DNA from: a virus | Strand: one strand, 5' to 3' | IMG/VR virus record: IMGVR_UViG_3300045988_183667 | Length of the DNA: 64,000 bases | Part shown: one piece after another, positions 1-64,000 of the stretch | How the letters are laid out: the number at the start of each line of letters is the position of its first letter | Numbering within the stretch: the stretch's first letter is position 1 | Notes under the pieces: generated by a model | Seen by the model: only the letters and a program-made list of their open reading frames with translations | Databases searched by the model: none | Told to the model about the DNA's origin: nothing | Position numbers and translations under genes: made by a program

Positions 1-92
1 GACGGATCTCATCCCATTCGGATCTTTTGAGCGTCATGTCAAATTTCCTTGAAGGTCTTTCATTGACAACTTCGATCATAATGGTTCCTCCT

Positions 93-311
93 TTACTGCA
101 GTTCTGGCGGTACAGGTTCCATGTTGTCAGTATATACTCTCACGTTGCCGTATACCTCTTCTTTATGTGTCAACATTCCAATCGGACGGCTGTGGTCATA
201 TTCTTCGTCCGGGAAGGCGGTCCGGCAGGACTTGCAGCCACAGACATAGCCGGTAAGACGTGTGCCGGTTTTTACATCTTCCGCTGTTACGAGCAGGTCT
301 GTAATCTTCAT
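93..311 (-). CDS. hypothetical small Cys-containing protein (72 aa)
   Basis: Complete ORF in a co-directional minus-strand array; a GGAG-like RBS lies upstream on the reverse strand; C-x-C-K-S-C motif. Confidence 0.4.
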   Translation of the reverse strand: MKITDLLVTAEDVKTGTRLTGYVCGCKSCRTAFPDEEYDHSRPIGMLTHKEEVYGNVRVYTDNMEPVPPELQ

Positions 312-329
312 GGATAATTCTCCTTCCCA

Positions 330-1019
330 TCAGATTTTGATGGCATCAAAATAGCTGTCAATATCGTTCAAGACGACAGCAGGGTTCTCATACGAATGTT
401 CAAAGTGGGCAACAACCAGTCCTTTGTTGTTCGCAATGTCTGCGTAAATTTCCGGCTGTTCTCTTATAAGTCTTGCGATCGTATGCCGCTGGCTTGTTGT
501 TGGACGTTTTGCCAGTTCGAAGCCATTGTTAAACAGACGGATGTTTCCGTAGTTGACAAACTGTACCATACCGGCATAAGAACAGGAACCGATAGGGCAC
601 AGGTCAGATTCTTTGTCCGGGTCAATTTCTAATACATGGGAAATCTCCCTGTGGTCGGTGTCACGGTTGTAGCCCTGTACGGACATGTTAAGAAGTCTGC
701 CGTCGGTTAAGATATAGCCGGCGAGCTTAAAGTTCTTAGTGATACCAAAATAGTCGATTGCATTCTGGATGCCCGTCTTAATCTGTTCCTCACTGTATTC
801 ACTCATATCTTGCATCTGCCCGAAGACCTTAAGGACTTCCCGGCTCTGGTCCGGCTGTAAGTAGATCGGCTTGCTGAAATATTCGATGACCGATTCTATA
901 TCCGGCATTCCGTAACCAAGATAGTTGATCCGGTAAAAGATTTTCTCCCAGGTATCATGGGAAATCCCATAAAGATCCGTGAACATGATGCAGCCTTTTT
1001 CATTTTTTACAAACTGCAT
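330..1019 (-). CDS. hypothetical protein (229 aa)
   Basis: Long ORF, tightly packed with its neighbours (ends 3 nt before the next start); no recognisable motif. Confidence 0.55.
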   Translation of the reverse strand: MQFVKNEKGCIMFTDLYGISHDTWEKIFYRINYLGYGMPDIESVIEYFSKPIYLQPDQSREVLKVFGQMQDMSEYSEEQIKTGIQNAIDYFGITKNFKLAGYILTDGRLLNMSVQGYNRDTDHREISHVLEIDPDKESDLCPIGSCSYAGMVQFVNYGNIRLFNNGFELAKRPTTSQRHTIARLIREQPEIYADIANNKGLVVAHFEHSYENPAVVLNDIDSYFDAIKI

Positions 1020-1022
1020 AAG

Positions 1023-1238
1023 TTACCTCCGTACATCAATATCTTCCACAGTCGGATGCATTCCGGTCTCTGCGTCATGATACAGGATGGCACATACATA
1101 ATGTGAGGTATAGACGTTTGCGTGGCTGGAACATGATATCTGGTCAACAGCGTGCCCTTCTTCAATAAAATCGTTGATCTGATTTTGAAGTTTGACAATA
1201 TTGTCAACATCAAATATTTTCACTTTCTGCATACTCAC
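1023..1238 (-). CDS. hypothetical protein (71 aa)
   Basis: ORF whose stop is coupled to the start of the downstream gene. Confidence 0.45.
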   Translation of the reverse strand: MSMQKVKIFDVDNIVKLQNQINDFIEEGHAVDQISCSSHANVYTSHYVCAILYHDAETGMHPTVEDIDVRR

Positions 1239-1429
1239 GCCTCCTCAATCCACACCCATTGGGCAAAATCAATAGAAAGAAGTTTGCCGGTGTCAAGGTT
1301 TACCGCATTGCGGTAATTTACAGGACTGTCGGTCTTGATCCGGACTTCTTCGGTCTTCATGATATTTTCGTCCCATTCGGTCTTGCATTTTCCGCCGACG
1401 GGTACGGTTTCAAATCTTACACGTTTCAT
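1235..1429 (-). CDS. hypothetical protein (~64 aa; start moved to internal Met MKRVRFE)
   Basis: An AAGGAGAA RBS sits 6 nt upstream of the internal ATG at 1429, immediately after the stop of the upstream gene (1431). Confidence 0.45.
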   Translation of the reverse strand: MKRVRFETVPVGGKCKTEWDENIMKTEEVRIKTDSPVNYRNAVNLDTGKLLSIDFAQWVWIEEA

Positions 1430-1430
1430 A

Positions 1431-1793
1431 TCATTCTCCTTTATACCGGTAAAGAATATAGACGTTATGGTAGAACGCATCCCAGCGGATCTTTACGTTT
1501 TCGATACGCTCGTCCACAGGATCATCTACCAGGATCGTATCATAGATCGGAATAGGATTGCCGGATTCCAAGCTGTCAAAGGCGGTCTCTTTTGCGTTTA
1601 GTACCTTATTGGTTTCTGTAATAACAGCGTGGGAATCAAAGGTAATACCGACGCTGGCACATACAAGAAACATCATTACGGTGATGATGAAGCATATGTT
1701 TCGCAGCATTTTTCTGGTGTTTAAAAACTGCATGCCGAGCAGGCAGATCACGACCGGAGTGATACCGGCAAGTTTTATGATGTTTATGTCCAT
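1431..1793 (-). CDS. small membrane protein (2 predicted TM)
   Basis: Hydrophobic segments LAGITPVVICLLG and ICFIITVMMFLVCASVGI. Confidence 0.5.
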   Translation of the reverse strand: MDINIIKLAGITPVVICLLGMQFLNTRKMLRNICFIITVMMFLVCASVGITFDSHAVITETNKVLNAKETAFDSLESGNPIPIYDTILVDDPVDERIENVKIRWDAFYHNVYILYRYKGE

Positions 1794-1808
1794 TTCTGGT
1801 TCCTCCTG

Positions 1809-2111
1809 TCAGACACGCTGGATACACTGGGTCTTGCCAAGCATGACAATGTTGTCAAGCGTATCAGCTGTTACGATCCGGATTTTTATGTCAGGGTCAT
1901 TTTTATATATAGACAGCATGTTGTCCATCTTTTCATGGTATTTTTCATAGCCATGCTGTGTAAACCATGCTTTGGTTTCGATGTCAGGATTTTTTTCATA
2001 ATATTTTGGCTCACGGAGACAGTACCATTTACGGCGCTGGTCCGGGTCAAATATCTGGAAGACACCGATCCATTCATCGGGTTCTATTTTTGCTTCGTAT
2101 CTGTAATACAT
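1809..2111 (-). CDS. hypothetical protein (100 aa)
   Basis: Complete ORF in the minus array. Confidence 0.5.
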   Translation of the reverse strand: MYYRYEAKIEPDEWIGVFQIFDPDQRRKWYCLREPKYYEKNPDIETKAWFTQHGYEKYHEKMDNMLSIYKNDPDIKIRIVTADTLDNIVMLGKTQCIQRV

Positions 2112-2138
2112 GATGTCTTCCTTTCCGGCGTTCGGGTC

Positions 2139-2579
2139 TTAATAATACGGACATTCGTCCTGGTATTCTTTTCTGTGCTGCGCAGTACGTTCTTTCCATA
2201 GTTTTGTCTGTTCCTGTAAGTCGTCTGCATAGTCTTTCATCCAGCATGGGATAACATTGAGATTTAATGTGTATTCGTTGATGCCGGAATAGTCAATTGT
2301 TTTGCGGCAGCGGGAACATTCTGTTTCGATCCATCCGATAACGAGACATTCTGAAACATTGAGGAGGTTCCCTACAATTTTGCCGCATTCAGGACAACTC
2401 ATCAGTCCGGCGCCGGTCCCTCTGCCAAATCTCGGCTTAATCTTGCCGGTATATTTTTGTACATCCTCGATGGGCGTCGGGTTGTCAAATCTGATCTGGT
2501 GTGTCATAGGGATACCTCCTGTTTTTAATTTAGATATAATCTCCCCGTTTGGAGAGCCAGATGTCCTCTTCGATCTCAT
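2139..2579 (-). CDS. zinc-ribbon protein (CPECG...CSRC)
   Basis: Four-Cys pattern CPECG-x18-CSRC; the true start may be the internal Met MTHQIRF. Confidence 0.45.
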   Translation of the reverse strand: MRSKRTSGSPNGEIISKLKTGGIPMTHQIRFDNPTPIEDVQKYTGKIKPRFGRGTGAGLMSCPECGKIVGNLLNVSECLVIGWIETECSRCRKTIDYSGINEYTLNLNVIPCWMKDYADDLQEQTKLWKERTAQHRKEYQDECPYY

Positions 2580-2823
2580 CGCAGGTTTTCAAGCTGCGCT
2601 TGCACATTTCTTCACAAATCATTCCATATGCCTTTTTTACCACAGGTTCGGGTTCGATGTACCCGATTTTTCTGTCGGCTTCCATGGAATGATAGAAATC
2701 CTGATTCATTTCGATCAAAGCATCGTTATCTGCAGTAGCGATTTTATTTCTGACATTTTCAAGGAACGCAGCATCTTTGCGTTCCTTTCTTTTTCTGAAA
2801 AAGTTTCTGATATAGTGAGACAT
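2530..2823 (-). CDS. hypothetical protein (start moved to internal Met MSHYIRN)
   Basis: An AAAGGAA RBS precedes the internal ATG at 2823, which removes the 122-nt overlap with the upstream gene. Confidence 0.4.
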   Translation of the reverse strand: MSHYIRNFFRKRKERKDAAFLENVRNKIATADNDALIEMNQDFYHSMEADRKIGYIEPEPVVKKAYGMICEEMCKRSLKTCDEIEEDIWLSKRGDYI

Positions 2824-2839
2824 GTTGTTCCTTTCCGGC

Positions 2840-3544
2840 TCACACCTGACTCCAGCAGTCGTTATATGCAGCATAGGCTGCTTTGGTTCCGTTTTCATTT
2901 GCACCGCCACGGATAACGGCTCCGTTGCGATATACAACTTCTCCGGTGTTGCTGCCTTCATCTTCGTCGGCCCATTTGATCATAATATTCCTGTCAGGAT
3001 ACATTTCGGAGAGTTTTTCCATGATGGGAAGCGGAGCCGACCATGCAGTCTTGAACGACACGGTATCACTGTCAACTTTATTTCCACCAAGGGCATTCCA
3101 TTTGGTACCCCAGTTGTCAACACACCATTTGTACCATGTGGCTGCACCATATTTCTTGTAATTATCGACGTAGATCTGGCCCATGGCAAACATCTTGTCT
3201 TTTTCAATTGTGGTTGTTTTGTAGGCCCATTCCTGTGTACGGGTATAGACCTCCTGCAGCCAGTTTTTGGAAAACATGTTCTCAACAAGGGCATCTGCAA
3301 TTGTCTTATCATCCGGGTTTAAGCATCTGATCGGAATGGTGCAGTGATCTGTCAGGAAATAGACAACAGCCATTTCTGTACGGGAGCCACTCTCCACATT
3401 AAGGGATTCCGGCATCGGGATGATCTTGTTGAAATCAAAATAATTTTTGCCATCCTGTTCTGTGAACAATGGCAGGTCTGCGATACCTTTCATTTTTACG
3501 ACATTTGCAACATAATTAGGCAATTTTTTCTCCTCCATTTTCAT
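2840..3544 (-). CDS. conserved plasmid/phage-type protein with Trp-rich motif (WYKWCVDNWGTKWNA)
   Basis: 234-aa ORF; its W-x-W-G-T-K-W-N motif echoes TAWGDNRGTW in the acidic protein at 10558..11154, so the two may be distant paralogs. Confidence 0.55.
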   Translation of the reverse strand: MKMEEKKLPNYVANVVKMKGIADLPLFTEQDGKNYFDFNKIIPMPESLNVESGSRTEMAVVYFLTDHCTIPIRCLNPDDKTIADALVENMFSKNWLQEVYTRTQEWAYKTTTIEKDKMFAMGQIYVDNYKKYGAATWYKWCVDNWGTKWNALGGNKVDSDTVSFKTAWSAPLPIMEKLSEMYPDRNIMIKWADEDEGSNTGEVVYRNGAVIRGGANENGTKAAYAAYNDCWSQV

Positions 3545-4184
3545 CTGATTTTTTCGGCAGTTCGCCGGTGCGGTATTTCATTTCCAATTCAAGCATTTCC
3601 AGTACAGCATAAATGTCTGTGATGTCGTTTGCATATTCCGCAATATCTTTGATACCGGGTTTTGGAAATTCAATGCCGGCTATTCTTTTCTGGTACGTGC
3701 GGATTCTATCTTCAGCCTTTGCAATGCATTCCTTTAACAATTTGTTTGGAATGTAGACCTCTTCTTTGCCGATGATCACGTTACAGGGTCCTTTGAAATA
3801 CTCTTCACGGGCGTCTTCAAGCTTTACGGCAAGGTCATGATCCGGCATAATGAAAGGATTGCAGTAGATATTGTCAAACCACAGGGTAAATTTCGGTCTG
3901 GAATATGGCTTTGTCTTATCACGCTCCACCCAGATCTTTATCATGGCATAGTTGATTGTGTTTTCAACCGCATTCGGGAAAGCCAGCCTGCTTCCCCAGC
4001 CGTTCTGTTTTTCCGGCGGTGTAGGAATATCATAACGGATCGGGAAGAACAGGTGTCCATCACTGGGTGTATTGACACGGATTTTGCCTTCATGTCCGAA
4101 TACGGTATTGAAACCGTTGATGATTTCGTGCAGGTTTCTAAGTCTTGTACTGTTTGCAGTACTTTCTGTTTCCGGCATAATCAT
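3516..4184 (-). CDS. hypothetical protein (start at internal MIMPETE)
   Basis: An AAAGGAG RBS lies 5 nt upstream of the ATG at 4184. Confidence 0.5.
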   Translation of the reverse strand: MIMPETESTANSTRLRNLHEIINGFNTVFGHEGKIRVNTPSDGHLFFPIRYDIPTPPEKQNGWGSRLAFPNAVENTINYAMIKIWVERDKTKPYSRPKFTLWFDNIYCNPFIMPDHDLAVKLEDAREEYFKGPCNVIIGKEEVYIPNKLLKECIAKAEDRIRTYQKRIAGIEFPKPGIKDIAEYANDITDIYAVLEMLELEMKYRTGELPKKSDENGGEKIA

Positions 4185-4194
4185 TGCTCCTTTC

Positions 4195-4383
4195 TTAAAA
4201 TTGTGACCGTGTGGTGATCTTAAGGACGTTTCCTTCAATGTCCCAGCTCTTTACGGGGAAGTATCCCCACTTTTCCACGGCAGCCTGTTTTGAATTGAAC
4301 CGGTGCGTGGAAAAGTCGTGGGCATCATAGATTTTGATATGATTGTTACCCTGGAAATTTTCCAAAAAATCTTTGATTTTCAT
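4195..4383 (-). CDS. small hypothetical protein (62 aa)
   Basis: Short ORF that fills the gap in the array. Confidence 0.35.
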   Translation of the reverse strand: MKIKDFLENFQGNNHIKIYDAHDFSTHRFNSKQAAVEKWGYFPVKSWDIEGNVLKITTRSQF

Positions 4384-4418
4384 GATGTTTTCTCCTCATA
4401 TTTTGTGAATGCAATTGT

Positions 4419-4958
4419 TTACACGCTGCTTTTATCTTTGCCGGTGACTTTCATATAAATTTCAAACAGCTCGGAATAGCGCATGTTTTTGTTTCTGCCA
4501 TACAACGGATTGGCATAGTCCAGTCCTTTGTAACCTGCTTTTTCAAGCGCAGCAAACATCCTGCGAACCTTATGTTCGTGGCGTAGGACGTCATCATTTC
4601 TTTCCAGTGCAGTATAGGATAGTCCGAACATCTGCATGAACTTATCCGTACAGGAATCGTGATTGTTGGCAACAGATACACAGTATTCACCGATGTCTGC
4701 AAGAGTCGGGTCAACCATGTCAGGGCCTGTTGCAGGTGCGGTCAGGAATTCTTTGATAACACGGTCGCTGTTTAACCGCTGGATAGTTGTGGAACTGCTG
4801 TTGCTGCCGGCAATCGGGAAGCCGCAGTCGGTCACATCATGATCCGGAGCAGATGTTCCATCATACATATTTTTATCCAGTATGGACTTTTCAAAGATCC
4901 ACCGGTATTCATGTCCGTGGACGGATTGTGTTACTCCATAATAAATTTCAGAAGACAT
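4419..4958 (-). CDS. hypothetical protein (179 aa)
   Basis: Complete ORF in the minus array. Confidence 0.5.
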   Translation of the reverse strand: MSSEIYYGVTQSVHGHEYRWIFEKSILDKNMYDGTSAPDHDVTDCGFPIAGSNSSSTTIQRLNSDRVIKEFLTAPATGPDMVDPTLADIGEYCVSVANNHDSCTDKFMQMFGLSYTALERNDDVLRHEHKVRRMFAALEKAGYKGLDYANPLYGRNKNMRYSELFEIYMKVTGKDKSSV

Positions 4959-4972
4959 GATATTTCTCCTTT

Positions 4973-5974
4973 TTATTCAAATGAGATCTCCTCTGTAAAA
5001 TCCTCGATGGGATCATTGTATCTAAGAATGCAATTGACAGCAGGATGTTTTTCTTTAAGTTCTGACAGTTTTTCCTGGCATCTTTCCAGAGTGTTACAGA
5101 TGCGTGACTGGAATGCCGGTGCGTCAGCGTTGCATGCACAGGTATCATTGCATGGTGAGCTGTGTTTCTTACAGTGCATTTTAAAATCAAATGCTGTGAA
5201 AGTTCCGGCAGTACCTGCATGAACGATGACATTGATGTGTCTTTTTACGGGTGCCGCGTAGCGTAGGCGTTCCAGTTTGAAATCTACGTGGATCAGGGAC
5301 TCATCCTTTTCATCGCAGGAGAACAGGATGAGGATTGGCAGGTTGTTGGTCCCGTCAGTGAGGTTCTGATAGATACCTGCTTTCATTACATAACCATGGA
5401 ATTCGTCCAGGTCGTATCTGTCAACACATTTCACAATAGTTCCAAAATCATTGCTTTGTATACCGAACAGTTCTTCGCTGACATGGAACATGTAGTCCTG
5501 CATGGCACGATGAATGAATTTCATACGCATCAGCGGCATATGCTCTATATGCAGCAGCAGATTGTCGGTCAGTTCCAGCAGGTGTTCAGATTGATCATGG
5601 ATAAGCGTACGGATTTCCTGCAAAGCTTTGTACAGCTTTGTTTCTGTGGGAATATCACTGTCTTCGTACAGCATGGCATTGCAAAAGACATCATCGTTAT
5701 TTTCCAAGAAGTAGCCGGTGCAGCCTGTGATAAATGCTGTGTCTATGCTGACAGCTTTTGCATACGCAAGGGCGAGGATACGCTCTCCTTCATTCTGTGA
5801 CATTTCAGCGCTGTCATACTCAGGAATTTCGTCACATCCTGTGATGTCTGTCAGGTTATTGATGCTTTCTTCCAGGCTGTAACACATATCTTCAAAGCAG
5901 ATTACCCGCTCGATATAAGCAAGAGCTTTGCCGGCGGCAAGCTGTTCTTTCGTGAAATCTTTTTCTGTGAGCAT
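4973..5974 (-). CDS. hypothetical protein (333 aa), Cys-rich C-terminal segment
   Basis: Long ORF; the C-terminal C-x-C cluster (HCKKHSSPCNDTCACN) may bind metal. Confidence 0.55.
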   Translation of the reverse strand: MLTEKDFTKEQLAAGKALAYIERVICFEDMCYSLEESINNLTDITGCDEIPEYDSAEMSQNEGERILALAYAKAVSIDTAFITGCTGYFLENNDDVFCNAMLYEDSDIPTETKLYKALQEIRTLIHDQSEHLLELTDNLLLHIEHMPLMRMKFIHRAMQDYMFHVSEELFGIQSNDFGTIVKCVDRYDLDEFHGYVMKAGIYQNLTDGTNNLPILILFSCDEKDESLIHVDFKLERLRYAAPVKRHINVIVHAGTAGTFTAFDFKMHCKKHSSPCNDTCACNADAPAFQSRICNTLERCQEKLSELKEKHPAVNCILRYNDPIEDFTEEISFE

Positions 5975-5976
5975 GG

Positions 5977-6375
5977 TCAGCTCTCCTTTCCTGAATTCTT
6001 ATATTTTCTCCATGCATCCTGCAAGATACGGTATATTCCCGGATAGTTTCCGGCAAGCAGGTGCAGGATCTCGTTGTAGTCTTTTACAGGGATCAGTCCT
6101 TCGCAGATGTTGCAGTAAAGACTGTATGCAGCATAGTGGATGCAGTTTTGTTCCTGTGTAAAATTCATGTCATGAAACTCGGAACAATTTCCGCACATAA
6201 AGTGCAGGTGAATGGTATCGCACATGATTGCATCTGTGGCGCGGCTACGTTTTATGACGTTTTCTTTCTTTTTCACATAGCGTTCCAGCTGGTGTCTGAT
6301 CCGTTCTATTTCGTGCAGTTTTTGGAAAGCGTGTTTCTTATCATCACACAGTCCGTAACATTCCAGTCTTTTCAT
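5977..6375 (-). CDS. Cys/His-rich putative zinc-binding protein
   Basis: Several C/H clusters (CDTIHLHFMCGNCSEFH, CNIC). Confidence 0.5.
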   Translation of the reverse strand: MKRLECYGLCDDKKHAFQKLHEIERIRHQLERYVKKKENVIKRSRATDAIMCDTIHLHFMCGNCSEFHDMNFTQEQNCIHYAAYSLYCNICEGLIPVKDYNEILHLLAGNYPGIYRILQDAWRKYKNSGKES

Positions 6376-6416
6376 GTGGTTTCACCTGCTTTCTGAATAG
6401 GACGCCGTGTAAGTTG

Positions 6417-6869
6417 TTAATAGTCAATTGGTTCCAAATCATCGAATACGTTTGGAATAAAGATTCCGATCCAGAAGTTTCTCTGGTATCTTTTATGAAA
6501 TTTAACAAAATCATTCCAGTCTTCAATCGTATAAGCGAGATTCTTTTCCAGAAGACCATACTCATTATAACAGTTTTCATCGTTAAGCTGTGCTATGATG
6601 TATTCACGGTCAACTTTATATCTTCTGGCTTTTTCCTTTACAATGGAATGATTGCCAAGAATGATGACGAACATAGATACAACGGCTATGGTGCTTACGA
6701 AAGCTATGACAATACCCGCAGATTTGATACCGGAATTACCGTATCTGTATACAAATTTCTTGAATTTATTCTCAGAACAATACCAAGCATGGTTGCCGTT
6801 ACCTATCTGTCCGACAATAACAAGCAGGATACCCATGATACATGTAATGACAAATAACCAGAACAGCAT
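6417..6869 (-). CDS. membrane protein (2 TM)
   Basis: An N-terminal and a central hydrophobic helix. Confidence 0.5.
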   Translation of the reverse strand: MLFWLFVITCIMGILLVIVGQIGNGNHAWYCSENKFKKFVYRYGNSGIKSAGIVIAFVSTIAVVSMFVIILGNHSIVKEKARRYKVDREYIIAQLNDENCYNEYGLLEKNLAYTIEDWNDFVKFHKRYQRNFWIGIFIPNVFDDLEPIDY

Positions 6870-6895
6870 GATTTTTTACCTCGTTTCTATGATGT

Positions 6896-7633
6896 TCAGC
6901 CTGTCCATCCACCTGTGTTTGTACGGAGACAGTATCTGAAGTTTTCTTTGATCAGTTTATAGACCGTTATACGGATATCATAAAGGTCATCTTTTTCGTA
7001 TAACGGCAGCATCTGGTACAGACGTTTTACGGGTTTTGCATAATTGTAGCCGGGAACATACTCATCACAGAAGGAATAATCGCCGGAATCGCCGATGTTT
7101 CGTAAGATCCGGCATTTCTCTTCTTTTGTCATATCCGTGTATTTTAGTCTCGGAATGACGGGAATGATGCATTCTCCGTAGGTTTTGATGTCCTCTTTTA
7201 ACTCTTTTGCAAGTTCCGGGTCATTTTTCCACTCAGAACCGGGCGTGTAATATCTCGCACACATCGTGCAGAAATAGGACAGGCAGCTCATGTAATTTTC
7301 ACGGAGTCCGTCAAGCACTTCCTGTGACGGTGTGTGTTTGTATTTCTTGGAGATATACTTTGCCGGTATCGGCTGTTCTGTGCTGTACTCATCCGAGCCT
7401 TCAGTGTCATCCGTAAGTGTTACAGGAAAGTCCTTTGGGAGATTGACACGGATGACTCTGTCTGCGCCGAGTAGGATGCACCAGGCATCAATGCTTTTCT
7501 GGGAGCACAGGCTGATTCTTGGTGCGCGGCTGTCATTGATAGACTGTGAGTTTTCGCCGTAAGATGGTCTCAAGCCTTCGTTGCAGATGTCTGCAACATG
7601 TTCCGGCTTGGTGATATGATAATATGTTGTCAT
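6896..7633 (-). CDS. hypothetical protein (245 aa)
   Basis: Long ORF, Cys-containing. Confidence 0.55.
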   Translation of the reverse strand: MTTYYHITKPEHVADICNEGLRPSYGENSQSINDSRAPRISLCSQKSIDAWCILLGADRVIRVNLPKDFPVTLTDDTEGSDEYSTEQPIPAKYISKKYKHTPSQEVLDGLRENYMSCLSYFCTMCARYYTPGSEWKNDPELAKELKEDIKTYGECIIPVIPRLKYTDMTKEEKCRILRNIGDSGDYSFCDEYVPGYNYAKPVKRLYQMLPLYEKDDLYDIRITVYKLIKENFRYCLRTNTGGWTG

Positions 7634-7650
7634 AGTTTTTTCCTTTCTCG

Positions 7651-8091
7651 TCAGAAACCGAAGGACATGAGCTTTGCAAGTTTTGCATGGGCAGCTTCTT
7701 CTGAAACAAGCAGCTCGTTGAAGCTCTTTACAGGAATGGCATTTCCGAGCCAGTTGATCAGTGTGCAGATTTCGTCTGTTGTGAATTTGGCACCTGTCAT
7801 GCGATCATAGTCAGCAAATCCTGTGATGGTGTCAAATGTGATCATCACGAGATTTTTAGCCATTTCTGTGAAACCGGCATGAATATAACGGTCATGCATG
7901 GTATCATAAGTGCTCTTGATAGCATCTGCCGATCCGTAACGGTGCAGTGTCAGTATATCATCCGGATCCTTTGTGATGTCAAGGATGACGGCCGGATTTT
8001 CAATCATGCAGCCATTAAAGCCATAGATACTGCCATACTGTACTTTGCATGGTCCATTCCTGTGAAGTTCTTTGTTTTCTGTATGTGTCAT
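7651..8091 (-). CDS. hypothetical protein (146 aa)
   Basis: Complete ORF. Confidence 0.5.
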   Translation of the reverse strand: MTHTENKELHRNGPCKVQYGSIYGFNGCMIENPAVILDITKDPDDILTLHRYGSADAIKSTYDTMHDRYIHAGFTEMAKNLVMITFDTITGFADYDRMTGAKFTTDEICTLINWLGNAIPVKSFNELLVSEEAAHAKLAKLMSFGF

Positions 8092-8215
8092 GATGCGTCT
8101 TCCTCCTCATTTTCCAAAATTTTATGTAATATATCAGGGTCTTCTGTGTAAACTTCCTCGCACTGTACTTCACAGTCGAAGGAATCCCAGTAATTGCCCA
8201 TAAAGATCACTCCTT

Positions 8216-8494
8216 TTACAATAAGAGTCCTGCAAACTCAGGGTTCTCTGCAAATATCTGATGTGCCTGCGACACTTTTGACATTGTGTCTTCGTTAGCT
8301 TTGTCAAAATGTGCAAGGCACTTTTCTTTCTTAGCAATAAGTTCTTTATTGTCGGGATCTGCAGCAATTTTTGCATCAAAGTCTGCTGCCAGTTTCCGTC
8401 TGTTTGACTTCACTTCATTTTCCAGACGGATGATGGATGTTGCCCACAAAATGTGCATCAGTACGCCACCTTCTTTAAAATCCATATTATCCAT
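8216..8494 (-). CDS. hypothetical protein (start at MDNMDFKEGG)
   Basis: An AAGAGGAG RBS is embedded just upstream of the internal ATG. Confidence 0.45.
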   Translation of the reverse strand: MDNMDFKEGGVLMHILWATSIIRLENEVKSNRRKLAADFDAKIAADPDNKELIAKKEKCLAHFDKANEDTMSKVSQAHQIFAENPEFAGLLL

Positions 8495-8550
8495 GTTATC
8501 TTTTCTCCTCTTAACAATCAACTGACATTAGTTTCGTATAAATGAAATTG

Positions 8551-8587
8551 TGGTAATCGTTAGATTACCACCATGCGTATACGCATG
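8551..8587. promoter_or_regulatory. two adjacent perfect palindromes TGGTAATC-gtta-GATTACCA and CATGCGTATACGCATG in a 113-bp gap
   Basis: Read directly from the sequence: 8551..8570 and 8572..8587. They lie upstream (minus sense) of the 8494 gene start. Confidence 0.5.
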
Positions 8588-8633
8588 AAAAACTGCCCCG
8601 GCAGAGAAAATGTCTCCACCAGGGCAGTCTGTT

Positions 8634-9143
8634 CTACTGTGTGTTCTCAGAATATCCCATGATCTTGTCATAAGAGTATTTGGTATTCTTGACAAATTTG
8701 ATCGGATATTTTAACATTTCCTGCTCCCAGTTGTAGGTAGCAAGCATGATGCCGACTTCCCGTTTGCGGGATGGGTCTGCCAGCTCACATTTTCCGGCAA
8801 GGTAATCTCTTGCATGGAGTACCCACGGGATTTCATTGTCAAGGTACTGCAGCCGGAATCCATCTGTTTTGCCGGCTGTCAGAAGGTCAGCCCGTTCTGT
8901 ACATTTCATGGCAATGTGCTTGTCCATGACAGCGAGTGTTTCCGGTGTACCACGGTTCCAGTCTACGACCAGTTCCAATACGTCTTTTCCGCAAATGATG
9001 CCGTAACCGTCATAGCAGTCTTCTTTCAAGAATGTACCATCGGGCAGGGCGAGTACGACAGGTTTCCTGCCGTCATAGTCCATGCTTTCATGCGCAGGCG
9101 CTTTCTTTTTGATGCAGGCATAAGTGTATGTCCAGAAGCCCAT
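8634..9143 (-). CDS. hypothetical protein (169 aa)
   Basis: Complete ORF. Confidence 0.5.
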   Translation of the reverse strand: MGFWTYTYACIKKKAPAHESMDYDGRKPVVLALPDGTFLKEDCYDGYGIICGKDVLELVVDWNRGTPETLAVMDKHIAMKCTERADLLTAGKTDGFRLQYLDNEIPWVLHARDYLAGKCELADPSRKREVGIMLATYNWEQEMLKYPIKFVKNTKYSYDKIMGYSENTQ

Positions 9144-9146
9144 TGC

Positions 9147-9563
9147 TTACACCTCCCATGTAATGTCATAATATTCGCCAAGGTCGGCCTCTTTAAAGGC
9201 GTCCTTTTCAAAGATCACTTTACGGGAAGGATCCATGACATCATAGAGCGTAAGCTCGATGTTCTTTACTGCCTGTCCTTCCACGTAAGAGTCCTCATCA
9301 CCCTGTAAGAACAGGTCTGTGACAACAGCTCCTTCCAGTTCTTCAAGGGTTGCTCCTTCAGGAATGTCTTCCAGTTCACCTTCCCTGCATTCAATGACAA
9401 CAGTGTTGTCAATAACACCTACACCATAGGAATTAAAATCGAAGGTATATTTCTTTCCGTCTTTTACGAGCGTGATCGTACCAACATAGATGGACTCTTT
9501 TGCCGGCGGCTTTACCATGGTCATTGCGATGACGGCTCTTAAGACAACGTCTTTCAATAACAT
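9147..9563 (-). CDS. acidic hypothetical protein (138 aa)
   Basis: ORF with a D/E-rich C-terminal half. Confidence 0.5.
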   Translation of the reverse strand: MLLKDVVLRAVIAMTMVKPPAKESIYVGTITLVKDGKKYTFDFNSYGVGVIDNTVVIECREGELEDIPEGATLEELEGAVVTDLFLQGDEDSYVEGQAVKNIELTLYDVMDPSRKVIFEKDAFKEADLGEYYDITWEV

Positions 9564-9578
9564 ATTGTTTCCTCCTTA

Positions 9579-10121
9579 TCAATGATAGTTAATGTATGCT
9601 CTGTCCGTTTTCCGCAACACTTTGCATAAGTCTTTGCTGCGACTGTAGTCACGGATGCTTTTCATGAGTTTACGCAGGGCGAGATTGTTTTCATCCAGAT
9701 ATTTATCCGGCCAGTTAAGATAAAACGCTTCCGGTCCAAGACAGAGTTCTGCGTGGTCTTCGTACAGTGTTACGCCGTAGGAAGTCCGTTTGATAATCTG
9801 TCTGCAGTCAGTCATGCGGTTGCTTAAGACTGCAAATTCCTGCTTCGGTCTGTGTATATGGAACCGGAATACATGAATGGAATCATCGATCACATAACGG
9901 AATGCGCCGAGAATGTATCCATACTGACTTGATTTCGGGTTAAGTCCTGCAAAAGCGTACAGGACTTTGCAGGTATCAGTGGAAATATCTTCAGTGATTT
10001 CCTCCATTAACATAGAAAGGCATACCCGCTTTTTACCTTCTATGAAGCGTTGGATGTCATCCTCAGTCATCTTTTCCATAATATTTCTCCTTTTGCCGGT
10101 TTTTTTTATTTTTACTTGCAA
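9579..10121 (-). CDS. hypothetical protein (180 aa)
   Basis: ORF; the true start may be MEKMTEDD. Confidence 0.5.
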   Translation of the reverse strand: MQVKIKKTGKRRNIMEKMTEDDIQRFIEGKKRVCLSMLMEEITEDISTDTCKVLYAFAGLNPKSSQYGYILGAFRYVIDDSIHVFRFHIHRPKQEFAVLSNRMTDCRQIIKRTSYGVTLYEDHAELCLGPEAFYLNWPDKYLDENNLALRKLMKSIRDYSRSKDLCKVLRKTDRAYINYH

Positions 10122-10342
10122 GGCATGGTCTGTTCTTCCGCTTTTAATTCATCAACAATATCATTTATTCGCTTCGCCCATTTATTCTGTTTAGAAATGA
10201 AAATACTACATTCTAAGCCAGAAAGGATATTTTCTTCTTTTGTAATATCATATGTCGTGCGTTTATCGTGACTTGCTGCAATGAACGATTTCAGTTTAAG
10301 GTCTGCTCTTTTATAAATTTTCTTACTAATTCTATGGTTCAT
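10112..10342 (-). CDS. small hypothetical protein
   Basis: Short ORF in the array. Confidence 0.35.
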   Translation of the reverse strand: MNHRISKKIYKRADLKLKSFIAASHDKRTTYDITKEENILSGLECSIFISKQNKWAKRINDIVDELKAEEQTMPCK

Positions 10343-10359
10343 AATATTTCCAATTCTGA

Positions 10360-10542
10360 TTATACAGTCATTCCATCAGTGTCCAGACACATGTCCAATA
10401 GTGTGTATCCGATAGCTTCCAATACAACTCCTGCTTCATCTGGGTCGATACCGTTGTCTATCAGTACTTTTAATGTCCTTTTGATATTCTCAGCATTGAT
10501 TTCTGTGTTGATCGCAAGATTGTAATCCTCGTTTACTTTCAT
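10360..10542 (-). CDS. small hypothetical protein (60 aa)
   Basis: Short ORF in the array. Confidence 0.35.
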   Translation of the reverse strand: MKVNEDYNLAINTEINAENIKRTLKVLIDNGIDPDEAGVVLEAIGYTLLDMCLDTDGMTV

Positions 10543-10557
10543 ACACTACGCACTCCT

Positions 10558-11154
10558 TTATTTTTTGTAGGGTAATGTCTGGTTTCCGGTTTCGCGTTCG
10601 ATGATCTTGATGACACCTTCCTCATCATCGTTGTCTTCCAGGTATTCCTGCCATTCTTCAAAGGATTTCTCTTCTCTGGCGATTTTGTTGAGCGCCTCGC
10701 AGAGATCTTCTTTGGAATTGTAATACGATGTTTCCAGTTCGGCAAAAGTGCCTTCACCGTAAGAGTCAAAGACGTAGTTTTCAGGGAACCATATTCCGTC
10801 AGGGTCGTTTACGATCCAGTAATCACCATCAGCTTCAGACGATAATGCATAGCCGTCCAGATCCATTTCTTCACAGATCATGTCCCATGTTCCACGATTG
10901 TCGCCCCATGCCGTACAGCAGTAGAAACGTAGATACCCTTCCGGGATTGTGGAAAAGTCAATATCATCGAGCTTTCCCATTGCAGTGTCGCAGGAATGGC
11001 CTTCTTTGCTGTTGTCGATTCCAAGTTTCTCACAGATGCCCTCCGGCAGGATGTATTTCCCGCCGGCGCCAAGTTCTGCGATAATGTCTTTCAAAGTTGT
11101 GAGTTTTTCAGGAGAACCCACCAAAACCACAGTGTTACCGCATAAATTTGCCAT
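10558..11154 (-). CDS. strongly acidic protein, candidate DNA-mimic / anti-restriction-like
   Basis: About 25% D+E; runs such as DNDDEEG and DLDGYALSSEADGDYW; the position in an early-region-like array is suggestive. Confidence 0.5.
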   Translation of the reverse strand: MANLCGNTVVLVGSPEKLTTLKDIIAELGAGGKYILPEGICEKLGIDNSKEGHSCDTAMGKLDDIDFSTIPEGYLRFYCCTAWGDNRGTWDMICEEMDLDGYALSSEADGDYWIVNDPDGIWFPENYVFDSYGEGTFAELETSYYNSKEDLCEALNKIAREEKSFEEWQEYLEDNDDEEGVIKIIERETGNQTLPYKK

Positions 11155-11165
11155 AATATTACTCC

Positions 11166-12521
11166 TTATCTGCCAAGGTCAGGCAGCCAGTTCTCTTCTG
11201 GTGCAGTGATCTTTACTGGCATCTTGTCCACAAACGCAGAGTTTGCTGCAAGAGCCATGTCGATCAGCCAGAAATCATCACCGTTCTGCATGATGTCAAG
11301 AGACCATTGTCCGGAAAGTTCCACATCAGGGATGAGCCGGCGCAGATGTTTACAGACAAGGTCTTTATTTGCGTCAAATGTTTTCTGAAGACGCTCTTCT
11401 TCTTTACAATAAATGATGTAGTCGTGCTTCATGTCGGCAGTATCTGCATCCGATTCCTGTGAGAAGCGTTTCTTCATTGTCTCAGCATCCCAGTACGGTA
11501 CAATACCGATCAGTTCGTCCGTGTCAAAATCCACGAAGGCACGGTACTCCGTGTGCAGAGGCATGCCGTGGTAAATGCACGGAAGATTCTCTTTATCTTC
11601 GATGTATTCGCGGACTACCCATTCATTGGTCGTGGATACGCCGTAGATGCACGGCTGGTTTCTGCCGGAAAGGTCATAATGGCACATAGCAAGAGCCTGT
11701 GCATGGATGAACAGAAGATACTGTCCGATCTCTCTTACTTCTGCCGGGGATGTGACTTTTGCATTACGGAAGTCAAACTTTGACGAATACGTGCCGGTCT
11801 TGATGAAGTACGTTTTGTTCTCATCAAGCTCGAATGCTTTTCTCGCCCAGGCATCCACGATGTGAAGTGTGGTCGAAGTAAGGGAAAAGTAGTCAAGATG
11901 TGTCAGCTGTAAAATTGGAAGCGGTACCTTAACGACTTTTGTTGCAGGGACTTTGAAGAAATCCTGTAAAGAAGCCGCTGCTTCAAGGGCAGGGAGCCAG
12001 TAGCCCATGCTGTTCGGATTCATGCCGATCATCTCGTAAGTAATGCCGTCAAGATCAAGCATGTCAAGACCCTGGCGGAATCTGTGGTAAAAGCCAATGT
12101 TGCCGGTCTTTTTCCATGACAGGTACATGTCAAGCAGTGCCGGATAGGAATCCCCGGCAATATCTTTCTTTACCAGATGCCCGGTAAGCTGTGGGCGGAG
12201 TTCTTCCGGAAGGGCTTTAATCTCTTCGTTTGTGACAGGTGGCATGGCCGTATGGTCAGGAAGCAGGTTCTGGGAATCCAGAAGTTCGCATACGATACGG
12301 TTTTCCAGTTCGGCAACGCTTACATCACCAACGGTCTCGTGCTGTGCCACGTCACGGGAATTTAATTTGAAAAAGTTACCGGATGCTTTGTTCTCTTCGT
12401 CAGAGACAGCGCTGTATGCTTTTTCAAATTCAGCAAGGGCTTCCGGTGTGGTATTTAGAAGCTCTGCGATTTTTTCTTTGGACATGCTGCGCCTGAAAGC
12501 AGCGGTAATATTCTCAAACAT
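11166..12521 (-). CDS. large hypothetical protein (451 aa), possibly ATP-grasp-like
   Basis: Long ORF; FIKTGTYSSKF and DFWLIDMA segments faintly resemble ATP-grasp motifs. The family assignment is uncertain. Confidence 0.55.
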   Translation of the reverse strand: MFENITAAFRRSMSKEKIAELLNTTPEALAEFEKAYSAVSDEENKASGNFFKLNSRDVAQHETVGDVSVAELENRIVCELLDSQNLLPDHTAMPPVTNEEIKALPEELRPQLTGHLVKKDIAGDSYPALLDMYLSWKKTGNIGFYHRFRQGLDMLDLDGITYEMIGMNPNSMGYWLPALEAAASLQDFFKVPATKVVKVPLPILQLTHLDYFSLTSTTLHIVDAWARKAFELDENKTYFIKTGTYSSKFDFRNAKVTSPAEVREIGQYLLFIHAQALAMCHYDLSGRNQPCIYGVSTTNEWVVREYIEDKENLPCIYHGMPLHTEYRAFVDFDTDELIGIVPYWDAETMKKRFSQESDADTADMKHDYIIYCKEEERLQKTFDANKDLVCKHLRRLIPDVELSGQWSLDIMQNGDDFWLIDMALAANSAFVDKMPVKITAPEENWLPDLGR

Positions 12522-12538
12522 AATGTTCCTCCTTATTT

Positions 12539-12814
12539 TTAGTGCGACTGGTATTCCAGTGTGTTTATGACGAGCACGGTGATAAAATCATAGGTGTCGC
12601 CTGCAAGGATCTGGCCGTTGTTACCGGTAGGGATCTCTTCGCCTCTTACATAATAGAAGATGTCTTCATCTTCATAGCCGGAGTTTTTAAACAGAGCATC
12701 GTAATCACCGGCATCATAGCTTTTCTTCTCTGCATCTGTTTCAAGGACAGCAAGATTTACTGTGTCATTCTTGCCGGCCTCTCTGTCATGGATGCCTACG
12801 TTATATATCTTCAT
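12539..12814 (-). CDS. hypothetical protein (91 aa)
   Basis: Complete ORF. Confidence 0.45.
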   Translation of the reverse strand: MKIYNVGIHDREAGKNDTVNLAVLETDAEKKSYDAGDYDALFKNSGYEDEDIFYYVRGEEIPTGNNGQILAGDTYDFITVLVINTLEYQSH

Positions 12815-12828
12815 AGTCTCAGTCCTTT

Positions 12829-13140
12829 CTATTCTCTGTAATATTCTAACCTGTCAGTTACATATTCGTCCAGTTCTTCAAAGAACGCCTTTTCTGAATC
12901 TTTCCACAGGTGCAGAAGATTGGTCGTATATCTTGCCACTTCGCCGCCACAGTCATATTCCACATAAATGAGGACACGGCGGGTGTCAGTATTTACGGCA
13001 ATCCAGGCACAATACAGACCAAGGTCGATGCACTTTTCAAAGCAGTTCTTGAGATCACCGGTAACACTCCGGGGCTTATACTTAAAGCCGTTTTCTGTAA
13101 GGATATTATTCGTGTTGCAGTTCTGCTGCAGAATACCCAT
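12829..13140 (-). CDS. hypothetical protein (103 aa)
   Basis: Complete ORF. Confidence 0.45.
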   Translation of the reverse strand: MGILQQNCNTNNILTENGFKYKPRSVTGDLKNCFEKCIDLGLYCAWIAVNTDTRRVLIYVEYDCGGEVARYTTNLLHLWKDSEKAFFEELDEYVTDRLEYYRE

Positions 13141-13142
13141 GG

Positions 13143-13622
13143 CTATTTCTCCTTTCTGATCTGTTTGATTCTGTTTACGGCATCTTCGAGCGTTAAAAAC
13201 GCATATACGCCAATCTCATCTGCCGGAATGCAGAACGGGCTGTCATTACACTCAGGCTGTGCCGGAAGCGGACAGGATGTGTAAAGAAAGACAAGATCAT
13301 CGTAATATTCAAAGCACCATACATCACGGGTGTTGATGATGTCTTCTGGTGCAATGCTGTCATCAAGCAGTGCATCTTGTGATTCATTACAGAACTCATA
13401 GATTTTATCGCCTTTGCTGCATGGGGATATAATCATACGTCCCTGTTCTTCAGCATCCTCGTAACCGGCAAGTCTGGTAATTGCCATACGGCTGTCATGT
13501 GCGGACATTTCACATGGTTCGAGATTACGGTTGTTTTCAGTGTCTTTGAACCATATCATGTCACTGTTGTCTGATCTTACAGTCAGTCGTTCCATGTCAC
13601 ACCTTCTTTCAGTCTTTGTCAC
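13143..13622 (-). CDS. hypothetical protein (159 aa)
   Basis: Complete ORF. Confidence 0.5.
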   Translation of the reverse strand: MTKTERRCDMERLTVRSDNSDMIWFKDTENNRNLEPCEMSAHDSRMAITRLAGYEDAEEQGRMIISPCSKGDKIYEFCNESQDALLDDSIAPEDIINTRDVWCFEYYDDLVFLYTSCPLPAQPECNDSPFCIPADEIGVYAFLTLEDAVNRIKQIRKEK

Positions 13623-14070
13623 GAAGCTGGGGATTCAATGCGTAAGCACGGTCAAAAGCCCATTCGTAGACAGTACGGTCATACGGCGGCATTTTGCTGA
13701 CGATGCCCTTTGCAACGAGGGATTTCATGGCACCATACTGTTTTGGGGTAGGTTTCCTCAACTGGTTGAGGGAACCGGAGTAGGTGTCCTTGTAGCAGTT
13801 GACGGTCAGCATCATTTTGCCGGTGTTCTTCCATTTGCTGATTTCGGCTTTCGGGATGTAGCCGATCAGTTTGCCGGTAACATCGGAACGCACTTTGATG
13901 GCAAATTCGCCAAGTCCGGTTTCATCATTGTGATGAATGACGTTTTCCAGTGTTACCATGGTGGGTGCTCCGACGAGCTTTTTAAGCAGTTCCTGTCTGC
14001 TTTCGCCACCCTCATCTGCCGGGTTTATAAATGTAACACCGGCAAGTTTGCAGTCTCTTTCATATGTCAT
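13609..14070 (-). CDS. possible HIRAN-domain protein
   Basis: The pattern KLAGVTF...LVGAPTMVTLENVIHHNDETGLGEFAIKV...GKLIGYIPKAEI matches the HIRAN consensus (GV-x-Y ... L-x-REP-N-x-D-x-AI-V ... G-x-IGYLPRE). Confidence 0.45.
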   Translation of the reverse strand: MTYERDCKLAGVTFINPADEGGESRQELLKKLVGAPTMVTLENVIHHNDETGLGEFAIKVRSDVTGKLIGYIPKAEISKWKNTGKMMLTVNCYKDTYSGSLNQLRKPTPKQYGAMKSLVAKGIVSKMPPYDRTVYEWAFDRAYALNPQLRDKD

Positions 14071-14093
14071 GGCTGTATGCCTTCCTTTCTTTC

Positions 14094-14273
14094 TTAATAG
14101 TCATCGTCCCTCTGGAGGGATTCAATTTCAAAGTCTTTTTCGCGGATCTGTCTGTTAAATACTTCCATGATGGCTTCCGCAGGTTCTTTTCCGAGACGCT
14201 CTGTGAGTACACGCTCTACGTCCGGTATATTTTTTATGATTTCATAGGTTCCGTCTTCAAACATTACGGGCAT
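14094..14273 (-). CDS. small hypothetical protein (start at internal MPVMFEDG)
   Basis: A GAGGAG RBS lies 8 nt upstream of the ATG at 14273; the longer N-terminal extension has no RBS. Confidence 0.4.
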   Translation of the reverse strand: MPVMFEDGTYEIIKNIPDVERVLTERLGKEPAEAIMEVFNRQIREKDFEIESLQRDDDY

Positions 14274-14290
14274 GATAATTCTCCTCTCTG

Positions 14291-14327
14291 TTAAAAAATA
14301 AGGGAACAGTTCTGGCAACTGCTCCCT
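14291..14327 (-). terminator. rho-independent terminator (minus strand)
   Basis: Hairpin AGGGAACAG/CTGCTCCCT with a 9-nt loop, followed by a T-run on the minus strand. Confidence 0.55.
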
Positions 14328-14340
14328 TGTAAGCCGGCAT

Positions 14341-14505
14341 TTACTCTTCAGCTTTTGCAGCGGCCTTTGCCTTGGCAGATCTCTTTTCAAGGATGCTTTT
14401 TGTTACGGCGTATACACGGGGCTGCTTCCAGTCCGGGTGCTTTGCTGCTACTTCTGCATAGATCTTGCCTGCTACAGTGTTTGTGGTTGTTACGTTCTTT
14501 GCCAT
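14341..14505 (-). CDS. unlisted 54-aa Lys/Ala-rich small protein (MAKNVTTTNTVAGKIYAEVAAKHPDWKQPRVYAVTKSILEKRSAKAKAAAKAEE)
   Basis: It has a GGAGGAAT RBS 6 nt upstream, its own terminator downstream, and falls just under the 60-aa cutoff of the ORF track. Confidence 0.45.
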   Translation of the reverse strand: MAKNVTTTNTVAGKIYAEVAAKHPDWKQPRVYAVTKSILEKRSAKAKAAAKAEE

Positions 14506-14532
14506 AGTGAATTCCTCCTTTTGGTCTGATGG

Positions 14533-14814
14533 TTATTTGTTTTCTTTGATAGTGTTGATGGCTGTCTGCACGCCTTGCGCGAGCGCACTTGCCTGCATGC
14601 TGTACATGATAACAAGGTTGTCACGTTTCTTTTCCAGAAGTCTGATGATACGCTGGATGGCATATTCCATGCCGGCTGATTCACCTTCGGATCTTCCGTA
14701 TTCATAAGCCCACTGGACAGCCTGTTTATGGGTGTCCGGAATGGTGCCGTATTTCTTTGCATATGAAGAAGTAAGCTCCATGAGCTTTTCTTCGTTTACT
14801 TCAATACCTGTCAT
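14533..14814 (-). CDS. hypothetical protein (93 aa)
   Basis: Complete ORF. Confidence 0.5.
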   Translation of the reverse strand: MTGIEVNEEKLMELTSSYAKKYGTIPDTHKQAVQWAYEYGRSEGESAGMEYAIQRIIRLLEKKRDNLVIMYSMQASALAQGVQTAINTIKENK

Positions 14815-15116
14815 TCTGATACCTCCGTGTCCACAGTAATCTCTTCTTCATAGAGTTTCAGGGAGCCGTCGGCATTGTAGATCGGTGTGATGGAGCATTT
14901 GTAACCTGTGATGTATACGAAATACATAACACCTGTGTTACGGTCGTATCCGACATGTGTACCTGCGCCCTTGTCTTCGTAGATATATACAAGGTCAAAA
15001 TATTTGTTACCGATGGGACTTTCCTTTACATCAATGTCTTTGTAACCACCGCAGGCAGTAAGTGACATACACATCATTACAACAGCAAGGATTGCTGTAA
15101 GTTTCTGTTTCATAGT
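14811..15116 (-). CDS. lipoprotein (start at MKQKLTAILAVVMMCMSLTACGG)
   Basis: Signal peptide with lipobox L-T-A-C; an AAGGAG RBS precedes it. Confidence 0.55.
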   Translation of the reverse strand, partial: TMKQKLTAILAVVMMCMSLTACGGYKDIDVKESPIGNKYFDLVYIYEDKGAGTHVGYDRNTGVMYFVYITGYKCSITPIYNADGSLKLYEEEITVDTEVSE

Positions 15117-15356
15117 TTTCTCCTCCTTATATGTATAGGAAATACATTTTTTTCGTTTACATACATACAGAGTGCCCGTTAGGGCACAGACGTCCTGCAT
15201 TTGGCATTAAGGTTTCTGCGGTACCAAGCCATTGTGAAAAAAATCTGCGGACAGCATTTGACCAGATAGATTATACCATTATATCTGTATAAAAAAAATA
15301 GCCCATTTTGAGCCCCTGTTATGGTCAAAAAAGTTTCAAAAATGGTCTTATTTTTA

Positions 15357-15400
15357 TTGACATCCATAAAAATAGGTGCTATAATTAACTCATAAATGAG
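15357..15400 (+). promoter_or_regulatory. sigma70-type promoter TTGACA-17-TATAAT with palindrome CTCATAAATGAG at about +1
   Basis: TTGACA 15357..15362, TATAAT 15380..15385, palindrome 15389..15400. Confidence 0.7.
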
Positions 15401-15464
15401 AGGAAATCAGAGTAACGGTGCTCTGACATATCTTTAAAAATACATAGAAAGGATGAGGTGAAGA

Positions 15465-15914
15465 ATGAGTGATGAGAAAAACGTAAGGCACCGTTTCACG
15501 GTTCCCGTCGCTGATACCAGAGTCAACGAATGGATTGAAACCCAGTCGAACTTAGGTTTCTCGCTAAGAGTGCTGATCAAAGCCTTTATGCGGGAATATG
15601 GTATGCAGGATGCCACCTGTCTGGAACTCGGTGTTCAGGTCAAGAAAAAAGGACGTCCGCCGAAGAGTGCCCAGATACAATATGGCAACATGGAAAATGT
15701 CACAATGCAGGGCAGCCAGCTTGATGATTCTGAGGATACCGATGAATCAGAACAGGTCGCCCAAGAGCAGGAAACACCTGTGCAGGCACAGGTGGTGACA
15801 CAAAGACCCGTGGTAAAGCCTGTTTCTAATTTGACAGAAGCAGAGAAAAAATTCCAGGCAGATATGTCTGAGGGAAAACAGATTAACATGAACGATTTAG
15901 ATCGAATAATTTAG
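15465..15914 (+). CDS. ribbon-helix-helix-like DNA-binding protein with AT-hook (KKGRPPK) and acidic tail
   Basis: The N-terminal beta-strand RHRFTV plus two helices fit an RHH fold; GRPPK AT-hook; sits directly upstream of the actin-like ATPase. Confidence 0.55.
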   Translation: MSDEKNVRHRFTVPVADTRVNEWIETQSNLGFSLRVLIKAFMREYGMQDATCLELGVQVKKKGRPPKSAQIQYGNMENVTMQGSQLDDSEDTDESEQVAQEQETPVQAQVVTQRPVVKPVSNLTEAEKKFQADMSEGKQINMNDLDRII

Positions 15915-15945
15915 GTCTATAAAAATCAGAAAGGAATAGAAAACA

Positions 15946-17214
15946 ATGGCAAACAAAACAATGAATGACAAAGTTTATATGCAGATCGCAGGTCTGGACA
16001 TCGGAAACGGCTGTGTGAAGGGAACGATCGGTTCCAATGCTGGCGGAGAAACAGATATTGATATCCAGAGCGTTGCGGCAACGAATTATACAGACGCAAT
16101 TGATGAGATGAGGACTCCTTTATCCGAGGTTGAAAGCAAGATTGATGATATTTTCAACTATATGGATGCAACTTTTGAATCTCCTTGTCTGGACGAGACA
16201 GATCGTTATTTCATGGGACAGCATGCAATGGAATCCGGCAATTATCCGATGATTTTTGACGTTGGTGACGGACAGCAGAAGTCAGAACAGCCTCTGTCTT
16301 TTATCCTGACACTTGGTTCCATTGCCGGCAAGGCATTACAGGATGCATGGAATACGACACATGTTCTTCCTGAAGTGATCAATGTGAATGTAAAGGTTGC
16401 TGCACTGGCGCTTCCTATCCAGGAGTACAGACGTTTCCGTGAGAACTATGCAAGTTCCTACAAGAAGGGTGTGCATGTTGTGACGATTCAGACATTCGAG
16501 CAGGATGTCGTAGTTAATATCACATTTGAGAACGTGCAGGTTCTGGCAGAGGGTGCTTCTGCTACCTATGCAATCCGTGCAGGCGGTCCTGCTCTGGCTG
16601 AAAAGCTGATCCAGAACGCAAATGAGGCAAGTGGCCAGCACATTGAGCTGACCGGCGAGGATATTTATGGTGCTAAGGCAACTATGGGTATTGACATTGG
16701 AGAGGGCACAACGAACATGCCAATCTATGATTCTAAGGGTAACTTCAACGCAGATGCGTCCATGTCCATCAACAATGGCTACGGTGTGGTTTTGGATAAT
16801 GCAGTGAAACTTCTGCATAAGAAAGGACTGCATTTTGAGAACCGTAAGGGACTCCAGACATATCTGATGGATGACATGAACATGAAGTTCAAGGATAAGC
16901 AGTATCCTGAAGTTCAGAAAATTGTGGATACCTGCATCGAGAACTTTGCAAAGCAGATCGCTGATATTTACAAGCAGAACATGAAAACGCACAATACGCA
17001 GATCCTGGTTGTTTATGTATACGGCGGTGGTGCAACAGCAATGAAGTATTGTCTGTTCCAGGCTCTTGTGAATAGCACAAGAAAGCTGAACGGTGGCATG
17101 GATGCACAGCCTATCCTGTATTTTGACAATCCGGAAGCAAGAATGCTGAACCGTGATGGTCTTTACATCGCCGCAAAGAGAATCCTTGAGATCATGGGTG
17201 GCAGTCTGAACTAA
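15946..17214 (+). CDS. parM: actin-like segregation ATPase (ParM/StbA/Alp family)
   Basis: Phosphate-1 GLDIGNGCVKG, phosphate-2 GIDIGEGTTN and adenosine motif VYVYGGGATAM are all present. Confidence 0.85.
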   Translation: MANKTMNDKVYMQIAGLDIGNGCVKGTIGSNAGGETDIDIQSVAATNYTDAIDEMRTPLSEVESKIDDIFNYMDATFESPCLDETDRYFMGQHAMESGNYPMIFDVGDGQQKSEQPLSFILTLGSIAGKALQDAWNTTHVLPEVINVNVKVAALALPIQEYRRFRENYASSYKKGVHVVTIQTFEQDVVVNITFENVQVLAEGASATYAIRAGGPALAEKLIQNANEASGQHIELTGEDIYGAKATMGIDIGEGTTNMPIYDSKGNFNADASMSINNGYGVVLDNAVKLLHKKGLHFENRKGLQTYLMDDMNMKFKDKQYPEVQKIVDTCIENFAKQIADIYKQNMKTHNTQILVVYVYGGGATAMKYCLFQALVNSTRKLNGGMDAQPILYFDNPEARMLNRDGLYIAAKRILEIMGGSLN

Positions 17215-17314
17215 GCCAGTTTCGCTTTTTGCTCCTATAATATTTGCCGGCTCCGACACTTTGCCGGGGCTGGCAGACAAAACAAAAAAACTACATATTT
17301 GAAAGGAAATTATC

Positions 17315-18892
17315 ATGGATAATATTTTTACAATTCTCATTCCTGCAATCATTGTGATTGCCGTACTCATCATCATTATGACCGGTTACGTGAAGGCCCC
17401 TGCAGACAAGGCGTTCATTATCTCGGGTCTCCATAAGAAACCGAAGGTTCTGGTTGGCCGTGCCGGCATCAAGATTCCTTTTCTTGAAAGAAAGGATGTC
17501 CTTCTGTTAAAGCAGGTTTCCATTGACATCAAGACGAACGGTTACGTTCCTACACTGGATTTCATTGGCGTTGATATTGATGCTGTAGCGAAGGTGCGTA
17601 TTATGGACACACCTGCCGGTCTGGAACTTGCCGCAAAGAACTTTTTAAACATGGGTGAGAAGCAGATCATCGAAGCCCTTACCGATTCATTACAGGGTAA
17701 CATGCGTGAGATTATCGGTACGATCAGCTTAAAGGAACTGAATACAGACCGTAAGCAGTTCGGTGATCAGGTGCAGCAGAAAGCACAGGTCGATATGAAC
17801 GCTCTCGGTATCGAGATCATTTCTTGCAACATCCAGAGAGTAGATGACGAAAACAAGCTGATCATTGCCCTTGGACAGGACAACATGAGCCAGATCCAGA
17901 AAGATGCGTCCATCGCAAGAGCAAACGCAGAGCGTGACGTTGCCATTGCGGAAGCAAAGGCAAAGAGAGAAGCGAATGATGCAAAGGTCGAGTCCGATAC
18001 CATTATTGCAGAGAAAAACAACGAGCTTGCGATCAAGCAGGCAGAACTGAAGAGACTTTCTGATGTTAAGAAGGCTGAAGCCGATGCTGCATATTCCATT
18101 CAGGAGCAGGAGCAGAGACGTGCGATCGAGACTGCTACCGTGAACGCAGAGATTGCAAAGGCAGAGCGTGAAGCAGAACTGAAGAAACAGGAAGTTGCTG
18201 TACAGGAAGAGACGCTGAACGCACAGATTAGAAAGAAAGCCGAAGCTGACCGTTATGCCGCAGAACAGCAGGCACAGGCAGCACGTTATCAGATGGAGCA
18301 GGCTGCGGAAGCAGACAAATTCAAGAGAATTGCAGAGGCCGAGGCAAGATTACAGGAGCAGCTTAAAGAAGCTGAAGGTATCAAGGCAAAGGGTGAAGCC
18401 GAGGCAAATGCCATTGAGGCAAAAGGTAAAGCAGAAGCTGAAGCCATGGATAAGAAGGCAGAGGCTATGAAGAAATACGGTCAGGCTGCTATGACACAGA
18501 TGATCGTGGAAAGACTTCCTGAGATTGCAAAGGCTGTCGCAGAACCTTTCAACCAGATTGACAAGATTACAATCATTGGCGGTTCCGGTGACGGTGGTGT
18601 CGGTTCCGTAGGTTCTTATGTTCCTCAGGCGCTGGCACAGACCATGGCGGCAATGAAAGAGGCAACCGGCATTGACCTCAAGGATCTGATCGAAGCAAAC
18701 GGCAAGGATGCTAAGATTACGAGAAACGTGAACATCACAGGTGTCGATGGTGCATCCACTCAGCAGGCAGTTGGTCCGGTGGTTGCCGGTGCAATTGCAG
18801 AGGACGGTGGTGCAGCTGAGGTTGCAGCTGCTCTGGAAGCAAGAGGTCTTACGTTCGAGTCTGAGAATGACAAGAAAAACCGTGAGAAATAA
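17315..18892 (+). CDS. flotillin-like SPFH/band-7 protein
   Basis: N-terminal TM helix, an SPFH core (FIISGLHKKPKVLVGRAGIKIPFLERKDVLLL...), and a long EA-rich coiled-coil (AEAEAKGKAEAEA). Confidence 0.85.
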   Translation: MDNIFTILIPAIIVIAVLIIIMTGYVKAPADKAFIISGLHKKPKVLVGRAGIKIPFLERKDVLLLKQVSIDIKTNGYVPTLDFIGVDIDAVAKVRIMDTPAGLELAAKNFLNMGEKQIIEALTDSLQGNMREIIGTISLKELNTDRKQFGDQVQQKAQVDMNALGIEIISCNIQRVDDENKLIIALGQDNMSQIQKDASIARANAERDVAIAEAKAKREANDAKVESDTIIAEKNNELAIKQAELKRLSDVKKAEADAAYSIQEQEQRRAIETATVNAEIAKAEREAELKKQEVAVQEETLNAQIRKKAEADRYAAEQQAQAARYQMEQAAEADKFKRIAEAEARLQEQLKEAEGIKAKGEAEANAIEAKGKAEAEAMDKKAEAMKKYGQAAMTQMIVERLPEIAKAVAEPFNQIDKITIIGGSGDGGVGSVGSYVPQALAQTMAAMKEATGIDLKDLIEANGKDAKITRNVNITGVDGASTQQAVGPVVAGAIAEDGGAAEVAAALEARGLTFESENDKKNREK

Positions 18893-18906
18893 ATAACTTA
18901 CATAGG

Positions 18907-18941
18907 AGCCTGTTTCGGATTTCCGGAACGGGCTCTTTTTG
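18907..18941 (+). terminator. rho-independent terminator
   Basis: 12-bp stem (AGCCUGUUUCGG/CCGGAACGGGCU with 2 G-U pairs), a 4-nt loop, then CTTTTTG. Confidence 0.7.
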
Positions 18942-19058
18942 TACATACGAAATAAAGCTACAATTAAGTAGCTTTTTGTAGCACTTTGTATTGACGGATG
19001 CCGGTTGTGTGTGCTATGCTTATTTACGATGAATGTATCTAAAAAAGGAAGTGCTGTA

Positions 19059-19487
19059 ATGGTTGATTTGAGATTATGGGAACAGGTTCCAAATCATGAA
19101 AAGTTTGAACATATATCAGACAAAGCAAAGAATGCTTTGATTCAAAGCATGATAGATGATGAGAAATATCGTAACAATGAGGGTCGATATATCATTTCTT
19201 CTGATATTATGGGACGGCCTTCCGATGTAAAGATATTTGAAAAACTGGACCAGCAAAGGGTGTGTTATATGAGAAAGAAAAAAGATGCCCGTTATCTGAA
19301 TGTGAATATTGACAGACCTGTGTATGAAGAACTGGAAGCCTTCAGTGTTCATACCGGCATTTCTAAAACCGCTGCGGTACAGCATGGTCTGCGTATGTAC
19401 ATGGATGATTTCTACAGACGGAACGATGGCTTGAAAGAGGTCATTGACAGTAAAATGAATCAGAAAGAAGGACGGGATGATGAATGA
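19059..19487 (+). CDS. ribbon-helix-helix (CopG/Arc/ParG-like) DNA-binding protein
   Basis: C-terminal RHH segment YLNVNIDRPVYEELEAFSVHTGISKTAAVQHGLRMYMDD; AAGGAAG RBS; a TTGACG-18-TATGCT promoter lies upstream. Confidence 0.6.
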   Translation: MVDLRLWEQVPNHEKFEHISDKAKNALIQSMIDDEKYRNNEGRYIISSDIMGRPSDVKIFEKLDQQRVCYMRKKKDARYLNVNIDRPVYEELEAFSVHTGISKTAAVQHGLRMYMDDFYRRNDGLKEVIDSKMNQKEGRDDE

Positions 19488-20763
19488 AAAATCTTATAAT
19501 ATGTATCTGCGGATGGTAAAGCTGGCCTGCCGCAATGTAAAGACCGCAGTCTGCCGGGAGAACGGTATCACAGACACAAATATGGTACAGGTGAAGATCC
19601 GTGACCGTGATGGGCTTGTAGAAATGGTGTCAGTGATTGTGCGGACACCGGAGTCAGCGGAGACCGTTTATGCCTCACGGGTATCGAAACGTATTGTGAT
19701 CTCCACGGATGTCACGCTGTTGCACCAGGTAAATACGGCAGCCGTGTTTATCCAGAGCATCTTAAAGTCCCGCACAGCACGTATCTGCCAGAAGCAGATC
19801 GTAAATTATCTGATGGCAGAACGCTATCTGGATGCCGCGTGGGATTATGACAAGCAGAACCCGATGGAAGACGGCAGCATGCCGAATGTCGAGTACGCAA
19901 AGAGTGTCATCGTTGACCGGTATTCGCTGAATTTTATCGGCGGTTTTTTACTGGATGACAGACCGCGGATTGAGCCTTCGATCTTACAGGGGTTAAAAGC
20001 ACAGGCATTTAACCCGGATTATTCCCTTACCACAGAAGAGCAGAACGCAAAGCTGGTGGATCGCCGGTATGCAAGGGATTTCGGTATGAGGACCGATGTG
20101 TTCTTAACCGCAACGCCGGTATCTTTTAAGGTGAATACAGTAAAAGATACGGAGCAGAAATCCATGATTGATGTCTTTATCAAAAAGCAGAAGACGTCAG
20201 AAACAGAGATCATTGCACAGCTGTATCAGACATCGTTTGCCAACATTCCGTTACAGAAGCGTCGTCGTCGGTTCGTGAATTTACGTTCCAAGAACAGGGA
20301 TGTGGAAATCTGTCCGGAAAGCGCTCTTAAAATTAAGAGGCAGTTTTCCCAGATTGAAGCAACAACGAAGCACGCTTACATAATGGACTATTTTAACGAT
20401 AACATGCAGCCGGGATCAACCAGGGATGCTTATTATTTTGATCAGGAAGCATGGATGTATAAGTATATGTGGCAGGTTGAGGGTCTTATTTATGAGCAGG
20501 CCGGGAGCATTTATCTTCCTGACGGGTCTGCCATCGAGGTGCCGGATTCCATGCTGCCGTATGAGTTTTTCCACAGAATCAATACGGTATATGCTGCACT
20601 GTTCGGCTTTACGCCGGAAGATGCCGTTGGTGGAAGCAACTGGCTGATCGACAGTATCAGAAGTGCATACACAGACGAAGGAAATGCTCTGTACTGTCTG
20701 ACGGTCATCGACAAGAGATTAGAAAATATCAGAACGGAAAGAGAGGAACAGTCAAAATGGTAA
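19477..20763 (+). CDS. hypothetical protein (428 aa)
   Basis: Long ORF whose start overlaps the upstream stop. Confidence 0.55.
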   Translation: MMNEKSYNMYLRMVKLACRNVKTAVCRENGITDTNMVQVKIRDRDGLVEMVSVIVRTPESAETVYASRVSKRIVISTDVTLLHQVNTAAVFIQSILKSRTARICQKQIVNYLMAERYLDAAWDYDKQNPMEDGSMPNVEYAKSVIVDRYSLNFIGGFLLDDRPRIEPSILQGLKAQAFNPDYSLTTEEQNAKLVDRRYARDFGMRTDVFLTATPVSFKVNTVKDTEQKSMIDVFIKKQKTSETEIIAQLYQTSFANIPLQKRRRRFVNLRSKNRDVEICPESALKIKRQFSQIEATTKHAYIMDYFNDNMQPGSTRDAYYFDQEAWMYKYMWQVEGLIYEQAGSIYLPDGSAIEVPDSMLPYEFFHRINTVYAALFGFTPEDAVGGSNWLIDSIRSAYTDEGNALYCLTVIDKRLENIRTEREEQSKW

Positions 20764-21593
20764 GAATGATGAAGTGTCCTTACTGTGGTAAGGATGTACG
20801 TGTGTCAAGCCACTGGACAACTGCAACGTGCCAGAATTGCCACGAGAGTTTTGAGATTGGCGTAGAAGTGTTCGAGTTATCCGAAGAGGAACAGGCAAAA
20901 GAACAGGAACGTGCCATGAAGGAGATCCATGAAAAGGAGCAGGAAAAGCAGGACAGACAGATTGAGACAAAGCGCCGGTTAAGACAGATGCTTCACCTGC
21001 CGGAGTCAGATCCTTATGCCGGAATTAAATTCGAGGGCGAGGAAGAGGAAAAGCCGGTGAAAAATGACAATATGGATAACAAAAAGCGGCTGCTCATCGC
21101 CGGTGTCATCGGCGCTGGTGTTCTGGTAATTATTGTTCTGGCAGTGATTATCGTATCTGCTCTGGGATCAAATAGTGTGCAACCTATTGCTGAGGCTACG
21201 CCTGCTCCTGAACAGACGGAAGCCACACAGGTAGTATCGTCTGGAGAAGCAACGGTGGAGCAGTATGACGGAACATGGACAGACGGGTTTTCCATTGACT
21301 CTAACCCTGACGATGGAAAGTATATGATTGACTTACAGTCATCTGATACGGGTGAACAGAAAGAGGTTTATTTAAAACCTGATGTAGAAGATGATTCTGT
21401 GAAGGATTCTGTTTCACAGAACAATGTGAAGAGTCCAGAAGAAAAACAAGAGTTACCTGATAATACACAGGTGTCCGGAGAGTTGCCGGCATCACCTGCG
21501 GCTGCAAAGGACGAAGGGAATGCCTATATGGGTTCCGGCAATGACACAGGATCTGATAAAGCGCTGATCAATAAGCTGTTCAATGGACAGTAA
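20757..21593 (+). CDS. zinc-ribbon membrane protein
   Basis: N-terminal CPYCG...CQNC zinc ribbon, a coiled coil, a TM helix (LLIAGVIGAGVLVIIVLAVIIV), and an acidic extracellular tail. Confidence 0.55.
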   Translation: MVRMMKCPYCGKDVRVSSHWTTATCQNCHESFEIGVEVFELSEEEQAKEQERAMKEIHEKEQEKQDRQIETKRRLRQMLHLPESDPYAGIKFEGEEEEKPVKNDNMDNKKRLLIAGVIGAGVLVIIVLAVIIVSALGSNSVQPIAEATPAPEQTEATQVVSSGEATVEQYDGTWTDGFSIDSNPDDGKYMIDLQSSDTGEQKEVYLKPDVEDDSVKDSVSQNNVKSPEEKQELPDNTQVSGELPASPAAAKDEGNAYMGSGNDTGSDKALINKLFNGQ

Positions 21594-21598
21594 GACAT

Positions 21599-21637
21599 AA
21601 AATATGCAGAGCCAAATGCCGGTTCTGCATATTTTTT
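21599..21637. terminator. bidirectional rho-independent terminator between convergent genes
   Basis: Perfect 12-bp stem AAAATATGCAGA/TCTGCATATTTT with a 13-nt loop, A-run before it and T-run after. Confidence 0.7.
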
Positions 21638-22661
21638 ACGGATTATAGTCATCACTGATTTCTTCAGTGTCATCTTCCGGCATCTGTATTCCGGACAGCA
21701 GTTCGTTAATCGCATCAGACCGGATTGTCTTGTTTGTTTCCGTAGGTTCCGGCTGAGTTTGTCCGGTTTCTATCAGGTATGGTTTTGTGATGCATGTTTC
21801 ATAGGACAGGTCAGTATCCTGTAAGCCGGGATAGTTCTTTTCTATTACCGGGTACAGTTTCATGCAGACAGAAGCAATACACCTGTCCTGTTTCAGGCCA
21901 CGTGGAATATCATCGTCAGAAAGACAGTTTAAGTAAGCGGCTCTCGTGTCTGTGTGGGATATTATATAACGTCTGACAGGATCTTCTGTATTTTCCAGTG
22001 GTATGTTTACGGGATAGAAACGGGTTTCCATGAACGACTTGTCATAAGCATCGTCGAAAGCAGACAGGATCTCATCAACAGAAGCATACTGTTTATCTTT
22101 GATGAAATATGATGTCATGTGGGCTTTCTCGTTTACAATGTCAACAATGATGCTTTCCAGCTGGTCAGTTGGGATGTCAGGGAATTCATCGCAGAGATAT
22201 TCATAAGCACTTTCAATTCCGTACTGTTCGGCCTGGATTTCGTTCGCATTAAAACGGTAGTTACTGTCGCTTAAATAATAGTCATTGCTATACATACAGG
22301 CAATTTCCTGTATCATCTGATTCATGGAATTTTCGTCCGGATGTTCCTGTTTGAAAAGATTGTTTTTCTGGATGCAATGCATATGCTCATGATACATATT
22401 GATAACAACTTTGGCAAAATCAGTATCAGATACAGTAGGGTTTATCAGTTGTATTATGGATTTTCTAACAGGCATTGTGTTTGAAGTACTGATAGATACA
22501 TGTGAAACCATACCTGTTTCATTTGTATGTGTGCTGCCATTACCGTATGCAAGTTTGTTTGTCAGTGTGCATGGTATATTATATTGAGTAAACAGATTAT
22601 TGCTGAGAGTTTTTAATCTTGTTGCTGTTTTACGTTTGTCCAGTTTCAGTATGTTATCCAT
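21636..22661 (-). CDS. putative zinc metallopeptidase (HExxH: HEHMH), ImmA/IrrE-like?
   Basis: HEHMH motif; co-transcribed downstream of an XRE HTH regulator, as in ImmR/ImmA modules. Confidence 0.45.
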   Translation of the reverse strand: MDNILKLDKRKTATRLKTLSNNLFTQYNIPCTLTNKLAYGNGSTHTNETGMVSHVSISTSNTMPVRKSIIQLINPTVSDTDFAKVVINMYHEHMHCIQKNNLFKQEHPDENSMNQMIQEIACMYSNDYYLSDSNYRFNANEIQAEQYGIESAYEYLCDEFPDIPTDQLESIIVDIVNEKAHMTSYFIKDKQYASVDEILSAFDDAYDKSFMETRFYPVNIPLENTEDPVRRYIISHTDTRAAYLNCLSDDDIPRGLKQDRCIASVCMKLYPVIEKNYPGLQDTDLSYETCITKPYLIETGQTQPEPTETNKTIRSDAINELLSGIQMPEDDTEEISDDYNP

Positions 22662-22972
22662 AAACGACCTTCCTTTACGGCTTTTTCCAGTTCAGCTTCT
22701 TTTTCTTTTGTTATCATCATGTCTTCTAAAGTTGCCATTTCGAATTCTCTGTCATTTTTATGCTTTTTGAATTCTTCAAAAGAGCCGTATGGATAATCTG
22801 ATGACGATATATTTAATTCTTTTGCTTCAATAATATCTATTATATCCTGAACATTACGAATGTCGTATCCCATATCAAACAGCATATCTGTGAGTTTATG
22901 AAATTTTCTTTCATTCTCGGATGGTTTGTATTTTGGCAAATTAAATCTAGGTACCGGCATTATTTCCTGCAC
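22646..22972 (-). CDS. hypothetical protein (108 aa)
   Basis: ORF between the HTH and HExxH genes, with overlapping stops. Confidence 0.45.
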   Translation of the reverse strand: MQEIMPVPRFNLPKYKPSENERKFHKLTDMLFDMGYDIRNVQDIIDIIEAKELNISSSDYPYGSFEEFKKHKNDREFEMATLEDMMITKEKEAELEKAVKEGRLWITY

Positions 22973-23211
22973 TCCTTTCTGTTCTTATGGCAGTCATCGG
23001 TTTTGGGATCCGGATTTTCTTTTTCTATCCTTTCTTCCAGATCAAGAATTCTCTCGACCATATAAAGAATATGGCCGGGAGTCCGTTTGATGCCGCCTTC
23101 CCATCCCTGCAGGGTTTTTATGCTGAGATGGAATCTCTTTGCGAACTGGCTCTGGCTTAAGCCTGTCCGCGCCCTTAAGTCTTTCATTTTCTTGGTAGCA
23201 ATATTTTCCAT
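22960..23211 (-). CDS. XRE-family helix-turn-helix transcriptional regulator
   Basis: LRARTGLSQSQFAKRFHLSIKTLQGWEGG is a typical Cro/CI HTH; the start is placed at MENIATKK. Confidence 0.7.
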   Translation of the reverse strand: MENIATKKMKDLRARTGLSQSQFAKRFHLSIKTLQGWEGGIKRTPGHILYMVERILDLEERIEKENPDPKTDDCHKNRKECRK

Positions 23212-23267
23212 AATTATATTATACTCGAAAGGAGAATACATTGCAAGCAGATTTTATAGGAACAATC

Positions 23268-23316
23268 AACTGATATATCAGTTGTTCTTGACAAAATACG
23301 CTGACCAGCGTATAAT
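23268..23316 (+). promoter_or_regulatory. TTGACA-17-TATAAT promoter with two palindromic operators
   Basis: AACTGATATATCAGTT 23268..23283; -35 at 23288..23293; ACGCTGACCAGCGT 23298..23311 inside the spacer; -10 at 23311..23316. Confidence 0.7.
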
Positions 23317-23345
23317 AAAGATATGAGATAGAAGGAGATTATATT

Positions 23346-25220
23346 ATGTCAAATGATATTGTGCTGACAGATGAGCAACAGTTTTTTATAGATAGTGCAT
23401 TAGCCGGCAAGAACATCCTCGTGGATGCCTGCATCGGTTCTGGCAAGACAACGACAATACAGAGAGCCTGTTCAGCATTAAGTCCGAAGCGGGTTTTGTA
23501 CCTTACTTATAACAGGCGTCTTTATGACGATGCTTGCAAGAAGATCCACGAGACGAATACAACGATTGCAACATTCCACAGGTTTGCAGCACAGTGCTGT
23601 TTCGGTAACGAAATTCCACAGACGTCCATGAACACGGTGTGCAGACAGTTTGCGAACAGTGTGACACATATCCCGAAATATGATGTGGTCATTGTGGATG
23701 AATATCAGGATCTCAGGGAAGACACGGCCGCAGTTTTAAATGCCATCTGCCGGCTTTCTTATCTGGAATACGACGGATTTGTGCCGCAGTTTCTGATCGT
23801 TGGTGACATGCAGCAGAAGATTTATGACACATCGAATTTCAAGGCAGATGATTTCATCCGGTATCTGTTCGGTATCATTAAGAATGACGAGTATATGCGG
23901 TTTACAAAGTGTTTCCGTCTGGCTCCCGGTTATGCCGCAGAGATTGGTCAGGCTTGGAACAAAAGCATTGTGGGTTGCAACCCGAACAGCCGTGTCGAGG
24001 ACGTGGATTCTCTGTGTCATCTGGTGAATATCCTGAAAAATTACGAACCAAAGGACATTCTGGTTCTCGGCGGAAAGATGCCATGGGGTGCAAGGACACA
24101 GCTTCAGAACATGCTGGAAGAGCAGTATCCGTATAAGTTCAATAAGAGTACGGTGTACGCTTCCATGGATGAGCAGGATGAAATGCAGAGTTTTGATACG
24201 TCAGAAGCCGCAATCTTTACGACTTATGATTCGGCAAAGGGACTGGAACGAAAGGTCTGCGTGGTCTGCGATTTCACAGAGAAATACTTGGAAGCAAGAC
24301 AGAAACATTCGGTATCCAGACAGATCCTTAAGAATATTTTTCTGGTCGCGGCATCCCGTGGGAAAGAACGTATTATTTTCTATACGGACAGACGGGATGA
24401 TAAGCTCCAGATCAGTGTTGTGGGGCTTATTACAGGTGATATGCCGATAGATATGAAGCCCGTGACCATGAGCCATGCGTTTGAGCACAAATACGAAGAG
24501 GACATCCGTGACTGCATGGATTTCCTTACGATAGAAAAGATCCAGGATGCCGGGAAAGTCATAAAGGCTACGAAGTCCGACGGTTTTATTGACCTGTCGG
24601 CATGTATCGGCATCCATGCACAGGCAACGTATTTTGACAATTTTGATATTGATGCCATGATCTTACGTGACTACGTGGATGCACAGAATAAGGGAATCCA
24701 CCTGCCGGAGTTTAAGCCGGATTGGTCATTGCAGAAAAAGATTTTATATTACGTGGCAATGGAGTCCGGACAGCTGCGTTACCTGCGTGACATCAAGAAA
24801 AAGTTTGTCAGCAAAGCATCAGACAAAGAACTGCATGAGAGACTTGCCACGGTATTTGACGGCAGCGAAGCAGTGGAACTGCCGTGCAATATCACGTTCC
24901 AGTATGCTAAGAATGCCGTGAACGGTGTCCGTGTCGGAGACAAGACAATGCTTGGACGGTGCGATGCATTCACACATGTCGGGGAACTGTATGAATTAAA
25001 GTTTGTGGATACCATATCTCCGGACCATGAACTGCAGGCTGCATTGTATGCGATCGCGTTTGGTATGAAATACGCAATCATCTGGAACTTGCAGGATGAT
25101 ACGAAGCTGCGTGTTTCTGTGGATCCAAACCGTATCAGTGAGTTCTTGCAGTGTGTCTGCAAGTGCATTTCCAAAGATATGTTAACAGTAGACGCTGGAA
25201 GCATCCATATTTCAGGCTGA
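23346..25220 (+). CDS. SF1 UvrD-like helicase fused to a C-terminal RecB/Cas4-like PD-(D/E)xK nuclease
   Basis: Helicase motifs: GSGKTTT (I), VVIVDEYQD (II), IVGDMQQKIY (III), TTYDSAKGLE (V), VAASRGKERI (VI). C-terminal D-x6-ELYELK followed by QAALYA (QxxxY). Confidence 0.8.
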   Translation: MSNDIVLTDEQQFFIDSALAGKNILVDACIGSGKTTTIQRACSALSPKRVLYLTYNRRLYDDACKKIHETNTTIATFHRFAAQCCFGNEIPQTSMNTVCRQFANSVTHIPKYDVVIVDEYQDLREDTAAVLNAICRLSYLEYDGFVPQFLIVGDMQQKIYDTSNFKADDFIRYLFGIIKNDEYMRFTKCFRLAPGYAAEIGQAWNKSIVGCNPNSRVEDVDSLCHLVNILKNYEPKDILVLGGKMPWGARTQLQNMLEEQYPYKFNKSTVYASMDEQDEMQSFDTSEAAIFTTYDSAKGLERKVCVVCDFTEKYLEARQKHSVSRQILKNIFLVAASRGKERIIFYTDRRDDKLQISVVGLITGDMPIDMKPVTMSHAFEHKYEEDIRDCMDFLTIEKIQDAGKVIKATKSDGFIDLSACIGIHAQATYFDNFDIDAMILRDYVDAQNKGIHLPEFKPDWSLQKKILYYVAMESGQLRYLRDIKKKFVSKASDKELHERLATVFDGSEAVELPCNITFQYAKNAVNGVRVGDKTMLGRCDAFTHVGELYELKFVDTISPDHELQAALYAIAFGMKYAIIWNLQDDTKLRVSVDPNRISEFLQCVCKCISKDMLTVDAGSIHISG

Positions 25221-25236
25221 AAGGGGAGTTGAATCT

Positions 25237-25737
25237 ATGAACTGGAATGAGTTATTTGTAAAATTTACACAGAACCGGGAGGTGACAGACCTCGTGGATC
25301 ATAAGTATGTATATCTTGCCATTATGATGTGTATTGCAGGATTTGTGATGCTGTTTGCTTATCTGGGCCGCAATATTAAAAAGTACCGGTGTGACGCAAA
25401 GGTCACCGGCAAATGCGTGGATGTCAAGTGCAGCATAAAGCATAATGATGTCTATTACACCTGTGATTATCTGATCGGTTATGATGGTGCAAGGTATCTG
25501 CTCCACGATGTGCCGTATTCCGGTGGGGCGGGGTTTGCTAGTCCGGCAAAGGCAAAGGTTCCCGAAAAGGGACATTCCGTGAAGTTGCGGATCCGTATCA
25601 AAGGCGACCAGATTACGGAATGCTGGACGAAAAAGGACAGTGTACAGCAGTATGTGATGCTGTTCTGCTGTCTGATGTTTGTCGGCGTGGCACTGTATCT
25701 TACGGTACATTATGGTTTACTGGGAGCATTATTATGA
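25237..25737 (+). CDS. membrane protein (2 TM)
   Basis: Hydrophobic helices at the N-terminus and C-terminus. Confidence 0.5.
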   Translation: MNWNELFVKFTQNREVTDLVDHKYVYLAIMMCIAGFVMLFAYLGRNIKKYRCDAKVTGKCVDVKCSIKHNDVYYTCDYLIGYDGARYLLHDVPYSGGAGFASPAKAKVPEKGHSVKLRIRIKGDQITECWTKKDSVQQYVMLFCCLMFVGVALYLTVHYGLLGALL

Positions 25738-25928
25738 GCAGACTGAAAGATTTGATGAATGAGAGAGGTTACACAAAGGCATCCCTGTCAGAGTTATCCG
25801 GTATCAGCGTGCGGACACTGGAGCCGTACATTGCCGGTTCAAGGAAATTTGCGAACACGCCGTTATGGCTCGCCGTAAAAATTGCAGATACGCTGGGTGT
25901 GGATGTTCATGATTTGATGGAGGAATAA
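25734..25928 (+). CDS. XRE-family HTH regulator (65 aa)
   Basis: KASLSELSGISVRTLEPYIAG HTH; ATGA overlap with the upstream gene. Confidence 0.6.
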   Translation: MSRLKDLMNERGYTKASLSELSGISVRTLEPYIAGSRKFANTPLWLAVKIADTLGVDVHDLMEE

Positions 25929-25929
25929 T

Positions 25930-26550
25930 ATGAAAAAGACATTACAGGAAGAATTTCTGGAAGCATTTAAGAATTTTGAGGACGTGCTTGCATCCGAAGG
26001 TTTTACAAGGATGTCATCCGGAAGAGGGCTGGTAGCACAGTATGAGGATAAACTGGAACCGGAATCGGATGTAAGAAAGGGATTGCAGCAGTGCCGTATT
26101 ATCCGCAATGCCTATCAGCACGAGAACAGAGTGCTGTTCCTGCCGACACCGGATGCCGTGAAGCTGTTGCAGGATGAAGCGGCAAAACTTGACAGGCGTG
26201 TTGCTGCAAAAGATATTATGAAAAAGCCAAAGAAGCTCGCACCGACAGACAGGACATATATGCTTTCTGCAAAAGATATTGATTTCATCCTTGCCGGCGG
26301 GGTTCTTCCGATCGTGGATGAGAACGGCGGATATATCGGTGGTGTGGACAAAAACGTGCTGATCCGCATGCTGACGTTTTCTGCCAGAAAAGTACAGATC
26401 CGTTCGATGCTTGCCGATGACGTGATAAAAAATGCTATATCCGCGGCAGCAGGTATCACAACACCGGAAACACTGGTCGCAGACTTAAAAGACGGTGTGT
26501 ATGCTGTGATCGACAGTAAGGATAAATACAGGGGTATGATTGTAAAATAG
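25930..26550 (+). CDS. CBS-pair (Bateman) domain protein with N-terminal HEPN-like domain (RNxxxH)
   Basis: The C-terminal half has two CBS-like units (DIMKKP...ILAGGVLPIVDENGGYIGGVDKNVLIRML; SMLADD...VYAVIDSKDKYRGMIV). The N-terminal ~95-aa helical region carries RIIRNAYQHE, which fits Rx4-6H. Confidence 0.5.
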   Translation: MKKTLQEEFLEAFKNFEDVLASEGFTRMSSGRGLVAQYEDKLEPESDVRKGLQQCRIIRNAYQHENRVLFLPTPDAVKLLQDEAAKLDRRVAAKDIMKKPKKLAPTDRTYMLSAKDIDFILAGGVLPIVDENGGYIGGVDKNVLIRMLTFSARKVQIRSMLADDVIKNAISAAAGITTPETLVADLKDGVYAVIDSKDKYRGMIVK

Positions 26551-26563
26551 GAGGTAGCAAAAT

Positions 26564-27694
26564 ATGCAGATCAGATGTCCGGAATGCGGAAAGGTGTTTG
26601 ATTTGTCCGGCAGTGATGCCGACGAGATCAGACAGCAGATCCGTAACCATGAATTAGAGAAAGAAGTGAAGCGCCGTGTGGATCAGTTTAAAGAAACACA
26701 GGACGCAAAGCAGGAACTTGCCGTAAAAGAGGCAGTTTCCAAGGAACGTGAAAAGTACATGACAGAGCTGGAGTCTGCAAGGCGTAAGCAGCATGATGCA
26801 GAAATGCAGGCAAAGACAGAGAAGGAGTCATCACAGATCCGTCTGGACAAGGCTGTTCTTGAGACAGAGAAGAAATTCACGGAGCAGCTTTCCGAAAAAG
26901 ATGCCGAGATTAAGGCAAAGACCGTGGAGGCAGAGTATTACAGGGATTTAAAAGCCCGTATGTCCACAAAGATGGTTGGAGAGTCCTTGGAGCAGCACTG
27001 CCATGATGAGTTTGAAAAGCTCCGTGCGACGGCTTTCCGGTTCGATTATTTTGAAAAGGACAACGAGGTTTCTTCTTCCGGTTCCAAGGGAGACTTTGTC
27101 TACCGTGCATATACACCTGATAAAATGGAACTGGTGTCTATCATGTTTGAGATGAAGAACGAAATGGAAACGACGGAGAAGAAGCACAAGAACGAAGATT
27201 TCTTCAAGGAACTGGACAAAGACCGTAGGGAGAAGGGCTGTGAGTACGCTGTCCTTGTGACGATGCTGGAAGCAGATTCTGAGCTGTACAATCAGGGTAT
27301 CGTGGATGTATCCCACAGATATGAGAAGATGTATGTGATTCGTCCGCAGTTCTTCATTCCGTTTATCACGATGATCCGTAATGAGGCCGCAAGACGTGAG
27401 GACATGACAAGACAGCTTGCAACCATGGCGGAGCAGAATGTCGATGTGCTGAATCTCCGCAATGCGATCGAAGCTTTCAAATCAGACGTGGGAACATCGT
27501 TTGGCCACTTTTCTACAAAGTATCAGGAAGCCATGGATGACATTGACAAGGCGATCGTTGCTTTGCAGAAAACAAAAGAAGCCATGCGTCTTGCATTAAA
27601 GCATCTTGATACGACACAGCGTAAGGTTGATCGGATCGAGGTAAAGAAACTGGTAAAAGACGCACCGGGGCTTGCCGCTCAGCTGGAGGAATAG
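26564..27694 (+). CDS. DUF2130-like protein (N-terminal zinc ribbon + coiled-coil + C-terminal globular domain)
   Basis: MQIRCPECGKVFDL...IRNHELEKE at the N-terminus is characteristic of the DUF2130 family as I recall it; no alignment was run. Confidence 0.6.
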   Translation: MQIRCPECGKVFDLSGSDADEIRQQIRNHELEKEVKRRVDQFKETQDAKQELAVKEAVSKEREKYMTELESARRKQHDAEMQAKTEKESSQIRLDKAVLETEKKFTEQLSEKDAEIKAKTVEAEYYRDLKARMSTKMVGESLEQHCHDEFEKLRATAFRFDYFEKDNEVSSSGSKGDFVYRAYTPDKMELVSIMFEMKNEMETTEKKHKNEDFFKELDKDRREKGCEYAVLVTMLEADSELYNQGIVDVSHRYEKMYVIRPQFFIPFITMIRNEAARREDMTRQLATMAEQNVDVLNLRNAIEAFKSDVGTSFGHFSTKYQEAMDDIDKAIVALQKTKEAMRLALKHLDTTQRKVDRIEVKKLVKDAPGLAAQLEE

Positions 27695-27698
27695 AGTT

Positions 27699-27917
27699 AT
27701 GTTTTTCGTGAATGGACAGGATTTTAATACCGTTCTTGTACTGCCGGATGGCAAGTATCTGATACAGGCATTTTTACGGGCAGTTCCGAATGCAGGTAAT
27801 TATTTTGTTTACCGTGGACAGAGGTATTGTATCAAAAGGGTGACACATTTTTATTCAAACAGGCCATGCCGGGGCAAGAAACTTACACTGTATCTTGACT
27901 GCAACGTATGTCCTTGA
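27699..27917 (+). CDS. small Cys-rich hypothetical protein (72 aa)
   Basis: A GGAGGAA RBS lies 8 nt upstream of the ATG at 27699; it overlaps the 3' end of the upstream gene. Confidence 0.35.
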   Translation: MFFVNGQDFNTVLVLPDGKYLIQAFLRAVPNAGNYFVYRGQRYCIKRVTHFYSNRPCRGKKLTLYLDCNVCP

Positions 27918-27943
27918 CAGTGTTATGCTGTATATTATATAAT
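27914..27943 (+). promoter_or_regulatory. promoter TTGACA-18-TATAAT
   Basis: 27914..27919 and 27938..27943. Confidence 0.5.
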
Positions 27944-27979
27944 ATATGTATGATTGGCAAGATCAGAAAGGAGAACATT

Positions 27980-28105
27980 ATGAACGAAGGAACAAAGAAA
28001 GTCATTATTGTCAGTGCTGCGTCTGTTGTTGTAACAGTCATCGTAGCTGTTGCTACTGTGTGCAACAGACTGTTTGATCTGATTGCCGGTGACGCAGAGG
28101 TTTGA
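27980..28105 (+). CDS. small single-TM protein (41 aa)
   Basis: AAAGGAG RBS; hydrophobic IIVSAASVVVTVIVAVATV. Confidence 0.4.
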   Translation: MNEGTKKVIIVSAASVVVTVIVAVATVCNRLFDLIAGDAEV

Positions 28106-28120
28106 TCGGGGGAAAATGCG

Positions 28121-28816
28121 ATGATATTAAAGACAAAGAATGAGAGCATTGCCGGTGCAAAACAGGAGATCAGGGATTCATTCCGTAAGGGTTTTGCTGT
28201 CAGTGATATTACATCAAGACCAAAATCAGGAACAAGCAACCCATCCAGATATTTCAATGACGAAGTCTGGATGTCCACGCCATATGTCAATGGCGATAAT
28301 CCTCTTTTTGCCCGCTGTATCGTGGATCATCAGGATAACGATGTTCTAATGGTGACAGGTGTGGAACTCTGGACCAGGACAGCCATGGGGCCGGAACATA
28401 ATCTGGAGGATATTTGCAGCAAAGAAAAGCGTCCGTTTCAGGCGGTTGACCGGAACGGCGGTGTACATAGCTTTACAGAAATAGAACAGGAGGTCGCAGA
28501 CTGTGCAGCTGCAACCGTGGTTTTTCCGCATCTTATGAATTATGGTGAGTATATCGCTTTCCAGACACTGAATTATGAGCGTCTGAAAGTTGGATCAGAG
28601 CCTACTGTGGAAGATTACATGAAATACGCAAATCATTGTGTCAGTGAAATGCGTGCCGGCGATATGCCTTATGTTGGTACATACAGAGATGCAGATAGGG
28701 CAGAATCTTATCTGTGTGATCTGGAACCGCTTCTTCTTCAGGACAGAATGAACCGTGAGTTTGCACAGATCGAGACGGGTTCTGACGAACCGGGATTTGA
28801 GCCCGGCATCCAGTAA
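28121..28816 (+). CDS. hypothetical protein (231 aa)
   Basis: Complete ORF. Confidence 0.55.
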   Translation: MILKTKNESIAGAKQEIRDSFRKGFAVSDITSRPKSGTSNPSRYFNDEVWMSTPYVNGDNPLFARCIVDHQDNDVLMVTGVELWTRTAMGPEHNLEDICSKEKRPFQAVDRNGGVHSFTEIEQEVADCAAATVVFPHLMNYGEYIAFQTLNYERLKVGSEPTVEDYMKYANHCVSEMRAGDMPYVGTYRDADRAESYLCDLEPLLLQDRMNREFAQIETGSDEPGFEPGIQ

Positions 28817-28978
28817 CAGAATAATCTGGCAAATTTTATGGAAATCTATTGCAAACAGCAGACATTTATGGTATCCTCAGATACGAATGTGAAACATTTC
28901 TTTCTGTGATTGATGCCGTATGGGGATGCACCGGGTAAAAAATATCTGGTGCATTCTCATTTTTTTTTCGATATTATA

Positions 28979-29007
28979 TTGATAAATGAGATAATTTGTG
29001 TTAATAT
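28979..29007 (+). promoter_or_regulatory. promoter TTGATAAATGAG-17-TGtTAATAT (family motif)
   Basis: -35 at 28979..28984, extended -10 at 28999..29007, with an upstream T-tract. Confidence 0.6.
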
Positions 29008-29260
29008 CTAAGTGTTCGAGTGTGGTATTATGCACTCGGACAGGTTTTTATTTCGTCCATTACCTGTGGAGAAAATGTTGCCGTATCCACGGGCTGGAGA
29101 TAATAATAAAGTAGGGTGACCTGAATCAGCCCGAACGTAAACGCCGGAAGTTTTTGCCGGAAGTCTGAACTGTTTAGTCCGGACGATTCAATAACCTGCT
29201 TCAGTCTTTACATATGAGGACTGGAAATTATTATTAAGGTGAGAAAGGAGCATTTGCTAA

Positions 29261-32200
29261 ATGAAGACATTAAGCAACGCAGGTAAGAAAGTAGCCCGTA
29301 GAAGTTTTGCCGGTTTTATGGCAATGCTGATGTGTGCTACAACCCTCGGAACAAATTTCTGGGGACTGGGTTCCAAGGATTCTGAGTCTATTGTCGGCGG
29401 ATTTGAAGCATTCGCAGCAGACAGTGTGACATATGGTCCTTCACAGACCTATTATGATGCCGGTACGCTCGTAATGAACGCTTATTACGACAGTTCCACT
29501 GGAACAAAACTGGCAGAGACATCTGCTAATTATCATGCAACAGACTGGGATGTAACGTATGCATCGTCTTATGTTGCATCAGCGTCACAAAACGGAAACA
29601 AGGGTGTTACTGTGATCAGTACGACTGATATTGCAGATTCTAATAAATACGGTTCCGCTTCCAACGTCGTTGACGGTGGTGATGGAAAGAGAGGTATCAT
29701 GTGCTTCTCTGAGTATCTGGACGCCTTGAACGGCAATTTTAATCCTGGTGATGCAGATTACAAGGCATATGAGAAATCGGTGCCGGATTATGAAGCTCCT
29801 GCCGGAAATGATACGGTTACATATCAATACATGGCAGAAGGTAAGACATATTCCACAGATGACGGTCAGGTAGAGATTAAGTGGACTCTGTTTGCATGGC
29901 CGGATGATCAGAATCTGGATGGTCTTTCTACAGCCGCAATGAAAGCAAAACTGGATACACCGGAAGAGATTAAGACAGAATGGGAAAAAGTAAAACCCAC
30001 AGAGATTACAGGCAACAATAACTCTGTGAAACTGGATGTTCCAGGTGAACTGGTAAGCGATGCCGGTACATGGCAGGATGCTGGAAATACCGGTGCGAAG
30101 GACAATGCTTCTCTATTCTATAAAGGACAGCCTGAGTGGTTTTCCGGAAACCAGGGTTCTTTCGATTCATGGTTTACAGATCATCATGAAAATTATCTGA
30201 TGAATTTAGGACTGTGGACTCGTCTGGAAACTTCTCCTGTAAAGATTACAAAAACAGCCGGAACCGGTGGTTATGTGACTTACGAGGGTAAGCCTGCGGT
30301 AAGTATTGCAATGTTTAAGCCATCCAATACTTCAAGCGTGTATCAGGGTGCTGACGTAAAGACGACTCTTACAGAGGATAATGATGCAGAATTTTTACCA
30401 CTGTATGCTTATCTTGGTGATACTTATGCATCCGCTGATAAACTGTCTGCCATGAAGCTGACTGACATTTTAAGAGGACAGGCGTCTGCTGAAAGAGCAA
30501 CTATTCCTACTTACAATATCAGAAAGCAGCTGTACGCAATGTGGGAGACAACACAGGCTTTTTATCTGAAGAATGCGACTTCTTTGACATGCCGACAGAT
30601 CAGCGATGGTGCGACCGGAGTTTCAAAGACATGGACAAATATCAATGTTACCGGTACAAGACTATATGCAATCGCATCTTATCCTCGAATTGATACTACA
30701 TATGCAGCAGGTAACCAGACCTATGTAAATGCAAGTGCAGAAGGTGCTAAGATCACAGTAATCAATGCATCCGAACAGTGGAACAGCGCGGCTCAAGGTG
30801 GCGAAGCATATGGTTCTTCCGATGGCAAGAATCCTGTATTATTTGTATTCAATGAGAATGATATTTGCGAAGCAAATGGCATCATCCATGCAAATAATAT
30901 TCCGGGACAGGTATTTAACCTGAGTGATATTTATGATGCTTACGGCACAGATCTTAAGCCCACGGGAACAGGAAAAGTAGTTGCTGAAGATATCGCAAAC
31001 ACCATTGTTCCATTTGTGATTCGATCCGATGCTTATTATGATGTAACCGAAGATTATCAGCGAGCAGCAGGCGTTCTTTATGGACGAGTTGATGCATCTA
31101 CGCTTGATACTTCTGCTATTAACAGCAGATTTGCAGGTAAGGTCGCAATCCCTTCCGCAAATGATGAGATCGTAGATACCGTAACTTACAGTGGATTAAA
31201 CGGCGGTGACAGCTATACTCTGGAAGGTGCTGTTTATAAGTCAAATGATAAGACTTTTGCAAGTCCTATTGTACAGACAACTGTGAGCTTTACTGCTCAG
31301 GCAACTACTGGTACGCAGGATGTAGTATTCACAGCATTTAATTCTACTTCCGTTGCTTCTGGTGAGAAGCTGGTTGTAACTGAGGTATTGAAGTCTGCTG
31401 ACGGCACTGTTATCGCAGAACATAAGGATCTGGCAGATGCTGACCAGACGATCGCTTACACAAAGAAGCCTGTTCTTGTGACAAAGGCATCTTTGTCTGA
31501 CGAAGACAAGAAGATCACTGATACGGTAACTTATTTCGGACTGGATGCTTCTGCTGAGTACATCATGACTACGACGGCTTATGATGCTACTACAGGCAGT
31601 ATGTTACCTGACTCCGTAGCAACAGAGTTTACAGCTTCTGATACCGGTAACGGTAAAGTAGATGTTGTTTACGATAAGTTCGATGCCGTTGATCTGGCAG
31701 GCCATAAGCTGGTTATGTATGAATCCGTAGCATTAAAGTCTGCCCCGAACCCAGAAGTTGCTTCTCATAAGGACAAGAATGATGCAGATCAGACTGTAGT
31801 TCTTGGTTCCAACATGGAAATTTCCACAGTCGCAAAGGCCGGTACAGGTTCTAAGTATCTGGATGCTATCGACAGCGAGACAATCGTGGATACCGTAACG
31901 GTAACAGGTCTTAAGGCTTCTGAAAAGTACACAGCGAGAGCAACTCTCTTTGATGTAACCACAGGTGAGCTTGTTACTGACACTTCAAGTAATACGCTTA
32001 CATGGTCTGAGGAGTTTACGACAGACGCTTCCGGTAATGGATCTACAACTGTAACTCTTGCAAATTTTGCTGCAAGCAACAAGGCAGGACATACACTGGT
32101 TGTTTATGAAGAGATTCTGAACGCAAACGGTGTTTCTGTTGCGACACACGCAGACAGTGCAGATGAGCAGCAGACAGTTTCTGTTAAGAAAGCCGGTATC

Positions 32201-33940
32201 ACAACGGTACTTGGCGACGCTGACGGAAAGAAAGACATGGAGTCTTCTGCATCCATGGTATTTAAGGATGCCATCACTTATTCCGGACTGGTTCCCGGCA
32301 ATGAGTATTACATGGTTTCCACTCTGGTAGACAAGGCTAACGGTCAGGTTCTTACAGATACTGCCGGTAATAAGGCAATCGTAACATCTACCGTGTTTAC
32401 AGCCAACAGTACAGGTTCCAACAAGGGTTCCTCATCCTTCACGTTTACCAATATGGCATCTACGATGTCTGGAAAGACCGTTGTTGCATTTAATGACCTG
32501 TACAGAGTGACAGATGGTACTGCATCCGGCACTACGGTTACGGATAACGTAAAGGCTGAACTCGTTGCATCTGAACATGATCTTGCGAATGTAAGCCAGA
32601 CGGTTTCCATTGATGCAACAATTGATGTAACAGACGCTACGATCGATACTGTTGCAAAGGGTGTTGATGGAAGCAAGACTATTCCTCTTGCAACAAACTC
32701 CACAATTAAGGACACCGTAACTTATACAGGTCTGACAGCCGGAAAGACTTATACCTTGTCTGCTGAAGTCTATGACACCAACACAGGTAAGAGAGCTGCC
32801 GGTTATACAAAGGCGCAGTCCATGGACTTCACTGCTGGTGATAATGGCAAGGGTGAGATTGTCATGACGATTGACCTTAATACCATGGAACTTTCCGGTC
32901 ACAAGCTGGTCGTTTATGAGACACTGTCCTTGGGCGACAAGACGGTTGCATCCCACAGGGATTTGACAGATGCTGACCAGACTGTAACGGTAAACGATAC
33001 CTTCCAGGCATCCATTGATACCGTGGCTACAGATAAGGCTACCGGTGGAAAGACACTGATGGCAAGTTCTGATGCAGTGATCCTTGATAAGGTTTCTTAC
33101 GATGGTCTGGATACGAATATGTCTTATAAGCTGACAACGACAGTTTATGACAAGGCTACCGGAGCAAAGTGCGACGGTATTGCAGCTGTTACCACAGAGT
33201 TCAAGCCTTCTGATTCCAAGGGAACTGTTGAGGTAAGCATTCCTGTCGACGGTACGAAGTTCACGGCTGGACAGTCACTCGTTGTATACGAAGAGTTGAC
33301 AGCTACAAGCAAGACTACTGGTACAGACGGTAAGAGTGCTACAAAGACTGTGACTGTGGCAACACATAAGGATATTTCTGATGCAGATCAGACAGTAACA
33401 TTTGTGAAGATGACCACTTACCTTACTGGTGACGGTACATCTGCAAAGACTGTCCATGTTGGATCAGACGCTTATGCGATTGATACAGCATCCTTTACAG
33501 GACTGACACCGAACAGAACCTATGTGATTACCACACAGCTTCTGGATGTGGCTGCAAATTCAGGTGCAGTGACGCTTGATACAAACACATCTGCGAACAA
33601 CACGGCTTCCGGCAATGCCGTTGCAACAAGAACCATGGAGTTTACTCCTACTACAGCAAATGGTTCCATTGCAACACAGATCAATGTCAATACGACAGGT
33701 CTGTCAGGTCATTCCCTTGTTGCCGTAGCAACCGTTACAGATAAGACAACAGGTCAGACTGTTGCGACACACACTGATAAGGCTAATGTCGACCAGACAA
33801 TCACTGTGCAGACCCGTGTGGAAGCACAGACAGGTGTCGGCACGTATGCTTGGATCTTCGGAATTATGGCACTGATCATGCTGGCCGGAGTATCCTCTTA
33901 CGGAATCGGCTTTTACAGTGACAAAAAGAACGGCAGATAA
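29261..33940 (+). CDS. giant sortase-anchored surface adhesin with ≥7 tandem Thr-Gln ester-type repeats
   Basis: Signal peptide. ~95-aa repeats begin with DTVTY(S/T)GL and end with H-x-D-x-x-D-x-(D/E)-Q-T-V (Cpe0147 / VaFE-like signature). The C-terminus carries EAQTG, a hydrophobic segment, and a DKKNGR tail. Confidence 0.85.
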   Translation: MKTLSNAGKKVARRSFAGFMAMLMCATTLGTNFWGLGSKDSESIVGGFEAFAADSVTYGPSQTYYDAGTLVMNAYYDSSTGTKLAETSANYHATDWDVTYASSYVASASQNGNKGVTVISTTDIADSNKYGSASNVVDGGDGKRGIMCFSEYLDALNGNFNPGDADYKAYEKSVPDYEAPAGNDTVTYQYMAEGKTYSTDDGQVEIKWTLFAWPDDQNLDGLSTAAMKAKLDTPEEIKTEWEKVKPTEITGNNNSVKLDVPGELVSDAGTWQDAGNTGAKDNASLFYKGQPEWFSGNQGSFDSWFTDHHENYLMNLGLWTRLETSPVKITKTAGTGGYVTYEGKPAVSIAMFKPSNTSSVYQGADVKTTLTEDNDAEFLPLYAYLGDTYASADKLSAMKLTDILRGQASAERATIPTYNIRKQLYAMWETTQAFYLKNATSLTCRQISDGATGVSKTWTNINVTGTRLYAIASYPRIDTTYAAGNQTYVNASAEGAKITVINASEQWNSAAQGGEAYGSSDGKNPVLFVFNENDICEANGIIHANNIPGQVFNLSDIYDAYGTDLKPTGTGKVVAEDIANTIVPFVIRSDAYYDVTEDYQRAAGVLYGRVDASTLDTSAINSRFAGKVAIPSANDEIVDTVTYSGLNGGDSYTLEGAVYKSNDKTFASPIVQTTVSFTAQATTGTQDVVFTAFNSTSVASGEKLVVTEVLKSADGTVIAEHKDLADADQTIAYTKKPVLVTKASLSDEDKKITDTVTYFGLDASAEYIMTTTAYDATTGSMLPDSVATEFTASDTGNGKVDVVYDKFDAVDLAGHKLVMYESVALKSAPNPEVASHKDKNDADQTVVLGSNMEISTVAKAGTGSKYLDAIDSETIVDTVTVTGLKASEKYTARATLFDVTTGELVTDTSSNTLTWSEEFTTDASGNGSTTVTLANFAASNKAGHTLVVYEEILNANGVSVATHADSADEQQTVSVKKAGITTVLGDADGKKDMESSASMVFKDAITYSGLVPGNEYYMVSTLVDKANGQVLTDTAGNKAIVTSTVFTANSTGSNKGSSSFTFTNMASTMSGKTVVAFNDLYRVTDGTASGTTVTDNVKAELVASEHDLANVSQTVSIDATIDVTDATIDTVAKGVDGSKTIPLATNSTIKDTVTYTGLTAGKTYTLSAEVYDTNTGKRAAGYTKAQSMDFTAGDNGKGEIVMTIDLNTMELSGHKLVVYETLSLGDKTVASHRDLTDADQTVTVNDTFQASIDTVATDKATGGKTLMASSDAVILDKVSYDGLDTNMSYKLTTTVYDKATGAKCDGIAAVTTEFKPSDSKGTVEVSIPVDGTKFTAGQSLVVYEELTATSKTTGTDGKSATKTVTVATHKDISDADQTVTFVKMTTYLTGDGTSAKTVHVGSDAYAIDTASFTGLTPNRTYVITTQLLDVAANSGAVTLDTNTSANNTASGNAVATRTMEFTPTTANGSIATQINVNTTGLSGHSLVAVATVTDKTTGQTVATHTDKANVDQTITVQTRVEAQTGVGTYAWIFGIMALIMLAGVSSYGIGFYSDKKNGR

Positions 33941-33989
33941 GCTGTTCTGATGGAAAAGAGTCTTCCCATTGGCTTTGTTTCTTCTTTGG

Positions 33990-34026
33990 ACACCCGTGCA
34001 GGTAACTGCATGGGTGTTCTTGTGTT
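33990..34026 (+). terminator. rho-independent terminator
   Basis: 12-bp stem ACACCCGUGCAG/CUGCAUGGGUGU (one G-U pair), GTAA loop, then a T-rich tail. Confidence 0.55.
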
Positions 34027-34058
34027 ATGAGTCGCACACTCTTTTTTCAGAAAATATG

Positions 34059-34087
34059 TTGATAAATGAAAAGTTTTAGTGTATAAT
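34059..34087 (+). promoter_or_regulatory. promoter TTGATAAATGAA-17-TGTATAAT (family motif)
   Basis: -35 at 34059..34064, extended -10 at 34080..34087. Confidence 0.6.
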
Positions 34088-34164
34088 CATGTTTGAAATG
34101 TGATTGGCTCTTATATGAGAAAATCTGTATGTTTCAAATTATCAGTAAAGGAAGATGCAAATTT

Positions 34165-35136
34165 ATGGCAAGAACATATAATATCAATCCGCAGCCGGAA
34201 TCACCCGTTGCAGAAGTTTCTGAAAGTGAAAAGAAGAAATTCCCATGGCAGGCAGTCCCTGTCGTGCTCGTGATCGGAGCCGTGGTTGCCGGTACGGCTT
34301 TTGGGGTGGCAAAGCTCCAGGAACATAACGAGGACGTGAAGATCACAAAGACATGGGAAGAGTTTAAAAATGTCGCAGACAGCGCGGAAGGAGAATCCGT
34401 GTCAGAAGTGTCCACAGAAGAGTCAGGTGCAGTGGAACACGGACAGATGTACTCTTCGGATCCGATGAAGCGAGTGATCAACTGGGACGCTGTACATAAT
34501 GTGAACGAAGAGGTTAAATGCTGGATCTATATTCCGCAGACAGAGATTGATTATCCGGTGTTACAGTCAGCGAAGTGGGAAGATAATGAGTATTATTTAA
34601 AGCATGATGTGTATGGTAACAGTTCTGCTGCCGGATCTATCTATATGCCGGCTGAGGTGGAGGGATTTGAAGAGAAAGACATTCATCAGATCATCATCGG
34701 TCATCACATGCGTAACGGAAGCATGTTTTCAGATCTGGTCAAGTATAAAGACAAAAGTTTCTGGGAAGCAACACCGTATATTTATCTTTACTATCCTGAC
34801 AGGACGGAAAAGTGGTTGATTTATTCTCCTTATCATACAACACAGGCAGATGAGATTTATAATATGCCATATGAAGCAGGAACAGTATTATATAAAAATC
34901 TGCTCGATAAGATCGAGGCAAACAAGCCGTATGACACGGCGACGAATGGTCCGACCGTAAGTGCTCCTCTTCTTACACTGACGACATGTGACCGTACTAG
35001 CACGGATAATTCTGCTGGACGTTTTGTCGTAAATGCAAAGCTCGTGGATACTGCTGCATTACAGGCCGGAACAGAGAATTCAATCACAGACAGTTCTTCT
35101 GTTGTATCTGAGAATAGTCAGGAAGGGGTGGAATAA
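34165..35136 (+). CDS. srtB: sortase (class B-like)
   Basis: N-terminal TM anchor, His motif IIIGHH, catalytic TLTTCD, and a conserved Arg in GRFVVNAKL. Confidence 0.85.
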   Translation: MARTYNINPQPESPVAEVSESEKKKFPWQAVPVVLVIGAVVAGTAFGVAKLQEHNEDVKITKTWEEFKNVADSAEGESVSEVSTEESGAVEHGQMYSSDPMKRVINWDAVHNVNEEVKCWIYIPQTEIDYPVLQSAKWEDNEYYLKHDVYGNSSAAGSIYMPAEVEGFEEKDIHQIIIGHHMRNGSMFSDLVKYKDKSFWEATPYIYLYYPDRTEKWLIYSPYHTTQADEIYNMPYEAGTVLYKNLLDKIEANKPYDTATNGPTVSAPLLTLTTCDRTSTDNSAGRFVVNAKLVDTAALQAGTENSITDSSSVVSENSQEGVE

Positions 35137-35138
35137 TC

Positions 35139-35468
35139 ATGGCACAGGCACCGAACACAACGAGAGTAACAGCAACCATCCCGGATGAGATGCACAAGCA
35201 GCTTTTGTTCTATGCAGCAAAGAAGGGAATTTCTATTAACCAGTATCTTTATGATGCACTGGAACATGCAATCGCTTGGGAGAATCAGGATTATCCACTT
35301 CCAACGATTGAGACAGCAAGACTTGCACAGCTTGTCGATATTGTCAGTGGTGTGAAGTCGGATGTGGAAAACATTCATAAAGTAATTGATTCCGGTTTCA
35401 ATTCCCTGCTGACATTAACAAAAGGTGATAATTATCTCCTGGATGGTTCTGAGGATGATGTAGAATGA
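35139..35468 (+). CDS. RHH-type DNA-binding protein (paralog 1)
   Basis: TRVTATIPDEMHKQLLFYAAKKGISINQYLYDALEHAIAWE has beta-alpha-alpha topology. Confidence 0.55.
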   Translation: MAQAPNTTRVTATIPDEMHKQLLFYAAKKGISINQYLYDALEHAIAWENQDYPLPTIETARLAQLVDIVSGVKSDVENIHKVIDSGFNSLLTLTKGDNYLLDGSEDDVE

Positions 35469-35860
35469 CCGGGGGTGTGGATATGCAGACAGATGAAACA
35501 ATCCGTGTGACAGCGACGCTTCCGCCGGAAATGATGATGCGTGCCGGTTACTGGGCAAAGAAACATGACATGTCGATTAACCAGTATCTTGTCTATGCAC
35601 TGGAACAGTTCATTAAATGGGACGGGGCAGACCATACAAAGTCAACACAGGAAACAGAACGCCTGAACCTGTGCGTAGACACGATAGAGGAGCTTGCCGG
35701 TTATATCCATGGTTTACAGACAGCGATTGATTCCGGGTTTGATGCTTTATCAGAAGCAACCCGTGGGGATAGTGAGTTTTTAAATCATGAGGACGGCAGT
35801 CTTGACAGGATTGACCTGACAGCAAAGACTAAGCGCAAAAAGAGACGCAGGAAGGAGTGA
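35465..35860 (+). CDS. RHH-type DNA-binding protein (paralog 2) with basic KRKKRRRKE tail
   Basis: IRVTATLPPEMMMRAGYWAKKHDMSINQYLVYALEQFIKW is clearly paralogous to the upstream gene. Confidence 0.55.
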   Translation: MTGGVDMQTDETIRVTATLPPEMMMRAGYWAKKHDMSINQYLVYALEQFIKWDGADHTKSTQETERLNLCVDTIEELAGYIHGLQTAIDSGFDALSEATRGDSEFLNHEDGSLDRIDLTAKTKRKKRRRKE

Positions 35861-35864
35861 GTAC

Positions 35865-36785
35865 ATGGCAAAACCGATTGACTATGCTGCTATTGTCCGT
35901 GAGGCAAAGCGGAAGTCACAGGCTATGAAAGAGGGTATCGATCCGGATTCCATACCGGAAGAAGATGCTGTAAAAGACTCTGAGCCGGTGGATATACAGC
36001 CTGTAAATCCTTCAGAAGAAAAGCCACCGGAATCTGCTAAGGAACCGGAGAAAGCCGAACAACCGATACAGACTACACCGTTTGATTTTGGTAATAATGA
36101 TGCAGATCTGCAGTCTTTTGCTGGTTCTTTTGATACATCTTCTGATGATATTGTTGATGTGGAGCCGGAAGCTGTGGATATGCCAAAGGATATACCGTTA
36201 CCTACGCAGCCGTCTTATGATCCGGACGATGACAAAGAGGAACAGCCAAGAGCGGGGAAGACACCTTTTCCAAAGCCACCGGCAAGCATCCGCCGGGATA
36301 AGAGAAAATCGTCCGAGGACGCAGAATATGACAAGTCCCATTTGAGGGCTGTTCCGACGTCACTGGTACAGAGAGCAAGGTATCTGTTCCCGAAGGCCAC
36401 AAATAATGATGAAGCCGTGGGAGCCTATATTTATTTTAAAGAGGGCTGTCCTGCAGATCTGGATGTGCCGGAACGCTTTAAGGAAGTTGCAAAGTCTTAT
36501 ATCGGCGAGACGGTTTCCAATGAGGATTTGCAGAATGACATCTTACAGGAGTTAAACCGTATGCGTGCAGCAAACAGGCTTCTGATGCAGAAGATTGATG
36601 CTGTGGAACTGGCAACGGCTTATAACTTGTTTGACCGTATGGGGTTTGACAAGGGTAGTTATCCAACCGTGCATGACGTTGCGTTCATGTCGCCGGGTCT
36701 GCCGGAATTTCTGGAACGTCTGGAAACAGCCAGTGTCAATTATCAGACAAGGCTTAAATTAAGTGAAGGCCGAACAAAACGATAG
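35865..36785 (+). CDS. hypothetical protein with Pro/Glu-rich N-terminal half
   Basis: Complete ORF. Confidence 0.55.
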   Translation: MAKPIDYAAIVREAKRKSQAMKEGIDPDSIPEEDAVKDSEPVDIQPVNPSEEKPPESAKEPEKAEQPIQTTPFDFGNNDADLQSFAGSFDTSSDDIVDVEPEAVDMPKDIPLPTQPSYDPDDDKEEQPRAGKTPFPKPPASIRRDKRKSSEDAEYDKSHLRAVPTSLVQRARYLFPKATNNDEAVGAYIYFKEGCPADLDVPERFKEVAKSYIGETVSNEDLQNDILQELNRMRAANRLLMQKIDAVELATAYNLFDRMGFDKGSYPTVHDVAFMSPGLPEFLERLETASVNYQTRLKLSEGRTKR

Positions 36786-36797
36786 GAGCATAGAGAT

Positions 36798-37070
36798 ATG
36801 AGAGCAGAATATGATTCAGATGATTTTGATATGGAATCCGTGACCGGCACTGATAATCCGGTAGAAACAGACGAGGCTTACGATGCCGCCACGGACGTAA
36901 ATGCAAAGGCTGTACATAAAAATAAACTGAGAAAGCCTTATACCGTCCGTACCCGTTTCAAGTCCATTGACAAGAAGACTGGACAGATGGTGTATAAGGT
37001 GGTGGAGCAGCCGAGCAATGCTCACAGGAAGCTGGCAAAGCCATATTCCTACAAGAAAAGAAAGAAGTAA
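36798..37070 (+). CDS. small protein with basic C-terminus (90 aa)
   Basis: Acidic N-terminus, basic C-terminus KPYSYKKRKK. Confidence 0.5.
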   Translation: MRAEYDSDDFDMESVTGTDNPVETDEAYDAATDVNAKAVHKNKLRKPYTVRTRFKSIDKKTGQMVYKVVEQPSNAHRKLAKPYSYKKRKK

Positions 37071-37136
37071 TTGATTTTGACCATACTATATTATATAATA
37101 TATAGTGCAAATTTTGGTGATCGGAGGAAATAAGAC

Positions 37137-38291
37137 ATGGCAGCAGATGCATATGAAAATGTCAGAGATGTGGAATCCACGGCAGCGACATCTACGCTTT
37201 CGGGAGCACGTACAGCCAGCCAGATTTTACAGGCGGCTGACGGAAAAGATTCTACGGCATTGGATTCAACAGCAGAAACATCAACACTTGCCGGTGCCCG
37301 TTCCGCAGAGCAGATTATGCAGCAGATGGATGAAGAAGAAAAATCAAAGAGTGCATCTGCAAAGTCTTCTGTGAAGTCCACTGTAAAATCAGAACTGAAC
37401 AAGTGGAAGAACGCCGGTGTCAACGCAAAGAGTACAGTGGAAAAGGCAGCAGATGCCGGGGAAGCCGTAAAAGACACAGTAGAGAATATGACAGATAAAG
37501 CAGCATCCGTGCAGAACGCGGCATCAAAGTTATCCGCAGTAGCGTCGATCGGGGCTTCGGCTCTTGGCATAAAAGCCGGAGAGGCAGTCAGCAATGCAAA
37601 AGAAAATGCACAGGTATCCGTCCAGACGCAGGTTGCTGCACCGACGGATACGGCGATCGCGGCATATCAGAAGGACGTGGCAGAGGCAAAGCAGGCAGGA
37701 GCCCATGTGAAGCATCTTCCGTATACGAATGAACAGCAGATGCAGTGGAATGCTCAGGATCAGCACCGTATGTATTCCAATTACGGCAATATGTATGAAC
37801 ACGGTGCAAACGAGATGGAGTATAACACGGCTCTCCTTAATTCCGCAATGGCAGTAGCAAACCTGCCGACGAAGGCACTTTCCATGGTTCCGTCGTTCAA
37901 ACAGAAGTTCCTTGCAGCCGTCCAGAAAGACGACAACCAGATGGATATTAACGGCATGACGCTTGATCGTATCTTCAGCGGTGACGTGGATCTGCTTAAA
38001 GTTGACCAGAAGGAGTCTACGGAAGACCTGTCCATGGTCAATGCCGGAAGAGATGCCGGTGTTTCTGATAAGTTCGAAGCCATGGATCATCAGCTGGATG
38101 CCCGTGATGCAGAAAAGAACGCAATCGCTTCTGCATTCAGCCAGGCAGCTACAGAGAACGTAAAAGGTCTTGTAGACAGCGTGCTTGCCGGACATAAAGA
38201 CAGAGGTGCCACTGTGGATATTGATCTTGGTCTTACAGGTGGTGCTTATGAGAAGCAGGCGGAAGATGATCTGTCCGCAGATTTCTTTTAA
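37137..38291 (+). CDS. Ala/Ser/Thr-rich coiled-coil-like protein (384 aa)
   Basis: Internal duplication STAATSTLSGARTASQILQ / STAETSTLAGARSAEQIMQ. Confidence 0.55.
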   Translation: MAADAYENVRDVESTAATSTLSGARTASQILQAADGKDSTALDSTAETSTLAGARSAEQIMQQMDEEEKSKSASAKSSVKSTVKSELNKWKNAGVNAKSTVEKAADAGEAVKDTVENMTDKAASVQNAASKLSAVASIGASALGIKAGEAVSNAKENAQVSVQTQVAAPTDTAIAAYQKDVAEAKQAGAHVKHLPYTNEQQMQWNAQDQHRMYSNYGNMYEHGANEMEYNTALLNSAMAVANLPTKALSMVPSFKQKFLAAVQKDDNQMDINGMTLDRIFSGDVDLLKVDQKESTEDLSMVNAGRDAGVSDKFEAMDHQLDARDAEKNAIASAFSQAATENVKGLVDSVLAGHKDRGATVDIDLGLTGGAYEKQAEDDLSADFF

Positions 38292-38307
38292 AAAAATAGA
38301 AAACATG

Positions 38308-38352
38308 ATTTATGGTGTGATAAGGCTCAGTGTCACACCATAAATTTTTTTG
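38308..38352. terminator. bidirectional rho-independent terminator
   Basis: Perfect 13-bp stem ATTTATGGTGTGA/TCACACCATAAAT with a 12-nt loop, flanked by A6 and T7. Confidence 0.7.
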
Positions 38353-38364
38353 TGGCGAAAGGTC

Positions 38365-38393
38365 TTGATAAATGAGCGTTTTTATGTTACGAT
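38365..38393 (+). promoter_or_regulatory. promoter TTGATAAATGAG-17-TGtTACGAT (family motif)
   Basis: -35 at 38365..38370; weaker -10 at 38388..38393. Confidence 0.5.
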
Positions 38394-38429
38394 TAACGTG
38401 TTGATAATAAATATGATTGGAGGCATATT

Positions 38430-40922
38430 ATGATAGGTATTTTAGCCGAAAAAACTTCAGCTGCCCAAAACATGGCGAAGGCTCTCGGCGGAATGTCCGG
38501 TACATATAACGGTGAACAGTATGTCATCGTTGCTGCAAGAGGACATCTGTATGAGCTGACGGACCCGGAGAAGCAGGTAGACGCATCTCTGATGGAAAAG
38601 TATCACAGCTGGAATGTAAGCAACCTCCCGTGGAATGAAAAAGATTTCAAGTGGAAGTACAGAAAGCAGAAAGACCTTCCGGATTCCAAACGTAAGGTCG
38701 CAGATATTTTAAATGACATTCAGACCACATTCGCAAGGTGCGACGAGATCTGTACTGCAACTGATGATGATCCTTCCGGCGAAGGAACCCTGCTTGCAGA
38801 TGAGATCCTGTTCGGACTTAATATTACCGGCAAGAGATGGTCACGTATGTTCTTCGCAGATGAGTCTGCGAAAGAGATCCAGAAAGCGTTTAAAAACCGT
38901 AAGTATTTTAACTCTCTTTTAGACGATCCGGATTACACAAAGGCATTTTACCGTTCCAGATGGGATTTTCTGTCCATGCAGTTTACGAGAATCGCAACGG
39001 CTTACGGTGACGGACATTCTGTGCTTCGTCAGGGACGTCTGAAATCTGCCATGATCAAGCTCATCGGTGATCAGATCAAGCTCTGTCAGGCTTACAAGAA
39101 GATTCCGTTTTACCAGAACCGTTTTAAGGATGAGAACGGCGTGGTTTACACAGATCCGAAGGAACCACAGTTCCCGAAGAAAGAAGATGTGGATACCAGT
39201 AAGTATCATACATCTGCGGTTGTCGTGGACGGCCGTGAGATGAAAAAGACAGCACCGCCTAAGCTGATTGATCTGGCAGGACTGGCTGCAAGGCTTGCCC
39301 CGATGGGTTACAAGGCAAAGCATGTACAGGCCGTTTATCAGAAGATGTATGAGGCACAGATTGTATCTTATCCGAGAACAGAAGATAAGACGATCACACC
39401 GGAGCAGTTTAACGAGCTGCTGCCACTGGTAAACCAGATTGCCGGTGTCGTAGGTGTTGATGTTGCATTACTCACACATGTACAGCCGAGATCCACACAT
39501 GTAAAGACCGGCGGCGCCCATGGTGCAAACAGACCGGGTACGAATGTACCGAGGGATTTGAATGCACTGGCTTCTTACGGTGACTGTGCGGCAGAGATTT
39601 ATACGATCCTTGCAAAGAACTATCTGGCAATGCTTGCAGAAGATTACGAGTACGAGTCACAGAAGGGTCACGTAAAGGACTTCCCGACGTTCAAAGGCAC
39701 AGCATCTGTTCCTAAGAAACCGGGCTGGAAGCTGATCTTCAGTGACGTAGATTTTGATGTAGTAGATGAGAATGCTGCCGGTCTTGGAACCATGGCTGAT
39801 CCGTTCATCCATGAAGGTTTCCCGACACCTCCTGTATGGCCTACCTTGAAGTGGCTGATGAGCCAGCTGGAGAAGCGTGATGTGGGAACCGGTGCAACTA
39901 GAACATCTACATACGCAGATGTGACATCCACATCTACGAGGTACCCGCTCCTTAAGGATACCAAGGGTAAGATCACAATGACAGAGTTCGGTGACATGAG
40001 CTATCTGTTGCTGCCGGGAACCAACATCGGATCCCTTGACATGACAGAGAAGCTGACCATCGAGATGCGTGAGATTGCAAATGGCAAGATGAATCCGGAA
40101 GACGGACTTGCAGCAATTCAGCAGATGGTTCTGGAAGATATTGAGACCATGAAAGCGAATAGCGTGAATATGCGTCAGACGCTTGGCATCCAGGTATCCG
40201 CAACGGCATCTGCTGACAAGTACACGGGAACGTGGAATGGCAGACAGGTATCGTTCAAGAAGATGTGGAGCGGACATGAGTTCTCTGACGATGAGTGTGC
40301 AAGGCTCTGCAACGGAGAAACGATCGAGTTCCAGGCGACGTCAGCGAAGACCGGAAAGGTATATACTGTAACCGGTGATCTGGCAGAGCAGGAATTTAAG
40401 AATGACAAGGGAAAAGCCATTAAGTATATTGGTTTCCATAAATTATCACAGGTAGGAGAGGACGGAAATATGGCAGATGCAGCAGAAAGATATTCCGGTA
40501 CATGGAATGGTGAGCAGGTTTCATTCAAGAGAAACTGGAGCGGACATTATTTCACAGATGATGAATGTGTAAGGCTCTGTAATGGCGAAGAGATCACGAT
40601 CGAAGCTGTTTCTACAAAGAACGGAAACAAGCCTTACAAGTGCAAAGGTATTCTTGCAAAGCAGGAGTTTCAGGGACATCCTTTCGTAGGATTCTCAAGA
40701 ACGGGCTTCGTGAATGATAATTCACAGTCAGGCGGCGGAAGCATCCCGGATGAGTGGTGTAAGCATAAGTTCACGCAGGACGAGCTGGCAATGCTTCAGG
40801 CGGGTATGTCTGTGTACGCAACGGACTGGGTATCCAAGAAGGGTTCCAAGTTTGCAGCGAAGTGCAGCTACGGTATGCAGGACAACGGCCGTATGGGCTT
40901 TAAGTTCGATTTTGACAAGTAA
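38430..40922 (+). CDS. topB: DNA topoisomerase III (type IA) with C-terminal tandem repeats
   Basis: TOPRIM MIGILAEKTSAAQNMAKAL, RGHLYEL, DDDPSGEG, and the active-site SYPRTE. The C-terminus has 2.5 copies of Y(S/T)GTWNG-QVSFK-WSGH-F-DDEC-RLCNGE. Confidence 0.9.
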   Translation: MIGILAEKTSAAQNMAKALGGMSGTYNGEQYVIVAARGHLYELTDPEKQVDASLMEKYHSWNVSNLPWNEKDFKWKYRKQKDLPDSKRKVADILNDIQTTFARCDEICTATDDDPSGEGTLLADEILFGLNITGKRWSRMFFADESAKEIQKAFKNRKYFNSLLDDPDYTKAFYRSRWDFLSMQFTRIATAYGDGHSVLRQGRLKSAMIKLIGDQIKLCQAYKKIPFYQNRFKDENGVVYTDPKEPQFPKKEDVDTSKYHTSAVVVDGREMKKTAPPKLIDLAGLAARLAPMGYKAKHVQAVYQKMYEAQIVSYPRTEDKTITPEQFNELLPLVNQIAGVVGVDVALLTHVQPRSTHVKTGGAHGANRPGTNVPRDLNALASYGDCAAEIYTILAKNYLAMLAEDYEYESQKGHVKDFPTFKGTASVPKKPGWKLIFSDVDFDVVDENAAGLGTMADPFIHEGFPTPPVWPTLKWLMSQLEKRDVGTGATRTSTYADVTSTSTRYPLLKDTKGKITMTEFGDMSYLLLPGTNIGSLDMTEKLTIEMREIANGKMNPEDGLAAIQQMVLEDIETMKANSVNMRQTLGIQVSATASADKYTGTWNGRQVSFKKMWSGHEFSDDECARLCNGETIEFQATSAKTGKVYTVTGDLAEQEFKNDKGKAIKYIGFHKLSQVGEDGNMADAAERYSGTWNGEQVSFKRNWSGHYFTDDECVRLCNGEEITIEAVSTKNGNKPYKCKGILAKQEFQGHPFVGFSRTGFVNDNSQSGGGSIPDEWCKHKFTQDELAMLQAGMSVYATDWVSKKGSKFAAKCSYGMQDNGRMGFKFDFDK

Positions 40923-40949
40923 ATTATCAGGTCTGGCATCACAAACATA

Positions 40950-40978
40950 TTGATTTATCAGTGATATACATATATAAT
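40950..40978 (+). promoter_or_regulatory. promoter TTGATT-17-TATAAT flanked by inverted repeat TCTGGCATCAC / GTGGTGCCAGA
   Basis: 40950..40955 and 40973..40978; inverted-repeat arms at 40932..40942 and 40984..40994. Confidence 0.5.
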
Positions 40979-41038
40979 ATAGAGTGGTGCCAGATTATGG
41001 CAGAATATCGAAAAGATTATATAAGGAGCACATGAATT

Positions 41039-41926
41039 ATGGCAAAGAAATCGTATAAGATTCCTGCTTCTTTGAGCGATAATTATCTGAACATGGAAAT
41101 CGCGCTCCAGACGAAAGACGGTGTAGGTTTAAAACCGTTGCCGGTAAGGGTTATCCTTGCATGGCTGTTTGGATTGCTCGCAGGATTTTACTGTGTTGTG
41201 AATTCCGGCAGTGTTATTGCTCAGGCAAGTATTTTTACAAGGGTGCTGTTCGCCGTTGTGTGGATTGCTTTCCTGTGGGTTATGACGAAAGTTGACCGTT
41301 CCCATAAGATGCAGCTGGAATTGATTCCTGCACTGTTAAGCTATCTGCAGAAGTCAAACAAGTATGTTATCACACGTAGGACAGCGAATGCCGGTCCGTT
41401 CTATTCCATTGTTGGTATCCGGTCAATTGATCCAAAGACAGGACTTGTGGAATACGTGGATGGAACCAGTGCATACTGGTACAGCGTGGTCGGAACGGCT
41501 TCCGTACTTCTGTTCCCGGAAGATCGGGATGCAATCCTTGACAGGGTAAAGGACTTTTATGACAAGATCGGTTCTGATTGTGAGATTATTTTCATGACCA
41601 CAAAGGAATCACAGAAAGTACAACAGCAGACGGCGCATTTGATGGCTCAATACAAAGCACTGACGCCGGAAGTAAGAGAGGACGAGGACGTGAAGGCTCT
41701 TGTCCGTGAACAGTATAAAATCATGACTGAGTTCGTGGGAAAGCGTTTTAAATCCCTGCATCAGTACATGATCATTAAGGGTGACAATGAAGAAGCCTTA
41801 TCAGCAATCAACAACATCGTTATGTCGGAAGTCCGCGGATCTTCTCTGATGCTCAAGCAGTGTACGGCATTATATGAAAAGGACATCGAGAATGTATTGA
41901 AGCTGATTTACGCATCAAATCATTAA
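41039..41926 (+). CDS. T4SS-associated membrane protein (2 TM near N-terminus)
   Basis: Hydrophobic helices RVILAWLFGLLAGFYCVV and VLFAVVWIAFLWVM; it sits between topB and the VirB4-like gene. Confidence 0.5.
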   Translation: MAKKSYKIPASLSDNYLNMEIALQTKDGVGLKPLPVRVILAWLFGLLAGFYCVVNSGSVIAQASIFTRVLFAVVWIAFLWVMTKVDRSHKMQLELIPALLSYLQKSNKYVITRRTANAGPFYSIVGIRSIDPKTGLVEYVDGTSAYWYSVVGTASVLLFPEDRDAILDRVKDFYDKIGSDCEIIFMTTKESQKVQQQTAHLMAQYKALTPEVREDEDVKALVREQYKIMTEFVGKRFKSLHQYMIIKGDNEEALSAINNIVMSEVRGSSLMLKQCTALYEKDIENVLKLIYASNH

Positions 41927-41952
41927 AAGAAATCACAGAAAGGAATGGACAT

Positions 41953-43845
41953 ATGATTCGTATGACAAAGGAAGAACGCGCTGCTGCAAAAGCAGAGAAA
42001 AACGCGTTAAGAGAATTCAGACAGTATCCATACCTTTTGGCAATGAAACCAAAGGAAAGGTACATCTTTCACAGTGATTACTTCGATGTCGATGGCCAGG
42101 TAGCAACTGTCCTTAGTTTCTTCCATGTGGACGGAGCGACGGATGGTTATCCGCCTTTTTGGGGTGTCGGACGTATTCCGCAGGGATTGGACAATGATAT
42201 TGTCACAATCTCATTTGAGCAGATTCGCCGCATGTCCAAGGGCTGGGTAGAAAGTCATGAGTCCACAGCAGAGTCCGTGGCTCAGATGAATTCTAACGAG
42301 CAGCAGAATGCCGGTACAAAGACAACGAAGCAGAAATCCAACAGGAAACAGCAGGATCTGGAAGAGATCGCAAGAGAGCTGGGCGATAACGCAGCATACT
42401 TGCAGGTACAGTTCAAGTTGATGGTCAAGGCGCCTACGCTTGAGAAACTGGACAAAGCACTGATCGCAATCGGACGTAGATACATTGATGTCTTCTCCAA
42501 TCTGGATGCAGCACCGCTTATGGGTCAGCAGCGTCAGGAATTGTCATCATTGTTCTTGACAAATGACAGAAAGCTGGGACATCCGTATTACTTCACATCT
42601 CCCGAATTTGCCGGTGATTATTGTCTGGTGACACATGGTATCGAGGACCCGACAGGAGAATATGTCGGCCGTATGTTTGGTGATGTAAACAACTCTGCAG
42701 TGTTGTTTTCTGTAGACGGTTACAAGCATCATGTCTGCATTGGAAATGAGTATTACAATGAGGCCCTCGGACGTATGCATGTATCTGATATGTGGGGTTC
42801 CAAGATCTCACAGAGCTGTCTGCTTCACAATGGACGTGTAGTACATATTGTGCTGGACGGATGTGATCTTGACAAGCTCGGTCCAAAGTTTGAAAATCTT
42901 ACATATAAGCTGGACATGAACTCCGGTGATGTAAACATGTTTGAAATGTTCGGCGAGTTTAAGAATGAGCTGTCGATCTTTGCAACACAGATGCAGAAGC
43001 TGATCCTCATGGCTGAACAGGCGTATGAGACAACAGAATCTGACAGATCCATTATCCGTGGATCACTGGAAGACATTGCGACGCAGTTCTATATTGACAA
43101 CAGAATGTGGTATGAGAACGCAAAGGAACATCAGGACAGGCTGCGTATCATCAATGTACCTCACGAAGAGGTTCCGAAGCTGGAGATGTTTGTATCTTAT
43201 CTGGATACGGCATATAAGAAGTCGATCAGTTCTGATACAAGAGATAATGAGAAGGTACATGCTCTTTCCGTACTGTCAGCAACATTCAAGAATCTGCTGT
43301 CAGCAAACGGTGATCTTTTTAACTGCACGACGAATAAGAATATCGACGGTACGATCAATGGCCGCCGGGTTGTGTATGATTTCTCACAGCTCCGTCGTCG
43401 TGGTGAAGGTGTAGCAATGGCACAGCTTGTTAATATTATTGGTTTTGCCTGTGGCAATCTTGGTAACGGGGATACAATTATCTTCCATGGTGCTGATCAG
43501 ATTGCAAACCGTGTAAAGCAGTATATCATGGATCAGCTGGATGCGTTGTATGCAAAGGGTGGAAGAGCAGTATTCCTTTACAACAACATCGACAAGATGT
43601 TCAATGACAAGGCATTCTCGCATTTTGACAAGGCAGATTATACTGTCCTTGGAACAATGACGAAGAATCAGGTCGTTGATTATCAGAAGGCACTTGGGCA
43701 GACGATTCCCGGTGACCTTGCCGGTCTGGTGACAATCAAGAATGAAGCATTGGCTTATCTGCGCAGGGAATACATGAACGTAGTCTTTGAACAGGATCTG
43801 GCACTTGGTATTAACGGAAACGAAGAGAAGGGAGTAAGAATGTGA
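41953..43845 (+). CDS. VirB4/TraE-like protein apparently lacking a canonical Walker A
   Basis: Its size, its position in the transfer cluster, and a DPTGEY motif (GIEDPTGEY) fit VirB4. I found no GxxGxGK[ST] anywhere in the 630 aa. Confidence 0.4.
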   Translation: MIRMTKEERAAAKAEKNALREFRQYPYLLAMKPKERYIFHSDYFDVDGQVATVLSFFHVDGATDGYPPFWGVGRIPQGLDNDIVTISFEQIRRMSKGWVESHESTAESVAQMNSNEQQNAGTKTTKQKSNRKQQDLEEIARELGDNAAYLQVQFKLMVKAPTLEKLDKALIAIGRRYIDVFSNLDAAPLMGQQRQELSSLFLTNDRKLGHPYYFTSPEFAGDYCLVTHGIEDPTGEYVGRMFGDVNNSAVLFSVDGYKHHVCIGNEYYNEALGRMHVSDMWGSKISQSCLLHNGRVVHIVLDGCDLDKLGPKFENLTYKLDMNSGDVNMFEMFGEFKNELSIFATQMQKLILMAEQAYETTESDRSIIRGSLEDIATQFYIDNRMWYENAKEHQDRLRIINVPHEEVPKLEMFVSYLDTAYKKSISSDTRDNEKVHALSVLSATFKNLLSANGDLFNCTTNKNIDGTINGRRVVYDFSQLRRRGEGVAMAQLVNIIGFACGNLGNGDTIIFHGADQIANRVKQYIMDQLDALYAKGGRAVFLYNNIDKMFNDKAFSHFDKADYTVLGTMTKNQVVDYQKALGQTIPGDLAGLVTIKNEALAYLRREYMNVVFEQDLALGINGNEEKGVRM

Positions 43846-46800
43846 TGAACAGATTTATTCAGAAGAACAAGTTTATACTGATTTTACTCACAATCGTTAT
43901 CTGCCTGTCATGCGCCTATGGTCTGACAGCGAAACTGGATCCAACAGTCAATGCTGCTAAGACAAAGACAAGTTCGACAGATTATTCATGGGCTACGGTA
44001 TCAATGGCCGCAGCACAATATCTTGGAAAGACAGCATCCCCAGATGGATATGGATATGGTGTAGCGGTTCCACCTAGTGGTGAAAATACTGGTTTTGCTG
44101 GTGCTTTTCTTGGATATATGACACCTGGAGAAAATGGTACAGAGTTTTCTGTTGGTGCTATTGAATCAAATACTGTTATATATTCTTATGCAGCTTTAGA
44201 TAATTTAAAGACAATGTTCAATGCTGATGGTAATGTTTGGAGTGATTCTGCAAAAACATATGCAGGTTTTGGGTATGCGTTAACAGCTGCAGGTGTTGAT
44301 GAACCTGTTATTATCGGGCAAACAGCAGATAGTAAACGAAATCTTATCGGTCCAGTCGTATTGATTGTTTTTTTGTTATGTATGGCATTGCCTAAGTTTT
44401 TTGAAATGGTTTTGACATTCTTATCTGTAGCAAATCCATTTAAACTATTTATTGGTCCAGGCAGTGTGTTGAGATCTATTGTTCCGACAATTGATGTAGG
44501 TCCTGGTTTTGATAATCAGAATACGGCTGTACAGGCTGCAATGAGTGGCGCATTGAATACATTGTCAGATGCAGTTACAGGATTATATAACGCATTGTAT
44601 TCTTTGTCATTTTTTGCAATTGTTCCAATTTTGATAGCATTGGCGTTGTTTTCATGGCTTGTACTTAGGAAGTCAGCAGGTTCTGTATTTAAGAATCTTG
44701 CAGTCAAAGTTGTGTTCATTGGTCTTGGTGTGCCTTTAATGCTTGCTTGCTATACAGCGGCTATTGATAGTGTTAAAGATTTTACCATTGGTACTGCATC
44801 GAGTACGCCTATATCTGTTATCACATCTACGTTTTGTGATTATGGTTCTTGGGTGCTTGGCCGAAGTACATATAATTATATGGCACTTCCATCTGATGCT
44901 AATCTGTATGTTGATACGAGTGGTGATACATATGTATATGAACCGTCATCAACCAGTGATAGAAGATTAGTACAGCTTTTGAACAAGAAAGCAAATCCAT
45001 TATTTACATCCGTGACACTAAGTAATGGCGGTACTAATGCAAACAATATAGCAAATGATGATATAACACTTGTTGGTTCTGTTCCAGGAGGTACTAGCTC
45101 CGCAAAAACATCTGCTGTTATCAATTTGTTACAAACATATACAAAAGGCGAATATATTACTGCTAGTAATTTCGCCACGAAACAGCAGGAAGTTTTAATG
45201 AACAAAATCAATAAAGAACACAGTATATCATTTTTCAATCAGAGTTCTAAGTGGGAAAATTTTGAGCCAACACTGGCAGCTGCATTTAACCATGAAATGG
45301 AAGATGGATCATGGGGTGTTGACGTTTCAGAATCTGATGCAAAGACTTTTGCTGAACAACGATTGACAGATAGTGCATCATTAGCCAGAAGAAATATCAG
45401 TAAAGCGGGTCTTAATTTGTTTTATAATTCAGAGACATCACATTTTTCACCTGGTTCATATGAAGGAGAAAACAGGAAGCCTTTCTGTAAGATGGCTACA
45501 TATAATTTGTTATCTTCGACATTTTCAGATACAGCTATTGCTGTTTACAGTACCACAGAATCATCCACAAACCAGGTTCAGTTAGCACACTATTCTGTGT
45601 CTATTGCTGGTCAGGGTTATATGGAATTAGCTTATGTATTTGATGCTGTTGCGATTATGTGTTGTTTAATGGTTCTTGGCTATGGATATGGATTTGCTCT
45701 TCTGTTTGCATGTTTTAAGGGACTGATTCAAATTTTTCCTAAAGTTCTTACAGGTATGATCGGTTCCATGAGAGGTATTGCCGGTTCTGTTGCATTAGTG
45801 GCAGCTTTGATTATTGAAATCATAGGAACATGTATTATGTATTCTCTTGGTACAATGTTCGTTGGCGGTATTTATGAATTGATTGAAAAACCATTAGCAA
45901 CTATTTTGACATCAGTTGCTGATTTGCCACCGCAGGCGGCAGCACTTGTCACAATTGTTGCTTCAGCAATCATAATTATTAAGCTGACTATGACATTGTT
46001 AAAATATCGTACAGCTGTTGTAAAATCTGTTAGTGAAACCGCAACTGGTTTTATCAATAAGTTTATGGAAACAAATGTGGTTGCTCCTAATCTGGAGAGT
46101 AACATGTCTGCCGGCAGTCTTGCATCTATTGGACTTGGTATGGCTATGGTTGGTGCATCTACACCTGCGGGCAGTAAACTGGCAGATAGGGCAAGTGATC
46201 TTACGGATAAAGTAGCAAATGCAGATGCCGATAAGGTTGCTTCAGCAGCTATGAACGGTACAAGTCTTACCGGAGCACATGGTGAAAAATATGCAAGCGC
46301 TGCTGATGCCGAAAAGGCAAAGAATGAAGCTGATATGCACGAAGCTTCATCATCTCTTAGTGCATCTGATACGGGTGGTCATTATAGTAATGGTAATCCA
46401 AGCGGAGCACTTGCCGATGACAGCGAATCTGCTGTGAAGACAACAGATGATGTTGCTGCTGATTATGTAAATGACAACGGGGCTGATTTTGAGAAAGAAA
46501 TTGGTTACTCGTCAGATGATACTGACAATAGTAAGCTGGCTGATAGTAAGAAAGCCGGAGATGATTCAGACATCGATCTTGCTGCTGAAAGAGAAAAGAA
46601 TAGAGAGCTATATGCTGATCGTCATGGTTATACAGGAAAGGTGGAGAATCCTGACGGATCTGTAGATGAGTATGATGATGGGCGTATCGTTGGCCAGTGG
46701 GATAATAACGGTAACAAACTTGTCAATAATAGTACGCAGGAGATTACAGGAACGCAGACTACTGATATTACCAGTGAGAAACAGGGCGAAGCCAATAGTG

Positions 46801-47735
46801 TGTCTTCAAAGAATATAGCTGATAATTCCAATGAAAGTCAGATTGGCAGTAAATTTGTAATAACTGACTCTGATGGTCGTCAGCAGGAAGTATCTATCGT
46901 TAATGCAAAAACCGGAGCAGCTTATACACAGGCTGATAAGGATGCCGGTGCAAACTATGATGTTGTGGATTCCAGCGGTAAATCTATCTATGGAAATCTG
47001 GAAGGCGGTATGAGTGCTAATACGATCGGTATGAATAATGGACAGCCTACTGTCATGGTAGCGCCTGGATCTGGCGGAACGAACGCTTATGGCGGTGGTG
47101 GCATGTACACTGTATCACAGGCTCCTGTTCCTACAGTGGAAGCTCCTGCAGCATCCGGCTCTGCTGGCTCACAGAATGTGACACAGAATGTCAACCAGAC
47201 GAATGTGACAAACACGACGGCAAATACGTCTAACATGACAACGGAAAATACCACACAGAATATGAACACACAGCAGTTTGCAAATGTTTCCGGTGGTAAT
47301 GCAGGTTCTTCACAGGGTCAGACAACGATTGTTCATGACAATGCCGGAAGTTCTCCTGTAAATGTAAACGTAGCCGGTGCTGGAGCAAGTGGTCCTGCGC
47401 AGGTACATGTGGATTTCCCGGGATCAGGCGGCGGTAGTACCGGTGGATCAGCTCCTGTTTCGTCAACAGTGACTAATCAGACGACGGAATCTGTTATTTA
47501 CAGCCAGGGTGGTCAGACAGGTGGTTTTCAGGGTTTCTCTTCTGGAAATCAGCAGAATAATACTTATGCGACAAGCAACACCACGGTAAATCAAGACGTT
47601 TCCAATAATGTCCAGAATAATGTGAATAACCAGTCCAATACTACAGTAAACTCGTCAGATAACTCTTCTGGAGTTTCACTGGGATCCGGTTCTATTAGAT
47701 CAGGTTCACATAGTGGCGCTGGTCATAGAAAATAA
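43842..47735 (+). CDS. VirB6-like polytopic membrane protein with long Ser/Thr/Asn/Gln-rich C-terminal tail
   Basis: Signal/TM at the N-terminus, ≥8 central TM helices, and a low-complexity tail. The GTG/ATG start overlaps the upstream stop (ATGTGATGA). Confidence 0.6.
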   Translation: MMNRFIQKNKFILILLTIVICLSCAYGLTAKLDPTVNAAKTKTSSTDYSWATVSMAAAQYLGKTASPDGYGYGVAVPPSGENTGFAGAFLGYMTPGENGTEFSVGAIESNTVIYSYAALDNLKTMFNADGNVWSDSAKTYAGFGYALTAAGVDEPVIIGQTADSKRNLIGPVVLIVFLLCMALPKFFEMVLTFLSVANPFKLFIGPGSVLRSIVPTIDVGPGFDNQNTAVQAAMSGALNTLSDAVTGLYNALYSLSFFAIVPILIALALFSWLVLRKSAGSVFKNLAVKVVFIGLGVPLMLACYTAAIDSVKDFTIGTASSTPISVITSTFCDYGSWVLGRSTYNYMALPSDANLYVDTSGDTYVYEPSSTSDRRLVQLLNKKANPLFTSVTLSNGGTNANNIANDDITLVGSVPGGTSSAKTSAVINLLQTYTKGEYITASNFATKQQEVLMNKINKEHSISFFNQSSKWENFEPTLAAAFNHEMEDGSWGVDVSESDAKTFAEQRLTDSASLARRNISKAGLNLFYNSETSHFSPGSYEGENRKPFCKMATYNLLSSTFSDTAIAVYSTTESSTNQVQLAHYSVSIAGQGYMELAYVFDAVAIMCCLMVLGYGYGFALLFACFKGLIQIFPKVLTGMIGSMRGIAGSVALVAALIIEIIGTCIMYSLGTMFVGGIYELIEKPLATILTSVADLPPQAAALVTIVASAIIIIKLTMTLLKYRTAVVKSVSETATGFINKFMETNVVAPNLESNMSAGSLASIGLGMAMVGASTPAGSKLADRASDLTDKVANADADKVASAAMNGTSLTGAHGEKYASAADAEKAKNEADMHEASSSLSASDTGGHYSNGNPSGALADDSESAVKTTDDVAADYVNDNGADFEKEIGYSSDDTDNSKLADSKKAGDDSDIDLAAEREKNRELYADRHGYTGKVENPDGSVDEYDDGRIVGQWDNNGNKLVNNSTQEITGTQTTDITSEKQGEANSVSSKNIADNSNESQIGSKFVITDSDGRQQEVSIVNAKTGAAYTQADKDAGANYDVVDSSGKSIYGNLEGGMSANTIGMNNGQPTVMVAPGSGGTNAYGGGGMYTVSQAPVPTVEAPAASGSAGSQNVTQNVNQTNVTNTTANTSNMTTENTTQNMNTQQFANVSGGNAGSSQGQTTIVHDNAGSSPVNVNVAGAGASGPAQVHVDFPGSGGGSTGGSAPVSSTVTNQTTESVIYSQGGQTGGFQGFSSGNQQNNTYATSNTTVNQDVSNNVQNNVNNQSNTTVNSSDNSSGVSLGSGSIRSGSHSGAGHRK

Positions 47736-47907
47736 GATAATTCCGGCGGGAGTAACATCCTGCCGGATGTCTTAAAAATAAAATCTGGAAAATTTTAGTT
47801 TGTCCTATTGACAATGGTTTTCGGATTTTATATAATATACGAAGGTAGGTTGGCAAGTACATATTTATGTAGTAAAAATCTTTTTATCACAGAAAGGAGA
47901 AACAATT

Positions 47908-48246
47908 ATGTTTTCACTTCAGAATTTTGCGAACACCATGTCAGGTTGGTCTATCAATAACTTCCTGACAAACCTGAATAAGAACCTGAACCTGTGGGGT
48001 GGTCTTTTGATCGTAGTCGTTGGTCTGATAATGGTAATCGTTGCCGTTGTTAAGATCGCTAAGGGATTGATGAGTTCCGGACGTGGACAGACTAACTGGG
48101 TACTGAACATTGTACTGTTCTTCATCGGCGGTGCGCTGGCTTTCGGCGGTGGCTGGGGTCTTGTACAGGGTATTTCCCAGGGTGGTTCAGATACGCTGAA
48201 CGACTTAGGTAAGATCGCAATTCCTTTTATTGCACAGCTTTTCTAA
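47908..48246 (+). CDS. small 2-3 TM protein (pilin/VirB2-like or TcpD/E-like)
   Basis: 112 aa with Gly-rich hydrophobic helices; immediately follows the VirB6-like gene. Confidence 0.5.
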   Translation: MFSLQNFANTMSGWSINNFLTNLNKNLNLWGGLLIVVVGLIMVIVAVVKIAKGLMSSGRGQTNWVLNIVLFFIGGALAFGGGWGLVQGISQGGSDTLNDLGKIAIPFIAQLF

Positions 48247-48281
48247 TCTAGGCATGAGTAGGAATTAAACATGATCAGAAT

Positions 48282-48330
48282 AGTCCTCTGTTCTCTGACA
48301 AATAGCAGAGAAACAGAGGACTTTTTATTT
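48282..48330 (+). terminator. rho-independent terminator
   Basis: 16/17-bp stem AGTCCTCTGTTCTCTG / CAGAGAAACAGAGGACT, then TTTTTATTT. Confidence 0.8.
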
Positions 48331-48348
48331 GCTTTAATGACAAATATA

Positions 48349-48377
48349 TTGATAAATGAGTTAATTTGTGTTAATAT
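48349..48377 (+). promoter_or_regulatory. promoter TTGATAAATGAG-17-TGtTAATAT (family motif; near-identical to the 28979 copy)
   Basis: -35 at 48349..48354, -10 at 48372..48377. Confidence 0.6.
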
Positions 48378-48457
48378 TTAATATGGCAGTTGGACATGGC
48401 ATGATTTGTGCTATAATATGCCTAACAGAATATTTAACACAGAAAGGAACGAAAATC

Positions 48458-49864
48458 ATGGCGAGTGCAAAAGGAAAAGATGATATGGCTGCAAAAGCGA
48501 AGAGTGTAAGAGCAGCAAGATTTAAGCTTGGTCCACACAATACTATGGAACGCTTTTGTGCTACGTTTATTGCATTTGTTGTTTTGCTGGGACTTATTGT
48601 TACCAGCGCTGTTCATCAGAAAGTGGAAAACGGCAAAGTGACATTGACGGAGCAGGCTATTTACGGTACAGGTGAGACACAGTTCTCTCTGACACAGGAT
48701 GTTGTCAAGATTGATGGACTATGGACAAATGAGGGTCATACGAAAGCATTGATTTTAATCCATCTTCCCGGCGGTATGACAAATCTGTCAACACAGGCAG
48801 GAGATTATCAGATGTTCATGACCGGTGTAAATACGGATTTGAAATGTTCTCCTTCCGGTAGTATTTATGTATTCGGAAGTACAGGATATATTGGTCTGGG
48901 ATTTACGAATTCTTCCGGATTTGATCCGGCTGCATATAAGATTACACTGAGAAATATTTCTTATATGTCAGAAGGTGATGAAGAAGCTGCAAAGGCCGCT
49001 CATGACGGTAAGGAAGGTTCTTATATGTATCATAATGAGTTGAACATTGTTGCTAACTTTGCAGCAAGCGGAGCAAATACAGCAAAGTTCTATTCAAAGG
49101 CTGATTACACAGCAACAGATATTTACAACGAGCTTGTTCAGAGTAATCTGATTGCAGAAAAAGTGAGTGAGTGTGATGCTCTTGTAGCCGATATCAACAC
49201 GTCTATGAGAAAGGCAAATGAATATGCCCGTCGTCTGGAGACAGCAGGTATCACAATGGAAAGTAATTTGCCGGCTGAGATTTATGGTGATAGCATTTCT
49301 ATCACAGAATCAGATAGCATGCCGATTTATTTTGATTCTAATTATATGCTGTATGCTTCTTCCGGAAAGCTGGATTCTTCCAATGGCTGGTTTACCTGTC
49401 TGGACACTACAAAAGCAACAGATTTCCCGGAGGGAAGTAAGCTGTATTATAACACGAGTTATGTATTCCCTGGTGGTCTGAATTATAATTATCAGGATTT
49501 GACATCTGAGTCCGACCTGCTTTCCGAAGTAATTCCTGCGGGTATGACATATGTTCAGTTCATGGATTATCTGAATGAGCAGCAGACTACATACACTGTA
49601 AGCTCAACCGCAAAATTCGGTAACTATATTGACACGAGGAATGGTACAACTTTCTCGAAGGATCAGAGCAACACAGATCTTGTCGGTGACGATGCAAAGA
49701 CGAATATTGGAAACTATGAAGATGCAATATCCAATATCTTTTCAAAGAAGCGTGATCTGCAGATTACAAAGCTCCGTGATTTGCTTAAGATTTATTATTC
49801 ATCTTCATCCATTAACGATATGACATCTGTTTACATGGATAATGATGCTCTTGTAATGTATTAA
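48458..49864 (+). CDS. membrane-anchored T4SS-associated protein (N-terminal TM; possibly VirB8-like)
   Basis: Start placed at MASAKGKDD with an AAAGGAACGAAAATC RBS; TM helix FIAFVVLLGLIVTSAV. Confidence 0.5.
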   Translation: MASAKGKDDMAAKAKSVRAARFKLGPHNTMERFCATFIAFVVLLGLIVTSAVHQKVENGKVTLTEQAIYGTGETQFSLTQDVVKIDGLWTNEGHTKALILIHLPGGMTNLSTQAGDYQMFMTGVNTDLKCSPSGSIYVFGSTGYIGLGFTNSSGFDPAAYKITLRNISYMSEGDEEAAKAAHDGKEGSYMYHNELNIVANFAASGANTAKFYSKADYTATDIYNELVQSNLIAEKVSECDALVADINTSMRKANEYARRLETAGITMESNLPAEIYGDSISITESDSMPIYFDSNYMLYASSGKLDSSNGWFTCLDTTKATDFPEGSKLYYNTSYVFPGGLNYNYQDLTSESDLLSEVIPAGMTYVQFMDYLNEQQTTYTVSSTAKFGNYIDTRNGTTFSKDQSNTDLVGDDAKTNIGNYEDAISNIFSKKRDLQITKLRDLLKIYYSSSSINDMTSVYMDNDALVMY

Positions 49865-49882
49865 GTTTTAAGGAGGCATAGT

Positions 49883-52800
49883 ATGGCTAGTAAAGTAAAT
49901 CTGGATGATTTGCCATATGACGAATATCAGAAAGAGATGGCCAGGATCGAAGCTGAGGCTGCTGAGCAGGCAAAAAATGCCGAGCTCGGCAATCAGCCTA
50001 TGCCGGAAAATGACGAGCATAGCAGCTTTGACGATTTTGTTGGAAAACAGAAAAGTGCTGCTCTTGGTGAGGATGAGTCAGAAGGTGGTGAAAATAGTCC
50101 GTCTGATGATGTTGTAGGAGATCAGGCAGATGATCCCACAACGGGTGATAAAGAAGTTGTAACAGAAGAAAGCAATCCGGAAGCCTTTAGAGCCGGTCAG
50201 GAACTGGAAGAAAAAATGTCTGCGTTGAAGGGCGGAGCTGAGCGTAGTGTCAGTGGTGCTTTTCAGAATTTTCTTGGCGGTTTGAAAGGTCTTTTTGCCG
50301 GTGCATCTGCCGGTGCATTGCGAACTGTTATGAATATCGGAGAAAGAATGGGTATTCCAAAACCGGCTACATTTGGAATCTTGTTCATTCTCGGAGGTGG
50401 TACATTCGCTGGAATAGCAGGATTGTTAGGTAATAATAATGATTCATATAAATATGGTAGTGCATCTAGTGATTGCGAAGTGATGGAAGAAATGTATCGT
50501 GAAAACAGCATATATAAGGCACCAACGCAGGATCAATTAGATAGTAGTGCAGGTGCATTATTTAATGCCTTAAATTCAGATATGCACTTTAAATATGCTA
50601 TTCGTAATGGTGGTACAGGTGTTCTTGATGGTATTCAGGATGACATATTTGATGATGGGTATGAATATGATTACGTGCAGGATCCGGCAGACAGATATGA
50701 CTGGAATGGAGACGGTGTAATTGATGATGAAGATGATAGATCCCGTCACATTTCTGGTGGTTATCATGATTATGATAATATTGTGGAAAAGTTTCAGGAT
50801 GAACAGATTCTTGGAATGATTATGAATGCATCCGCAGAATCAAATATAAATCCGTCTACATATGAGATGAATTACCGTGTTGGACCAACTGAAGAATCAA
50901 ATGGAACATCAGATTATTATTTGAGTTTGCCTGATACCGTGAAGGATATGATTTTGTCACGTACACATCATGTACAATGGAATTCATATTGTGAAAGAAT
51001 GTTTGCTTTGTATGCAGCTGATGGAACATCAATCAATACATCTGCTTATCTATATACAGATCAATTTGGAAATACGAAGGATGCTTCTGGTAAACAGAAT
51101 TATTATCCGGGGGTTGGCTTATGGCAATGGACAGGCCAACGTGGTTACAATCTTCACTGGTTCTCAAATCAGTTGAAAGATAATACAGATGCAGACGGTG
51201 ATGGTGCAAATGATGCTATGTACAGTTTGAATGTGCAGATTGCTTATCTTGTTGAGATAGAAGCAAAACCTGTTACGGTGAATGGTGTTGATGTTCCAAT
51301 TAAAGATTGGGGTCATGAAGTTGTATCATCTTATCAGGTTGAGTATTACGTGAATGTGCCGTATAAGAATAGCATTGGTACTGACCCAGGTGGAATAGCT
51401 AACTGGATTCCTATGAATGACTATCAGGATCCAACTGATAGGAGCATGCGTGTTGCGTGGGATGCTTATGATCAGCTTCGTTCTCAGGCAAAATATAAAT
51501 ATGAATCACCATCGGGTGCCCGTTTGTCTGACAAGAACTACGATGATGCCCGTGATGCTGTTTATCTTTCTGATTCAGACAGATACAATGGAAATATCAC
51601 AGCTTTTGATGATGCTCCATTCCCGGTGAAAGATTATGTATATAATCGTAATGGAAGTATTTATAAAGAGGAAAAGCATAAATACGGTTCTGGCGAAGTA
51701 GAAGACGGAACGGAACAGTCAGATCAGGATGAAAACGGTGACGGTGTAGTTGATTCAAATGATACACGTACAGCGTATAAGACTGTTTACGGCTATGATA
51801 TAAATGATGACGGCGTCATTGATGAAGATGATCTTTTGATCGAAGATGGAAAACTGGCTGGTCATGAAGGTTTCGATGTTGACGGTGATGGAACAATTGA
51901 TGTCTGGGACATGAATGATAATGGTGAGATTGACGATGATGGTTCAGACTGGTATGTTGATCATGACGGATATAATGATGATGAATACAAAGACGGGATC
52001 TTCATTCCAAAGGAAGTATATTACCAGAATATCAGTATTATGGTTCTTGCATCTGCTGATGGTGATTATAACAGTAGTGAGTACATATATGAGAATGATT
52101 CTCATGCTCTTCGCCAGTACAATGATACAACGACTACAATTGATTATACGCATGAAAAAGCAAAAATTGTATACCAGTCACCCGGTATTACAGCAATTGA
52201 TGTGTGGGATGAAAAACCATGGGGTAACGGTACATACACGGTTGCAAACTTTTCAGAAGCCGGTGGTGTATCTGTAGATTATAAAGCCATACAGGAAGGC
52301 GATACGTGGTGGGATCAGTTGGAAGCTGCAAGAAAAGACCATACGAATTACGGAAAAGAAACAGATGATCCCCGTGATGCGTTTCGGTCTACAGCTGATA
52401 CATGGCGTGATGAAATTTGGATCTGGGCCAATGCTCATGCAAGAGCTGCCGTTGCCCGTAATAAGGGTCTGGAATTTGCTATTGGATGGGTTGGCTGTCC
52501 GGGCGGCATGCTGGAATCGCATACAATGTTTGTAACCGGTGGTTCATCATTTGCCGGAAGACTGGACACAACAGCATATAATAAAAAGGCTGATTGTCTG
52601 GAACATTACGCTGAGTGTATGTTAAAGATTGACTGGCACGGTAGCGATAAGCAGGGTAAGAGTATTACAGATCTTTTGTATGAAGATATGAATTCAAGAT
52701 CCGTTCGTAATACATGGGAGAGAGATAATTCTTATTGTGGCGGCGATTTTGACAATTCTTCTATCGCAGCATGTGCTGTCAGCTGGGCATGGTTAAAAGG

Positions 52801-53431
52801 ACATAACAGTGATGCAGATGTCAATCTGTCAGCGCTGGATCCAAGCGGATGTCCGAAGGCTTATCTGTGTACATCACTTTACTGTGCAGTGCATGATATT
52901 GTGTATCCGAATGATCCGTATTACTCGTCTTGTGACAGAGGCGCCGGCACGGCAGTAAGGGCTTCCGGTTCGGATGATGAATATCCACCAGGAAATCCAT
53001 ATCAGCAGTTTGACCACATGCGGTCAAGACCAACAGAATGGCAGGATTGCGGTCCGCTCGCAAGTGCGTGGAGTTCCATGGAACCGGGAGACATCATTGT
53101 TTCTACAGGTACAAGTTCAAGACATATCATCGTGTTTGTCGGACCGGATGCCGTATATGAGAAGTGGGGTAACTCCGTAGGAGATGCGACACACGCAATT
53201 GTGCATTCTTCACACTCTTCTGACCTGTCCAGTTCCAGAGGTCCGAGATGTGACCTTGACGGTTCTTATCTGCTCAGTGACAGTTCACACGGCTACCGTG
53301 TGTTCCGCTGTATGAATCAGGATACGAATAGTTCGACGCTGAAGTCTGCAGTAGATGCACAGTCAAGTTCTCTCGGTGGTCTTAACAATGGAGATGGTAA
53401 TGGTGGTGGTTACTATGCACCTCAGTATTGA
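49883..53431 (+). CDS. T4SS cell-wall hydrolase (lytic-transglycosylase-like + NlpC/P60-like) with Asp-rich Ca-binding-like repeats
   Basis: TM segment; GVGLWQWTGQRGYNLHWF...AMYSLNVQIAYLVEIE (lysozyme-like); DxDGDG loops (DVDGDGTIDVWDMNDNGEIDDDGSD); C-terminal PGDIIVSTG...HIIVFVG with Cys upstream. Confidence 0.55.
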   Translation: MASKVNLDDLPYDEYQKEMARIEAEAAEQAKNAELGNQPMPENDEHSSFDDFVGKQKSAALGEDESEGGENSPSDDVVGDQADDPTTGDKEVVTEESNPEAFRAGQELEEKMSALKGGAERSVSGAFQNFLGGLKGLFAGASAGALRTVMNIGERMGIPKPATFGILFILGGGTFAGIAGLLGNNNDSYKYGSASSDCEVMEEMYRENSIYKAPTQDQLDSSAGALFNALNSDMHFKYAIRNGGTGVLDGIQDDIFDDGYEYDYVQDPADRYDWNGDGVIDDEDDRSRHISGGYHDYDNIVEKFQDEQILGMIMNASAESNINPSTYEMNYRVGPTEESNGTSDYYLSLPDTVKDMILSRTHHVQWNSYCERMFALYAADGTSINTSAYLYTDQFGNTKDASGKQNYYPGVGLWQWTGQRGYNLHWFSNQLKDNTDADGDGANDAMYSLNVQIAYLVEIEAKPVTVNGVDVPIKDWGHEVVSSYQVEYYVNVPYKNSIGTDPGGIANWIPMNDYQDPTDRSMRVAWDAYDQLRSQAKYKYESPSGARLSDKNYDDARDAVYLSDSDRYNGNITAFDDAPFPVKDYVYNRNGSIYKEEKHKYGSGEVEDGTEQSDQDENGDGVVDSNDTRTAYKTVYGYDINDDGVIDEDDLLIEDGKLAGHEGFDVDGDGTIDVWDMNDNGEIDDDGSDWYVDHDGYNDDEYKDGIFIPKEVYYQNISIMVLASADGDYNSSEYIYENDSHALRQYNDTTTTIDYTHEKAKIVYQSPGITAIDVWDEKPWGNGTYTVANFSEAGGVSVDYKAIQEGDTWWDQLEAARKDHTNYGKETDDPRDAFRSTADTWRDEIWIWANAHARAAVARNKGLEFAIGWVGCPGGMLESHTMFVTGGSSFAGRLDTTAYNKKADCLEHYAECMLKIDWHGSDKQGKSITDLLYEDMNSRSVRNTWERDNSYCGGDFDNSSIAACAVSWAWLKGHNSDADVNLSALDPSGCPKAYLCTSLYCAVHDIVYPNDPYYSSCDRGAGTAVRASGSDDEYPPGNPYQQFDHMRSRPTEWQDCGPLASAWSSMEPGDIIVSTGTSSRHIIVFVGPDAVYEKWGNSVGDATHAIVHSSHSSDLSSSRGPRCDLDGSYLLSDSSHGYRVFRCMNQDTNSSTLKSAVDAQSSSLGGLNNGDGNGGGYYAPQY

Positions 53432-53504
53432 TCTGCTGTAAGAAGTGCCACGGGTGCATGAATTGTGTATCCGTGGTATTATTTTGTATAGAGAGGTGGT
53501 AAAG

Positions 53505-54356
53505 ATGCAAAGATCCTATAATCTGAAATCAAAGCCGGAAAAGAAAAATAAGGATAATAAGATTGTGTATTTCTGTGTGATTGTCACTCTTGCAGTGATT
53601 TTCATCACATATATGTATTGCAGCACAGTAAAACCGTCGGAATCTGTTTCTGAGGAAACAGAAGAGACAGAAGCTGTTGCAGAGATTGTCATGGACACGG
53701 AAGTGTCAGCAGAAGAAAGAGAGTCTGCAATCGGATCCATGGCAATGGCCGGTAATACGCTTGCTGACAAACAGAACGCACTGATTGCAGAAAATGACAA
53801 GTATCTTGTTACGATGAAAAATGCAGCTACTTCCGGTTATTATGATAAGATTTTGATGACTGATAAATATAAGAAGCTTATTGAAGATTTTAACAAAAAG
53901 TACATGAAAAAGAACCCTTCCGGTGCGTCCGGCGTTTTATGGTCAACATGCGGTGTCTGGGAGTTTCAGGCAAATTATGATTTTTCCTCTGATTTATATA
54001 AGTCTATGCCGGCTGTATGGCTGTGCTACGGTAAGGATGATACGGATAAGGTCCATCCATACGCTGTTGTAACAGCAACGTATATTACAGCATCGGATTC
54101 CTTTGAGAACCCGGTTCTTCATAAAACAGAATGGTATCCATCTGATTCCAGTATTGCTGACAAAGATGCGATCATAGCAAACGGTATGCCGAATGACGTG
54201 ACGGTATCGGCTGATCAGTGTGGGGATGATTCTGCGGCGAATGGCAGCAATGATGACGGTGATATGACGGAAGAACAGAAGAAAGTCCGTGATGAATTAC
54301 AGAAGCTCATAGATGCCAACAAAGCGAAGGAAAATGCAGTTTCAATTTCTCATTAA
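53505..54356 (+). CDS. N-terminally anchored protein, paralog A (W-x-G-x-WEF ... VTATY domain)
   Basis: Start placed at MQRSYN (GAGAGGTGGTAAAG RBS); shares WSTCGVWEFQANYDFS...AVWLCYGKDDTDKVHPYAVVTATY with the next gene. Confidence 0.5.
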   Translation: MQRSYNLKSKPEKKNKDNKIVYFCVIVTLAVIFITYMYCSTVKPSESVSEETEETEAVAEIVMDTEVSAEERESAIGSMAMAGNTLADKQNALIAENDKYLVTMKNAATSGYYDKILMTDKYKKLIEDFNKKYMKKNPSGASGVLWSTCGVWEFQANYDFSSDLYKSMPAVWLCYGKDDTDKVHPYAVVTATYITASDSFENPVLHKTEWYPSDSSIADKDAIIANGMPNDVTVSADQCGDDSAANGSNDDGDMTEEQKKVRDELQKLIDANKAKENAVSISH

Positions 54357-54362
54357 AATCGG

Positions 54363-54391
54363 TTGATAAATGAGAGTTTTAGTGTTATAAT
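54363..54391 (+). promoter_or_regulatory. promoter TTGATAAATGAG-17-TGTTATAAT (family motif)
   Basis: -35 at 54363..54368, -10 at 54386..54391. Confidence 0.6.
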
Positions 54392-54443
54392 ATATTCGAT
54401 TTGAAAAACGATAAAATACATAACAGAAAGGAAATATGCAGAT

Positions 54444-55895
54444 ATGGCAAGAAGTTATGATGGAACGCGTTCTGCTTCCGCCCGTGAAGAGGTAGAACGT
54501 GACAAGCAACAGCAGGCTGCCATGCATGTACGCATCGAACGTGGTGTAGTCATCGGTGCAATCGTGGTGGCCGGTCTGGCTGTTGTTCTTAATACAGGAC
54601 GTTGTATCAGTTATGCCGGTTCTACCGGTGAGTACAGAACACAGCAGGCAGAAGCCGAAACCACGCTGGCAGAGCTTCAGGATAAGCTGCAGGATCCGTC
54701 TTCACAGAATTATGTGTATAAAGATCCTACGGTTGGAAACATGAAGGATACCGGACAGGCAATCGCCACATTACAGAACCAGATCATTTCAGCACAGCAG
54801 CTTCGGAATAATCAGTCAACACAGGCGCAGACTGTTCCGGGAAACAACACGGTGTCTGATTTCGGGGATCATTCATCTTCCGGTACACAGACAGGTGGTG
54901 CTGTGACACTGGATCCGACAGATCTGGCTCCTTCAGGAACCACAGCGCCGGATACGGAGACAGTGGAGCAGGATGCTGCAACGATTCCCGAGACAACGGA
55001 ATCATCCGGCAGCAGTTATGAATATACACCAATTACGGATTTCAACAGTATCGGCACGGTGGACAATTCTCAGACGACTTCCGGAAACACAGTGGATAAC
55101 AGTTCTTCGATGGCGTTAAACGCTGTTTCAGAATCGACAGGACGTGATCTGGCACAGTTGATGACCGAGTTCAAACAAAAGTATTACGCACAGGTTGTCA
55201 ATAATGTTGACGGCAATGATGTTGCCTGGTCATGGTACGGTTACTGGGAGTTCGCCGGAACGTATGATTATTCTGTGAATGAAACACCTACGATGAAAGC
55301 TGTGTGGATCTGTTATGAGCCATCTGATACTGCACATGTGAAGCCTCTTGGTTTTGTGACAGCAACGTATACGGAAGCTACAAAGAAGTTCACGAACATG
55401 ACGGCAACTTATACACAGGCTTATACAAAGAAGGCTGAGGGTCAGGCTAATAATTTTGGACAGACCTTTAACAATAATAATCAGGCATCGGGTTCTTCTT
55501 CTACAATGACGACAGGTTCTAATCAGGGAACATTGTCACCGGATATGCCGGGACAGAACGGACAGGGTTCTGAAAATGAATATAAGCCGAATATCGTAGA
55601 AGATGATGCAGATAACATCTCTATTGAACCTGATACATCAAATAACACAAATGCCGGTAATAGCAGTGGCAATACAAATTCGACGTCCGGTTCTTCTACA
55701 ACGAATACGACACCTGCAAATAATCCGTCTGGATCAGCTACGTGGAATCCCGGCAGTGATACAGGAACAACGAGTGGAACACCTGCCGGAACATGGAATC
55801 CGAATGGCAGTACAGGAACCACCGGTTCATGGAATCCAAACGGCACGACACCTGCCGGAAGCAGCAATTCCGGTTCGTGGACACCTGCAAATTAA
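54444..55895 (+). CDS. N-terminally anchored protein, paralog B, with Ser/Thr/Asn-rich tail
   Basis: WSWYGYWEFAGTYDYS...AVWICYEPSDTAHVKPLGFVTATY; tail repeats GTWNPNGSTGTTGSWNPNGTT. Confidence 0.5.
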   Translation: MARSYDGTRSASAREEVERDKQQQAAMHVRIERGVVIGAIVVAGLAVVLNTGRCISYAGSTGEYRTQQAEAETTLAELQDKLQDPSSQNYVYKDPTVGNMKDTGQAIATLQNQIISAQQLRNNQSTQAQTVPGNNTVSDFGDHSSSGTQTGGAVTLDPTDLAPSGTTAPDTETVEQDAATIPETTESSGSSYEYTPITDFNSIGTVDNSQTTSGNTVDNSSSMALNAVSESTGRDLAQLMTEFKQKYYAQVVNNVDGNDVAWSWYGYWEFAGTYDYSVNETPTMKAVWICYEPSDTAHVKPLGFVTATYTEATKKFTNMTATYTQAYTKKAEGQANNFGQTFNNNNQASGSSSTMTTGSNQGTLSPDMPGQNGQGSENEYKPNIVEDDADNISIEPDTSNNTNAGNSSGNTNSTSGSSTTNTTPANNPSGSATWNPGSDTGTTSGTPAGTWNPNGSTGTTGSWNPNGTTPAGSSNSGSWTPAN

Positions 55896-55913
55896 GTAAA
55901 GGAGAATGAGATT

Positions 55914-56624
55914 ATGCTTGAAATACTTGATTTCTTACAGGAGCATAAAAAGGCTGTGATTGCTGTTGCAATTATGATTTTATGCATCCTTATCAGCGGT
56001 GGCATTGCAAAGTCGTTTGCAAAGTCCAATGCCTCGGCAGCAGATTCCCTGTCCACGGTGAATAATAAGATTTCCAACGTGCAGGATCAGCTGAACCAGC
56101 CGCAGACAAAATGGAAAGAATTAGATCACGGGTATCATCAGTCCCGTGTGAACAGGGACATGGATATTCTGATCGGTTCCGGTACAGGAAACGGCAACAC
56201 GAATGAATGGCTTTCCAGATTCCTTACCTGGAATAGCGGCGATGAGTATAAAGAGAATCATCAGTGGTTCGTGGAAAAGCTCGGTTCCAATAACGTGTTC
56301 TGTACGACGATTATGAGACCGTATGACAAAGAGATCTCTCTTTCAGATTCCGGTGCCGTAAATGATCCGAACAATATTCAGTGTGCTCTTGATGTGCAGC
56401 AGACAAAGGCGAATGTCTATGTCAATTCCATCAATGAGAGCAACGATACTTACAATTATGTTATTTTTGCATATTTTAATGCAAAAGCCGCAAGAGCAAA
56501 TCAGTCATTTGATGCCATGGACAAGGTACAGTGTTATATCGTAACCGTTTCAGTAGACGCTGACGGAAATGTGTTACCTAACACGTTTATTGTATCTGCC
56601 GGACCGACATCAACGATTGATTAA
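55914..56624 (+). CDS. N-terminally anchored hypothetical protein (236 aa)
   Basis: TM helix AVIAVAIMILCILISGGIA; RBS AAAGGAGAATGAG. Confidence 0.5.
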   Translation: MLEILDFLQEHKKAVIAVAIMILCILISGGIAKSFAKSNASAADSLSTVNNKISNVQDQLNQPQTKWKELDHGYHQSRVNRDMDILIGSGTGNGNTNEWLSRFLTWNSGDEYKENHQWFVEKLGSNNVFCTTIMRPYDKEISLSDSGAVNDPNNIQCALDVQQTKANVYVNSINESNDTYNYVIFAYFNAKAARANQSFDAMDKVQCYIVTVSVDADGNVLPNTFIVSAGPTSTID

Positions 56625-56654
56625 ATAAATCAGATACAGAAAGGAACATCTATC

Positions 56655-57044
56655 ATGGGAACATTCAAGGACACATTCAAGAAAGAAATGGCTGTTCAGA
56701 AAGCTGCAAAGGAGCAGGCAAAGGCAGAAAAGAAGAAAGAACGTGAAAGCAAGGGACCTCTCGCTGTAAGGATCCTTGCAAATACGAAAAACATCGGTAT
56801 CTGCGGTCTTTATACAATTGCTTATATGCTGGTAGTTTACTGCATCGTGCTTTTTATCACAATGTATCTTCCATCCCTGCTTAATGTCATCGTATCCTAC
56901 TTTGATGCATCCACGTCTATCGTGCTTACGGTAGAATGTGCATGCCTGTTTTTCACCGCATGGATTTTCGTAATCTCTTTCGTGATTATCAAGAAGATCA
57001 CGAAGGTTTACACCGGCGGCATCAAAGCATTATTCAGTAAATAA
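56655..57044 (+). CDS. small polytopic membrane protein
   Basis: Lys-rich N-terminus followed by 3 hydrophobic helices. Confidence 0.5.
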   Translation: MGTFKDTFKKEMAVQKAAKEQAKAEKKKERESKGPLAVRILANTKNIGICGLYTIAYMLVVYCIVLFITMYLPSLLNVIVSYFDASTSIVLTVECACLFFTAWIFVISFVIIKKITKVYTGGIKALFSK

Positions 57045-57052
57045 GTTTTGGC

Positions 57053-57106
57053 ACACCATTATACCTTATGGCAGGACTGCTGTGGTGTTATGGTGTGTTA
57101 TTTTTG
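57053..57106 (+). terminator. probable terminator
   Basis: CACACCAT ... ATGGTGTG inverted repeat, then TTATTTTTG. Confidence 0.4.
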
Positions 57107-57138
57107 TGAGAAATTCCAATAAAAAGCCATTATGTCTA

Positions 57139-57167
57139 TTGATAAATGAGACAAAATGTGGTATTCT
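57139..57167 (+). promoter_or_regulatory. promoter TTGATAAATGAG-17-TGgTATTCT (family motif)
   Basis: -35 at 57139..57144, -10 at 57162..57167; ~100-nt leader. Confidence 0.5.
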
Positions 57168-57270
57168 TTGTATTGGGTATTTTAGCACACATAATCATGT
57201 AACGCATTAACAATACATATATGGCGGTGTGACATATCCGTCAGAAAAAAGTTGAAAGGAGTTTCAGCAT

Positions 57271-58542
57271 ATGCATACAGTTACCGTGTATAATACTGAT
57301 TCAATCAAAGCCAGAGACATTCTCTCCCAGGTTTCAAATGATGATGTTTTAACCGAGATGGTGGAATGTGTCGGCAAAGTGTACATCGAGCAGTGCTTTT
57401 TTAACATGGAGCGCCGTTTTGATGGTGGTCTTGGCAATCTGGAGTTGAAGATCCTCGGCACTGTGAAAGAACTGTTTATTGAAGATTACGATGACAGACA
57501 GTTCCCTTGCAGCACCAAGAACATCAATTTCACAGATGCAGAACCTGTTATGATCAACATGCAGCTTACGGCAAAGGAGAAGGGTCACCTGTTTGAGTGT
57601 GGTGTAGATCATCCTGGATTCGAGCCGCCTGCAAACATGAAGTACAATGTCATGGAGATTCCGATGCTCATTGAGTACAAGGGTATCTATGAATCGCCGG
57701 TATGTTTCGCAAGAATTATCCGTCCGAATGAGATTCAGACGAGTACAAAGAAATGCGGCTATTATGGTCTGTTTGATCTGGTTGCAAAGCATCCGGATGT
57801 TGTCCGTGAAGAGGAGAATGGCGGTATCGACATCAATCTTAACAAGACATCACCTGAGATCCGTATGGCTGCCCCTGTAAAGACCATGCTGAATGAGAAG
57901 AGTTCTGAAGTGAACAAGACACTGGCTGCCGCCGCAAAAGAGGAGCCTGTCGATAAGAGCGTGGCTGCTGTCCGTGAGACAATCACAGAGCGTATGGTAA
58001 CGAAGCCTGTAAATCCTAAGGCTTCTGAGACGACTGTGAAGATTTATGAGAAGTCTGTAGAGGAATATACAGAGAAATCCAATGTCAAGGATGCAACGAA
58101 TGTATCTGACATTGATTCCGGTGAAACACCTCAGAATACAGACAATGTGATTCCTTACACTGTGCGTCAGATGGATTCTGCACTCTATGGTATGCTTTCC
58201 CAGAATGTCAGCAAGCATGCTGAAAAGATTGAGCAGGCCCGTAAGGATGGTAAGAATATCCCGTTCAACGCAAGTCTGGATGAAGACGGTCATGTTTATG
58301 ACGGCATGACTGGTGAATTCGGTGATGAGGATAAGTCCCTGTCAAAGGCAGAGCGTGAGAAGAGACGTCAGATCAATCTGGCAAGAAGAGCCGACATCGC
58401 AGCTGACAATAAGGCTCTGAATGAGGACGCAAGTGCGGATATTTCCGGTCAGGGTGCTTCCGTTAAGAAGACATCTGCTCAGGAGCTGTTAAGCGGCATC
58501 ATGAGTACTCCGAAGAGTTCTTCCGGTCAGCAGTATCTTTAA
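57271..58542 (+). CDS. hypothetical protein (423 aa) immediately upstream of relaxase (possible relaxosome accessory)
   Basis: Complete ORF ending 21 nt before the relaxase start. Confidence 0.55.
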   Translation: MHTVTVYNTDSIKARDILSQVSNDDVLTEMVECVGKVYIEQCFFNMERRFDGGLGNLELKILGTVKELFIEDYDDRQFPCSTKNINFTDAEPVMINMQLTAKEKGHLFECGVDHPGFEPPANMKYNVMEIPMLIEYKGIYESPVCFARIIRPNEIQTSTKKCGYYGLFDLVAKHPDVVREEENGGIDINLNKTSPEIRMAAPVKTMLNEKSSEVNKTLAAAAKEEPVDKSVAAVRETITERMVTKPVNPKASETTVKIYEKSVEEYTEKSNVKDATNVSDIDSGETPQNTDNVIPYTVRQMDSALYGMLSQNVSKHAEKIEQARKDGKNIPFNASLDEDGHVYDGMTGEFGDEDKSLSKAEREKRRQINLARRADIAADNKALNEDASADISGQGASVKKTSAQELLSGIMSTPKSSSGQQYL

Positions 58543-58563
58543 GATGTAAACGAGGTGTGATGT

Positions 58564-60702
58564 ATGGGTTTGAAACAGTCAATAGTTGTAAAAAATGAAT
58601 TTTCATGCAGGACAGCTACTGGCGGGACGAGAGGCGGATCGTTAGACAATTATGTTCTTGATTATATGAGCCGTAATGGCGGTGCCACGGAGATACTCAC
58701 ACCTGTGAAGCTGGACGATAATCAGAATTATATTCTGAATTATATGCTTCGTGATGAAGCAACCGAGTCTGCGGATTCCGTTTCCGGTTTAAAACAGGAT
58801 TTCCGGGATCTGCAGGGTCTTGGCGGAAGGGCGTTCGGATATGGTGAAGTTTCACTGTCTGACAAAAGGCTCCGTGAAGCGGCAAAGGATGTGCAGAAGA
58901 ATTTCAAGGCAGGAAAGACAATCTTAAAGACCGTTATTTCTTTTACGGATGATTATCTGAAAAAGACCGGTATTGTCCGTTCGGATTTCGAGTGCAGTCT
59001 TCCCGGTGATTATCGTGGAAACATTGACCAGCTGAAGTTACGCATGGCAATTATGAATGGTCTTTCCAAAGTGGCGAGAGGCTATGATGACTTGCAGTAT
59101 GTTGGTGTGATACAGGTAGATACGGAGCACGTACACTGCCATCTTGCCATGTTTGACAAAGGTGAAGGAACACGGATGCCGGACGGAACACAGCGCGGCA
59201 AGCTCACGGACCGCATGATGCGGGATTTGCGCCGGGGTGTGGACACTTATCTGGATGAGAAACAGACAGTTAAGATGATGGCCTCTTCTGTCAATTATGA
59301 CAAGCAGAACACGGTCGGATATATCAAGCGTTTTACACATGAAACGATGAACAACAGGGGACTTGCACAATTCATGATCGCCTGTCTCCCGGAAGACCGG
59401 TCGCTCTGGCGTGCCGGTTCCAATGCGTCAGAAATGCGTAAGGCAAATGGTATTGTCCGTGAGTATGTAGAACAGGTGCTTTCCCAGCCGGATTCCGGTT
59501 TTGAGGATGCCATGAAGGCTGTAAGGAAATATGCCGGTTACAGACGTAACCGTGAAGACCTGACAGGACAGTATTATCGTGAGCTCATAAGTTCCAAACA
59601 GAATGAGATTATTACGGATAGTATGAATGCCGTGTATGCTGTGTTGAAACAGATACCGGAAGATGGCTTACAGACACAGACGCCGCTTATGGATGTCATG
59701 AGCCTGCCATACGAGGACGCAGCAGATGTAATAGGAACTGCAATCAGTGAGCCGGATACGGTGGCTGAATTTGGTTTCCGTCTGCGTTCCTACAAGTCAA
59801 GGCTGGATCATCATGCTGCTGAATTTCAGAAGTATCATGCAAACCGTATTGCTTACGAGGAACAGAGGTCTGATCCTGACGAAAGAAGGCGTCCTGTACC
59901 AGAATCTGCGGCTGTGTATGAGTTTTACCTTGTGGAAGAACAGTACAATGAAATGCTGATGAACAAATACCAGTATTTTCTGGATTTTATCCCGCCGGAA
60001 GAAACATATCGTAAAGATCTGGACGAACTGACAAATTATGCGAGACAGATCACAGCATGGCAGCGTATGATAGATGATGCCGATATGCGCCGGATGTCGG
60101 TTGACACGGCAGAACAGTATGGAAAACGGGTGCATAATCTCTCAGACGGGCATCTGATGGTTGTAAACCCAGAGGCGCTGTCCGACAGGGTAAGTGATAT
60201 GAGAAAGCACTATGCCGGTATGCGTGAGGTGTATAGTGCGAAGCTCGCAGCCCTTGGTTTTGAACTGACAGAAGATGACACGTTACAGCGTGGCAGGAAA
60301 TATGATTTTGATGCTGTGAAGGCATTGGATCTGCATCATATGATGTATGATTTCCCTTATGATTTTGCAATTCCGCAGGATCAGTCCCGTTCTTTTGTAG
60401 GAATGGCAGATAAAAGGCTTGCCGCATTCGAGAAGGCAGCCGCTTATCTGAAGGCATCCGGACAGGAAGACATGATAAAAAATCTGTCAGGCTCCGACAT
60501 CCAGTCGCAGCATATTCTGGCTGACAGGTTCCGCAGGACAGATGCCGGTTTTACCACGGCTCGTGAAGAGGCTCTTACAAAAAGACGCCAGTCACGTACC
60601 ATTCGTCTGGATTATGATTTTTATGTTCATCAGGAAGAGGATTTGAAAGAAGATATTAAATCCATTGTAAAAAATACAGTTTCGACCTTGCAATATGAGT
60701 AA
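58564..60702 (+). CDS. MobA/MobL-family (MOBQ-like) conjugative relaxase
   Basis: N-terminal TATGGTRGGSLDNYVLDYMSRNGG (compare the RSF1010 MobA Tyr motif); H-x-H-x-H metal site DTEHVHCHL. Confidence 0.7.
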   Translation: MGLKQSIVVKNEFSCRTATGGTRGGSLDNYVLDYMSRNGGATEILTPVKLDDNQNYILNYMLRDEATESADSVSGLKQDFRDLQGLGGRAFGYGEVSLSDKRLREAAKDVQKNFKAGKTILKTVISFTDDYLKKTGIVRSDFECSLPGDYRGNIDQLKLRMAIMNGLSKVARGYDDLQYVGVIQVDTEHVHCHLAMFDKGEGTRMPDGTQRGKLTDRMMRDLRRGVDTYLDEKQTVKMMASSVNYDKQNTVGYIKRFTHETMNNRGLAQFMIACLPEDRSLWRAGSNASEMRKANGIVREYVEQVLSQPDSGFEDAMKAVRKYAGYRRNREDLTGQYYRELISSKQNEIITDSMNAVYAVLKQIPEDGLQTQTPLMDVMSLPYEDAADVIGTAISEPDTVAEFGFRLRSYKSRLDHHAAEFQKYHANRIAYEEQRSDPDERRRPVPESAAVYEFYLVEEQYNEMLMNKYQYFLDFIPPEETYRKDLDELTNYARQITAWQRMIDDADMRRMSVDTAEQYGKRVHNLSDGHLMVVNPEALSDRVSDMRKHYAGMREVYSAKLAALGFELTEDDTLQRGRKYDFDAVKALDLHHMMYDFPYDFAIPQDQSRSFVGMADKRLAAFEKAAAYLKASGQEDMIKNLSGSDIQSQHILADRFRRTDAGFTTAREEALTKRRQSRTIRLDYDFYVHQEEDLKEDIKSIVKNTVSTLQYE

Positions 60703-60731
60703 TTATGGTGTATAATTTGCTCATAAATGAG
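60688..60731 (+). promoter_or_regulatory. promoter TTGCAA-17-TATAAT with palindrome CTCATAAATGAG at about +1
   Basis: -35 at 60688..60693, -10 at 60711..60716, palindrome 60720..60731 (same 3-nt spacing after the -10 as at 15389). Confidence 0.55.
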
Positions 60732-60761
60732 TATATTTAGTTCAAGAAAGGACATGCACAT

Positions 60762-61685
60762 ATGGAAAACAGAGATAACTATTCACGAAATCAGTGCACA
60801 CTGGTGATCAGAGTTGACGGTGAGGAACTGGAAGTTCCATGCAACTTTGGTCTTTCTGCGGAAGAGATTAAGGTAATTTATCCGTACCTTGCAAATTTGG
60901 CGAATACGCAGATCGTAAATCCTGCTATTGAGTTCGCCAAGAAGTCAAAATCCGGTGCATATGATGCTCTTACAGAGGAAGAGTATGCAGAGCTGGTAGA
61001 TCAGATTCATAAGCAGTCCAGCTACTGGTATTCCAAGTCCAAGGCAAGTTTGCTTGACCTTGCGATTCGTTTTGCTTTGGACATTAAATTCAAGGGTATC
61101 CAGGAGATTCAGGACGCATTTTCAACGGTAACGCCTTTTGACCGTATCAAGACAGAAAAGACTGTTTCCAGCGAAGAAGCTACACAGATTTTAAAGGACG
61201 CCGGTATGGGTGCTGATGCGGAGACAAAGGCTGATACCGATGATGAAAAGGACGTGGAGATGGGTTCTGCCGGAAGTGTTTCTGTAGATATTTATGGAAC
61301 AGGTGATGCCGGTGACTTCTTATCCAAAGAACTGGACGACATGAATGCTGCAAACGCAGAAGACCGTTTCCAGAAGATCGTGGACGGCGAGAGACCGGAT
61401 CTCCCGGAGAGATACCAGTCAAATTACAAGCCAGAAGGGTTTCAGGATGGACAGATCGGCGAGGACGGTCTGTTAGATCTGTATGCAACTAACGGTTCTG
61501 CAGATGCCATTTTTGGTGACAAGCCGGATGACGGTTCCACTTCCGCAGAAATTTTTGCAGAAGATGAGGAAGCATCTGATGAAGATGCAGAACAGGAAGA
61601 AATTCCTGCTGACGAGGATGGCCCGGATGAAGATTTTGAGCCCGATTTCTCGGACGAAGATGAATTATGTGAGTCGGAGGACTGA
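60762..61685 (+). CDS. hypothetical protein with highly acidic C-terminal tail
   Basis: Complete ORF; C-terminus DEDAEQEEIPADEDGPDEDFEPDFSDEDE. Confidence 0.55.
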   Translation: MENRDNYSRNQCTLVIRVDGEELEVPCNFGLSAEEIKVIYPYLANLANTQIVNPAIEFAKKSKSGAYDALTEEEYAELVDQIHKQSSYWYSKSKASLLDLAIRFALDIKFKGIQEIQDAFSTVTPFDRIKTEKTVSSEEATQILKDAGMGADAETKADTDDEKDVEMGSAGSVSVDIYGTGDAGDFLSKELDDMNAANAEDRFQKIVDGERPDLPERYQSNYKPEGFQDGQIGEDGLLDLYATNGSADAIFGDKPDDGSTSAEIFAEDEEASDEDAEQEEIPADEDGPDEDFEPDFSDEDELCESED

Positions 61686-61690
61686 TGTAG

Positions 61691-64000
61691 ATGATTTTCA
61701 GAGAAGATGATCCAAAAGCAAAGCAGTATCCGCATATGGCTTTGTATACGGATTTTTTAAAGCCGATGGAGCGTCCGCTTCTCGGCCGTGAAAAAGAAAT
61801 GAGACAACTCATGGCAGCCATGGCAAGACCGGAGTTAAGTAATGTTATCCTGCTGGCAGAGGCTGGTACAGGTAAGGCAAACAGCGTTGATACGATTTTG
61901 CCGGTTGCAGACGAGAGAGGATATATCCGTCTCGGTGATGTCAAAGTCGGAGACAAAGTGTTTAACGAAGATGGTTATCCTGTAGATGTCATCGGTGTGT
62001 TCCCGCAGGGAATGCTTCATGCGTATGAAGTCATATTTGCAGACGGTACATCTGTTGTATGCAATGATGAGCATTTGTGGGCTGCAAGAACATGCAAACA
62101 GCATCATGACGATAAGCCTTACGGCGTACATACACTACGTGACATGATGGATTACGACATCGTAAAATCAAAGAAGCGTTCCGGCAGAAAAGACATGAAT
62201 ATCAAGTCATGGTATGTGCCATGCAACAAAGCTGTAAAGCGTCCGGACGTGGATCTTCCGGTTGCACCGTATGTTATGGGTGCTCTGATCGGTGATGGAT
62301 GCCTTACAGGAAAGAAAGCATTTGAGTTTTCTTCCGATGATGAGCCTGTTGTAGCAAGAGTTGCAGAGGGACTTGGTGCTGTTGGTTATGAGAAATCAAG
62401 CTATAATTATTCATGGCGTTTTGTAGCACCGGATGGATCAGAAGGTCGTTCAGACAAGATTTATATGTCATGTCGTGATGTGGCTGCAAAATTGTCAAAT
62501 GATGATGCAGCATTTGGAAAGAAGAGCATCGAACGCCGTATTCCGGGAATGTATATGCTTGGTTCTGAGAGTCAGCGTATGGAACTTCTCAGGGGTCTCA
62601 TGGATACAGACGGAACAGTAACAGGTTCTGATGGACGTGTGAACGCTTCTTTCAGTACAAATTCTTCTGATTTGGCAAAAGATGTACAGAAACTTGCAAA
62701 TTCGCTTGGATATCGCACAACGCTGCGCCAGGAGAAACGTAACAAGAAACGCAAGAATGCTGAGTATTCCGTTTATTTTATTGTAGAAGACGAAGAGACA
62801 ATGAATCTGTTCTCTTTGTCAAGACATATTAAATGGATTGAGAAACATATGCGTCATAATAAGAAATTCCATAAGATTTATGACGATATGGCAATCGCAG
62901 AAGTAAGGGATCTTCACAGGGATGAAGAAATGCTCTGCATCTATGTGGACAGTCCTGCGCATCTGTTCCAGATCACAGAGAACCACATTGTGACACATAA
63001 CACAGCTCTGGTTCAGGGAACCATGGCAAAGGATACAGACAGGGCATATCTGGAAGTAAACCTTCCGAAGATGATCGCAGATCAGAAAAATGAAAATGAG
63101 ATTGCCAATAAGTTAAAGAGCTTATTCAGAGAAGTCGAGAACTTCCATAATGACGAGGGAAAAGAGATCGTTCTTTTCATTGATGAGTTCCATCAGATCG
63201 TCCAGCTGTCATCCGCAGCCGTGGAAGTGTTAAAACCTCTGTTGGCAGATTCCGGTACCCGTGGTATCCGTGTTATTGCAGCGACTACATACATTGAGTA
63301 TCAGGCAAATATTGCAGCAAACCTGCCTCTGGTAGAGCGTTTGCAGAGAATCAATCTGCCGCAGCCTAGCAAGGATGTTGTGGTTTCCATTCTTAAGAAT
63401 TATGCAGAGCGTTACGGTGTTGGTGATCAGTTCGTCGGCAACAATATGCTTGAAATGATTTACGAGTATACGAACAGATATATCCCTGCCAATGCGCAGC
63501 CGAGAAAGTCAATCTTGATGCTGGATTCCATGATCGGATGGCACAGGGTAGACCATTGTCCAATTGATATGAGGCTGCTCTCAGATGTTATCTACGAGAC
63601 AGAGGGTATCAACATTGCGTTCCGTGTAGATGCAACGAGTATCAAATCGCAGCTTGACAAGGTGGTCATTGCGCAGCAGTTTGCATCCTCAGCTATTGAG
63701 TCGAGACTCCAGATTTGCTGTGCGGATTTGAATAACAAGAATAAGCCGATGAGCTCCTTCCTCTTTACTGGCAGTACAGGCACAGGCAAGACAGAAATGT
63801 CTAAACAGCTTGCAAATATCTTGTTTCAAGACGAAAGAGCTCTTGTCCGTATGGATATGACGGAGTATGCTCTTCCCGAGTCTCTGGAGCGTTTCAGATT
63901 AGAGCTGACACAGGCAGTATGGACGAGACCTTACTGTATCATTCTTCTGGATGAGATTGAAAAAGCCTGTGCTCCTGTAACAAGAATCCTTCTGCAGGTG
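61691..64000 (+). CDS. ClpB/ClpA-like double-AAA+ ATPase (no N-domain), interrupted by an intein; 3' end beyond window
   Basis: D1: LLGREKEMRQL...AEAGTGK, IVLFIDEFHQ, LKPLLADSGTRGIRVIAATT. D2: FLFTGSTGTGKTEMSKQLA, CIILLDEIEKA...ILLQV (compare ClpB [21 protein letters not shown]). The ORF is not in the track because there is no stop inside the window. Confidence 0.8.
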   Translation, partial: MIFREDDPKAKQYPHMALYTDFLKPMERPLLGREKEMRQLMAAMARPELSNVILLAEAGTGKANSVDTILPVADERGYIRLGDVKVGDKVFNEDGYPVDVIGVFPQGMLHAYEVIFADGTSVVCNDEHLWAARTCKQHHDDKPYGVHTLRDMMDYDIVKSKKRSGRKDMNIKSWYVPCNKAVKRPDVDLPVAPYVMGALIGDGCLTGKKAFEFSSDDEPVVARVAEGLGAVGYEKSSYNYSWRFVAPDGSEGRSDKIYMSCRDVAAKLSNDDAAFGKKSIERRIPGMYMLGSESQRMELLRGLMDTDGTVTGSDGRVNASFSTNSSDLAKDVQKLANSLGYRTTLRQEKRNKKRKNAEYSVYFIVEDEETMNLFSLSRHIKWIEKHMRHNKKFHKIYDDMAIAEVRDLHRDEEMLCIYVDSPAHLFQITENHIVTHNTALVQGTMAKDTDRAYLEVNLPKMIADQKNENEIANKLKSLFREVENFHNDEGKEIVLFIDEFHQIVQLSSAAVEVLKPLLADSGTRGIRVIAATTYIEYQANIAANLPLVERLQRINLPQPSKDVVVSILKNYAERYGVGDQFVGNNMLEMIYEYTNRYIPANAQPRKSILMLDSMIGWHRVDHCPIDMRLLSDVIYETEGINIAFRVDATSIKSQLDKVVIAQQFASSAIESRLQICCADLNNKNKPMSSFLFTGSTGTGKTEMSKQLANILFQDERALVRMDMTEYALPESLERFRLELTQAVWTRPYCIILLDEIEKACAPVTRILLQV
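61877..63001 (+). other. intein (~375 aa) with LAGLIDADG homing-endonuclease domain inserted in the D1 P-loop
   Basis: Block A (A)NSVDTILPV; block B NDEHLW; LAGLIDADG motifs YVMGALIGDGCL and LLRGLMDTDGTV; block G IVTHN, then Thr at +1. Removing it gives GTGK|TALVQG, which matches ClpB GVGKTAIVEG. Confidence 0.7.

Follow-up and report, generated by a model that had tools for sequence, protein, structure and literature searches.

Why would a conjugative element carry the same short sequence at two different promoter positions, on the -35 box of some operons and just after the -10 box of others? The question is raised by a 64-kb stretch of DNA (the window) from a conjugative, megaplasmid-like element whose host lineage is an uncultured gut Lachnospiraceae bacterium. 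A first-pass annotation had proposed a dedicated regulator, by analogy with KorA/KorB and omega, that activates the -35 class of promoters and represses the start-site class. The reading we favour, with a probability of roughly 60%, is that of one operator and one element-encoded repressor that acts at both positions and governs partition as well as transfer genes.

The site is rare and precisely placed. In the 64-kb window the degenerate pattern YTSATWWATGAR matches exactly eight sites and none other (0.6 expected), all of them intergenic and on the + strand. Six of these (class A) share their first base with a TTGATA-N17-TAnnnT promoter, and two (class B) lie 3 nt after TATAAT. Exact and one-mismatch scans bear out the six-operon, 29-bp architecture described in the first-pass annotation, with exact TTGATAAATGAG at 28979, 38365, 48349, 54363 and 57139 and TTGATAAATGAA as the form at 34059; only the formula given for it needs amending, as its '11 nt' already counts TGn (12 + 8 + 3 + 6 = 29). 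At up to one mismatch the class A motif has 7 matches in the window against 0.72 expected, a number reached by 0 of 100 shuffles, and the seventh match, at 25752, falls in coding DNA, inside a gene for an Xre-type helix-turn-helix (HTH) protein, and lacks a -10 box. The recurrence of the same site downstream of the -10 also holds, since exact CTCATAAATGAG is found at 15389 and 60720 with TATAAT 3 nt before each copy. Described earlier as a perfect palindrome, CTCATAAATGAG is not strictly one, its reverse complement being CTCATTTATGAG; it is a 5-bp inverted repeat around an asymmetric AA centre. Both classes have in common the 9-mer ATAAATGAG (n = 8 in the window, + strand throughout, versus 0.87 expected) and the same pattern of variation, which indicates that the class A and class B motifs are one site, probably bound by a dedicated, element-encoded regulator. 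The minus-strand gene array at 1-15.2 kb has zero copies.

The operons marked in this way span partition, surface and transfer functions. The first class B promoter-operator (15357..15400, +; TTGACA-17-TATAAT-TAA-CTCATAAATGAG) belongs to the RHH-like/ParM operon, and the second (60688..60731, +; TTGCAA-17-TATAAT-TTG-CTCATAAATGAG) lies upstream of gene 60762-61685 and a ClpB-like ATPase gene; a third class B-type promoter, that of a VirD4-like gene, lies just beyond the window. Class A promoter-operators, all on the + strand, precede a T-Q ester adhesin gene, 29261-33940 (28979..29007, TTGATAAATGAG...TGtTAATAT); an operon of a sortase and the RHH proteins 35139 and 35465 (34059..34087, TTGATAAATGAA...TATAAT); a topoisomerase gene, 38430-40922 (38365..38393, TTGATAAATGAG...TGtTACGAT); a membrane-protein gene, 48458-49864, together with a lysozyme-domain gene, 49883-53431 (48349..48377); genes 54444-57044 (54363..54391); and gene 57271-58542 with the MobL relaxase gene 58564-60702 (57139..57167), whose product matches the MobL domain PF18555 at E = 1e-51. 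The 34059 promoter has a possible second operator at about +15 (34108..34119, +; CTCTTATATGAG, one mismatch, single copy). A variant site with an ATCAG arm, TTGATTTATCAG (40950..40978, +), sits on the -35 of the 41039 operon promoter; its membership of the regulon is uncertain, and similar TTGATAAATCAG sites are found at -35 boxes in the related loci L012, L025, L066 and L096.

All eight promoters are sigma-70-like by consensus and have 17-nt spacers, the promoters and their start sites alike being predictions. The class A promoters match the -35 consensus at 5/6 positions and the -10 consensus at 4-6/6, and TGn is present in 5/6 of them, so that, as a consensus match, they agree with SigA/sigma-70 extended -10 promoters (hexamers 17+/-1 apart, TGn). 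TTGATA is a good -35 box at an identical spacing to the -10 in every class A promoter, and the motif might therefore be read as a mere extended -35 or promoter signature, reflecting a dedicated sigma factor or a host preference, with its likeness to the +1 sequence coincidental. Yet the same 9-12 bases recur after the -10, where a -35 function is impossible, and even TTGATATATGAG itself is found at the downstream position (the +1 position in L007 and L018). Moreover, window promoters that lack the motif continue after the -35 with unrelated bases (TTGACAtcc, TTGACAaaa, TTGACAatg, TTGACGgat), no sigma factor was found among the scanned window proteins, and variants of the site occur in a Streptomyces plasmid with a different promoter type. 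A promoter signature is thus a very improbable explanation.

Related elements were then used to ask what is conserved. Across 88 related loci (1.48 Mb) the motif occurs 143 times, 84 of these within promoter-like sites, while permuted-motif controls yield 4-30 matches with 0-3 promoter-linked. Relative to the consensus-predicted promoters, the linked offsets peak at -35 (32) and at -10+3 (29), both within the RNA polymerase footprint, although this fixity could in part reflect shared promoter ancestry and not independent placement. Promoter-linked sites are present in 27 of the 34 loci at >=44% relaxase identity versus 1 of 20 at <=43%. The window element and its relatives have a syntenic transfer block in common, and the site is kept at the same promoter positions where the relaxases are 44-73% identical; where relaxase identity is 60-69%, orthologous positions retain the 12-mer and the -10 amid diverged flanks. 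An alignment of five orthologous regions of the 57139 promoter, for example, leaves TTGATAAAT and the -10 as the invariant block. The 54363 promoter-operator is conserved in L006, L007, L008, L016 and L018, the 60688 one in L006-L009 and L015-L020, and the class B arrangement of the par promoter recurs in identical form in L012, as CTCATAAACCAG in L014 and as CTTGTAAATGAG in L013 and L095.

Conservation at orthologous promoters amid diverged flanks supports a dedicated regulator with a partition and transfer regulon, and this part of the earlier proposal therefore stands, its KorA/KorB and omega analogy included; the division into activated and repressed promoters is not supported. Chance, or a recent duplication of a promoter cassette without specific function, has in its favour that copies 28979 and 48349 share ~36 of 40 bases around the site. 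Since the shuffles never reached the observed counts and the orthologous conservation extends down to 44% relaxase identity, we regard it as next to negligible.

The relatives also bear on the sign of control. The VirD4-like gene has a class B promoter in L004, L015 and L008 and a class A promoter in L006; for the 48458 orthologue, class A is seen in the window and in L025, and class B in L022, L029, L058 and L060; and in L032, L041, L043 and L046 a single promoter has both positions occupied. The two site positions are thus interchangeable. A regulator that activates the six -35-overlapping promoters and represses the two start-site ones would have to flip the sign of its control between sister elements, and the doubly occupied promoters also speak against it. 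Furthermore, the class A promoters are near consensus and should therefore need no activator, and their geometry, with the site centre at about -29.5 and a spacer of 17 at all six, is neither that of class II activation (centre at -41.5) nor of the MerR type (19-20 bp spacer). Dual control has precedents among RHH proteins, in that omega passes from activation to repression as occupancy rises (PMC4627068) and AmrZ has both activities (PMC3325190); the two classes of position do exist and are sharply set apart, and the single perfect arm of the class A sites could mean partial occupancy. We nonetheless consider the activation/repression split decidedly unlikely, while noting that, on the omega precedent, positive effects at the half-degenerate class A sites may occur.

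In the single-repressor circuit that we prefer, the 12-bp site YTSAT-WW-ATGAG (ideally CTCAT-AA-ATGAG) would be the operator of one sequence-specific, element-encoded DNA-binding protein. We infer that this protein represses at least eight SigA-type promoters, binding at each of them within the region that RNA polymerase covers. At class B promoters, those of the RHH-like/ParM partition operon and of the operon after the relaxase, the full inverted repeat would span about -3 to +9. At the six transfer and surface operons of class A the left arm would be merged with the -35 hexamer: TTGATA can be seen as a compromise between TTGACA and CTCATA, and the class A site would therefore span -35 to -24 with two arm mismatches. 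Class A sites are thus probably weaker operators than the full repeats, and the combination of weaker and stronger operators could subject partition and conjugation genes to graded negative feedback, comparable to class I and class II KorA control in RP4.

KorA is the closest parallel. In RP4 its 12-bp symmetric operator is found at seven promoters, and it binds perfect sites more than 10-fold tighter than sites with one degenerate half (PMC2665229); in IncP-1 plasmids RK2/RP4, where it acts along with KorB and TrbA, replication, partition and transfer genes are joined in one negative-feedback circuit (PMC2665229; PMC4889941). The likeness lies in a 12-bp symmetric operator of which one conjugative plasmid carries copies at about seven promoters. 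The OA sequence (GTTTAGCTAAAC), however, is unrelated, KorA belongs to the known HTH proteins whereas for the binder here there are candidates, and the hosts are Proteobacteria for IncP-1 KorA and Firmicutes and Actinobacteria here. OA sites overlap the -10, whereas the present site is either fused to the -35 or placed 3 nt beyond the -10, both of these positions being fixed. No second co-repressor operator of the KorB OB type was found beside the sites.

Which protein would read the operator? The Actinobacterial relative narrows the choice: in NZ_CP109461.1, a Streptomyces plasmid of ~70% GC, transfer promoters carry variants of the site (four in the syntenic transfer block, all intergenic; 7 strand-matches versus 0.94 expected), which makes a host factor an unlikely binder. 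Within the window, both sets of candidate genes, 15465 and 35139/35465, sit in operons that carry the site. The leading candidate is a 149-aa protein (15465..15914, +) encoded directly upstream of ParM, an actin-like protein (gene 15946-17214) with ALP_N and MreB-like_C matches and homologues named ParM/StbA in their sources. The 15465 protein has a predicted strand-helix-helix N-terminus, an AT-hook, an acidic tail and a conserved C-terminal peptide; its N-terminal 65 residues, including R8, R10 and the GRP AT-hook, are near-invariant in 25 homologues, and the Streptomyces homologue retains the residues that probably face the DNA (K/R, R, T). Its own promoter has a class B site in all five Firmicute par loci examined (5/5), which in L013 and L095 is degenerate, with better sites elsewhere in the same element. 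Its putative RHH fold found zero Pfam, NCBIfam, PDB or hhalign matches in support, and the AF2 monomer is of low confidence (pLDDT 56). In the Streptomyces plasmid the par promoter lacks the operator and contains four GTGTCTC-N4-GTGCCCC iterons, and the transfer promoters of that plasmid have operator variants and none of these iterons, an arrangement that, as judged from the sequence, argues against the 15465 protein as the binder. We infer, tentatively and at somewhat less than even odds, that this ParR-like AT-hook protein is the regulator. The second candidates, two tandem RHH paralogues of 109 and 131 aa in a class A operon (35139..35860, +), appear rather unlikely; the 35139 protein has weak HicB and YlcI matches, and proteins of its type have a conserved C-terminal domain. 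An unrecognised protein, or one encoded beyond the window, ranks after them.

The position of the 15465 gene brings up a different function, in which the sites are dispersed centromere-like or DNA-processing sites bound by the ParR-like adaptor of the actin-like ParM system or by a relaxosome accessory protein, with transcription secondary. [quoted passage not shown] Against this, every site keeps exact register with promoter elements, to the single base, which suggests selection for a function in transcription; a lone 12-bp site does not resemble the ParR centromeres that are known; and the Streptomyces relative has a classical par iteron array apart from its operator variants. Centromere-like sites with secondary effects on transcription are thus unlikely. 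A combined role, with the 15465 protein as both ParM adaptor and repressor of the whole transfer regulon and the at least eight single operators as a dispersed centromere, is conceivable though doubtful.

If the ParR-like 15465 protein is the binder, omega may be the model. Omega activates at partial occupancy and represses at full occupancy, its targets being copy-number control, partition and the omega-epsilon-zeta segregation system and not transfer genes (PMC4627068), and pSM19035 and other Inc18 plasmids also use it for partition, where it binds the centromere (PMC4627068; PMC9499535). Like it, the present system would involve a small, element-encoded protein of a Firmicute plasmid that binds promoter-embedded repeats at several operons. 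The two differ in that omega binds arrays of 7-bp heptads and has a ParA ATPase as its partner, whereas here there are single 12-bp inverted repeats, two or more contiguous heptads are absent and the partner would be the actin-like ParM. As in type II ParMRC systems, the gene of an actin-like ATPase adjoins that of a small, putative DNA-binding adaptor and the site overlaps their own promoter; unlike in these, the adaptor gene comes first, the iteron array is absent and further copies of the site lie far away, at seven or more promoters.

Plasmid repressors hold transfer genes off at core promoters in R388 and, through Rco, in pLS20, which has a MobL relaxase of the same family as the one here. 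In pLS20 one main transfer promoter is controlled by an Rco/Rap/Phr switch, whereas the operons here are individually equipped with a promoter and an operator, and nothing resembling Rap/Phr genes was seen. As conjugative plasmids are generally governed by global repressor circuits, the mechanism is unsurprising, and the regulon is most likely an ordinary type of circuit in a new plasmid family.

That family, of ~350-kb, megaplasmid-like elements of gut Lachnospiraceae, is widespread and undescribed: it is found in many gut and other metagenomes, often on 200-400 kb contigs, has no cultured representative and has hardly any annotated genes. In such elements a conserved operator marks promoters, delimits operons and tags related elements by sequence, and it defines a set of co-regulated genes comprising partition, adhesin, sortase, topoisomerase, type IV secretion system parts, relaxase and coupling protein. 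Should the 15465 protein prove to combine both roles, it would be to type II partition what KorB is to type Ia and omega to type Ib, with an operator old enough to be common to Streptomyces plasmids. The master regulator of conjugation in this group of gut plasmids could be sought by trying a few small proteins against one 12-mer.

A single 12-base site, most likely an operator, recurs at eight promoters of the window in two positions. The form fused to the -35 hexamer, TTGATAAATGAG, occurs exactly at 28979, 38365, 48349, 54363 and 57139, with a sixth copy, TTGATAAATGAA, at 34059 (class A, in which the site starts at the first base of a TTGATA -35), and the full inverted repeat, CTCATAAATGAG, is exact at 15389 and 60720, in both cases 3 nt 3' of TATAAT (class B). 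Allowing at most one mismatch to TTGATAAATGAG yielded seven matches in the window versus 0.72 expected; the seventh, at 25752, lacks a -10 box and falls within the reading frame of an Xre-type HTH gene. The 9-mer common to both classes, ATAAATGAG, is present in eight copies, on the plus strand only (0.87 expected), and the pattern YTSATWWATGAR retrieves exactly the eight sites and no others in 64 kb (0.6 expected). The promoter motif described in the first-pass annotation is therefore real: a consensus scan called all eight sites as sigma-70-like promoters, with predicted spacers of 17 nt. Several of them have a terminator-like hairpin on their 5' side. On the minus-strand gene array at 1-15.2 kb, which the first-pass annotation had named for comparison, zero copies were found. 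Its term 'palindrome' holds for the 5-bp inverted repeat in CTCATAAATGAG but not in the strict sense, the centre being an asymmetric AA.

The element to which the window belongs is conjugative and plasmid-like. Pfam and similar scans recognised an actin-like ParM (15946), which follows the small protein gene 15465; genes for a flotillin-like protein, a helicase and a DUF2130 protein; an adhesin of 1559 aa that contains seven T-Q ester domains, as well as a sortase; two tandem RHH genes (35139 and 35465); a topoisomerase and a lysozyme-domain protein; and a MobL relaxase (58564), while most of the remaining window genes had no family match. The scanned window proteins include no sigma factor. 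Neither Rfam nor tRNA searches of the window gave a match, nor did megablast of 16 kb and 25 kb of it against phage and PLSDB plasmid collections, or a search of viral contigs with ParM. The 351-kb scaffold RAMP15-1 scaffold_1 (ENA ERZ28623069) encodes an identical relaxase, and a Lachnospiraceae MAG encodes one of 98% identity; the par-to-relaxase spacing is the same 42 kb in a relative that was first taken for compact. Contigs of 337-377 kb with the same RHH-like/ParM genes, and of 400-411 kb with related relaxases, recur in independent assemblies; since these keep giving similar sizes, they suggest complete megaplasmid-sized replicons that are not integrated. Two further features concern gene content. 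LAGLIDADG/Hom_end (intein-like) domains are found in a ClpB-like AAA+ ATPase gene after the relaxase operon (61691-64000 in the window; 13128-16049 in L004, L-numbers denoting loci of relatives) and in a VirD4-like gene of L007. The window has one gene (22646-22972, minus strand), and L012 three (16015-18649), for a 105-108-aa protein ending in EGKLWITY. In L012 all three copies stand behind TTGATA/TTGGTA-type promoters, and two precede genes that share an HxHCxQKN motif; such neighbours may be variable cargo or a defence pair.

Syntenic loci were collected via relaxase homologues of 69, 67, 60, 53, 51 and 49% identity. In the 69, 67 and 60% relatives the 12-mer and the -10 box are kept at orthologous promoters (those 5' of the 54444 orthologue and the 57271 orthologue, and the one that follows the relaxase) within diverged flanks, and the class B sites are retained in the 53% and 49% relatives. 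A metagenome scan with relaxase alignment added 80 further loci, and 88 loci (1.48 Mb) contain 143 motif occurrences in distinct contexts. Promoter-like sites account for 84 of these, with two sharp offset peaks, one where the motif begins together with the -35 (32) and one where it begins 3 nt beyond the -10 (29), as compared to 4-30 matches, 0-3 of them promoter-linked, for each of eight permuted-motif controls. Promoter-linked sites were found at 27/34 loci with relaxase identity of at least 44%, versus 1/20 at 43% or below. Matches in the high-GC loci L063 and L068 are probably not operators, because they lie at the very end of the relaxase tblastn match, probably within the coding 3' end (the in-frame reading, by eye, is L-I/V-N-E). 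At the 51% locus, L010, no CTCAT-type sites occur in 22 kb; its candidate operator form is TTGATTATCAG, and a different repeated -35 motif, ACTTGATTATCAGTATTTTTT, with TTGAT/ATCAG arms and a 1-nt spacer (6516-6653 and 15872-16099), may represent a changed operator specificity. After the lysozyme-domain gene, the window has a decayed operator copy, TTTGTATAGAGAG, in a region (53432-53504) where a CCACGG...CCGTGG hairpin surrounds a promoter-like site; L007, L009, L011 and L096 have an intact class B operator there.

The sole cultured relative in PLSDB, the 639-kb plasmid NZ_CP109461.1 of Streptomyces sp. NBC_01454 (MobL identity 41%), shares the transfer-gene order of the window, and also has an RHH-like/ParM pair and a 35139-type RHH. 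It contains four variant sites, GTCATTTATGAG, CTCATAAACCAG, TTGATATTCGAG and CTGATTTTTCAG, all intergenic in a background of about 70% GC, which amount to seven strand-matches versus 0.94 expected. Retention of the site in two phyla argues for a binder encoded by the element rather than a host factor. PLSDB typing lists this plasmid as non-mobilizable, and its transfer promoters have a common TCGAATGG motif 5' of the -10.

Several observations tie the two classes together. Both have the same ATAAATGAG core and the same spectrum of variants. TTGATA, the hexamer at every class A site, equals TTGACA at 5/6 positions and CTCATA at 4/6, and in window promoters that lack the motif the -35 is mostly TTGACA, with unrelated bases after it. 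In L007 and L018, TTGATATATGAG is found at the start site as well, a position that rules out a -35 role. Orthologous promoters change class: the VirD4-like gene has a class B promoter in three relatives (L004, L015 and L008) and a class A promoter in L006, and for the 48458 orthologue the window and L025 have a class A promoter where L022, L029, L058 and L060 have one of class B. Class A dominates in the clade with relaxase identity of at least 55%, class B in the 47-54% clade, and L032, L041, L043 and L046 have both positions in a single promoter, ttgCCTCATTTATGAG...TATAATataCTCATAAATGAG. The promoter after the relaxase was discarded as a further class switch, its downstream gene being non-homologous in the 45% clade.

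The first-pass annotation had proposed a dedicated regulator, possibly one of the RHH proteins, that activates one class and represses the other. One site in two positions is indeed what we find, but activation of the -35 class against repression of the +1 class is not supported, given that the classes interchange at orthologous promoters. Class A promoters are near consensus, with the site centred at about -29.5 and a 17-bp spacer; this is a repressor position, and neither a class II activator nor a MerR-type arrangement. Both classes are thus probably repressed, as read from promoter architecture, and the class A operators, with two arm mismatches, would probably be weaker than those of class B. 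By analogy with omega, which provides the precedent (PMC4627068), occupancy might additionally have a positive effect.

As for the regulator, the 149-aa 15465 protein is our tentative choice, with a probability of roughly 0.4. Its first ~65 residues are nearly invariant among 25 homologues of 40-100% identity and include R8-H9-R10-F11-x-V13-P14 as well as a GRP AT-hook, which the AT_hook model recognises in 7/25 members; the C-terminal peptide, unlike the variable tail, is conserved. The site lies 3 nt after the -10 of the gene's own promoter in all five Firmicute par loci examined, and K-R-T is retained in the Streptomyces homologue at the positions likely to face DNA. Counting against 15465, the par promoter in Streptomyces lacks the operator and carries four GTGTCTC-N4-GTGCCCC iterons. 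An RHH fold received no support from Pfam, NCBIfam or PDB profile searches, or from hhalign against Arc, and the AF2 monomer model has a pLDDT of 56. In favour of 15465, no iteron array able to serve as a separate centromere was found in the window, and the inverted repeat upstream of the gene looks like a hairpin (below). On a more speculative reading, the ParM adaptor might itself be the global repressor, with the promoter sites as a dispersed centromere. The 35139/35465 pair lies inside a class A operon that has a second near-site at 34108, and the leader of its Streptomyces homologue carries TTCATAGATCAG; the DNA-facing strand residues of this family vary widely, a poor fit to a deeply conserved operator, and the pair is a less likely regulator than 15465. 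That another or an unseen protein binds the sites is about as likely as 15465. Neither the Xre protein at 25734 nor the RHH at 19269 has a homologue in the Streptomyces plasmid. A tblastn search of ~90 relaxase-centred loci with six small DNA-binding proteins was negative, and the gene that comes first after a class B site is mostly a type IV secretion-like structural gene rather than a regulator.

Other repeats accompany the operators. The inverted repeat GCCCATTTTG...CAAAAATGGTC at 15300-15347 has no second copy in the window and is conserved in all par loci. We rejected it as parC, because in L095 both arms are altered together (GCCCACTTTG/CAAAAGTGGGC) while the protein's strand is unchanged; this, together with a T8 run that follows the repeat on the minus strand, points to a hairpin that probably acts as terminator or insulator between the divergent promoters, rather than to a protein site. 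An 18-bp perfect palindrome, CAACTGATATATCAGTTG, occupies 23267-23284, just 5' of the -35 of the helicase-operon promoter (23288-23316); an Xre-type HTH gene (22960-23241, minus strand) runs divergently from it. The CTGAT/ATCAG arms of the palindrome are those of the main operator with a symmetric C/G swap, so that it could be an operator of a second type, related to the first. In L012 such arms have a 6-nt spacer and could form a hairpin. A terminator-like hairpin with a T-run at 29013-29042, ~10-40 nt beyond the point where transcription from the 28979 promoter is predicted to begin, and inside the ~250-nt leader 5' of the adhesin gene, has no Rfam match and may be an attenuator. The leader of the gene before the relaxase contains a conserved block, GGTATTTTAGCACACAT...GTGTGA (57168-57260), with a CACAC/GTGTG hairpin that L006-L008 retain; it may be an oriT or a leader structure.

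RP4 offers a parallel: its KorA protein recognises a symmetric 12-bp operator at seven promoters, with binding to perfect sites more than 10-fold tighter than to half-degenerate ones (PMC2665229). The likeness would lie in stronger and probably weaker forms of one 12-bp operator and in repression at several promoters. The analogy to the KorA/KorB and omega regulons drawn in the first-pass annotation is apt in that the circuit would work in the same way, yet it is a member of neither, because the operator is unrelated, heptad arrays are absent and the partition partner is ParM, not ParA. Neither the 12-mer nor MobL in Lachnospiraceae had a match in the literature searched. The circuit is a global operator network of a conjugative plasmid, of a well-known kind, in an undescribed and widespread element family. 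The operator provides a practical handle on this dark family, and a direct experimental route to its transfer switch.

What the first reader, a model, noticed from the sequence alone, without database searches (positions are those of the whole stretch)
22960..25220. Compact SF1 helicase–PD-(D/E)xK nuclease fusion under a palindromic-operator promoter, divergent from an XRE/HExxH (ImmR/ImmA-like) module
A 624-aa single protein combines all UvrD-like helicase motifs with a RecB/Cas4-type nuclease (D...ELYELK...QAALY).

Its perfect TTGACA-17-TATAAT promoter carries two palindromes, AACTGATATATCAGTT and ACGCTGACCAGCGT, the second inside the spacer. Divergently transcribed are an XRE repressor, a small ORF and an HExxH metallopeptidase. 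This is the same layout as the ImmR/ImmA switches that de-repress ICEs and prophages after DNA damage.

The helicase-nuclease could be a recombination or DNA-processing function of the element, or a single-protein anti-phage or anti-plasmid nuclease-helicase. The domain order is reversed relative to Nhi.
Basis: partly seen in the sequence, partly recalled or inferred. Interest (0 to 1): 0.55.

Follow-up and report, generated by a model that had tools for sequence, protein, structure and literature searches.

The report
Compact RecB-like helicase–nuclease on a megaplasmid
A 624-residue protein on a gut-bacterial conjugative megaplasmid joins a stripped-down UvrD-type DNA motor to a RecB/Cas4-type DNA-cutting domain; it is real and belongs to an unstudied family, but the neighbouring "ImmR/ImmA-like switch" is an unrelated cargo insertion.

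Summary
ORF 23346..25220 encodes a 624-aa protein with every SF1/UvrD helicase motif. Its C-terminal domain has a RecB/Cas4-type PD-(D/E)xK fold with invariant D540, E550-x-K552 and Q564xxxY568. The 12/12 TTGACA-17-TATAAT promoter and both palindromes are present.

In eight related elements the helicase–nuclease (HEL) sits at the same backbone position and diverges in step with the backbone. The XRE/104-aa/341-aa module is one of several alternative cassettes in an insertion hotspot upstream. The HExxH protein matches no peptidase family, M78/ImmA included.

The spacer palindrome is kept in five lineages that lack the XRE. It co-occurs perfectly with a small HTH gene inside the HEL operon, so it is probably that protein's operator. 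The upstream palindrome corresponds to a terminator hairpin in relatives.

In the wider family, a DEDDh exonuclease is fused or adjacent in 50 of 86 loci, and some members follow pPIWI-RE/DinG or lie in defence islands.

Best reading: a self-regulated, degradative mini-RecB carried as a core plasmid gene. Its biological target is unresolved. It is a new member of a known kind, of moderate interest.

The parts
23346..25220 (+). HEL: 624-aa helicase–nuclease. A UvrD-type SF1 motor core (aa 1 to about 350) without sizeable 1B/2B accessory domains, a linker, and a RecB/Cas4-fold PD-(D/E)xK nuclease (aa about 385-624).
23288..23316 (+). Promoter of the HEL operon: TTGACA, 17 nt, TATAAT (12/12).
   Evidence: The same block is conserved in L101, L102, L103, L106 and L107.
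23296..23313 (.). Spacer palindrome ATACGCTG-AC-CAGCGTAT, overlapping the -10. It is the probable operator of the operon-encoded small HTH protein.
   Evidence: It is conserved in five lineages that lack the XRE, with a symmetric compensatory change in L107 (ATACGCTA-CA-TAGCGTAT). It co-occurs with the HTH gene in 5 of 5 lineages, and both are absent in 3 of 3.
23267..23284 (.). Palindrome CAACTGATATATCAGTTG, 3 nt upstream of the -35. It is a shortened counterpart of the terminator hairpin that precedes the HEL promoter in relatives, and possibly serves as the XRE operator here.
23332..23338 (+). Shine-Dalgarno AAGGAGA for HEL.
25237..25737 (+). 166-aa predicted membrane protein, second gene of the operon. 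It is a variable slot in relatives.
25734..25928 (+). 64-aa HTH_26 protein, the probable autorepressor that binds the spacer palindrome.
25930..26550 (+). 206-aa conserved operon partner of unknown function.
26564..27694 (+). 376-aa DUF2130 protein, a second PD-(D/E)xK-superfamily nuclease and a conserved operon partner.
   Evidence: Pfam 1.1e-72. It is 69-99% identical in relatives. The family is listed in the PD-(D/E)XK superfamily.
22960..23241 (-). XRE-type HTH gene (93 aa, or 83 aa from the ATG at 23211), part of an inserted cargo cassette. The likely promoter is TTGCAA 23246-23241, 17 nt, TATAAT 23223-23218, which would give a leaderless mRNA.
   Evidence: Among the loci fetched it is found only with this element (L011, L017, L105).
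22646..22960 (-). 104-aa ORF. Its ATG overlaps the XRE stop codon (TAATG). It is the first gene of the mobile 104+341 cassette.
21636..22661 (-). 341-aa protein with an HExxH...E motif and no known family. It is the second gene of the mobile cassette.

Best explanation
HEL is an autonomous, ATP-driven helicase–nuclease, a single-chain 'mini-RecB'.

Mechanism. A minimal UvrD/Rep-type SF1 motor lacks the large 1B/2B accessory domains. It is inferred to translocate 3'->5' on one DNA strand and to feed that strand into a C-terminal RecB/Cas4-fold nuclease, whose catalytic residues are D540, E550 and K552, with the QxxxY motif at 564-568. The product would be resected or degraded DNA, starting from an end or a nick.

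Genomic status. HEL is a vertically inherited core gene of a lineage of MobL-type conjugative (mega)plasmids of gut Clostridia. It is the first gene of a short operon: HEL, a variable slot, a small HTH, a 206-aa protein and a DUF2130 nuclease.

Regulation. The operon is driven by its own consensus promoter. The operon's 64-aa HTH probably shuts that promoter off by binding the palindrome in the spacer. This would give a burst of expression in a repressor-free cell, followed by self-repression.

The XRE/104/341 genes are a separate cargo cassette that landed in the hotspot just upstream.

Role. I think the enzyme is degradative. It would act on DNA with free ends or nicks, most likely foreign or competing DNA such as a rival plasmid or a phage, or on unprotected ends. 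I do not think it unwinds the plasmid for transfer.

Shown: domain identities, conserved catalytic residues, synteny, and the promoter/HTH co-variation. Inferred: polarity, coupling of motor to nuclease, repression, and the biological target.
For: Biochemistry.
- All SF1 motifs and the nuclease triad plus QxxxY are invariant in 36 sequences.
- PDDEXK_3 is reached by homologues.
- The nuclease domain exists almost only behind this helicase. There are 211 cluster representatives among 1.84 billion proteins, mostly at about aa 360-600 of 590-1300-aa proteins.

Core-gene status.
- HEL has the same position in L001, L003, L101-L104, L106 and L107.
- Its identity tracks the backbone. Against L101, ParM is 78%, flotillin 90%, HEL 84% and DUF2130 81% identical. 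Against L001 the figures are 58, -, 67 and 76.
- The upstream cassette is swapped (75% and 51% identity) between elements whose HEL is 99% identical.

Regulation.
- The TTGACA-17-TATAAT block with the ACGC-N6-GCGT palindrome is conserved without an XRE, and L107 carries a symmetric compensatory change.
- The palindrome and the HTH gene co-occur in 5 independent lineages and are both absent in 3. My Fisher estimate is p about 0.02.

Degradative or conflict role.
- Every nuclease residue is conserved.
- A second PD-(D/E)xK nuclease (DUF2130) sits in the operon.
- In the wider family a DEDDh 3'-5' exonuclease is fused (34 loci) or adjacent (16 loci), 50 of 86 in all.
- HEL directly follows PprDinG and pPIWI-RE in two loci. 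It follows HEC-01 and HsdR in three loci, and precedes PDC-M10B in two.
- The variable slots flanking HEL hold HNH and Mrr nucleases.
- DdmD offers a working precedent: a helicase followed by a PD-(D/E)xK nuclease that degrades plasmids.
Against: - There is no experimental datum for any family member.
- No defence-system model matches HEL specifically.
- Steady vertical retention in a plasmid backbone is unusual for defence genes. It fits a plasmid housekeeping function at least as well.
- The window lineage lacks the DEDDh partner, so inference from the 39%-identity class may not transfer.
- In two actinobacterial plasmids HEL lies inside the transfer-gene cluster.
- Polarity and motor-nuclease coupling are inferred from fold similarity only. 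Model coordinates could not be inspected.
- HTH-operator binding rests on co-occurrence in only 8 lineages.
Confidence: 0.5

Rival explanations
1. HEL is the element's own transfer or rolling-circle helicase. It would unwind the plasmid from the nick made by the MobL relaxase, which has no helicase domain. It would play the part that host PcrA plays for ICEBs1 and rolling-circle plasmids, and that a 2026 preprint assigns to a separate 'helicase' gene in gut 'Hodor' megaplasmids.
For: - The MobL relaxase at 58564..60702 lacks a helicase domain.
- HEL is UvrD/PcrA-like.
- It is a core gene of the plasmid lineage.
- In Rhodococcus pGS01 and Gordonia pGKT2 it lies between transfer genes that are adjacent in the window, and these plasmids share the topoisomerase, the 295-aa, 630-aa and 1297-aa proteins, and MobL.
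- The Hodor preprint describes a relaxase-helicase module next to the partition and T4SS genes. The window's source scaffold (351 kb, GC 44%) resembles a Hodor.
Against: - A fully conserved, presumably active nuclease fed by the motor would cut the very strand the helicase tracks. No known transfer or rolling-circle helicase carries one.
- The Streptomyces plasmid with the closest 630-aa and MobL homologues has no HEL. Nor do more than 190 more distant plasmids of this T4SS type.
- Most family members lie outside conjugation clusters.
- The identity of the Hodor 'helicase' could not be checked, because no supplements are held.
Confidence: 0.2
2. HEL is a plasmid-encoded end-resection enzyme for recombinational repair or maintenance of the 351-kb replicon. 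It would be a one-chain functional analogue of AddAB, RecBCD or AdnAB, possibly working with the DUF2130 (RmuC-like) nuclease.
For: - The domain order and folds are those of RecB, AddA and AdnB.
- Core-gene behaviour.
- A DUF2130 partner recurs in distant loci as well (L033, L091).
- The DEDDh partner in the wider family would supply the second strand polarity, as the two nucleases of AddAB do.
Against: - There is no partner subunit and no Chi-scanning domain.
- Hosts normally encode AddAB (general knowledge, not tested here).
- The family's association with pPIWI-RE, HEC-01, HsdR and Mrr/HNH slots points to conflict rather than repair.
- Tight autorepression from a consensus promoter is not typical of repair enzymes.
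Confidence: 0.15
3. The divergent XRE / small ORF / HExxH module is an ImmR/ImmA-type damage-responsive switch. On induction the metallopeptidase cleaves the XRE repressor, which then releases the two palindromic operators and de-represses HEL.
For: - The layout is divergent, with an XRE next to a protein that carries a conserved HExxH.
- A palindrome lies between the two divergent promoters.
- The three genes overlap, as an operon would.
Against: - The HExxH family hits no peptidase model, M78 included, in 15 of 15 members at E<=1, and no PDB sequence.
- The 104+341 pair travels without the XRE (L014), or co-directionally with HEL and without any XRE (L101).
- HEL has the same promoter and spacer palindrome in five lineages with no XRE.
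- The upstream palindrome matches a terminator stem in relatives.
Confidence: 0.05
4. HEL is an establishment or anti-defence function. It would be expressed in a burst when the plasmid enters a repressor-free recipient, and it would destroy host defence intermediates or resident competitor DNA before the HTH shuts the operon off.
For: - The consensus promoter plus a co-transcribed autorepressor has the logic of zygotic induction.
- A homologue (P0094) lies among ParA/ParB, DUF4942, DUF932 and other genes typical of plasmid leading regions.
- The neighbouring hotspot cassette family sits next to an AcrVA2-like gene elsewhere.
Against: - The position of oriT, and hence of the leading region, is unknown here.
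- No known anti-defence protein has this architecture.
- This rival overlaps with the best explanation. It shares the enzyme and the regulation and differs only in the target.
Confidence: 0.1

Closest known systems
RecB / AddA / AdnB (motor-nuclease subunits of RecBCD, AddAB and AdnAB)
   Different: HEL is about half the size, at 624 aa against about 1100-1230. It has no sizeable 1B/2B domains, no partner subunit gene and no Chi-recognition module. Sequence similarity in the nuclease domain is undetectable: phmmer finds only this family. HEL is plasmid-borne, not chromosomal housekeeping.
UvrD–Cas4-like (PF12705) fusion proteins described by Hudaiberdiev et al. 2017 (PMC5704561)
   Same: These are single-chain proteins with an SF1 3'-5' helicase and a Cas4/RecB-like nuclease. 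They are stand-alone or in variable, often defence-type, contexts.
   Different: Neither the window protein nor its homologues hit PF12705. The helicase here is a minimal core. The contexts differ: conjugative plasmids, DEDDh and pPIWI-RE here, against type III R-M and Dcm/Vsr there.
DdmD of the Vibrio cholerae DdmDE anti-plasmid system (PMC11795196)
   Same: An N-terminal helicase is followed by a C-terminal PD-(D/E)xK nuclease, and the protein degrades DNA while translocating on ssDNA. It works with an Argonaute-type partner. Two HEL relatives directly follow a pPIWI-RE gene.
   Different: DdmD has an SF2 motor, not SF1. No Argonaute-like gene lies near HEL in the window.
Nhi (nuclease-helicase immunity) and Gabija GajB
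   Same: Both are SF1 or UvrD-type helicases used in defence. GajB models give partial matches over motifs II-III.
   Different: GajB has no nuclease domain and needs the GajA OLD nuclease, which is absent here.
Dna2
   Different: Its domain order is reversed (nuclease first), its motor is SF1B, and it has an Fe-S cluster (general knowledge). No Cas4/Dna2-type four-cysteine pattern is evident here.
ImmR/ImmA (ICEBs1) repressor / anti-repressor protease pair
   Same: An XRE-type HTH gene lies next to an HExxH protein, divergent from the genes to its right.
   Different: The HExxH protein is not M78 or ImmA-like by any model. A 104-aa gene intervenes. The pairing with the XRE and with HEL is not conserved.

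Membership tests
SF1 UvrD/Rep-type helicase | Walker A and B (motifs I and II) and motifs Ia and III-VI. | tested here: met
   GSGKTT, DEYQD, VGDxxQxIY, FR, FTTxDxxKGxE and VAASRGK are invariant. Pfam AAA_19 and UvrD-helicase score above their cut-offs.
SF1 UvrD/Rep-type helicase | Two RecA-like domains with a UvrD/Rep/PcrA-like fold. | tested here: met
SF1 UvrD/Rep-type helicase | 1B and 2B accessory domains of UvrD/Rep/PcrA. | tested here: not met
SF1 UvrD/Rep-type helicase | 3'-5' translocation and ATP-dependent unwinding. | not testable with these tools
   Inferred from the closer match to SF1A than to SF1B structures.
RecB/Cas4-type PD-(D/E)xK nuclease | Catalytic D...(D/E)xK and the QxxxY motif. 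| tested here: met
   D540, E550, K552, Q564 and Y568 are invariant in 36 sequences.
RecB/Cas4-type PD-(D/E)xK nuclease | Restriction-endonuclease-like fold closest to RecB, Cas4 and lambda exonuclease. | tested here: met
RecB/Cas4-type PD-(D/E)xK nuclease | A match to a curated family model (PDDEXK_1 PF12705, Cas4 PF01930 or PDDEXK_3 PF13366). | tested here: inconclusive
   The window protein has no hit. Eight homologues reach PF13366 at 22.5-29.3 bits (cut-off 22) over the D...ELK...QxxxY stretch. None hits PF12705.
RecB/Cas4-type PD-(D/E)xK nuclease | Four-cysteine Fe-S cluster of the Cas4/AddB/Dna2 subgroup. | tested here: inconclusive
   C390, C420 and C514 are conserved, but there is no C-terminal CxxC-type pattern.
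ImmR/ImmA switch | The anti-repressor is an M78 (ImmA/IrrE) HExxH metallopeptidase. | tested here: not met
   There is no Pfam, NCBIfam, PHROG or PADLOC hit for the 341-aa protein. None of 15 family members hits any peptidase family at E<=1. There is no PDB sequence hit.
ImmR/ImmA switch | The repressor and protease genes are a conserved pair next to the genes they control. | tested here: not met
   The 104+341 cassette occurs without the XRE (L014, L101). HEL occurs without either in L001, L003, L102-L104, L106 and L107.
AddAB / RecBCD / AdnAB complexes | A second motor, nuclease or Chi-recognition subunit is encoded alongside. | tested here: not met
   No second helicase-nuclease gene lies in the operon or its flanks.
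Gabija (GajAB) | GajB UvrD-like helicase with an adjacent GajA OLD-family nuclease. | tested here: not met
   Only partial GajB matches of 50-140 residues were found. No GajA was found among the neighbours.
DdmDE-type helicase-nuclease plus Argonaute | SF2 helicase-nuclease with a pAgo partner. | tested here: not met
   The motor is SF1. There is no Argonaute-like gene among the window genes annotated. A pPIWI-RE partner occurs only in two distant relatives.
'Hodor' gut conjugative megaplasmids (PMC12934698) | Size above 300 kb, GC about 45-47%, multiple sortases, ParM, T4SS, and Rep_3/ParA/ParB markers. | tested here: inconclusive
   The source scaffold is 351,136 bp and the GC content is about 44%. 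A sortase, a TQ adhesin, a ParM-like gene and a Phage_lysozyme2 domain are present. Rep_3, ParA and ParB lie outside the window and were not checked.

The most novel reading that the evidence does not exclude
The HEL family is a previously unrecognised class of DNA-degrading conflict effectors. It would be a minimal SF1 helicase–RecB-nuclease that works alone, or with a fused or adjacent DEDDh exonuclease, or downstream of a pPIWI-RE/DinG guide module, in the way DdmD works with DdmE. Gut conjugative megaplasmids would keep it as a self-repressed core gene, in order to eliminate rival plasmids or phages in the cells they enter.
Probability: 0.3. Interest if true: 0.6.

Novelty: new member of a known kind. 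Interest (0 to 1): 0.4.

Why it matters
If the enzyme does degrade foreign or competing DNA, it would be a compact, one-gene helicase–nuclease effector. It is widespread in gut Clostridia: hits in 190 species representatives and more than 1,700 protein clusters.

It would add a plasmid-borne case to the helicase–nuclease defence theme (RecBCD, DdmD, Nhi). It would also explain why a lineage of very large conjugative plasmids keeps it.

The DEDDh fusions and the pPIWI-RE linkage give concrete partners to test. The promoter/HTH pair is a clean, testable autoregulatory circuit.

If HEL instead proves to be the transfer helicase of MobL-type elements, it would answer how relaxases without a helicase domain are served in these plasmids.

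The negative result also matters. An XRE next to an HExxH protein is not by itself an ImmR/ImmA switch.

Tried and rejected
- Direct HMM assignment of the C-terminus failed. Pfam, NCBIfam, PHROGs and PADLOC gave nothing for aa 365-624 of the window protein. Homologues and a domain-level structure were needed.
- The whole-protein fold searches were dominated by the helicase and said nothing about the C-terminus.
- Nucleotide search of 21-28 kb against PLSDB gave no match. Protein search against the phage records gave no match. IMG/VR gave one distant hit.
- I considered that L006, which has an HD-domain gene two genes upstream of a HEL homologue, might be the 'MOBH-like HD nuclease + helicase' module of Hodor megaplasmids. 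I rejected this because L006 has 64% GC and shares no other gene with the window.
- The Hodor preprint's supplements are not held, so the identity of its 'helicase' stayed unchecked.
- I looked for further copies of either palindrome in the window, as a sign of a regulon. There are none.
- I looked for a DEDDh exonuclease in the window. There is none.
- I asked whether HEL heads one long conjugation operon, like the Pc promoter of pLS20. I rejected this because strong terminators and further consensus promoters divide 25-38 kb into short units.
- HEL as a universal core gene of this T4SS type is rejected. It is absent from the Streptomyces plasmid and from more than 190 more distant plasmids.
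- Annotation of the left-hand genes (0-15 kb) gave almost nothing.


Full report
**What is there**

ORF 23346..25220 (+) encodes 624 aa behind a strong ribosome-binding site.

The N-terminal 350 residues are an SF1 helicase.
- Pfam AAA_19 and UvrD-helicase score above their cut-offs.
- An alignment with 35 homologues of 38-85% identity shows invariant Walker A (GSGKTT), DEYQD, VGDxxQxIY, FR, FTTxDxxKGxE and VAASRGK motifs.
- An AlphaFold model built on that alignment is confident (pLDDT 91.6).
- The motor is minimal. There is no room for the 1B and 2B accessory domains of UvrD, Rep or PcrA.

No library hits the C-terminal 260 residues of the window protein directly. Three independent lines place them in the RecB/Cas4 branch of PD-(D/E)xK nucleases.
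- D540, E550-L-K552, H561, Q564 and Y568 are invariant.
- Homologues at about 39% identity reach Pfam PDDEXK_3 at or above its cut-off on exactly that stretch.

A search of the domain alone against 1.84 billion representatives finds only 211 proteins. In most of them the domain lies at about residues 360-600 of 590-1300-aa proteins. The domain therefore exists essentially only fused behind this helicase.

**The promoter and palindromes**

TTGACA (23288-23293), a 17-nt spacer and TATAAT (23311-23316) form the only 12/12 promoter match in the region. I estimate about 0.06 such matches per 64 kb from base composition. A second one lies at 27914, so consensus promoters are a trait of this element.

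Both palindromes exist and are unique in the window. By length alone they are not improbable. Their meaning comes from comparison with relatives.

**The element**

The window carries a MobL relaxase, a topoisomerase, a 1559-aa TQ-ester adhesin, a sortase, a Phage_lysozyme2-containing 1182-aa protein, a ParM/Alp-like actin and a flotillin.

An identical copy of the region lies on a 351,136-bp metagenomic scaffold. A 99%-identical HEL lies in an uncultured Lachnospiraceae MAG. GC content is about 44%.

These properties resemble the 'Hodor' gut conjugative megaplasmids of a 2026 preprint (mean size 351 kb, GC 44.6-47.1%, many sortases, ParM). Membership was not tested with their marker genes.

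The transfer backbone is shared across phyla with Rhodococcus pGS01 and Gordonia pGKT2. Identities are 47% for the topoisomerase, 35% for the 295-aa protein, 47% for the 630-aa protein, 24% for the 1297-aa protein, 36-37% for MobL and 31% for HEL.

**HEL is a backbone gene and the XRE module is cargo**

Eight related elements have HEL at 49-85% identity: L001, L003, L101, L102, L103, L104, L106 and L107. Most keep the following order.
- ParM-like gene, flotillin, a 68-aa gene, a 427-aa gene and a gene of about 280 aa.
- A first variable slot.
- HEL.
- A second variable slot.
- A gene of about 210 aa, DUF2130, and genes of about 70 and 230 aa.
- The TQ adhesin and the sortase.

L003, the most distant relative, shares only the genes immediately around HEL.

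The first slot is empty in some elements. In others it holds a Metallophos gene, or 107+323 and 107+187 gene pairs co-directional with HEL. Only in this element does it hold the reversed XRE + 104 + 341 trio. The second slot holds nothing, a small HTH, a membrane protein plus the HTH, an HNH protein, or an Mrr protein.

HEL identity follows the backbone. Against L101, ParM is 78%, flotillin 90%, HEL 84% and DUF2130 81% identical. In contrast, the 341-aa and 104-aa proteins are only 75% and 51% identical between two elements whose HEL and XRE are 98-99% identical. The cassette has been exchanged.

The 104+341 pair also occurs with neither an XRE nor HEL, next to AcrVA2-like and SIR2 genes.

The 341-aa family keeps HExxH and two glutamates. 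Yet none of 15 members hits Peptidase_M78 or any other peptidase family at E<=1, and none hits a PDB sequence. The ImmR/ImmA reading therefore fails both on family membership and on conserved linkage.

**Reassigning the palindromes**

The block TTGACA-AAATACGCTGAnnnGCG-TATAAT is nearly identical in L101, L102 and L103, and is recognisable in L106 and L107. None of these has the XRE.

L107 carries ATACGCTA-CA-TAGCGTAT where the window has ATACGCTG-AC-CAGCGTAT. This change preserves the symmetry, as expected for a dimer-binding site.

The palindrome is present in every lineage that has the small HTH_26 gene downstream of HEL: the window, L101, L103, L106 and L107, with HTH proteins 48-80% identical to one another. 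It is absent in the three lineages that lack that gene: L104, L001 and L003. I therefore assign it to the operon's own 64-aa HTH as an autorepressor site that overlaps the -10. This is an inference from co-occurrence in 8 lineages.

The upstream palindrome aligns with the stem of a hairpin that is followed by a T-run in L101-L104. Those stems differ by paired changes, and the hairpin ends the upstream operon there. In the window it is a shortened remnant that now lies between two divergent promoters. It may have been taken over by the XRE, but nothing shows that.

The XRE's own likely promoter (TTGCAA, 17 nt, TATAAT at 23246..23218) would start transcription at the ATG at 23211. That predicts a leaderless 83-aa product. 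The XRE stop codon overlaps the next start codon (TAATG).

**The wider family**

More than 1,700 protein clusters match. Relatives were confirmed in 190 stretches of the one-genome-per-species collection, mostly Lachnospiraceae, Oscillospiraceae and other Clostridia. Their neighbourhoods are highly variable.
- In 50 of 86 loci a DEDDh 3'-5' exonuclease is either fused to the C-terminus of HEL (34 loci) or encoded by the adjacent gene (16 loci), and never both. That pattern argues for a functional partnership.
- In two loci HEL follows PprDinG and pPIWI-RE, with gaps of 2 and 15 nt. This is a fourth gene added to the module described by Burroughs et al..
- In three loci HEL follows HEC-01A/B and HsdR, and in two it precedes PDC-M10B.
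- No PADLOC model matches HEL itself beyond generic UvrD motifs.
- The window lineage lacks DEDDh. Its operon does contain DUF2130, a member of the PD-(D/E)XK superfamily.

**How it most likely works**

The enzyme is best described as a one-chain mini-RecB. An SF1A-type motor would pull one strand 3'->5' and hand it to a RecB-fold nuclease. Because every catalytic residue of both domains is invariant, both activities are presumably used.

A nuclease coupled to the tracking strand is hard to reconcile with a helicase that merely unwinds the plasmid for transfer or rolling-circle synthesis. It is the normal design of degradative or resecting machines such as RecBCD, AddAB, AdnAB and DdmD.

The consensus promoter with a co-transcribed autorepressor predicts a pulse of expression in a repressor-free cell, followed by shut-off.

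I therefore favour a degradative role against DNA with ends or nicks, most likely foreign or competing DNA, at about 0.5 confidence for the whole statement. Broken down, that is roughly 0.8 for the biochemistry, 0.6 for the HTH-operator circuit and 0.4 for the target. The rivals are a transfer or replication helicase (0.2), plasmid recombinational repair (0.15), an establishment or anti-defence function (0.1) and the ImmR/ImmA model (0.05).

The main argument against my choice is that HEL behaves as a stable core gene of the plasmid lineage, and that it lies inside the transfer cluster in two actinobacterial plasmids.

**Novelty**

The architecture is known. It occurs in RecB, AddA and AdnB, and in the UvrD–Cas4-like fusions of Hudaiberdiev et al.. 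DdmD provides a functional precedent.

This family has no curated model, no name beyond 'AAA family ATPase' and no experiment. It differs by its minimal motor and by a nuclease domain found nowhere else. I rate it a new member of a known kind, with moderate interest (0.4).

Noticed in passing
window 21636..22960 (-); also L014 7708..9098, L101 7668..9886, L017: The 104-aa + 341-aa (HExxH...E) pair is a mobile two-gene cassette of unknown function. It is found without the XRE or HEL next to AcrVA2-like and SIR2 genes. It is duplicated and in the opposite orientation in L101. It has been exchanged for a 75%/51%-identical allele between elements whose HEL is 99% identical. The family has only 54 members and no Pfam or PDB match.
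   Followed up: partly
window 58564..60702 (+): A clear MobL relaxase (Pfam PF18555, E=1e-51) lies on what looks like a 'Hodor'-type gut megaplasmid (351-kb scaffold, GC about 44%). The 2026 preprint that describes Hodors reports no canonical relaxase in most of them and proposes a MOBH-like HD nuclease plus a separate helicase instead.
   Followed up: partly
window 38430..49864 (+); L009, L010; NZ_CP109461.1: The transfer-gene backbone is shared across phyla with Rhodococcus, Gordonia and Streptomyces plasmids. It comprises the topoisomerase, the 295-aa, 630-aa, 1297-aa and 498-aa proteins, and MobL, at 24-52% protein identity. The 630-aa and 1297-aa proteins have no Pfam match.
   Followed up: partly
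L025-L096 (HEL homologues at 38-41% identity): A DEDDh 3'-5' exonuclease is fused to the C-terminus of the helicase–nuclease in 34 loci and encoded by the adjacent gene in 16 loci, never both. This makes a three-activity machine in 50 of 86 loci. The window lineage lacks it.
   Followed up: yes
L087 80..6997; L093 4441..11812: HEL homologues directly follow a PprDinG helicase and a pPIWI-RE Argonaute-like gene (gaps of 2 and 15 nt), as a fourth gene of the pPIWI-RE module. The arrangement is reminiscent of DdmD/DdmE.
   Followed up: partly
window 23211..23246 (-): The XRE gene's likely promoter (TTGCAA, 17 nt, TATAAT) places the transcription start at the ATG at 23211. The XRE is therefore probably an 83-aa protein made from a leaderless mRNA. 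The public gene calls for the identical scaffold do not list this gene at all.
   Followed up: no
window 27914..27943 (+); terminators at 28920..28960, 33988..34019 and 38307..38346: A second perfect 12/12 consensus promoter (TTGACA-18-TATAAT) and several long-stem terminators divide the rightward genes into short transcription units rather than one long conjugation operon.
   Followed up: no
window 26564..27694 (+) and 25930..26550 (+): The DUF2130 protein has an N-terminal zinc ribbon, a middle part that looks coiled-coil by eye (untested), and a C-terminal GDF...FEMK motif. It is a conserved operon partner of HEL and also lies near HEL in the distant loci L033 and L091. The conserved 206-aa protein between them carries an RNAYQH (Rx4H, HEPN-like?) motif and matches no family.
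   Followed up: no
window 29261..35136 (+): A 1559-aa surface protein with seven T-Q ester-bond domains is followed by a sortase. The pair is conserved in relatives (56-70% identity) and matches the 'surface-associated module' described for Hodor megaplasmids.
   Followed up: no
window 23346..25220, protein residues C390, C420 and C514: Three cysteines in the nuclease domain are invariant or nearly so, without the C-terminal CxxC-type pattern of Cas4/AddB/Dna2 Fe-S clusters. Whether they cluster in space could not be checked.
   Followed up: no

Follow-up and report, generated by a model that had tools for sequence, protein, structure and literature searches.

What does a mobile element gain by carrying a large surface adhesin together with a sortase of its own, and how would that adhesin be fixed to the cell? 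The question is raised by a 64,000-nucleotide stretch of DNA (IMG/VR record IMGVR_UViG_3300045988_183667; hereafter the window). How donor and recipient cells are held together during DNA transfer in Gram-positive gut anaerobes is little understood; in the human gut, Lachnospiraceae rank among the main carriers of mobile genes. An earlier note, made from the letters of the window, had described a 1559-aa Thr–Gln ester-bond repeat adhesin followed by a dedicated sortase, and had read the pair as a self-contained mating-aggregation module on a conjugative element. Both open reading frames are present (Table 1) and the observation as a whole was confirmed in the sequence; the interpretation placed on it found support in part. 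Both proteins come from known families, and there are earlier examples of plasmid-encoded VaFE adhesins and of clostridial sortases carried by plasmids. The sorting signal and the N-terminal tip of the adhesin are previously undescribed.

Table 1. Features of the adhesin–sortase locus and of the element in the window
Feature	Position	Strand	Details
Terminator-like hairpin 5' of adhesin gene	28920..28960	+	18-bp stem then T8; consensus scan only
Promoter-like site before adhesin gene	29207..29234	+	TTTACA-16-TATTAT, 10/12; consensus match only
Adhesin gene	29261..33940	+	1559 aa: signal peptide, orphan tip, seven TQ ester-bond domains, sorting signal
Predicted signal peptide	29261..29416	+	aa 1-52; basic n-region, hydrophobic core, AFA|AD cleavage-type site; called by eye from sequence
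Orphan N-terminal tip	29417..31093	+	aa 53-611, ~560 aa
TQ domain 1	31097..31459	+	T617, D639, E708, H721, D726, Q729; canonical
TQ domain 2	31469..31804	+	T741, D754, E821, H836, D841, Q844; canonical, short first loop
TQ domain 3	31814..32185	+	T856, D877, E950, H963, D968, Q971; canonical
TQ domain 4	32192..32611	+	T982, D1003, N1078, E1105 (base position), N1110 (acid position), Q1113; conserved variant
TQ domain 5	32636..32992	+	T1130, D1151, E1220, H1232, D1237, Q1240; canonical
TQ domain 6	33008..33403	+	T1254, D1276, E1344, H1369, D1374, Q1377; canonical
TQ domain 7	33404..33808	+	T1386, D1408, A1490 (buried Glu replaced), H1504, N1509, Q1512; conserved variant
Candidate sortase pentapeptide EAQTG	33821..33835	+	aa 1521-1525; predicted cleavage T1524/G1525
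Hydrophobic membrane segment and charged tail	33836..33937	+	VGTYAWIFGIMALIMLAGVSSYGIGFYS-DKKNGR
Terminator-like hairpin	33988..34019	+	14-bp stem, 8 G-C pairs; 48 nt past adhesin stop; weak T tract
Promoter-like site before sortase gene	34059..34087	+	TTGATA-17-TATAAT, 11/12; region's best; consensus match only
Class B sortase gene	34165..35136	+	323 aa; N-terminal membrane anchor ~aa 27-50; acidic C-terminal tail
Sortase catalytic residues	34702..34704, 34987..34989, 35020..35022	+	H180, C275, R286
Two small genes after sortase	35139..35860	+	109 and 131 aa; 2-nt gap; syntenic in all relatives
MobL-family relaxase	58564..60702	+	Pfam PF18555, E 1e-51

The TQ stalk and the orphan tip

By profile score, the TQ/VaFE identity of the repeats is far beyond chance. 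Pfam TQ (PF18202) matched seven stretches of the adhesin (E 4e-133; 438 bits, cut-off 23.8), as did NCBIfam VaFE_rpt (NF033903; E 2e-116; 383 bits, cut-off 24), and the PDB sequence matches were to Cpe0147 (4MKM and 4NI6) and to other ester-bond adhesin domains. The Cpe0147-type assignment made earlier is thus borne out, with corrections to the repeat unit. At least seven repeats of about 95 aa had been counted; there are exactly seven, with a Thr-to-Gln span of 104–132 aa. The unit does not start at DTVTY as had been supposed, but 13–22 residues earlier, with the strand on which the nucleophile Thr lies. The earlier note had named loss of the N-terminal Thr as the result that would tell against its reading; a first-strand Thr is kept in all seven repeats, so the reading withstands its own test.

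The roles of the catalytic residues were taken from PMC12679949. Equivalents of Cpe0147 T450 (first strand), D480 and Q580 (last strand) are present in every repeat, and this nucleophile Thr, buried Asp and electrophile Gln are also invariant in seven orthologues. The base His (H572) and the triad acid Asp (D577) both have equivalents in five of the seven repeats, and so does E547, which is replaced by N1078 in repeat 4 and by A1490 in repeat 7. The proposed repeat ending, H-x-D-x-x-D-x-x-Q, holds in five repeats and fails in repeats 4 and 7. Repeat 4 ends in S-E-H-D-L-A-N-V-S-Q, with Glu at the base position and Asn at the acid position, and repeat 7 in H-T-D-K-A-N-V-D-Q. For repeat 2, T734 was considered as the nucleophile and rejected, because T741 is invariant in orthologues and T734 is not.

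The Glu-base/Asn type of TQ domain is a natural variant, and Cpe0147 keeps up to 87% of crosslinking with H572E and 79–86% with D577A and D577H (PMC12679949). Published data on E547 substitutions were not found in the literature consulted. Repeats 4 and 7 may not crosslink, since the E547-equivalent buried acid is absent from both. Ester bonds in the stalk repeats are predicted from these residues, and the non-canonical domains 4 (Glu/Asn) and 7 (His/Asn, buried acid lost) offer natural tests of the ester-bond catalytic model.

No Pfam domain was found in the tip, and no relatives outside the element family were detected with family profiles or in the PDB and plasmid searches. Two word-indexed searches and an exhaustive HMMER search of 1.84 billion representatives gave no homologue beyond the in-family proteins P0121 and P0122, tblastn against PLSDB gave no close annotated relative, and the AF2 model of the tip was unusable (pLDDT 29). 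Cys148 (nt 29702–29704) and Gln600 (nt 31058–31060) are invariant among orthologues, which suggested a thioester domain (TED). This candidate was rejected. TED profiles (PF08341 and TQXA) gave no match at E ≤ 1 with the tip and two distant orthologues, and no orthologue matched a TED profile at E ≤ 0.01. In NCBIfam, the full-length adhesin matched neither TQXA nor TED at E ≤ 0.01, so that of the two families put forward for a search, VaFE was found and TQXA was not. A profile search of PDB sequences with the tip found nothing, and an hhalign comparison of the tip with the TED region of an Enterococcus faecalis plasmid VaFE protein returned a probability of 0.3%. The TED Cys motif is [YFL]-C-hydrophobic-hydrophilic, with a conserved Gln ~190 aa downstream; by contrast, the residue before the invariant Cys of the tip is M, Q or S, and the Cys–Gln spacing is ~452 aa. 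The tip changes faster (50–87% identity) than the backbone (75–99%), and is a candidate new binding module.

The class B sortase and its candidate signal

The motifs TLTTC, GHH and Arg reported for the second protein are found as TLTTC, GHHM and GRF. The sortase domain PF04203 was matched (E 4e-13), and none of the catalytic residues His, Cys and Arg varies among 31 members of the clade. The start is placed at ATG 34165, which has a Shine–Dalgarno sequence (AAAGGAAG) 10 nt upstream and is the start called in the orthologue L001; an alternative TTG at 34093 was rejected. The adhesin ATG has a Shine–Dalgarno sequence, AAAGGAG, 8 nt on its 5' side, and from the promoter-like and terminator-like consensus matches the two genes look like separate transcription units.

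Against the NCBIfam SrtB equivalog (TIGR03064) the sortase scored 125.3 bits, under the cut-off of 153.75, so it is a divergent member and not an equivalog of characterised SrtB. All sortase matches in the PDB profile search were class B. Foldseek with the AF2 model (pLDDT 80.7) returned class B enzymes as all of its top 19 matches (E 1e-18 to 1e-13), and the next sortase classes followed at ~1e-8, an E-value gap of ~1e5. The class-B-like assignment of the earlier note therefore stands, both by sequence and by predicted fold. The reference enzymes Clostridioides difficile SrtB (CD2718; 4UX7 and 5GYJ), Clostridium perfringens SrtB (5B23) and Bacillus anthracis SrtB (1RZ2) have the same fold (TM-score 0.73–0.89 relative to the targets; r.m.s.d. 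2.3–3.4 Å), the His-Cys-Arg catalytic residues and an N-terminal membrane anchor, but are only 26–34% identical to the element sortase. Specific to the element clade are a YLYYPDRTEKW block, D229, P235 and G285, the last beside the catalytic Arg. Unlike the reference enzymes, the sortase is encoded by a mobile element and appears to have a single dedicated substrate.

The adhesin has no LPxTG, as had been noted: LPxT[GASN], NPxTN and xPxTG are all absent, and there is no PF00746 match. Its C terminus has a tripartite layout of EAQTG, 28 mostly hydrophobic residues and DKKNGR, the only tripartite sortase-type signal in the window, which upholds EAQTG as the sole credible sorting pentapeptide. 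The pentapeptide by itself is not significant, because the Thr/Gly-rich adhesin contains 24 'xxxTG' strings; what matters is its position and conservation. Close orthologues all have VQTRVEAQTG, and distant ones keep x[AV]xTG. The 38-aa C-terminal stretch, which takes in the membrane segment as well as the pentapeptide and the two residues preceding it, is only 34–47% identical in orthologues whose pentapeptide is unchanged. Seven distinct versions of the signal occur in the clade, all of them x[AV]xTG (EAQTG, TVDTG, WVNTG, NVKTG, TVRTG, DVNTG and TVQTG). The likeness to clostridial (S/P)PxTG substrates that had been drawn does not hold, as the motif is distinguished by its absent proline. Near outgroup class B sortases of the ordinary gut kind, by contrast, ~64 of ~67 candidate substrates have Pro at that position (SPKTG 50, APQTG 6, APNTG 3, VPNTG 3, LPKTG 1 and SPKTA 1). 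Cd-SrtB, whose (S/P)PxTG substrates also contain the proline, likewise works on signals that end in TG without being LPxTG (PMC4155245). For class B enzymes a single proline-free candidate motif has been published, NVQTG of C. difficile CbpA, a collagen-binding protein and not a TQ-repeat protein. NVQTG fits the x-V-x-T-G consensus and had been put forward as a signal for a class B sortase, but was uncut by Cd-SrtB in vitro (PMC4155245), for which reason we rejected it as a validated precedent.

In every metagenomic relative with enough upstream sequence (L001, L002, L004-L014 and L018-L020), a TQ protein is encoded 5' of the clade sortase and is the only ORF of the locus with a tripartite signal. 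Adhesin and sortase are conserved as a unit across the element family, and the adhesin always lies between the helicase/DUF2130 genes and the sortase–topoisomerase block. The L005 orthologue of the first small gene after the sortase has a weak ribbon-helix-helix match. Strict pairing and co-variation of the motif, observed as directly as the domain identity, the catalytic residues and the sortase class, support a dedicated enzyme–substrate pair with shifted specificity, and cleavage at EAQTG with wall anchoring is predicted.

Two other accounts of this pair were weighed. That no sortase acts at EAQTG, with the adhesin simply staying in the membrane by its C-terminal helix while the sortase serves host proteins or is a relic, we consider very unlikely. 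One 'xxxTG' near the C terminus would be unsurprising alone in such a protein, the TIE adhesin of pLS20 works without sortase coupling (PMC8092201), and the failure of Cd-SrtB to cut NVQTG points the same way; yet [AV]xTG stands directly before the hydrophobic segment in all seven versions while the flanking membrane segment diverges freely, the catalytic triad is invariant and the pairing is strict. It is also highly improbable that the sortase acts as a polymerase, in the manner of Spy0129 or of the pneumococcal type II pilus enzyme, and links the adhesin monomers head to tail as a fibre instead of attaching them to the wall. Substrates of pilus-assembling class B sortases, like the adhesin, have non-LPxTG signals, such as xVPTG, and two enzymes of this type (3PSQ and 4Y4Q) are among the structural matches. 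However, anchoring-type SrtB matches better than the pilus types (E 1e-18 versus 1e-14), and each locus has one substrate gene, with no minor pilin and no second sortase. Length, moreover, is already provided by 7 to more than 11 tandem stalk domains within a single chain, and a non-rigorous look identified no pilin-motif lysine.

The element and comparable systems

The element is plasmid-like and has a DNA-transfer function in its MobL relaxase; its host, from MAG binning only, appears to be a gut Lachnospiraceae. It also encodes a TopB-like topoisomerase, a ParM-like protein and a lysozyme-like protein, and megablast found no close annotated relatives of it in PLSDB. A phage origin was rejected: no tRNA was found, and the Pfam hits included none of the phage structural families. 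T4SS ATPases were sought among the large downstream ORFs and nothing convincing emerged: a 295-aa ORF matches VirB4_plasma weakly, over its N-terminal third only (1.3e-8, far under the cut-off), the adjoining 630-aa ORF has no Walker A motif, and comparison of the large ORFs with Pfam, NCBIfam and the PDB recognised neither a T4SS ATPase nor a coupling protein. With no recognisable T4SS ATPase, both the conjugative nature of the element and the mating role of its adhesin are inferences.

The closest known counterparts of the adhesin are Cpe0147 of C. perfringens and the VaFE 'TIE' adhesins, with which it shares tandem Ig-like domains bearing the Thr/His/Asp/Gln ester-bond machinery. These adhesins, of which a 1344-aa VaFE protein of the E. 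faecalis conjugative plasmid NZ_CP138650.1 is an example, have the same order of signal peptide, tip, stalk and C-terminal wall-sorting signal, and likewise a very short linker between the last TQ domain and the sorting motif; 83 PLSDB plasmids have annotated VaFE proteins. In the comparators a thioester domain can be recognised (YCVE motif, Pfam TED) and the anchor is LPKTG, served by a host sortase, whereas here the tip has no detectable TED, the signal is EAQTG and the element supplies the sortase.

Among Firmicute plasmids, pCW3 and pCS1 carry a surface adhesin and a sortase within or beside the transfer region, and pLS20 and pCF10 an adhesin. SrtD of pCW3 is accompanied by CnaC and is a class D sortase, versus class B here; pCS1 has srtB with CnaB, and srtB had no measurable role in transfer. 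PrgB of pCF10 has LPxTG and relies on host SrtA. Neither its polymer adhesin (GbpC-like) domain nor its LPxTG occurs in the element adhesin, so the analogy with PrgB is functional only. The TIE adhesin of pLS20 combines a class II TED with CnaB stalk domains. In such systems an aid to mating has been proposed or shown (PMC8225981, PMC5770547 and PMC8092201), but the published cases go in both directions: pCW3 SrtD and the pLS20 adhesin promote transfer (PMC8225981; PMC8092201), and conjugation was little affected when the class B gene srtB of pCS1-1 was inactivated (PMC5770547). A TQ stalk with a proline-free signal was not found described in the literature compared, which included PMC8225981, PMC5770547 and PMC8092201.

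By analogy with these plasmids, the adhesin may take part in mating, perhaps as an aggregation adhesin like PrgB. The pair might instead be anchored as proposed but serve as host-colonisation cargo that binds mucus, plant fibre or host cells and has no role in transfer, which we regard as possible but unlikely. Cargo genes usually lie in variable regions, whereas the adhesin gene occupies the same place in the conserved backbone throughout the family; pLS20 and pCW3, as precedents, also argue the opposite. In favour of cargo, characterised TQ/TIE adhesins, Cpe0147 and a Mobiluncus adhesin among them, have been treated as adhesins for hosts or surfaces (PMC12679949; PMC10619420), the pCS1-1 result fits, the faster-changing tip would suit any adhesin under diversifying selection, and the adhesin gene has promoter-like and terminator-like signals of its own.

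A proposed anchoring route and its meaning

We think it probable that the element displays a self-crosslinked adhesin, anchored by its own sortase at EAQTG, and that the resulting adhesion serves the element. The signal peptide would direct export, and the seven Ig-like TQ domains would fold, most or all of them locking themselves through a spontaneous Thr–Gln ester bond. The locked domains would form a rigid, force-resistant stalk of ~900 aa presenting the tip at a distance from the cell. By its C-terminal hydrophobic segment and basic tail the precursor would be kept in the membrane, where the membrane-anchored sortase, from the next transcription unit, would cut Thr1524/Gly1525 and pass the adhesin to a peptidoglycan precursor. 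The sortase clade may have co-evolved with the proline-free x-[A/V]-x-T-G, so that the element would bring its own anchoring enzyme for its one substrate and have no need of host sortases. The likeliest role would be cell–cell or cell–surface adhesion that favours the element, for example by steadying donor–recipient contact; any mating role is suggested by analogy.

More tentatively, and with rather less conviction than for the anchoring route, the clade may have switched its specificity to a signal that host sortases do not use, creating a private display channel, with the tip a new covalent or recipient-recognising domain. In that case the enzyme would also provide protein ligation with an orthogonal sortase. 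An element with both an adhesin and the matching sortase would have host-independent anchoring, which could broaden its host range, and the proline-free x-[A/V]-x-T-G is a testable extension of class B specificity that bears on the question of NVQTG in C. difficile.

Predicted ester-bond stalk and orphan tip of the adhesin

The adhesin is encoded by a 4680-nt ORF specifying 1559 residues, and the next ORF begins 224 nt further on. Seven copies of the TQ ester-bond domain (Pfam PF18202, E 4e-133) and of the VaFE repeat (NCBIfam NF033903, E 2e-116) were found in it, and the full-length protein matched no other family in Pfam or NCBIfam. Its matches among PDB sequences are all ester-bond adhesin domains, headed by Cpe0147 of Clostridium perfringens (4MKM, 4NI6). 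Given these Pfam, NCBIfam and PDB matches, the Cpe0147-type Thr-Gln ester-bond repeat adhesin with a neighbouring sortase, proposed in the earlier note, is real, far beyond chance. Read by eye, its N terminus looks like a signal peptide, with basic residues, a hydrophobic core and an AFA|AD site.

Catalytic residues were placed by aligning the seven domains (R1 to R7) with the second Cpe0147 domain and with six orthologues. In Cpe0147, according to PMC12679949, T450 is the nucleophile, H572 the base, D577 the acid and Q580 the electrophile, with D480 and E547 as buried acids. Each repeat of each of the seven orthologues keeps the Thr, the buried Asp and the Gln; it was absence of this N-terminal Thr that the earlier note had said would count against its reading. 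The repeats it described are present, but DTVTY, which it took for their start, is the site of the buried Asp; each domain begins 13-22 residues earlier, at the Thr strand, and spans 104-132 aa from Thr to Gln. Two of the seven end motifs also depart from the one it gave.

Residues at the catalytic and buried-acid positions of the seven TQ domains
Domain	Thr nucleophile	D480 position	E547 position	Base position	Acid position	Gln
R1	T617	D639	E708	H721	D726	Q729
R2	T741	D754	E821	H836	D841	Q844
R3	T856	D877	E950	H963	D968	Q971
R4	T982	D1003	N1078	E1105	N1110	Q1113
R5	T1130	D1151	E1220	H1232	D1237	Q1240
R6	T1254	D1276	E1344	H1369	D1374	Q1377
R7	T1386	D1408	A1490	H1504	N1509	Q1512

R4 is, judged from its sequence, a conserved non-canonical variant: across the orthologue alignment the base position always holds Glu, the acid and the E547-equivalent positions always hold Asn, and the window's His just after that Glu is not conserved. 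PMC12679949 describes the Glu-base/Asn-acid pair as rare but naturally occurring, in adhesins from Agathobacter rectalis and from a Lachnospiraceae bacterium, and reports that Cpe0147 H572E retains up to 87% of crosslinking. R7 is a second such variant, with a conserved set of His base, Asn in the acid's place and Ala replacing the buried Glu, the second of the two buried acids. No published description of this type was found.

The tip (aa 53-611) matched nothing in Pfam or NCBIfam even at E <= 1, and nothing in the PDB by profile search. A tblastn search of 72,556 plasmids was likewise empty. Among 1.84 billion cluster representatives, searched exhaustively with HMMER, there was one real relative, the orthologous protein P0122 (49% identity). 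Across nine orthologues, down to 26% identity, Cys148 (motif IMC[FYW]x[ED]) and Gln600 (motif D[YQ]QR[AS][AG]G, just ahead of the first TQ domain) are invariant. Such invariance in an otherwise fast-evolving region suggests a functional pair.

Cys-Gln thioester domains (TEDs) cap Cpe0147-type adhesins and the pLS20 conjugation adhesin (PMC8092201), and the two invariant residues led us to consider this identity for the tip. Neither motif, spacing nor profile comparison supports it: the published TED Cys motif, [YFL]-C-hydrophobic-hydrophilic, is matched in part, the Cys-to-Gln spacing is ~452 aa against ~190 in TEDs, and hhalign gave a probability of 0.3% against a genuine TED, that of the VaFE adhesin of the Enterococcus faecalis conjugative plasmid NZ_CP138650.1. 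A structure predicted from a three-row alignment was unusable (pLDDT 29). With the searches empty, the TED evidence negative and the model unusable, we treat the tip as an orphan region whose conserved Cys and Gln are unexplained.

A class B sortase and its candidate proline-free partner signal

The sortase start is corrected to the ATG at 34165, preceded by AAAGGAAG 10 nt upstream, giving 323 aa; the same call is made in the orthologous locus L001. The protein comprises a conserved cytoplasmic N terminus, one membrane helix, a linker, a catalytic domain and an acidic tail. It matches the Pfam sortase domain (PF04203, E 4e-13); of the NCBIfam models, TIGR03064 (SrtB) scores highest, its 125 bits falling short of the curated cut-off of 153.75. 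H180, C275 and R286 show no change across 31 members of the clade. The clade profile matched only class B sortases in the PDB (SrtB of B. anthracis, C. difficile, C. perfringens, Listeria and S. aureus, together with S. pyogenes Spy0129 and the pneumococcal type II pilus sortase). In Foldseek searches of the predicted structure (pLDDT 80.7 overall, >90 across the catalytic domain) the top 19 hits were all class B (E 1e-18 to 1e-13), followed by classes E, A and C at ~1e-8. These profile and fold matches uphold the earlier class-B-like assignment, and the predicted enzyme is a divergent class B sortase, 26-34% identical to solved enzymes. In the sortase-clade alignment (A3), the cytoplasmic N terminus carries a conserved M-A-(R)-R-x-Y motif, and distant members share a C-terminal tail, YYDxYxIEYNGD, past the catalytic domain.

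Motif scans of the whole adhesin found no LPxT[GASN], NPxTN or xPxTG. The protein is rich in Thr and Gly and contains 24 matches to xxxTG, so the pentapeptide EAQTG means little by itself. However, it lies at aa 1521-1525, eight residues past the last catalytic Gln, and is followed by a 28-residue mostly hydrophobic segment and DKKNGR; among window ORFs of at least 100 aa, only the adhesin has such a tripartite sorting-type end. VQTRVEAQTG is unchanged in orthologues whose sortases are 57-94% identical, with 34-47% identity over the last 38 residues as a whole. A non-canonical sorting signal, as first proposed, is thus borne out by the lack of LPxTG and by the position and conservation of EAQTG. 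The likening to clostridial (S/P)PxTG fails, since the in-family signals are proline-free: distant members of the element family carry TVDTG, WVNTG, NVKTG, TVRTG, DVNTG or TVQTG, the consensus is x-[A/V]-x-T-G, and Pro occurs at no member's site. Published work offers a single proline-free class B candidate, the NVQTG sequence in CbpA of C. difficile, and Cd-SrtB did not cut it in vitro (PMC4155245, PMC5118464).

We surveyed contigs encoding members of the sortase clade, counting loci with enough upstream sequence. Every one encodes a TQ-repeat protein of 1534 to >4100 aa, directly upstream of the sortase or with a few inserted genes between (L002, L007), and this is the sole protein of the locus with a sortase-type end. 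By contrast, at 73 loci (L021-L093) whose class B sortases are of the ordinary gut kind, 27-35% identical, the same scan gave candidate substrates ending in SPKTG (50), APQTG (6), APNTG (3), VPNTG (3), LPKTG (1) and SPKTA (1), none with the TQ catalytic motif in a simple motif scan. Proline-free ends in the clade against proline-containing ends near outgroup sortases argue that proline loss tracks this clade. Positions separating clade from outgroup concentrate in the YLYYPDRTEKW block, the next loop (D229, P235) and beside the catalytic Arg (G285), and are candidate determinants of specificity. The strict pairing bears out the notion of a dedicated sortase; the comparative evidence points to a co-evolved enzyme-substrate pair with putative cleavage. 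At four loci of distant members of the element family (L011, 1-8446; L019, 2-9589; L020, 872-9655; L018, 3-6815) the substrates reach 2900 to >4100 aa, with SpaA/CnaB-type domains added before the TQ stalk and the x-V-x-T-G end kept.

Genetic setting and mobility of the element

Promoters and terminators were called by consensus scans alone. Hairpins were called on both flanks of the adhesin gene; the adhesin and sortase genes are neighbours but probably lie on separate transcripts. Two small syntenic genes begin within 2 nt of the sortase end, followed by a block leading to the topoisomerase. All belong to a backbone on the + strand from ~16 kb to 62 kb.

Features of the window
Feature	Position	Strand	Remark
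ORF with DUF1281_C/Api92-like ferredoxin-like domain	2840-3544	-	E 6e-17; block at window left
Gene-free interval	14100-15900		
22-nt direct repeat	14786, 15147		in gene-free interval
17-nt near-palindrome ATGTATA[C/G]GAAATACAT, two copies	14911, 15131		in gene-free interval
ParM/ALP-like actin gene, then SPFH/flotillin-family gene	15946-18892	+	
UvrD-like helicase and DUF2130 protein		+	backbone block
Terminator-like hairpin	28920-28960		one flank of adhesin gene
Promoter-like site	29207-29234		adhesin gene
Adhesin	29261-33940	+	backbone block
Tip Cys148	29702-29704		
Tip Gln600	31058-31060		
R4	32192-32611		
R7	33404-33808		
Terminator-like hairpin	33988-34019		other flank of adhesin gene
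Promoter-like site	34059-34087		best of region, 11/12; just ahead of sortase
Sortase	34165-35136	+	backbone block
Sortase N terminus	34165-34300		
Two small genes after sortase		+	backbone block
TopB-like topoisomerase		+	backbone block
295-aa ORF	41039-41926	+	weak match, N-terminal third of VirB4 model
630-aa ORF	41953-43845	+	very conserved, no known family
1297-aa polytopic protein	43842-47735	+	~eight predicted membrane segments; no family match
1182-aa protein	49883-53431	+	weak lysozyme-like domain
MobL-family relaxase	58564-60702	+	Pfam E 1e-51

Within the window only the relaxase stands out clearly as a gene for DNA transfer; no T4SS ATPase or coupling protein was recognised there, and no tRNA was found. 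The 630-aa protein has no Pfam, NCBIfam or PDB relative and lacks a Walker A motif. The 1297-aa and 1182-aa proteins are plausible VirB6-like and cell-wall-hydrolase parts of a very divergent transfer apparatus. At most, the data describe a plasmid-like, mobilisable and possibly conjugative element; the earlier description of it as conjugative, with no ATPase or coupling protein recognised, exceeds the evidence.

Contigs of 36-100 kb carry this same backbone, and those of ~300-400 kb carry more distant versions of it; ERR14047365_4202 and CALAWD010000072/73 are near-identical to the element. Of the named genomes, an uncultured Lachnospiraceae MAG comes closest; a host in this family fits the R4 variant, MAG binning being weak evidence. 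The pairing of a ParM/ALP-like gene with an SPFH/flotillin gene is unusual for a plasmid-like element. The gene-free interval just upstream of the ParM-like gene, a possible centromere or origin, lies where coding strand and AT skew switch. At the window's left, seven other minus-strand ORFs scanned had no Pfam match at E <= 0.001.

Evolutionary rates and precedents

Against four orthologues, identity is 50-87% for the tip, 61-94% for the stalk, 57-94% for the sortase, 75-98% for the topoisomerase, 86-100% for the 295-aa protein and 92-99% for the 630-aa protein, the most conserved of the backbone. The transfer backbone changes more slowly than the surface module, within which the tip changes fastest. 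Fast tip evolution is expected of an exposed adhesin and fits mating and colonisation roles alike. The 'mating-aggregation' role assigned in the earlier note reaches further than the evidence.

An adhesin, at times with a sortase, on a Gram-positive transfer element is an established idea, given the following precedents. In PLSDB, 83 plasmids have annotated VaFE/TQ surface proteins, and 24 of these plasmids are typed as conjugative or mobilizable. SrtD of the clostridial plasmid pCW3 is needed for efficient transfer (cited in PMC8225981), whereas the pCS1 plasmids, once their class B srtB was inactivated, showed little change in transfer (PMC5770547). Conjugation in liquid depends on the TIE adhesin of pLS20, which is not sortase-coupled (PMC8092201). 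The E. faecalis plasmid adhesin (NZ_CP138650.1) differs in its classical layout, which combines a TED, CnaB/SpaA domains, six TQ domains and LPKTG, with no adjoining sortase. Particular to this element is the combination of a TQ stalk lacking any detectable thioester tip, an orphan tip and two conserved non-canonical ester domains, together with a proline-free signal that co-varies with a distinct, element-borne class B sortase clade.
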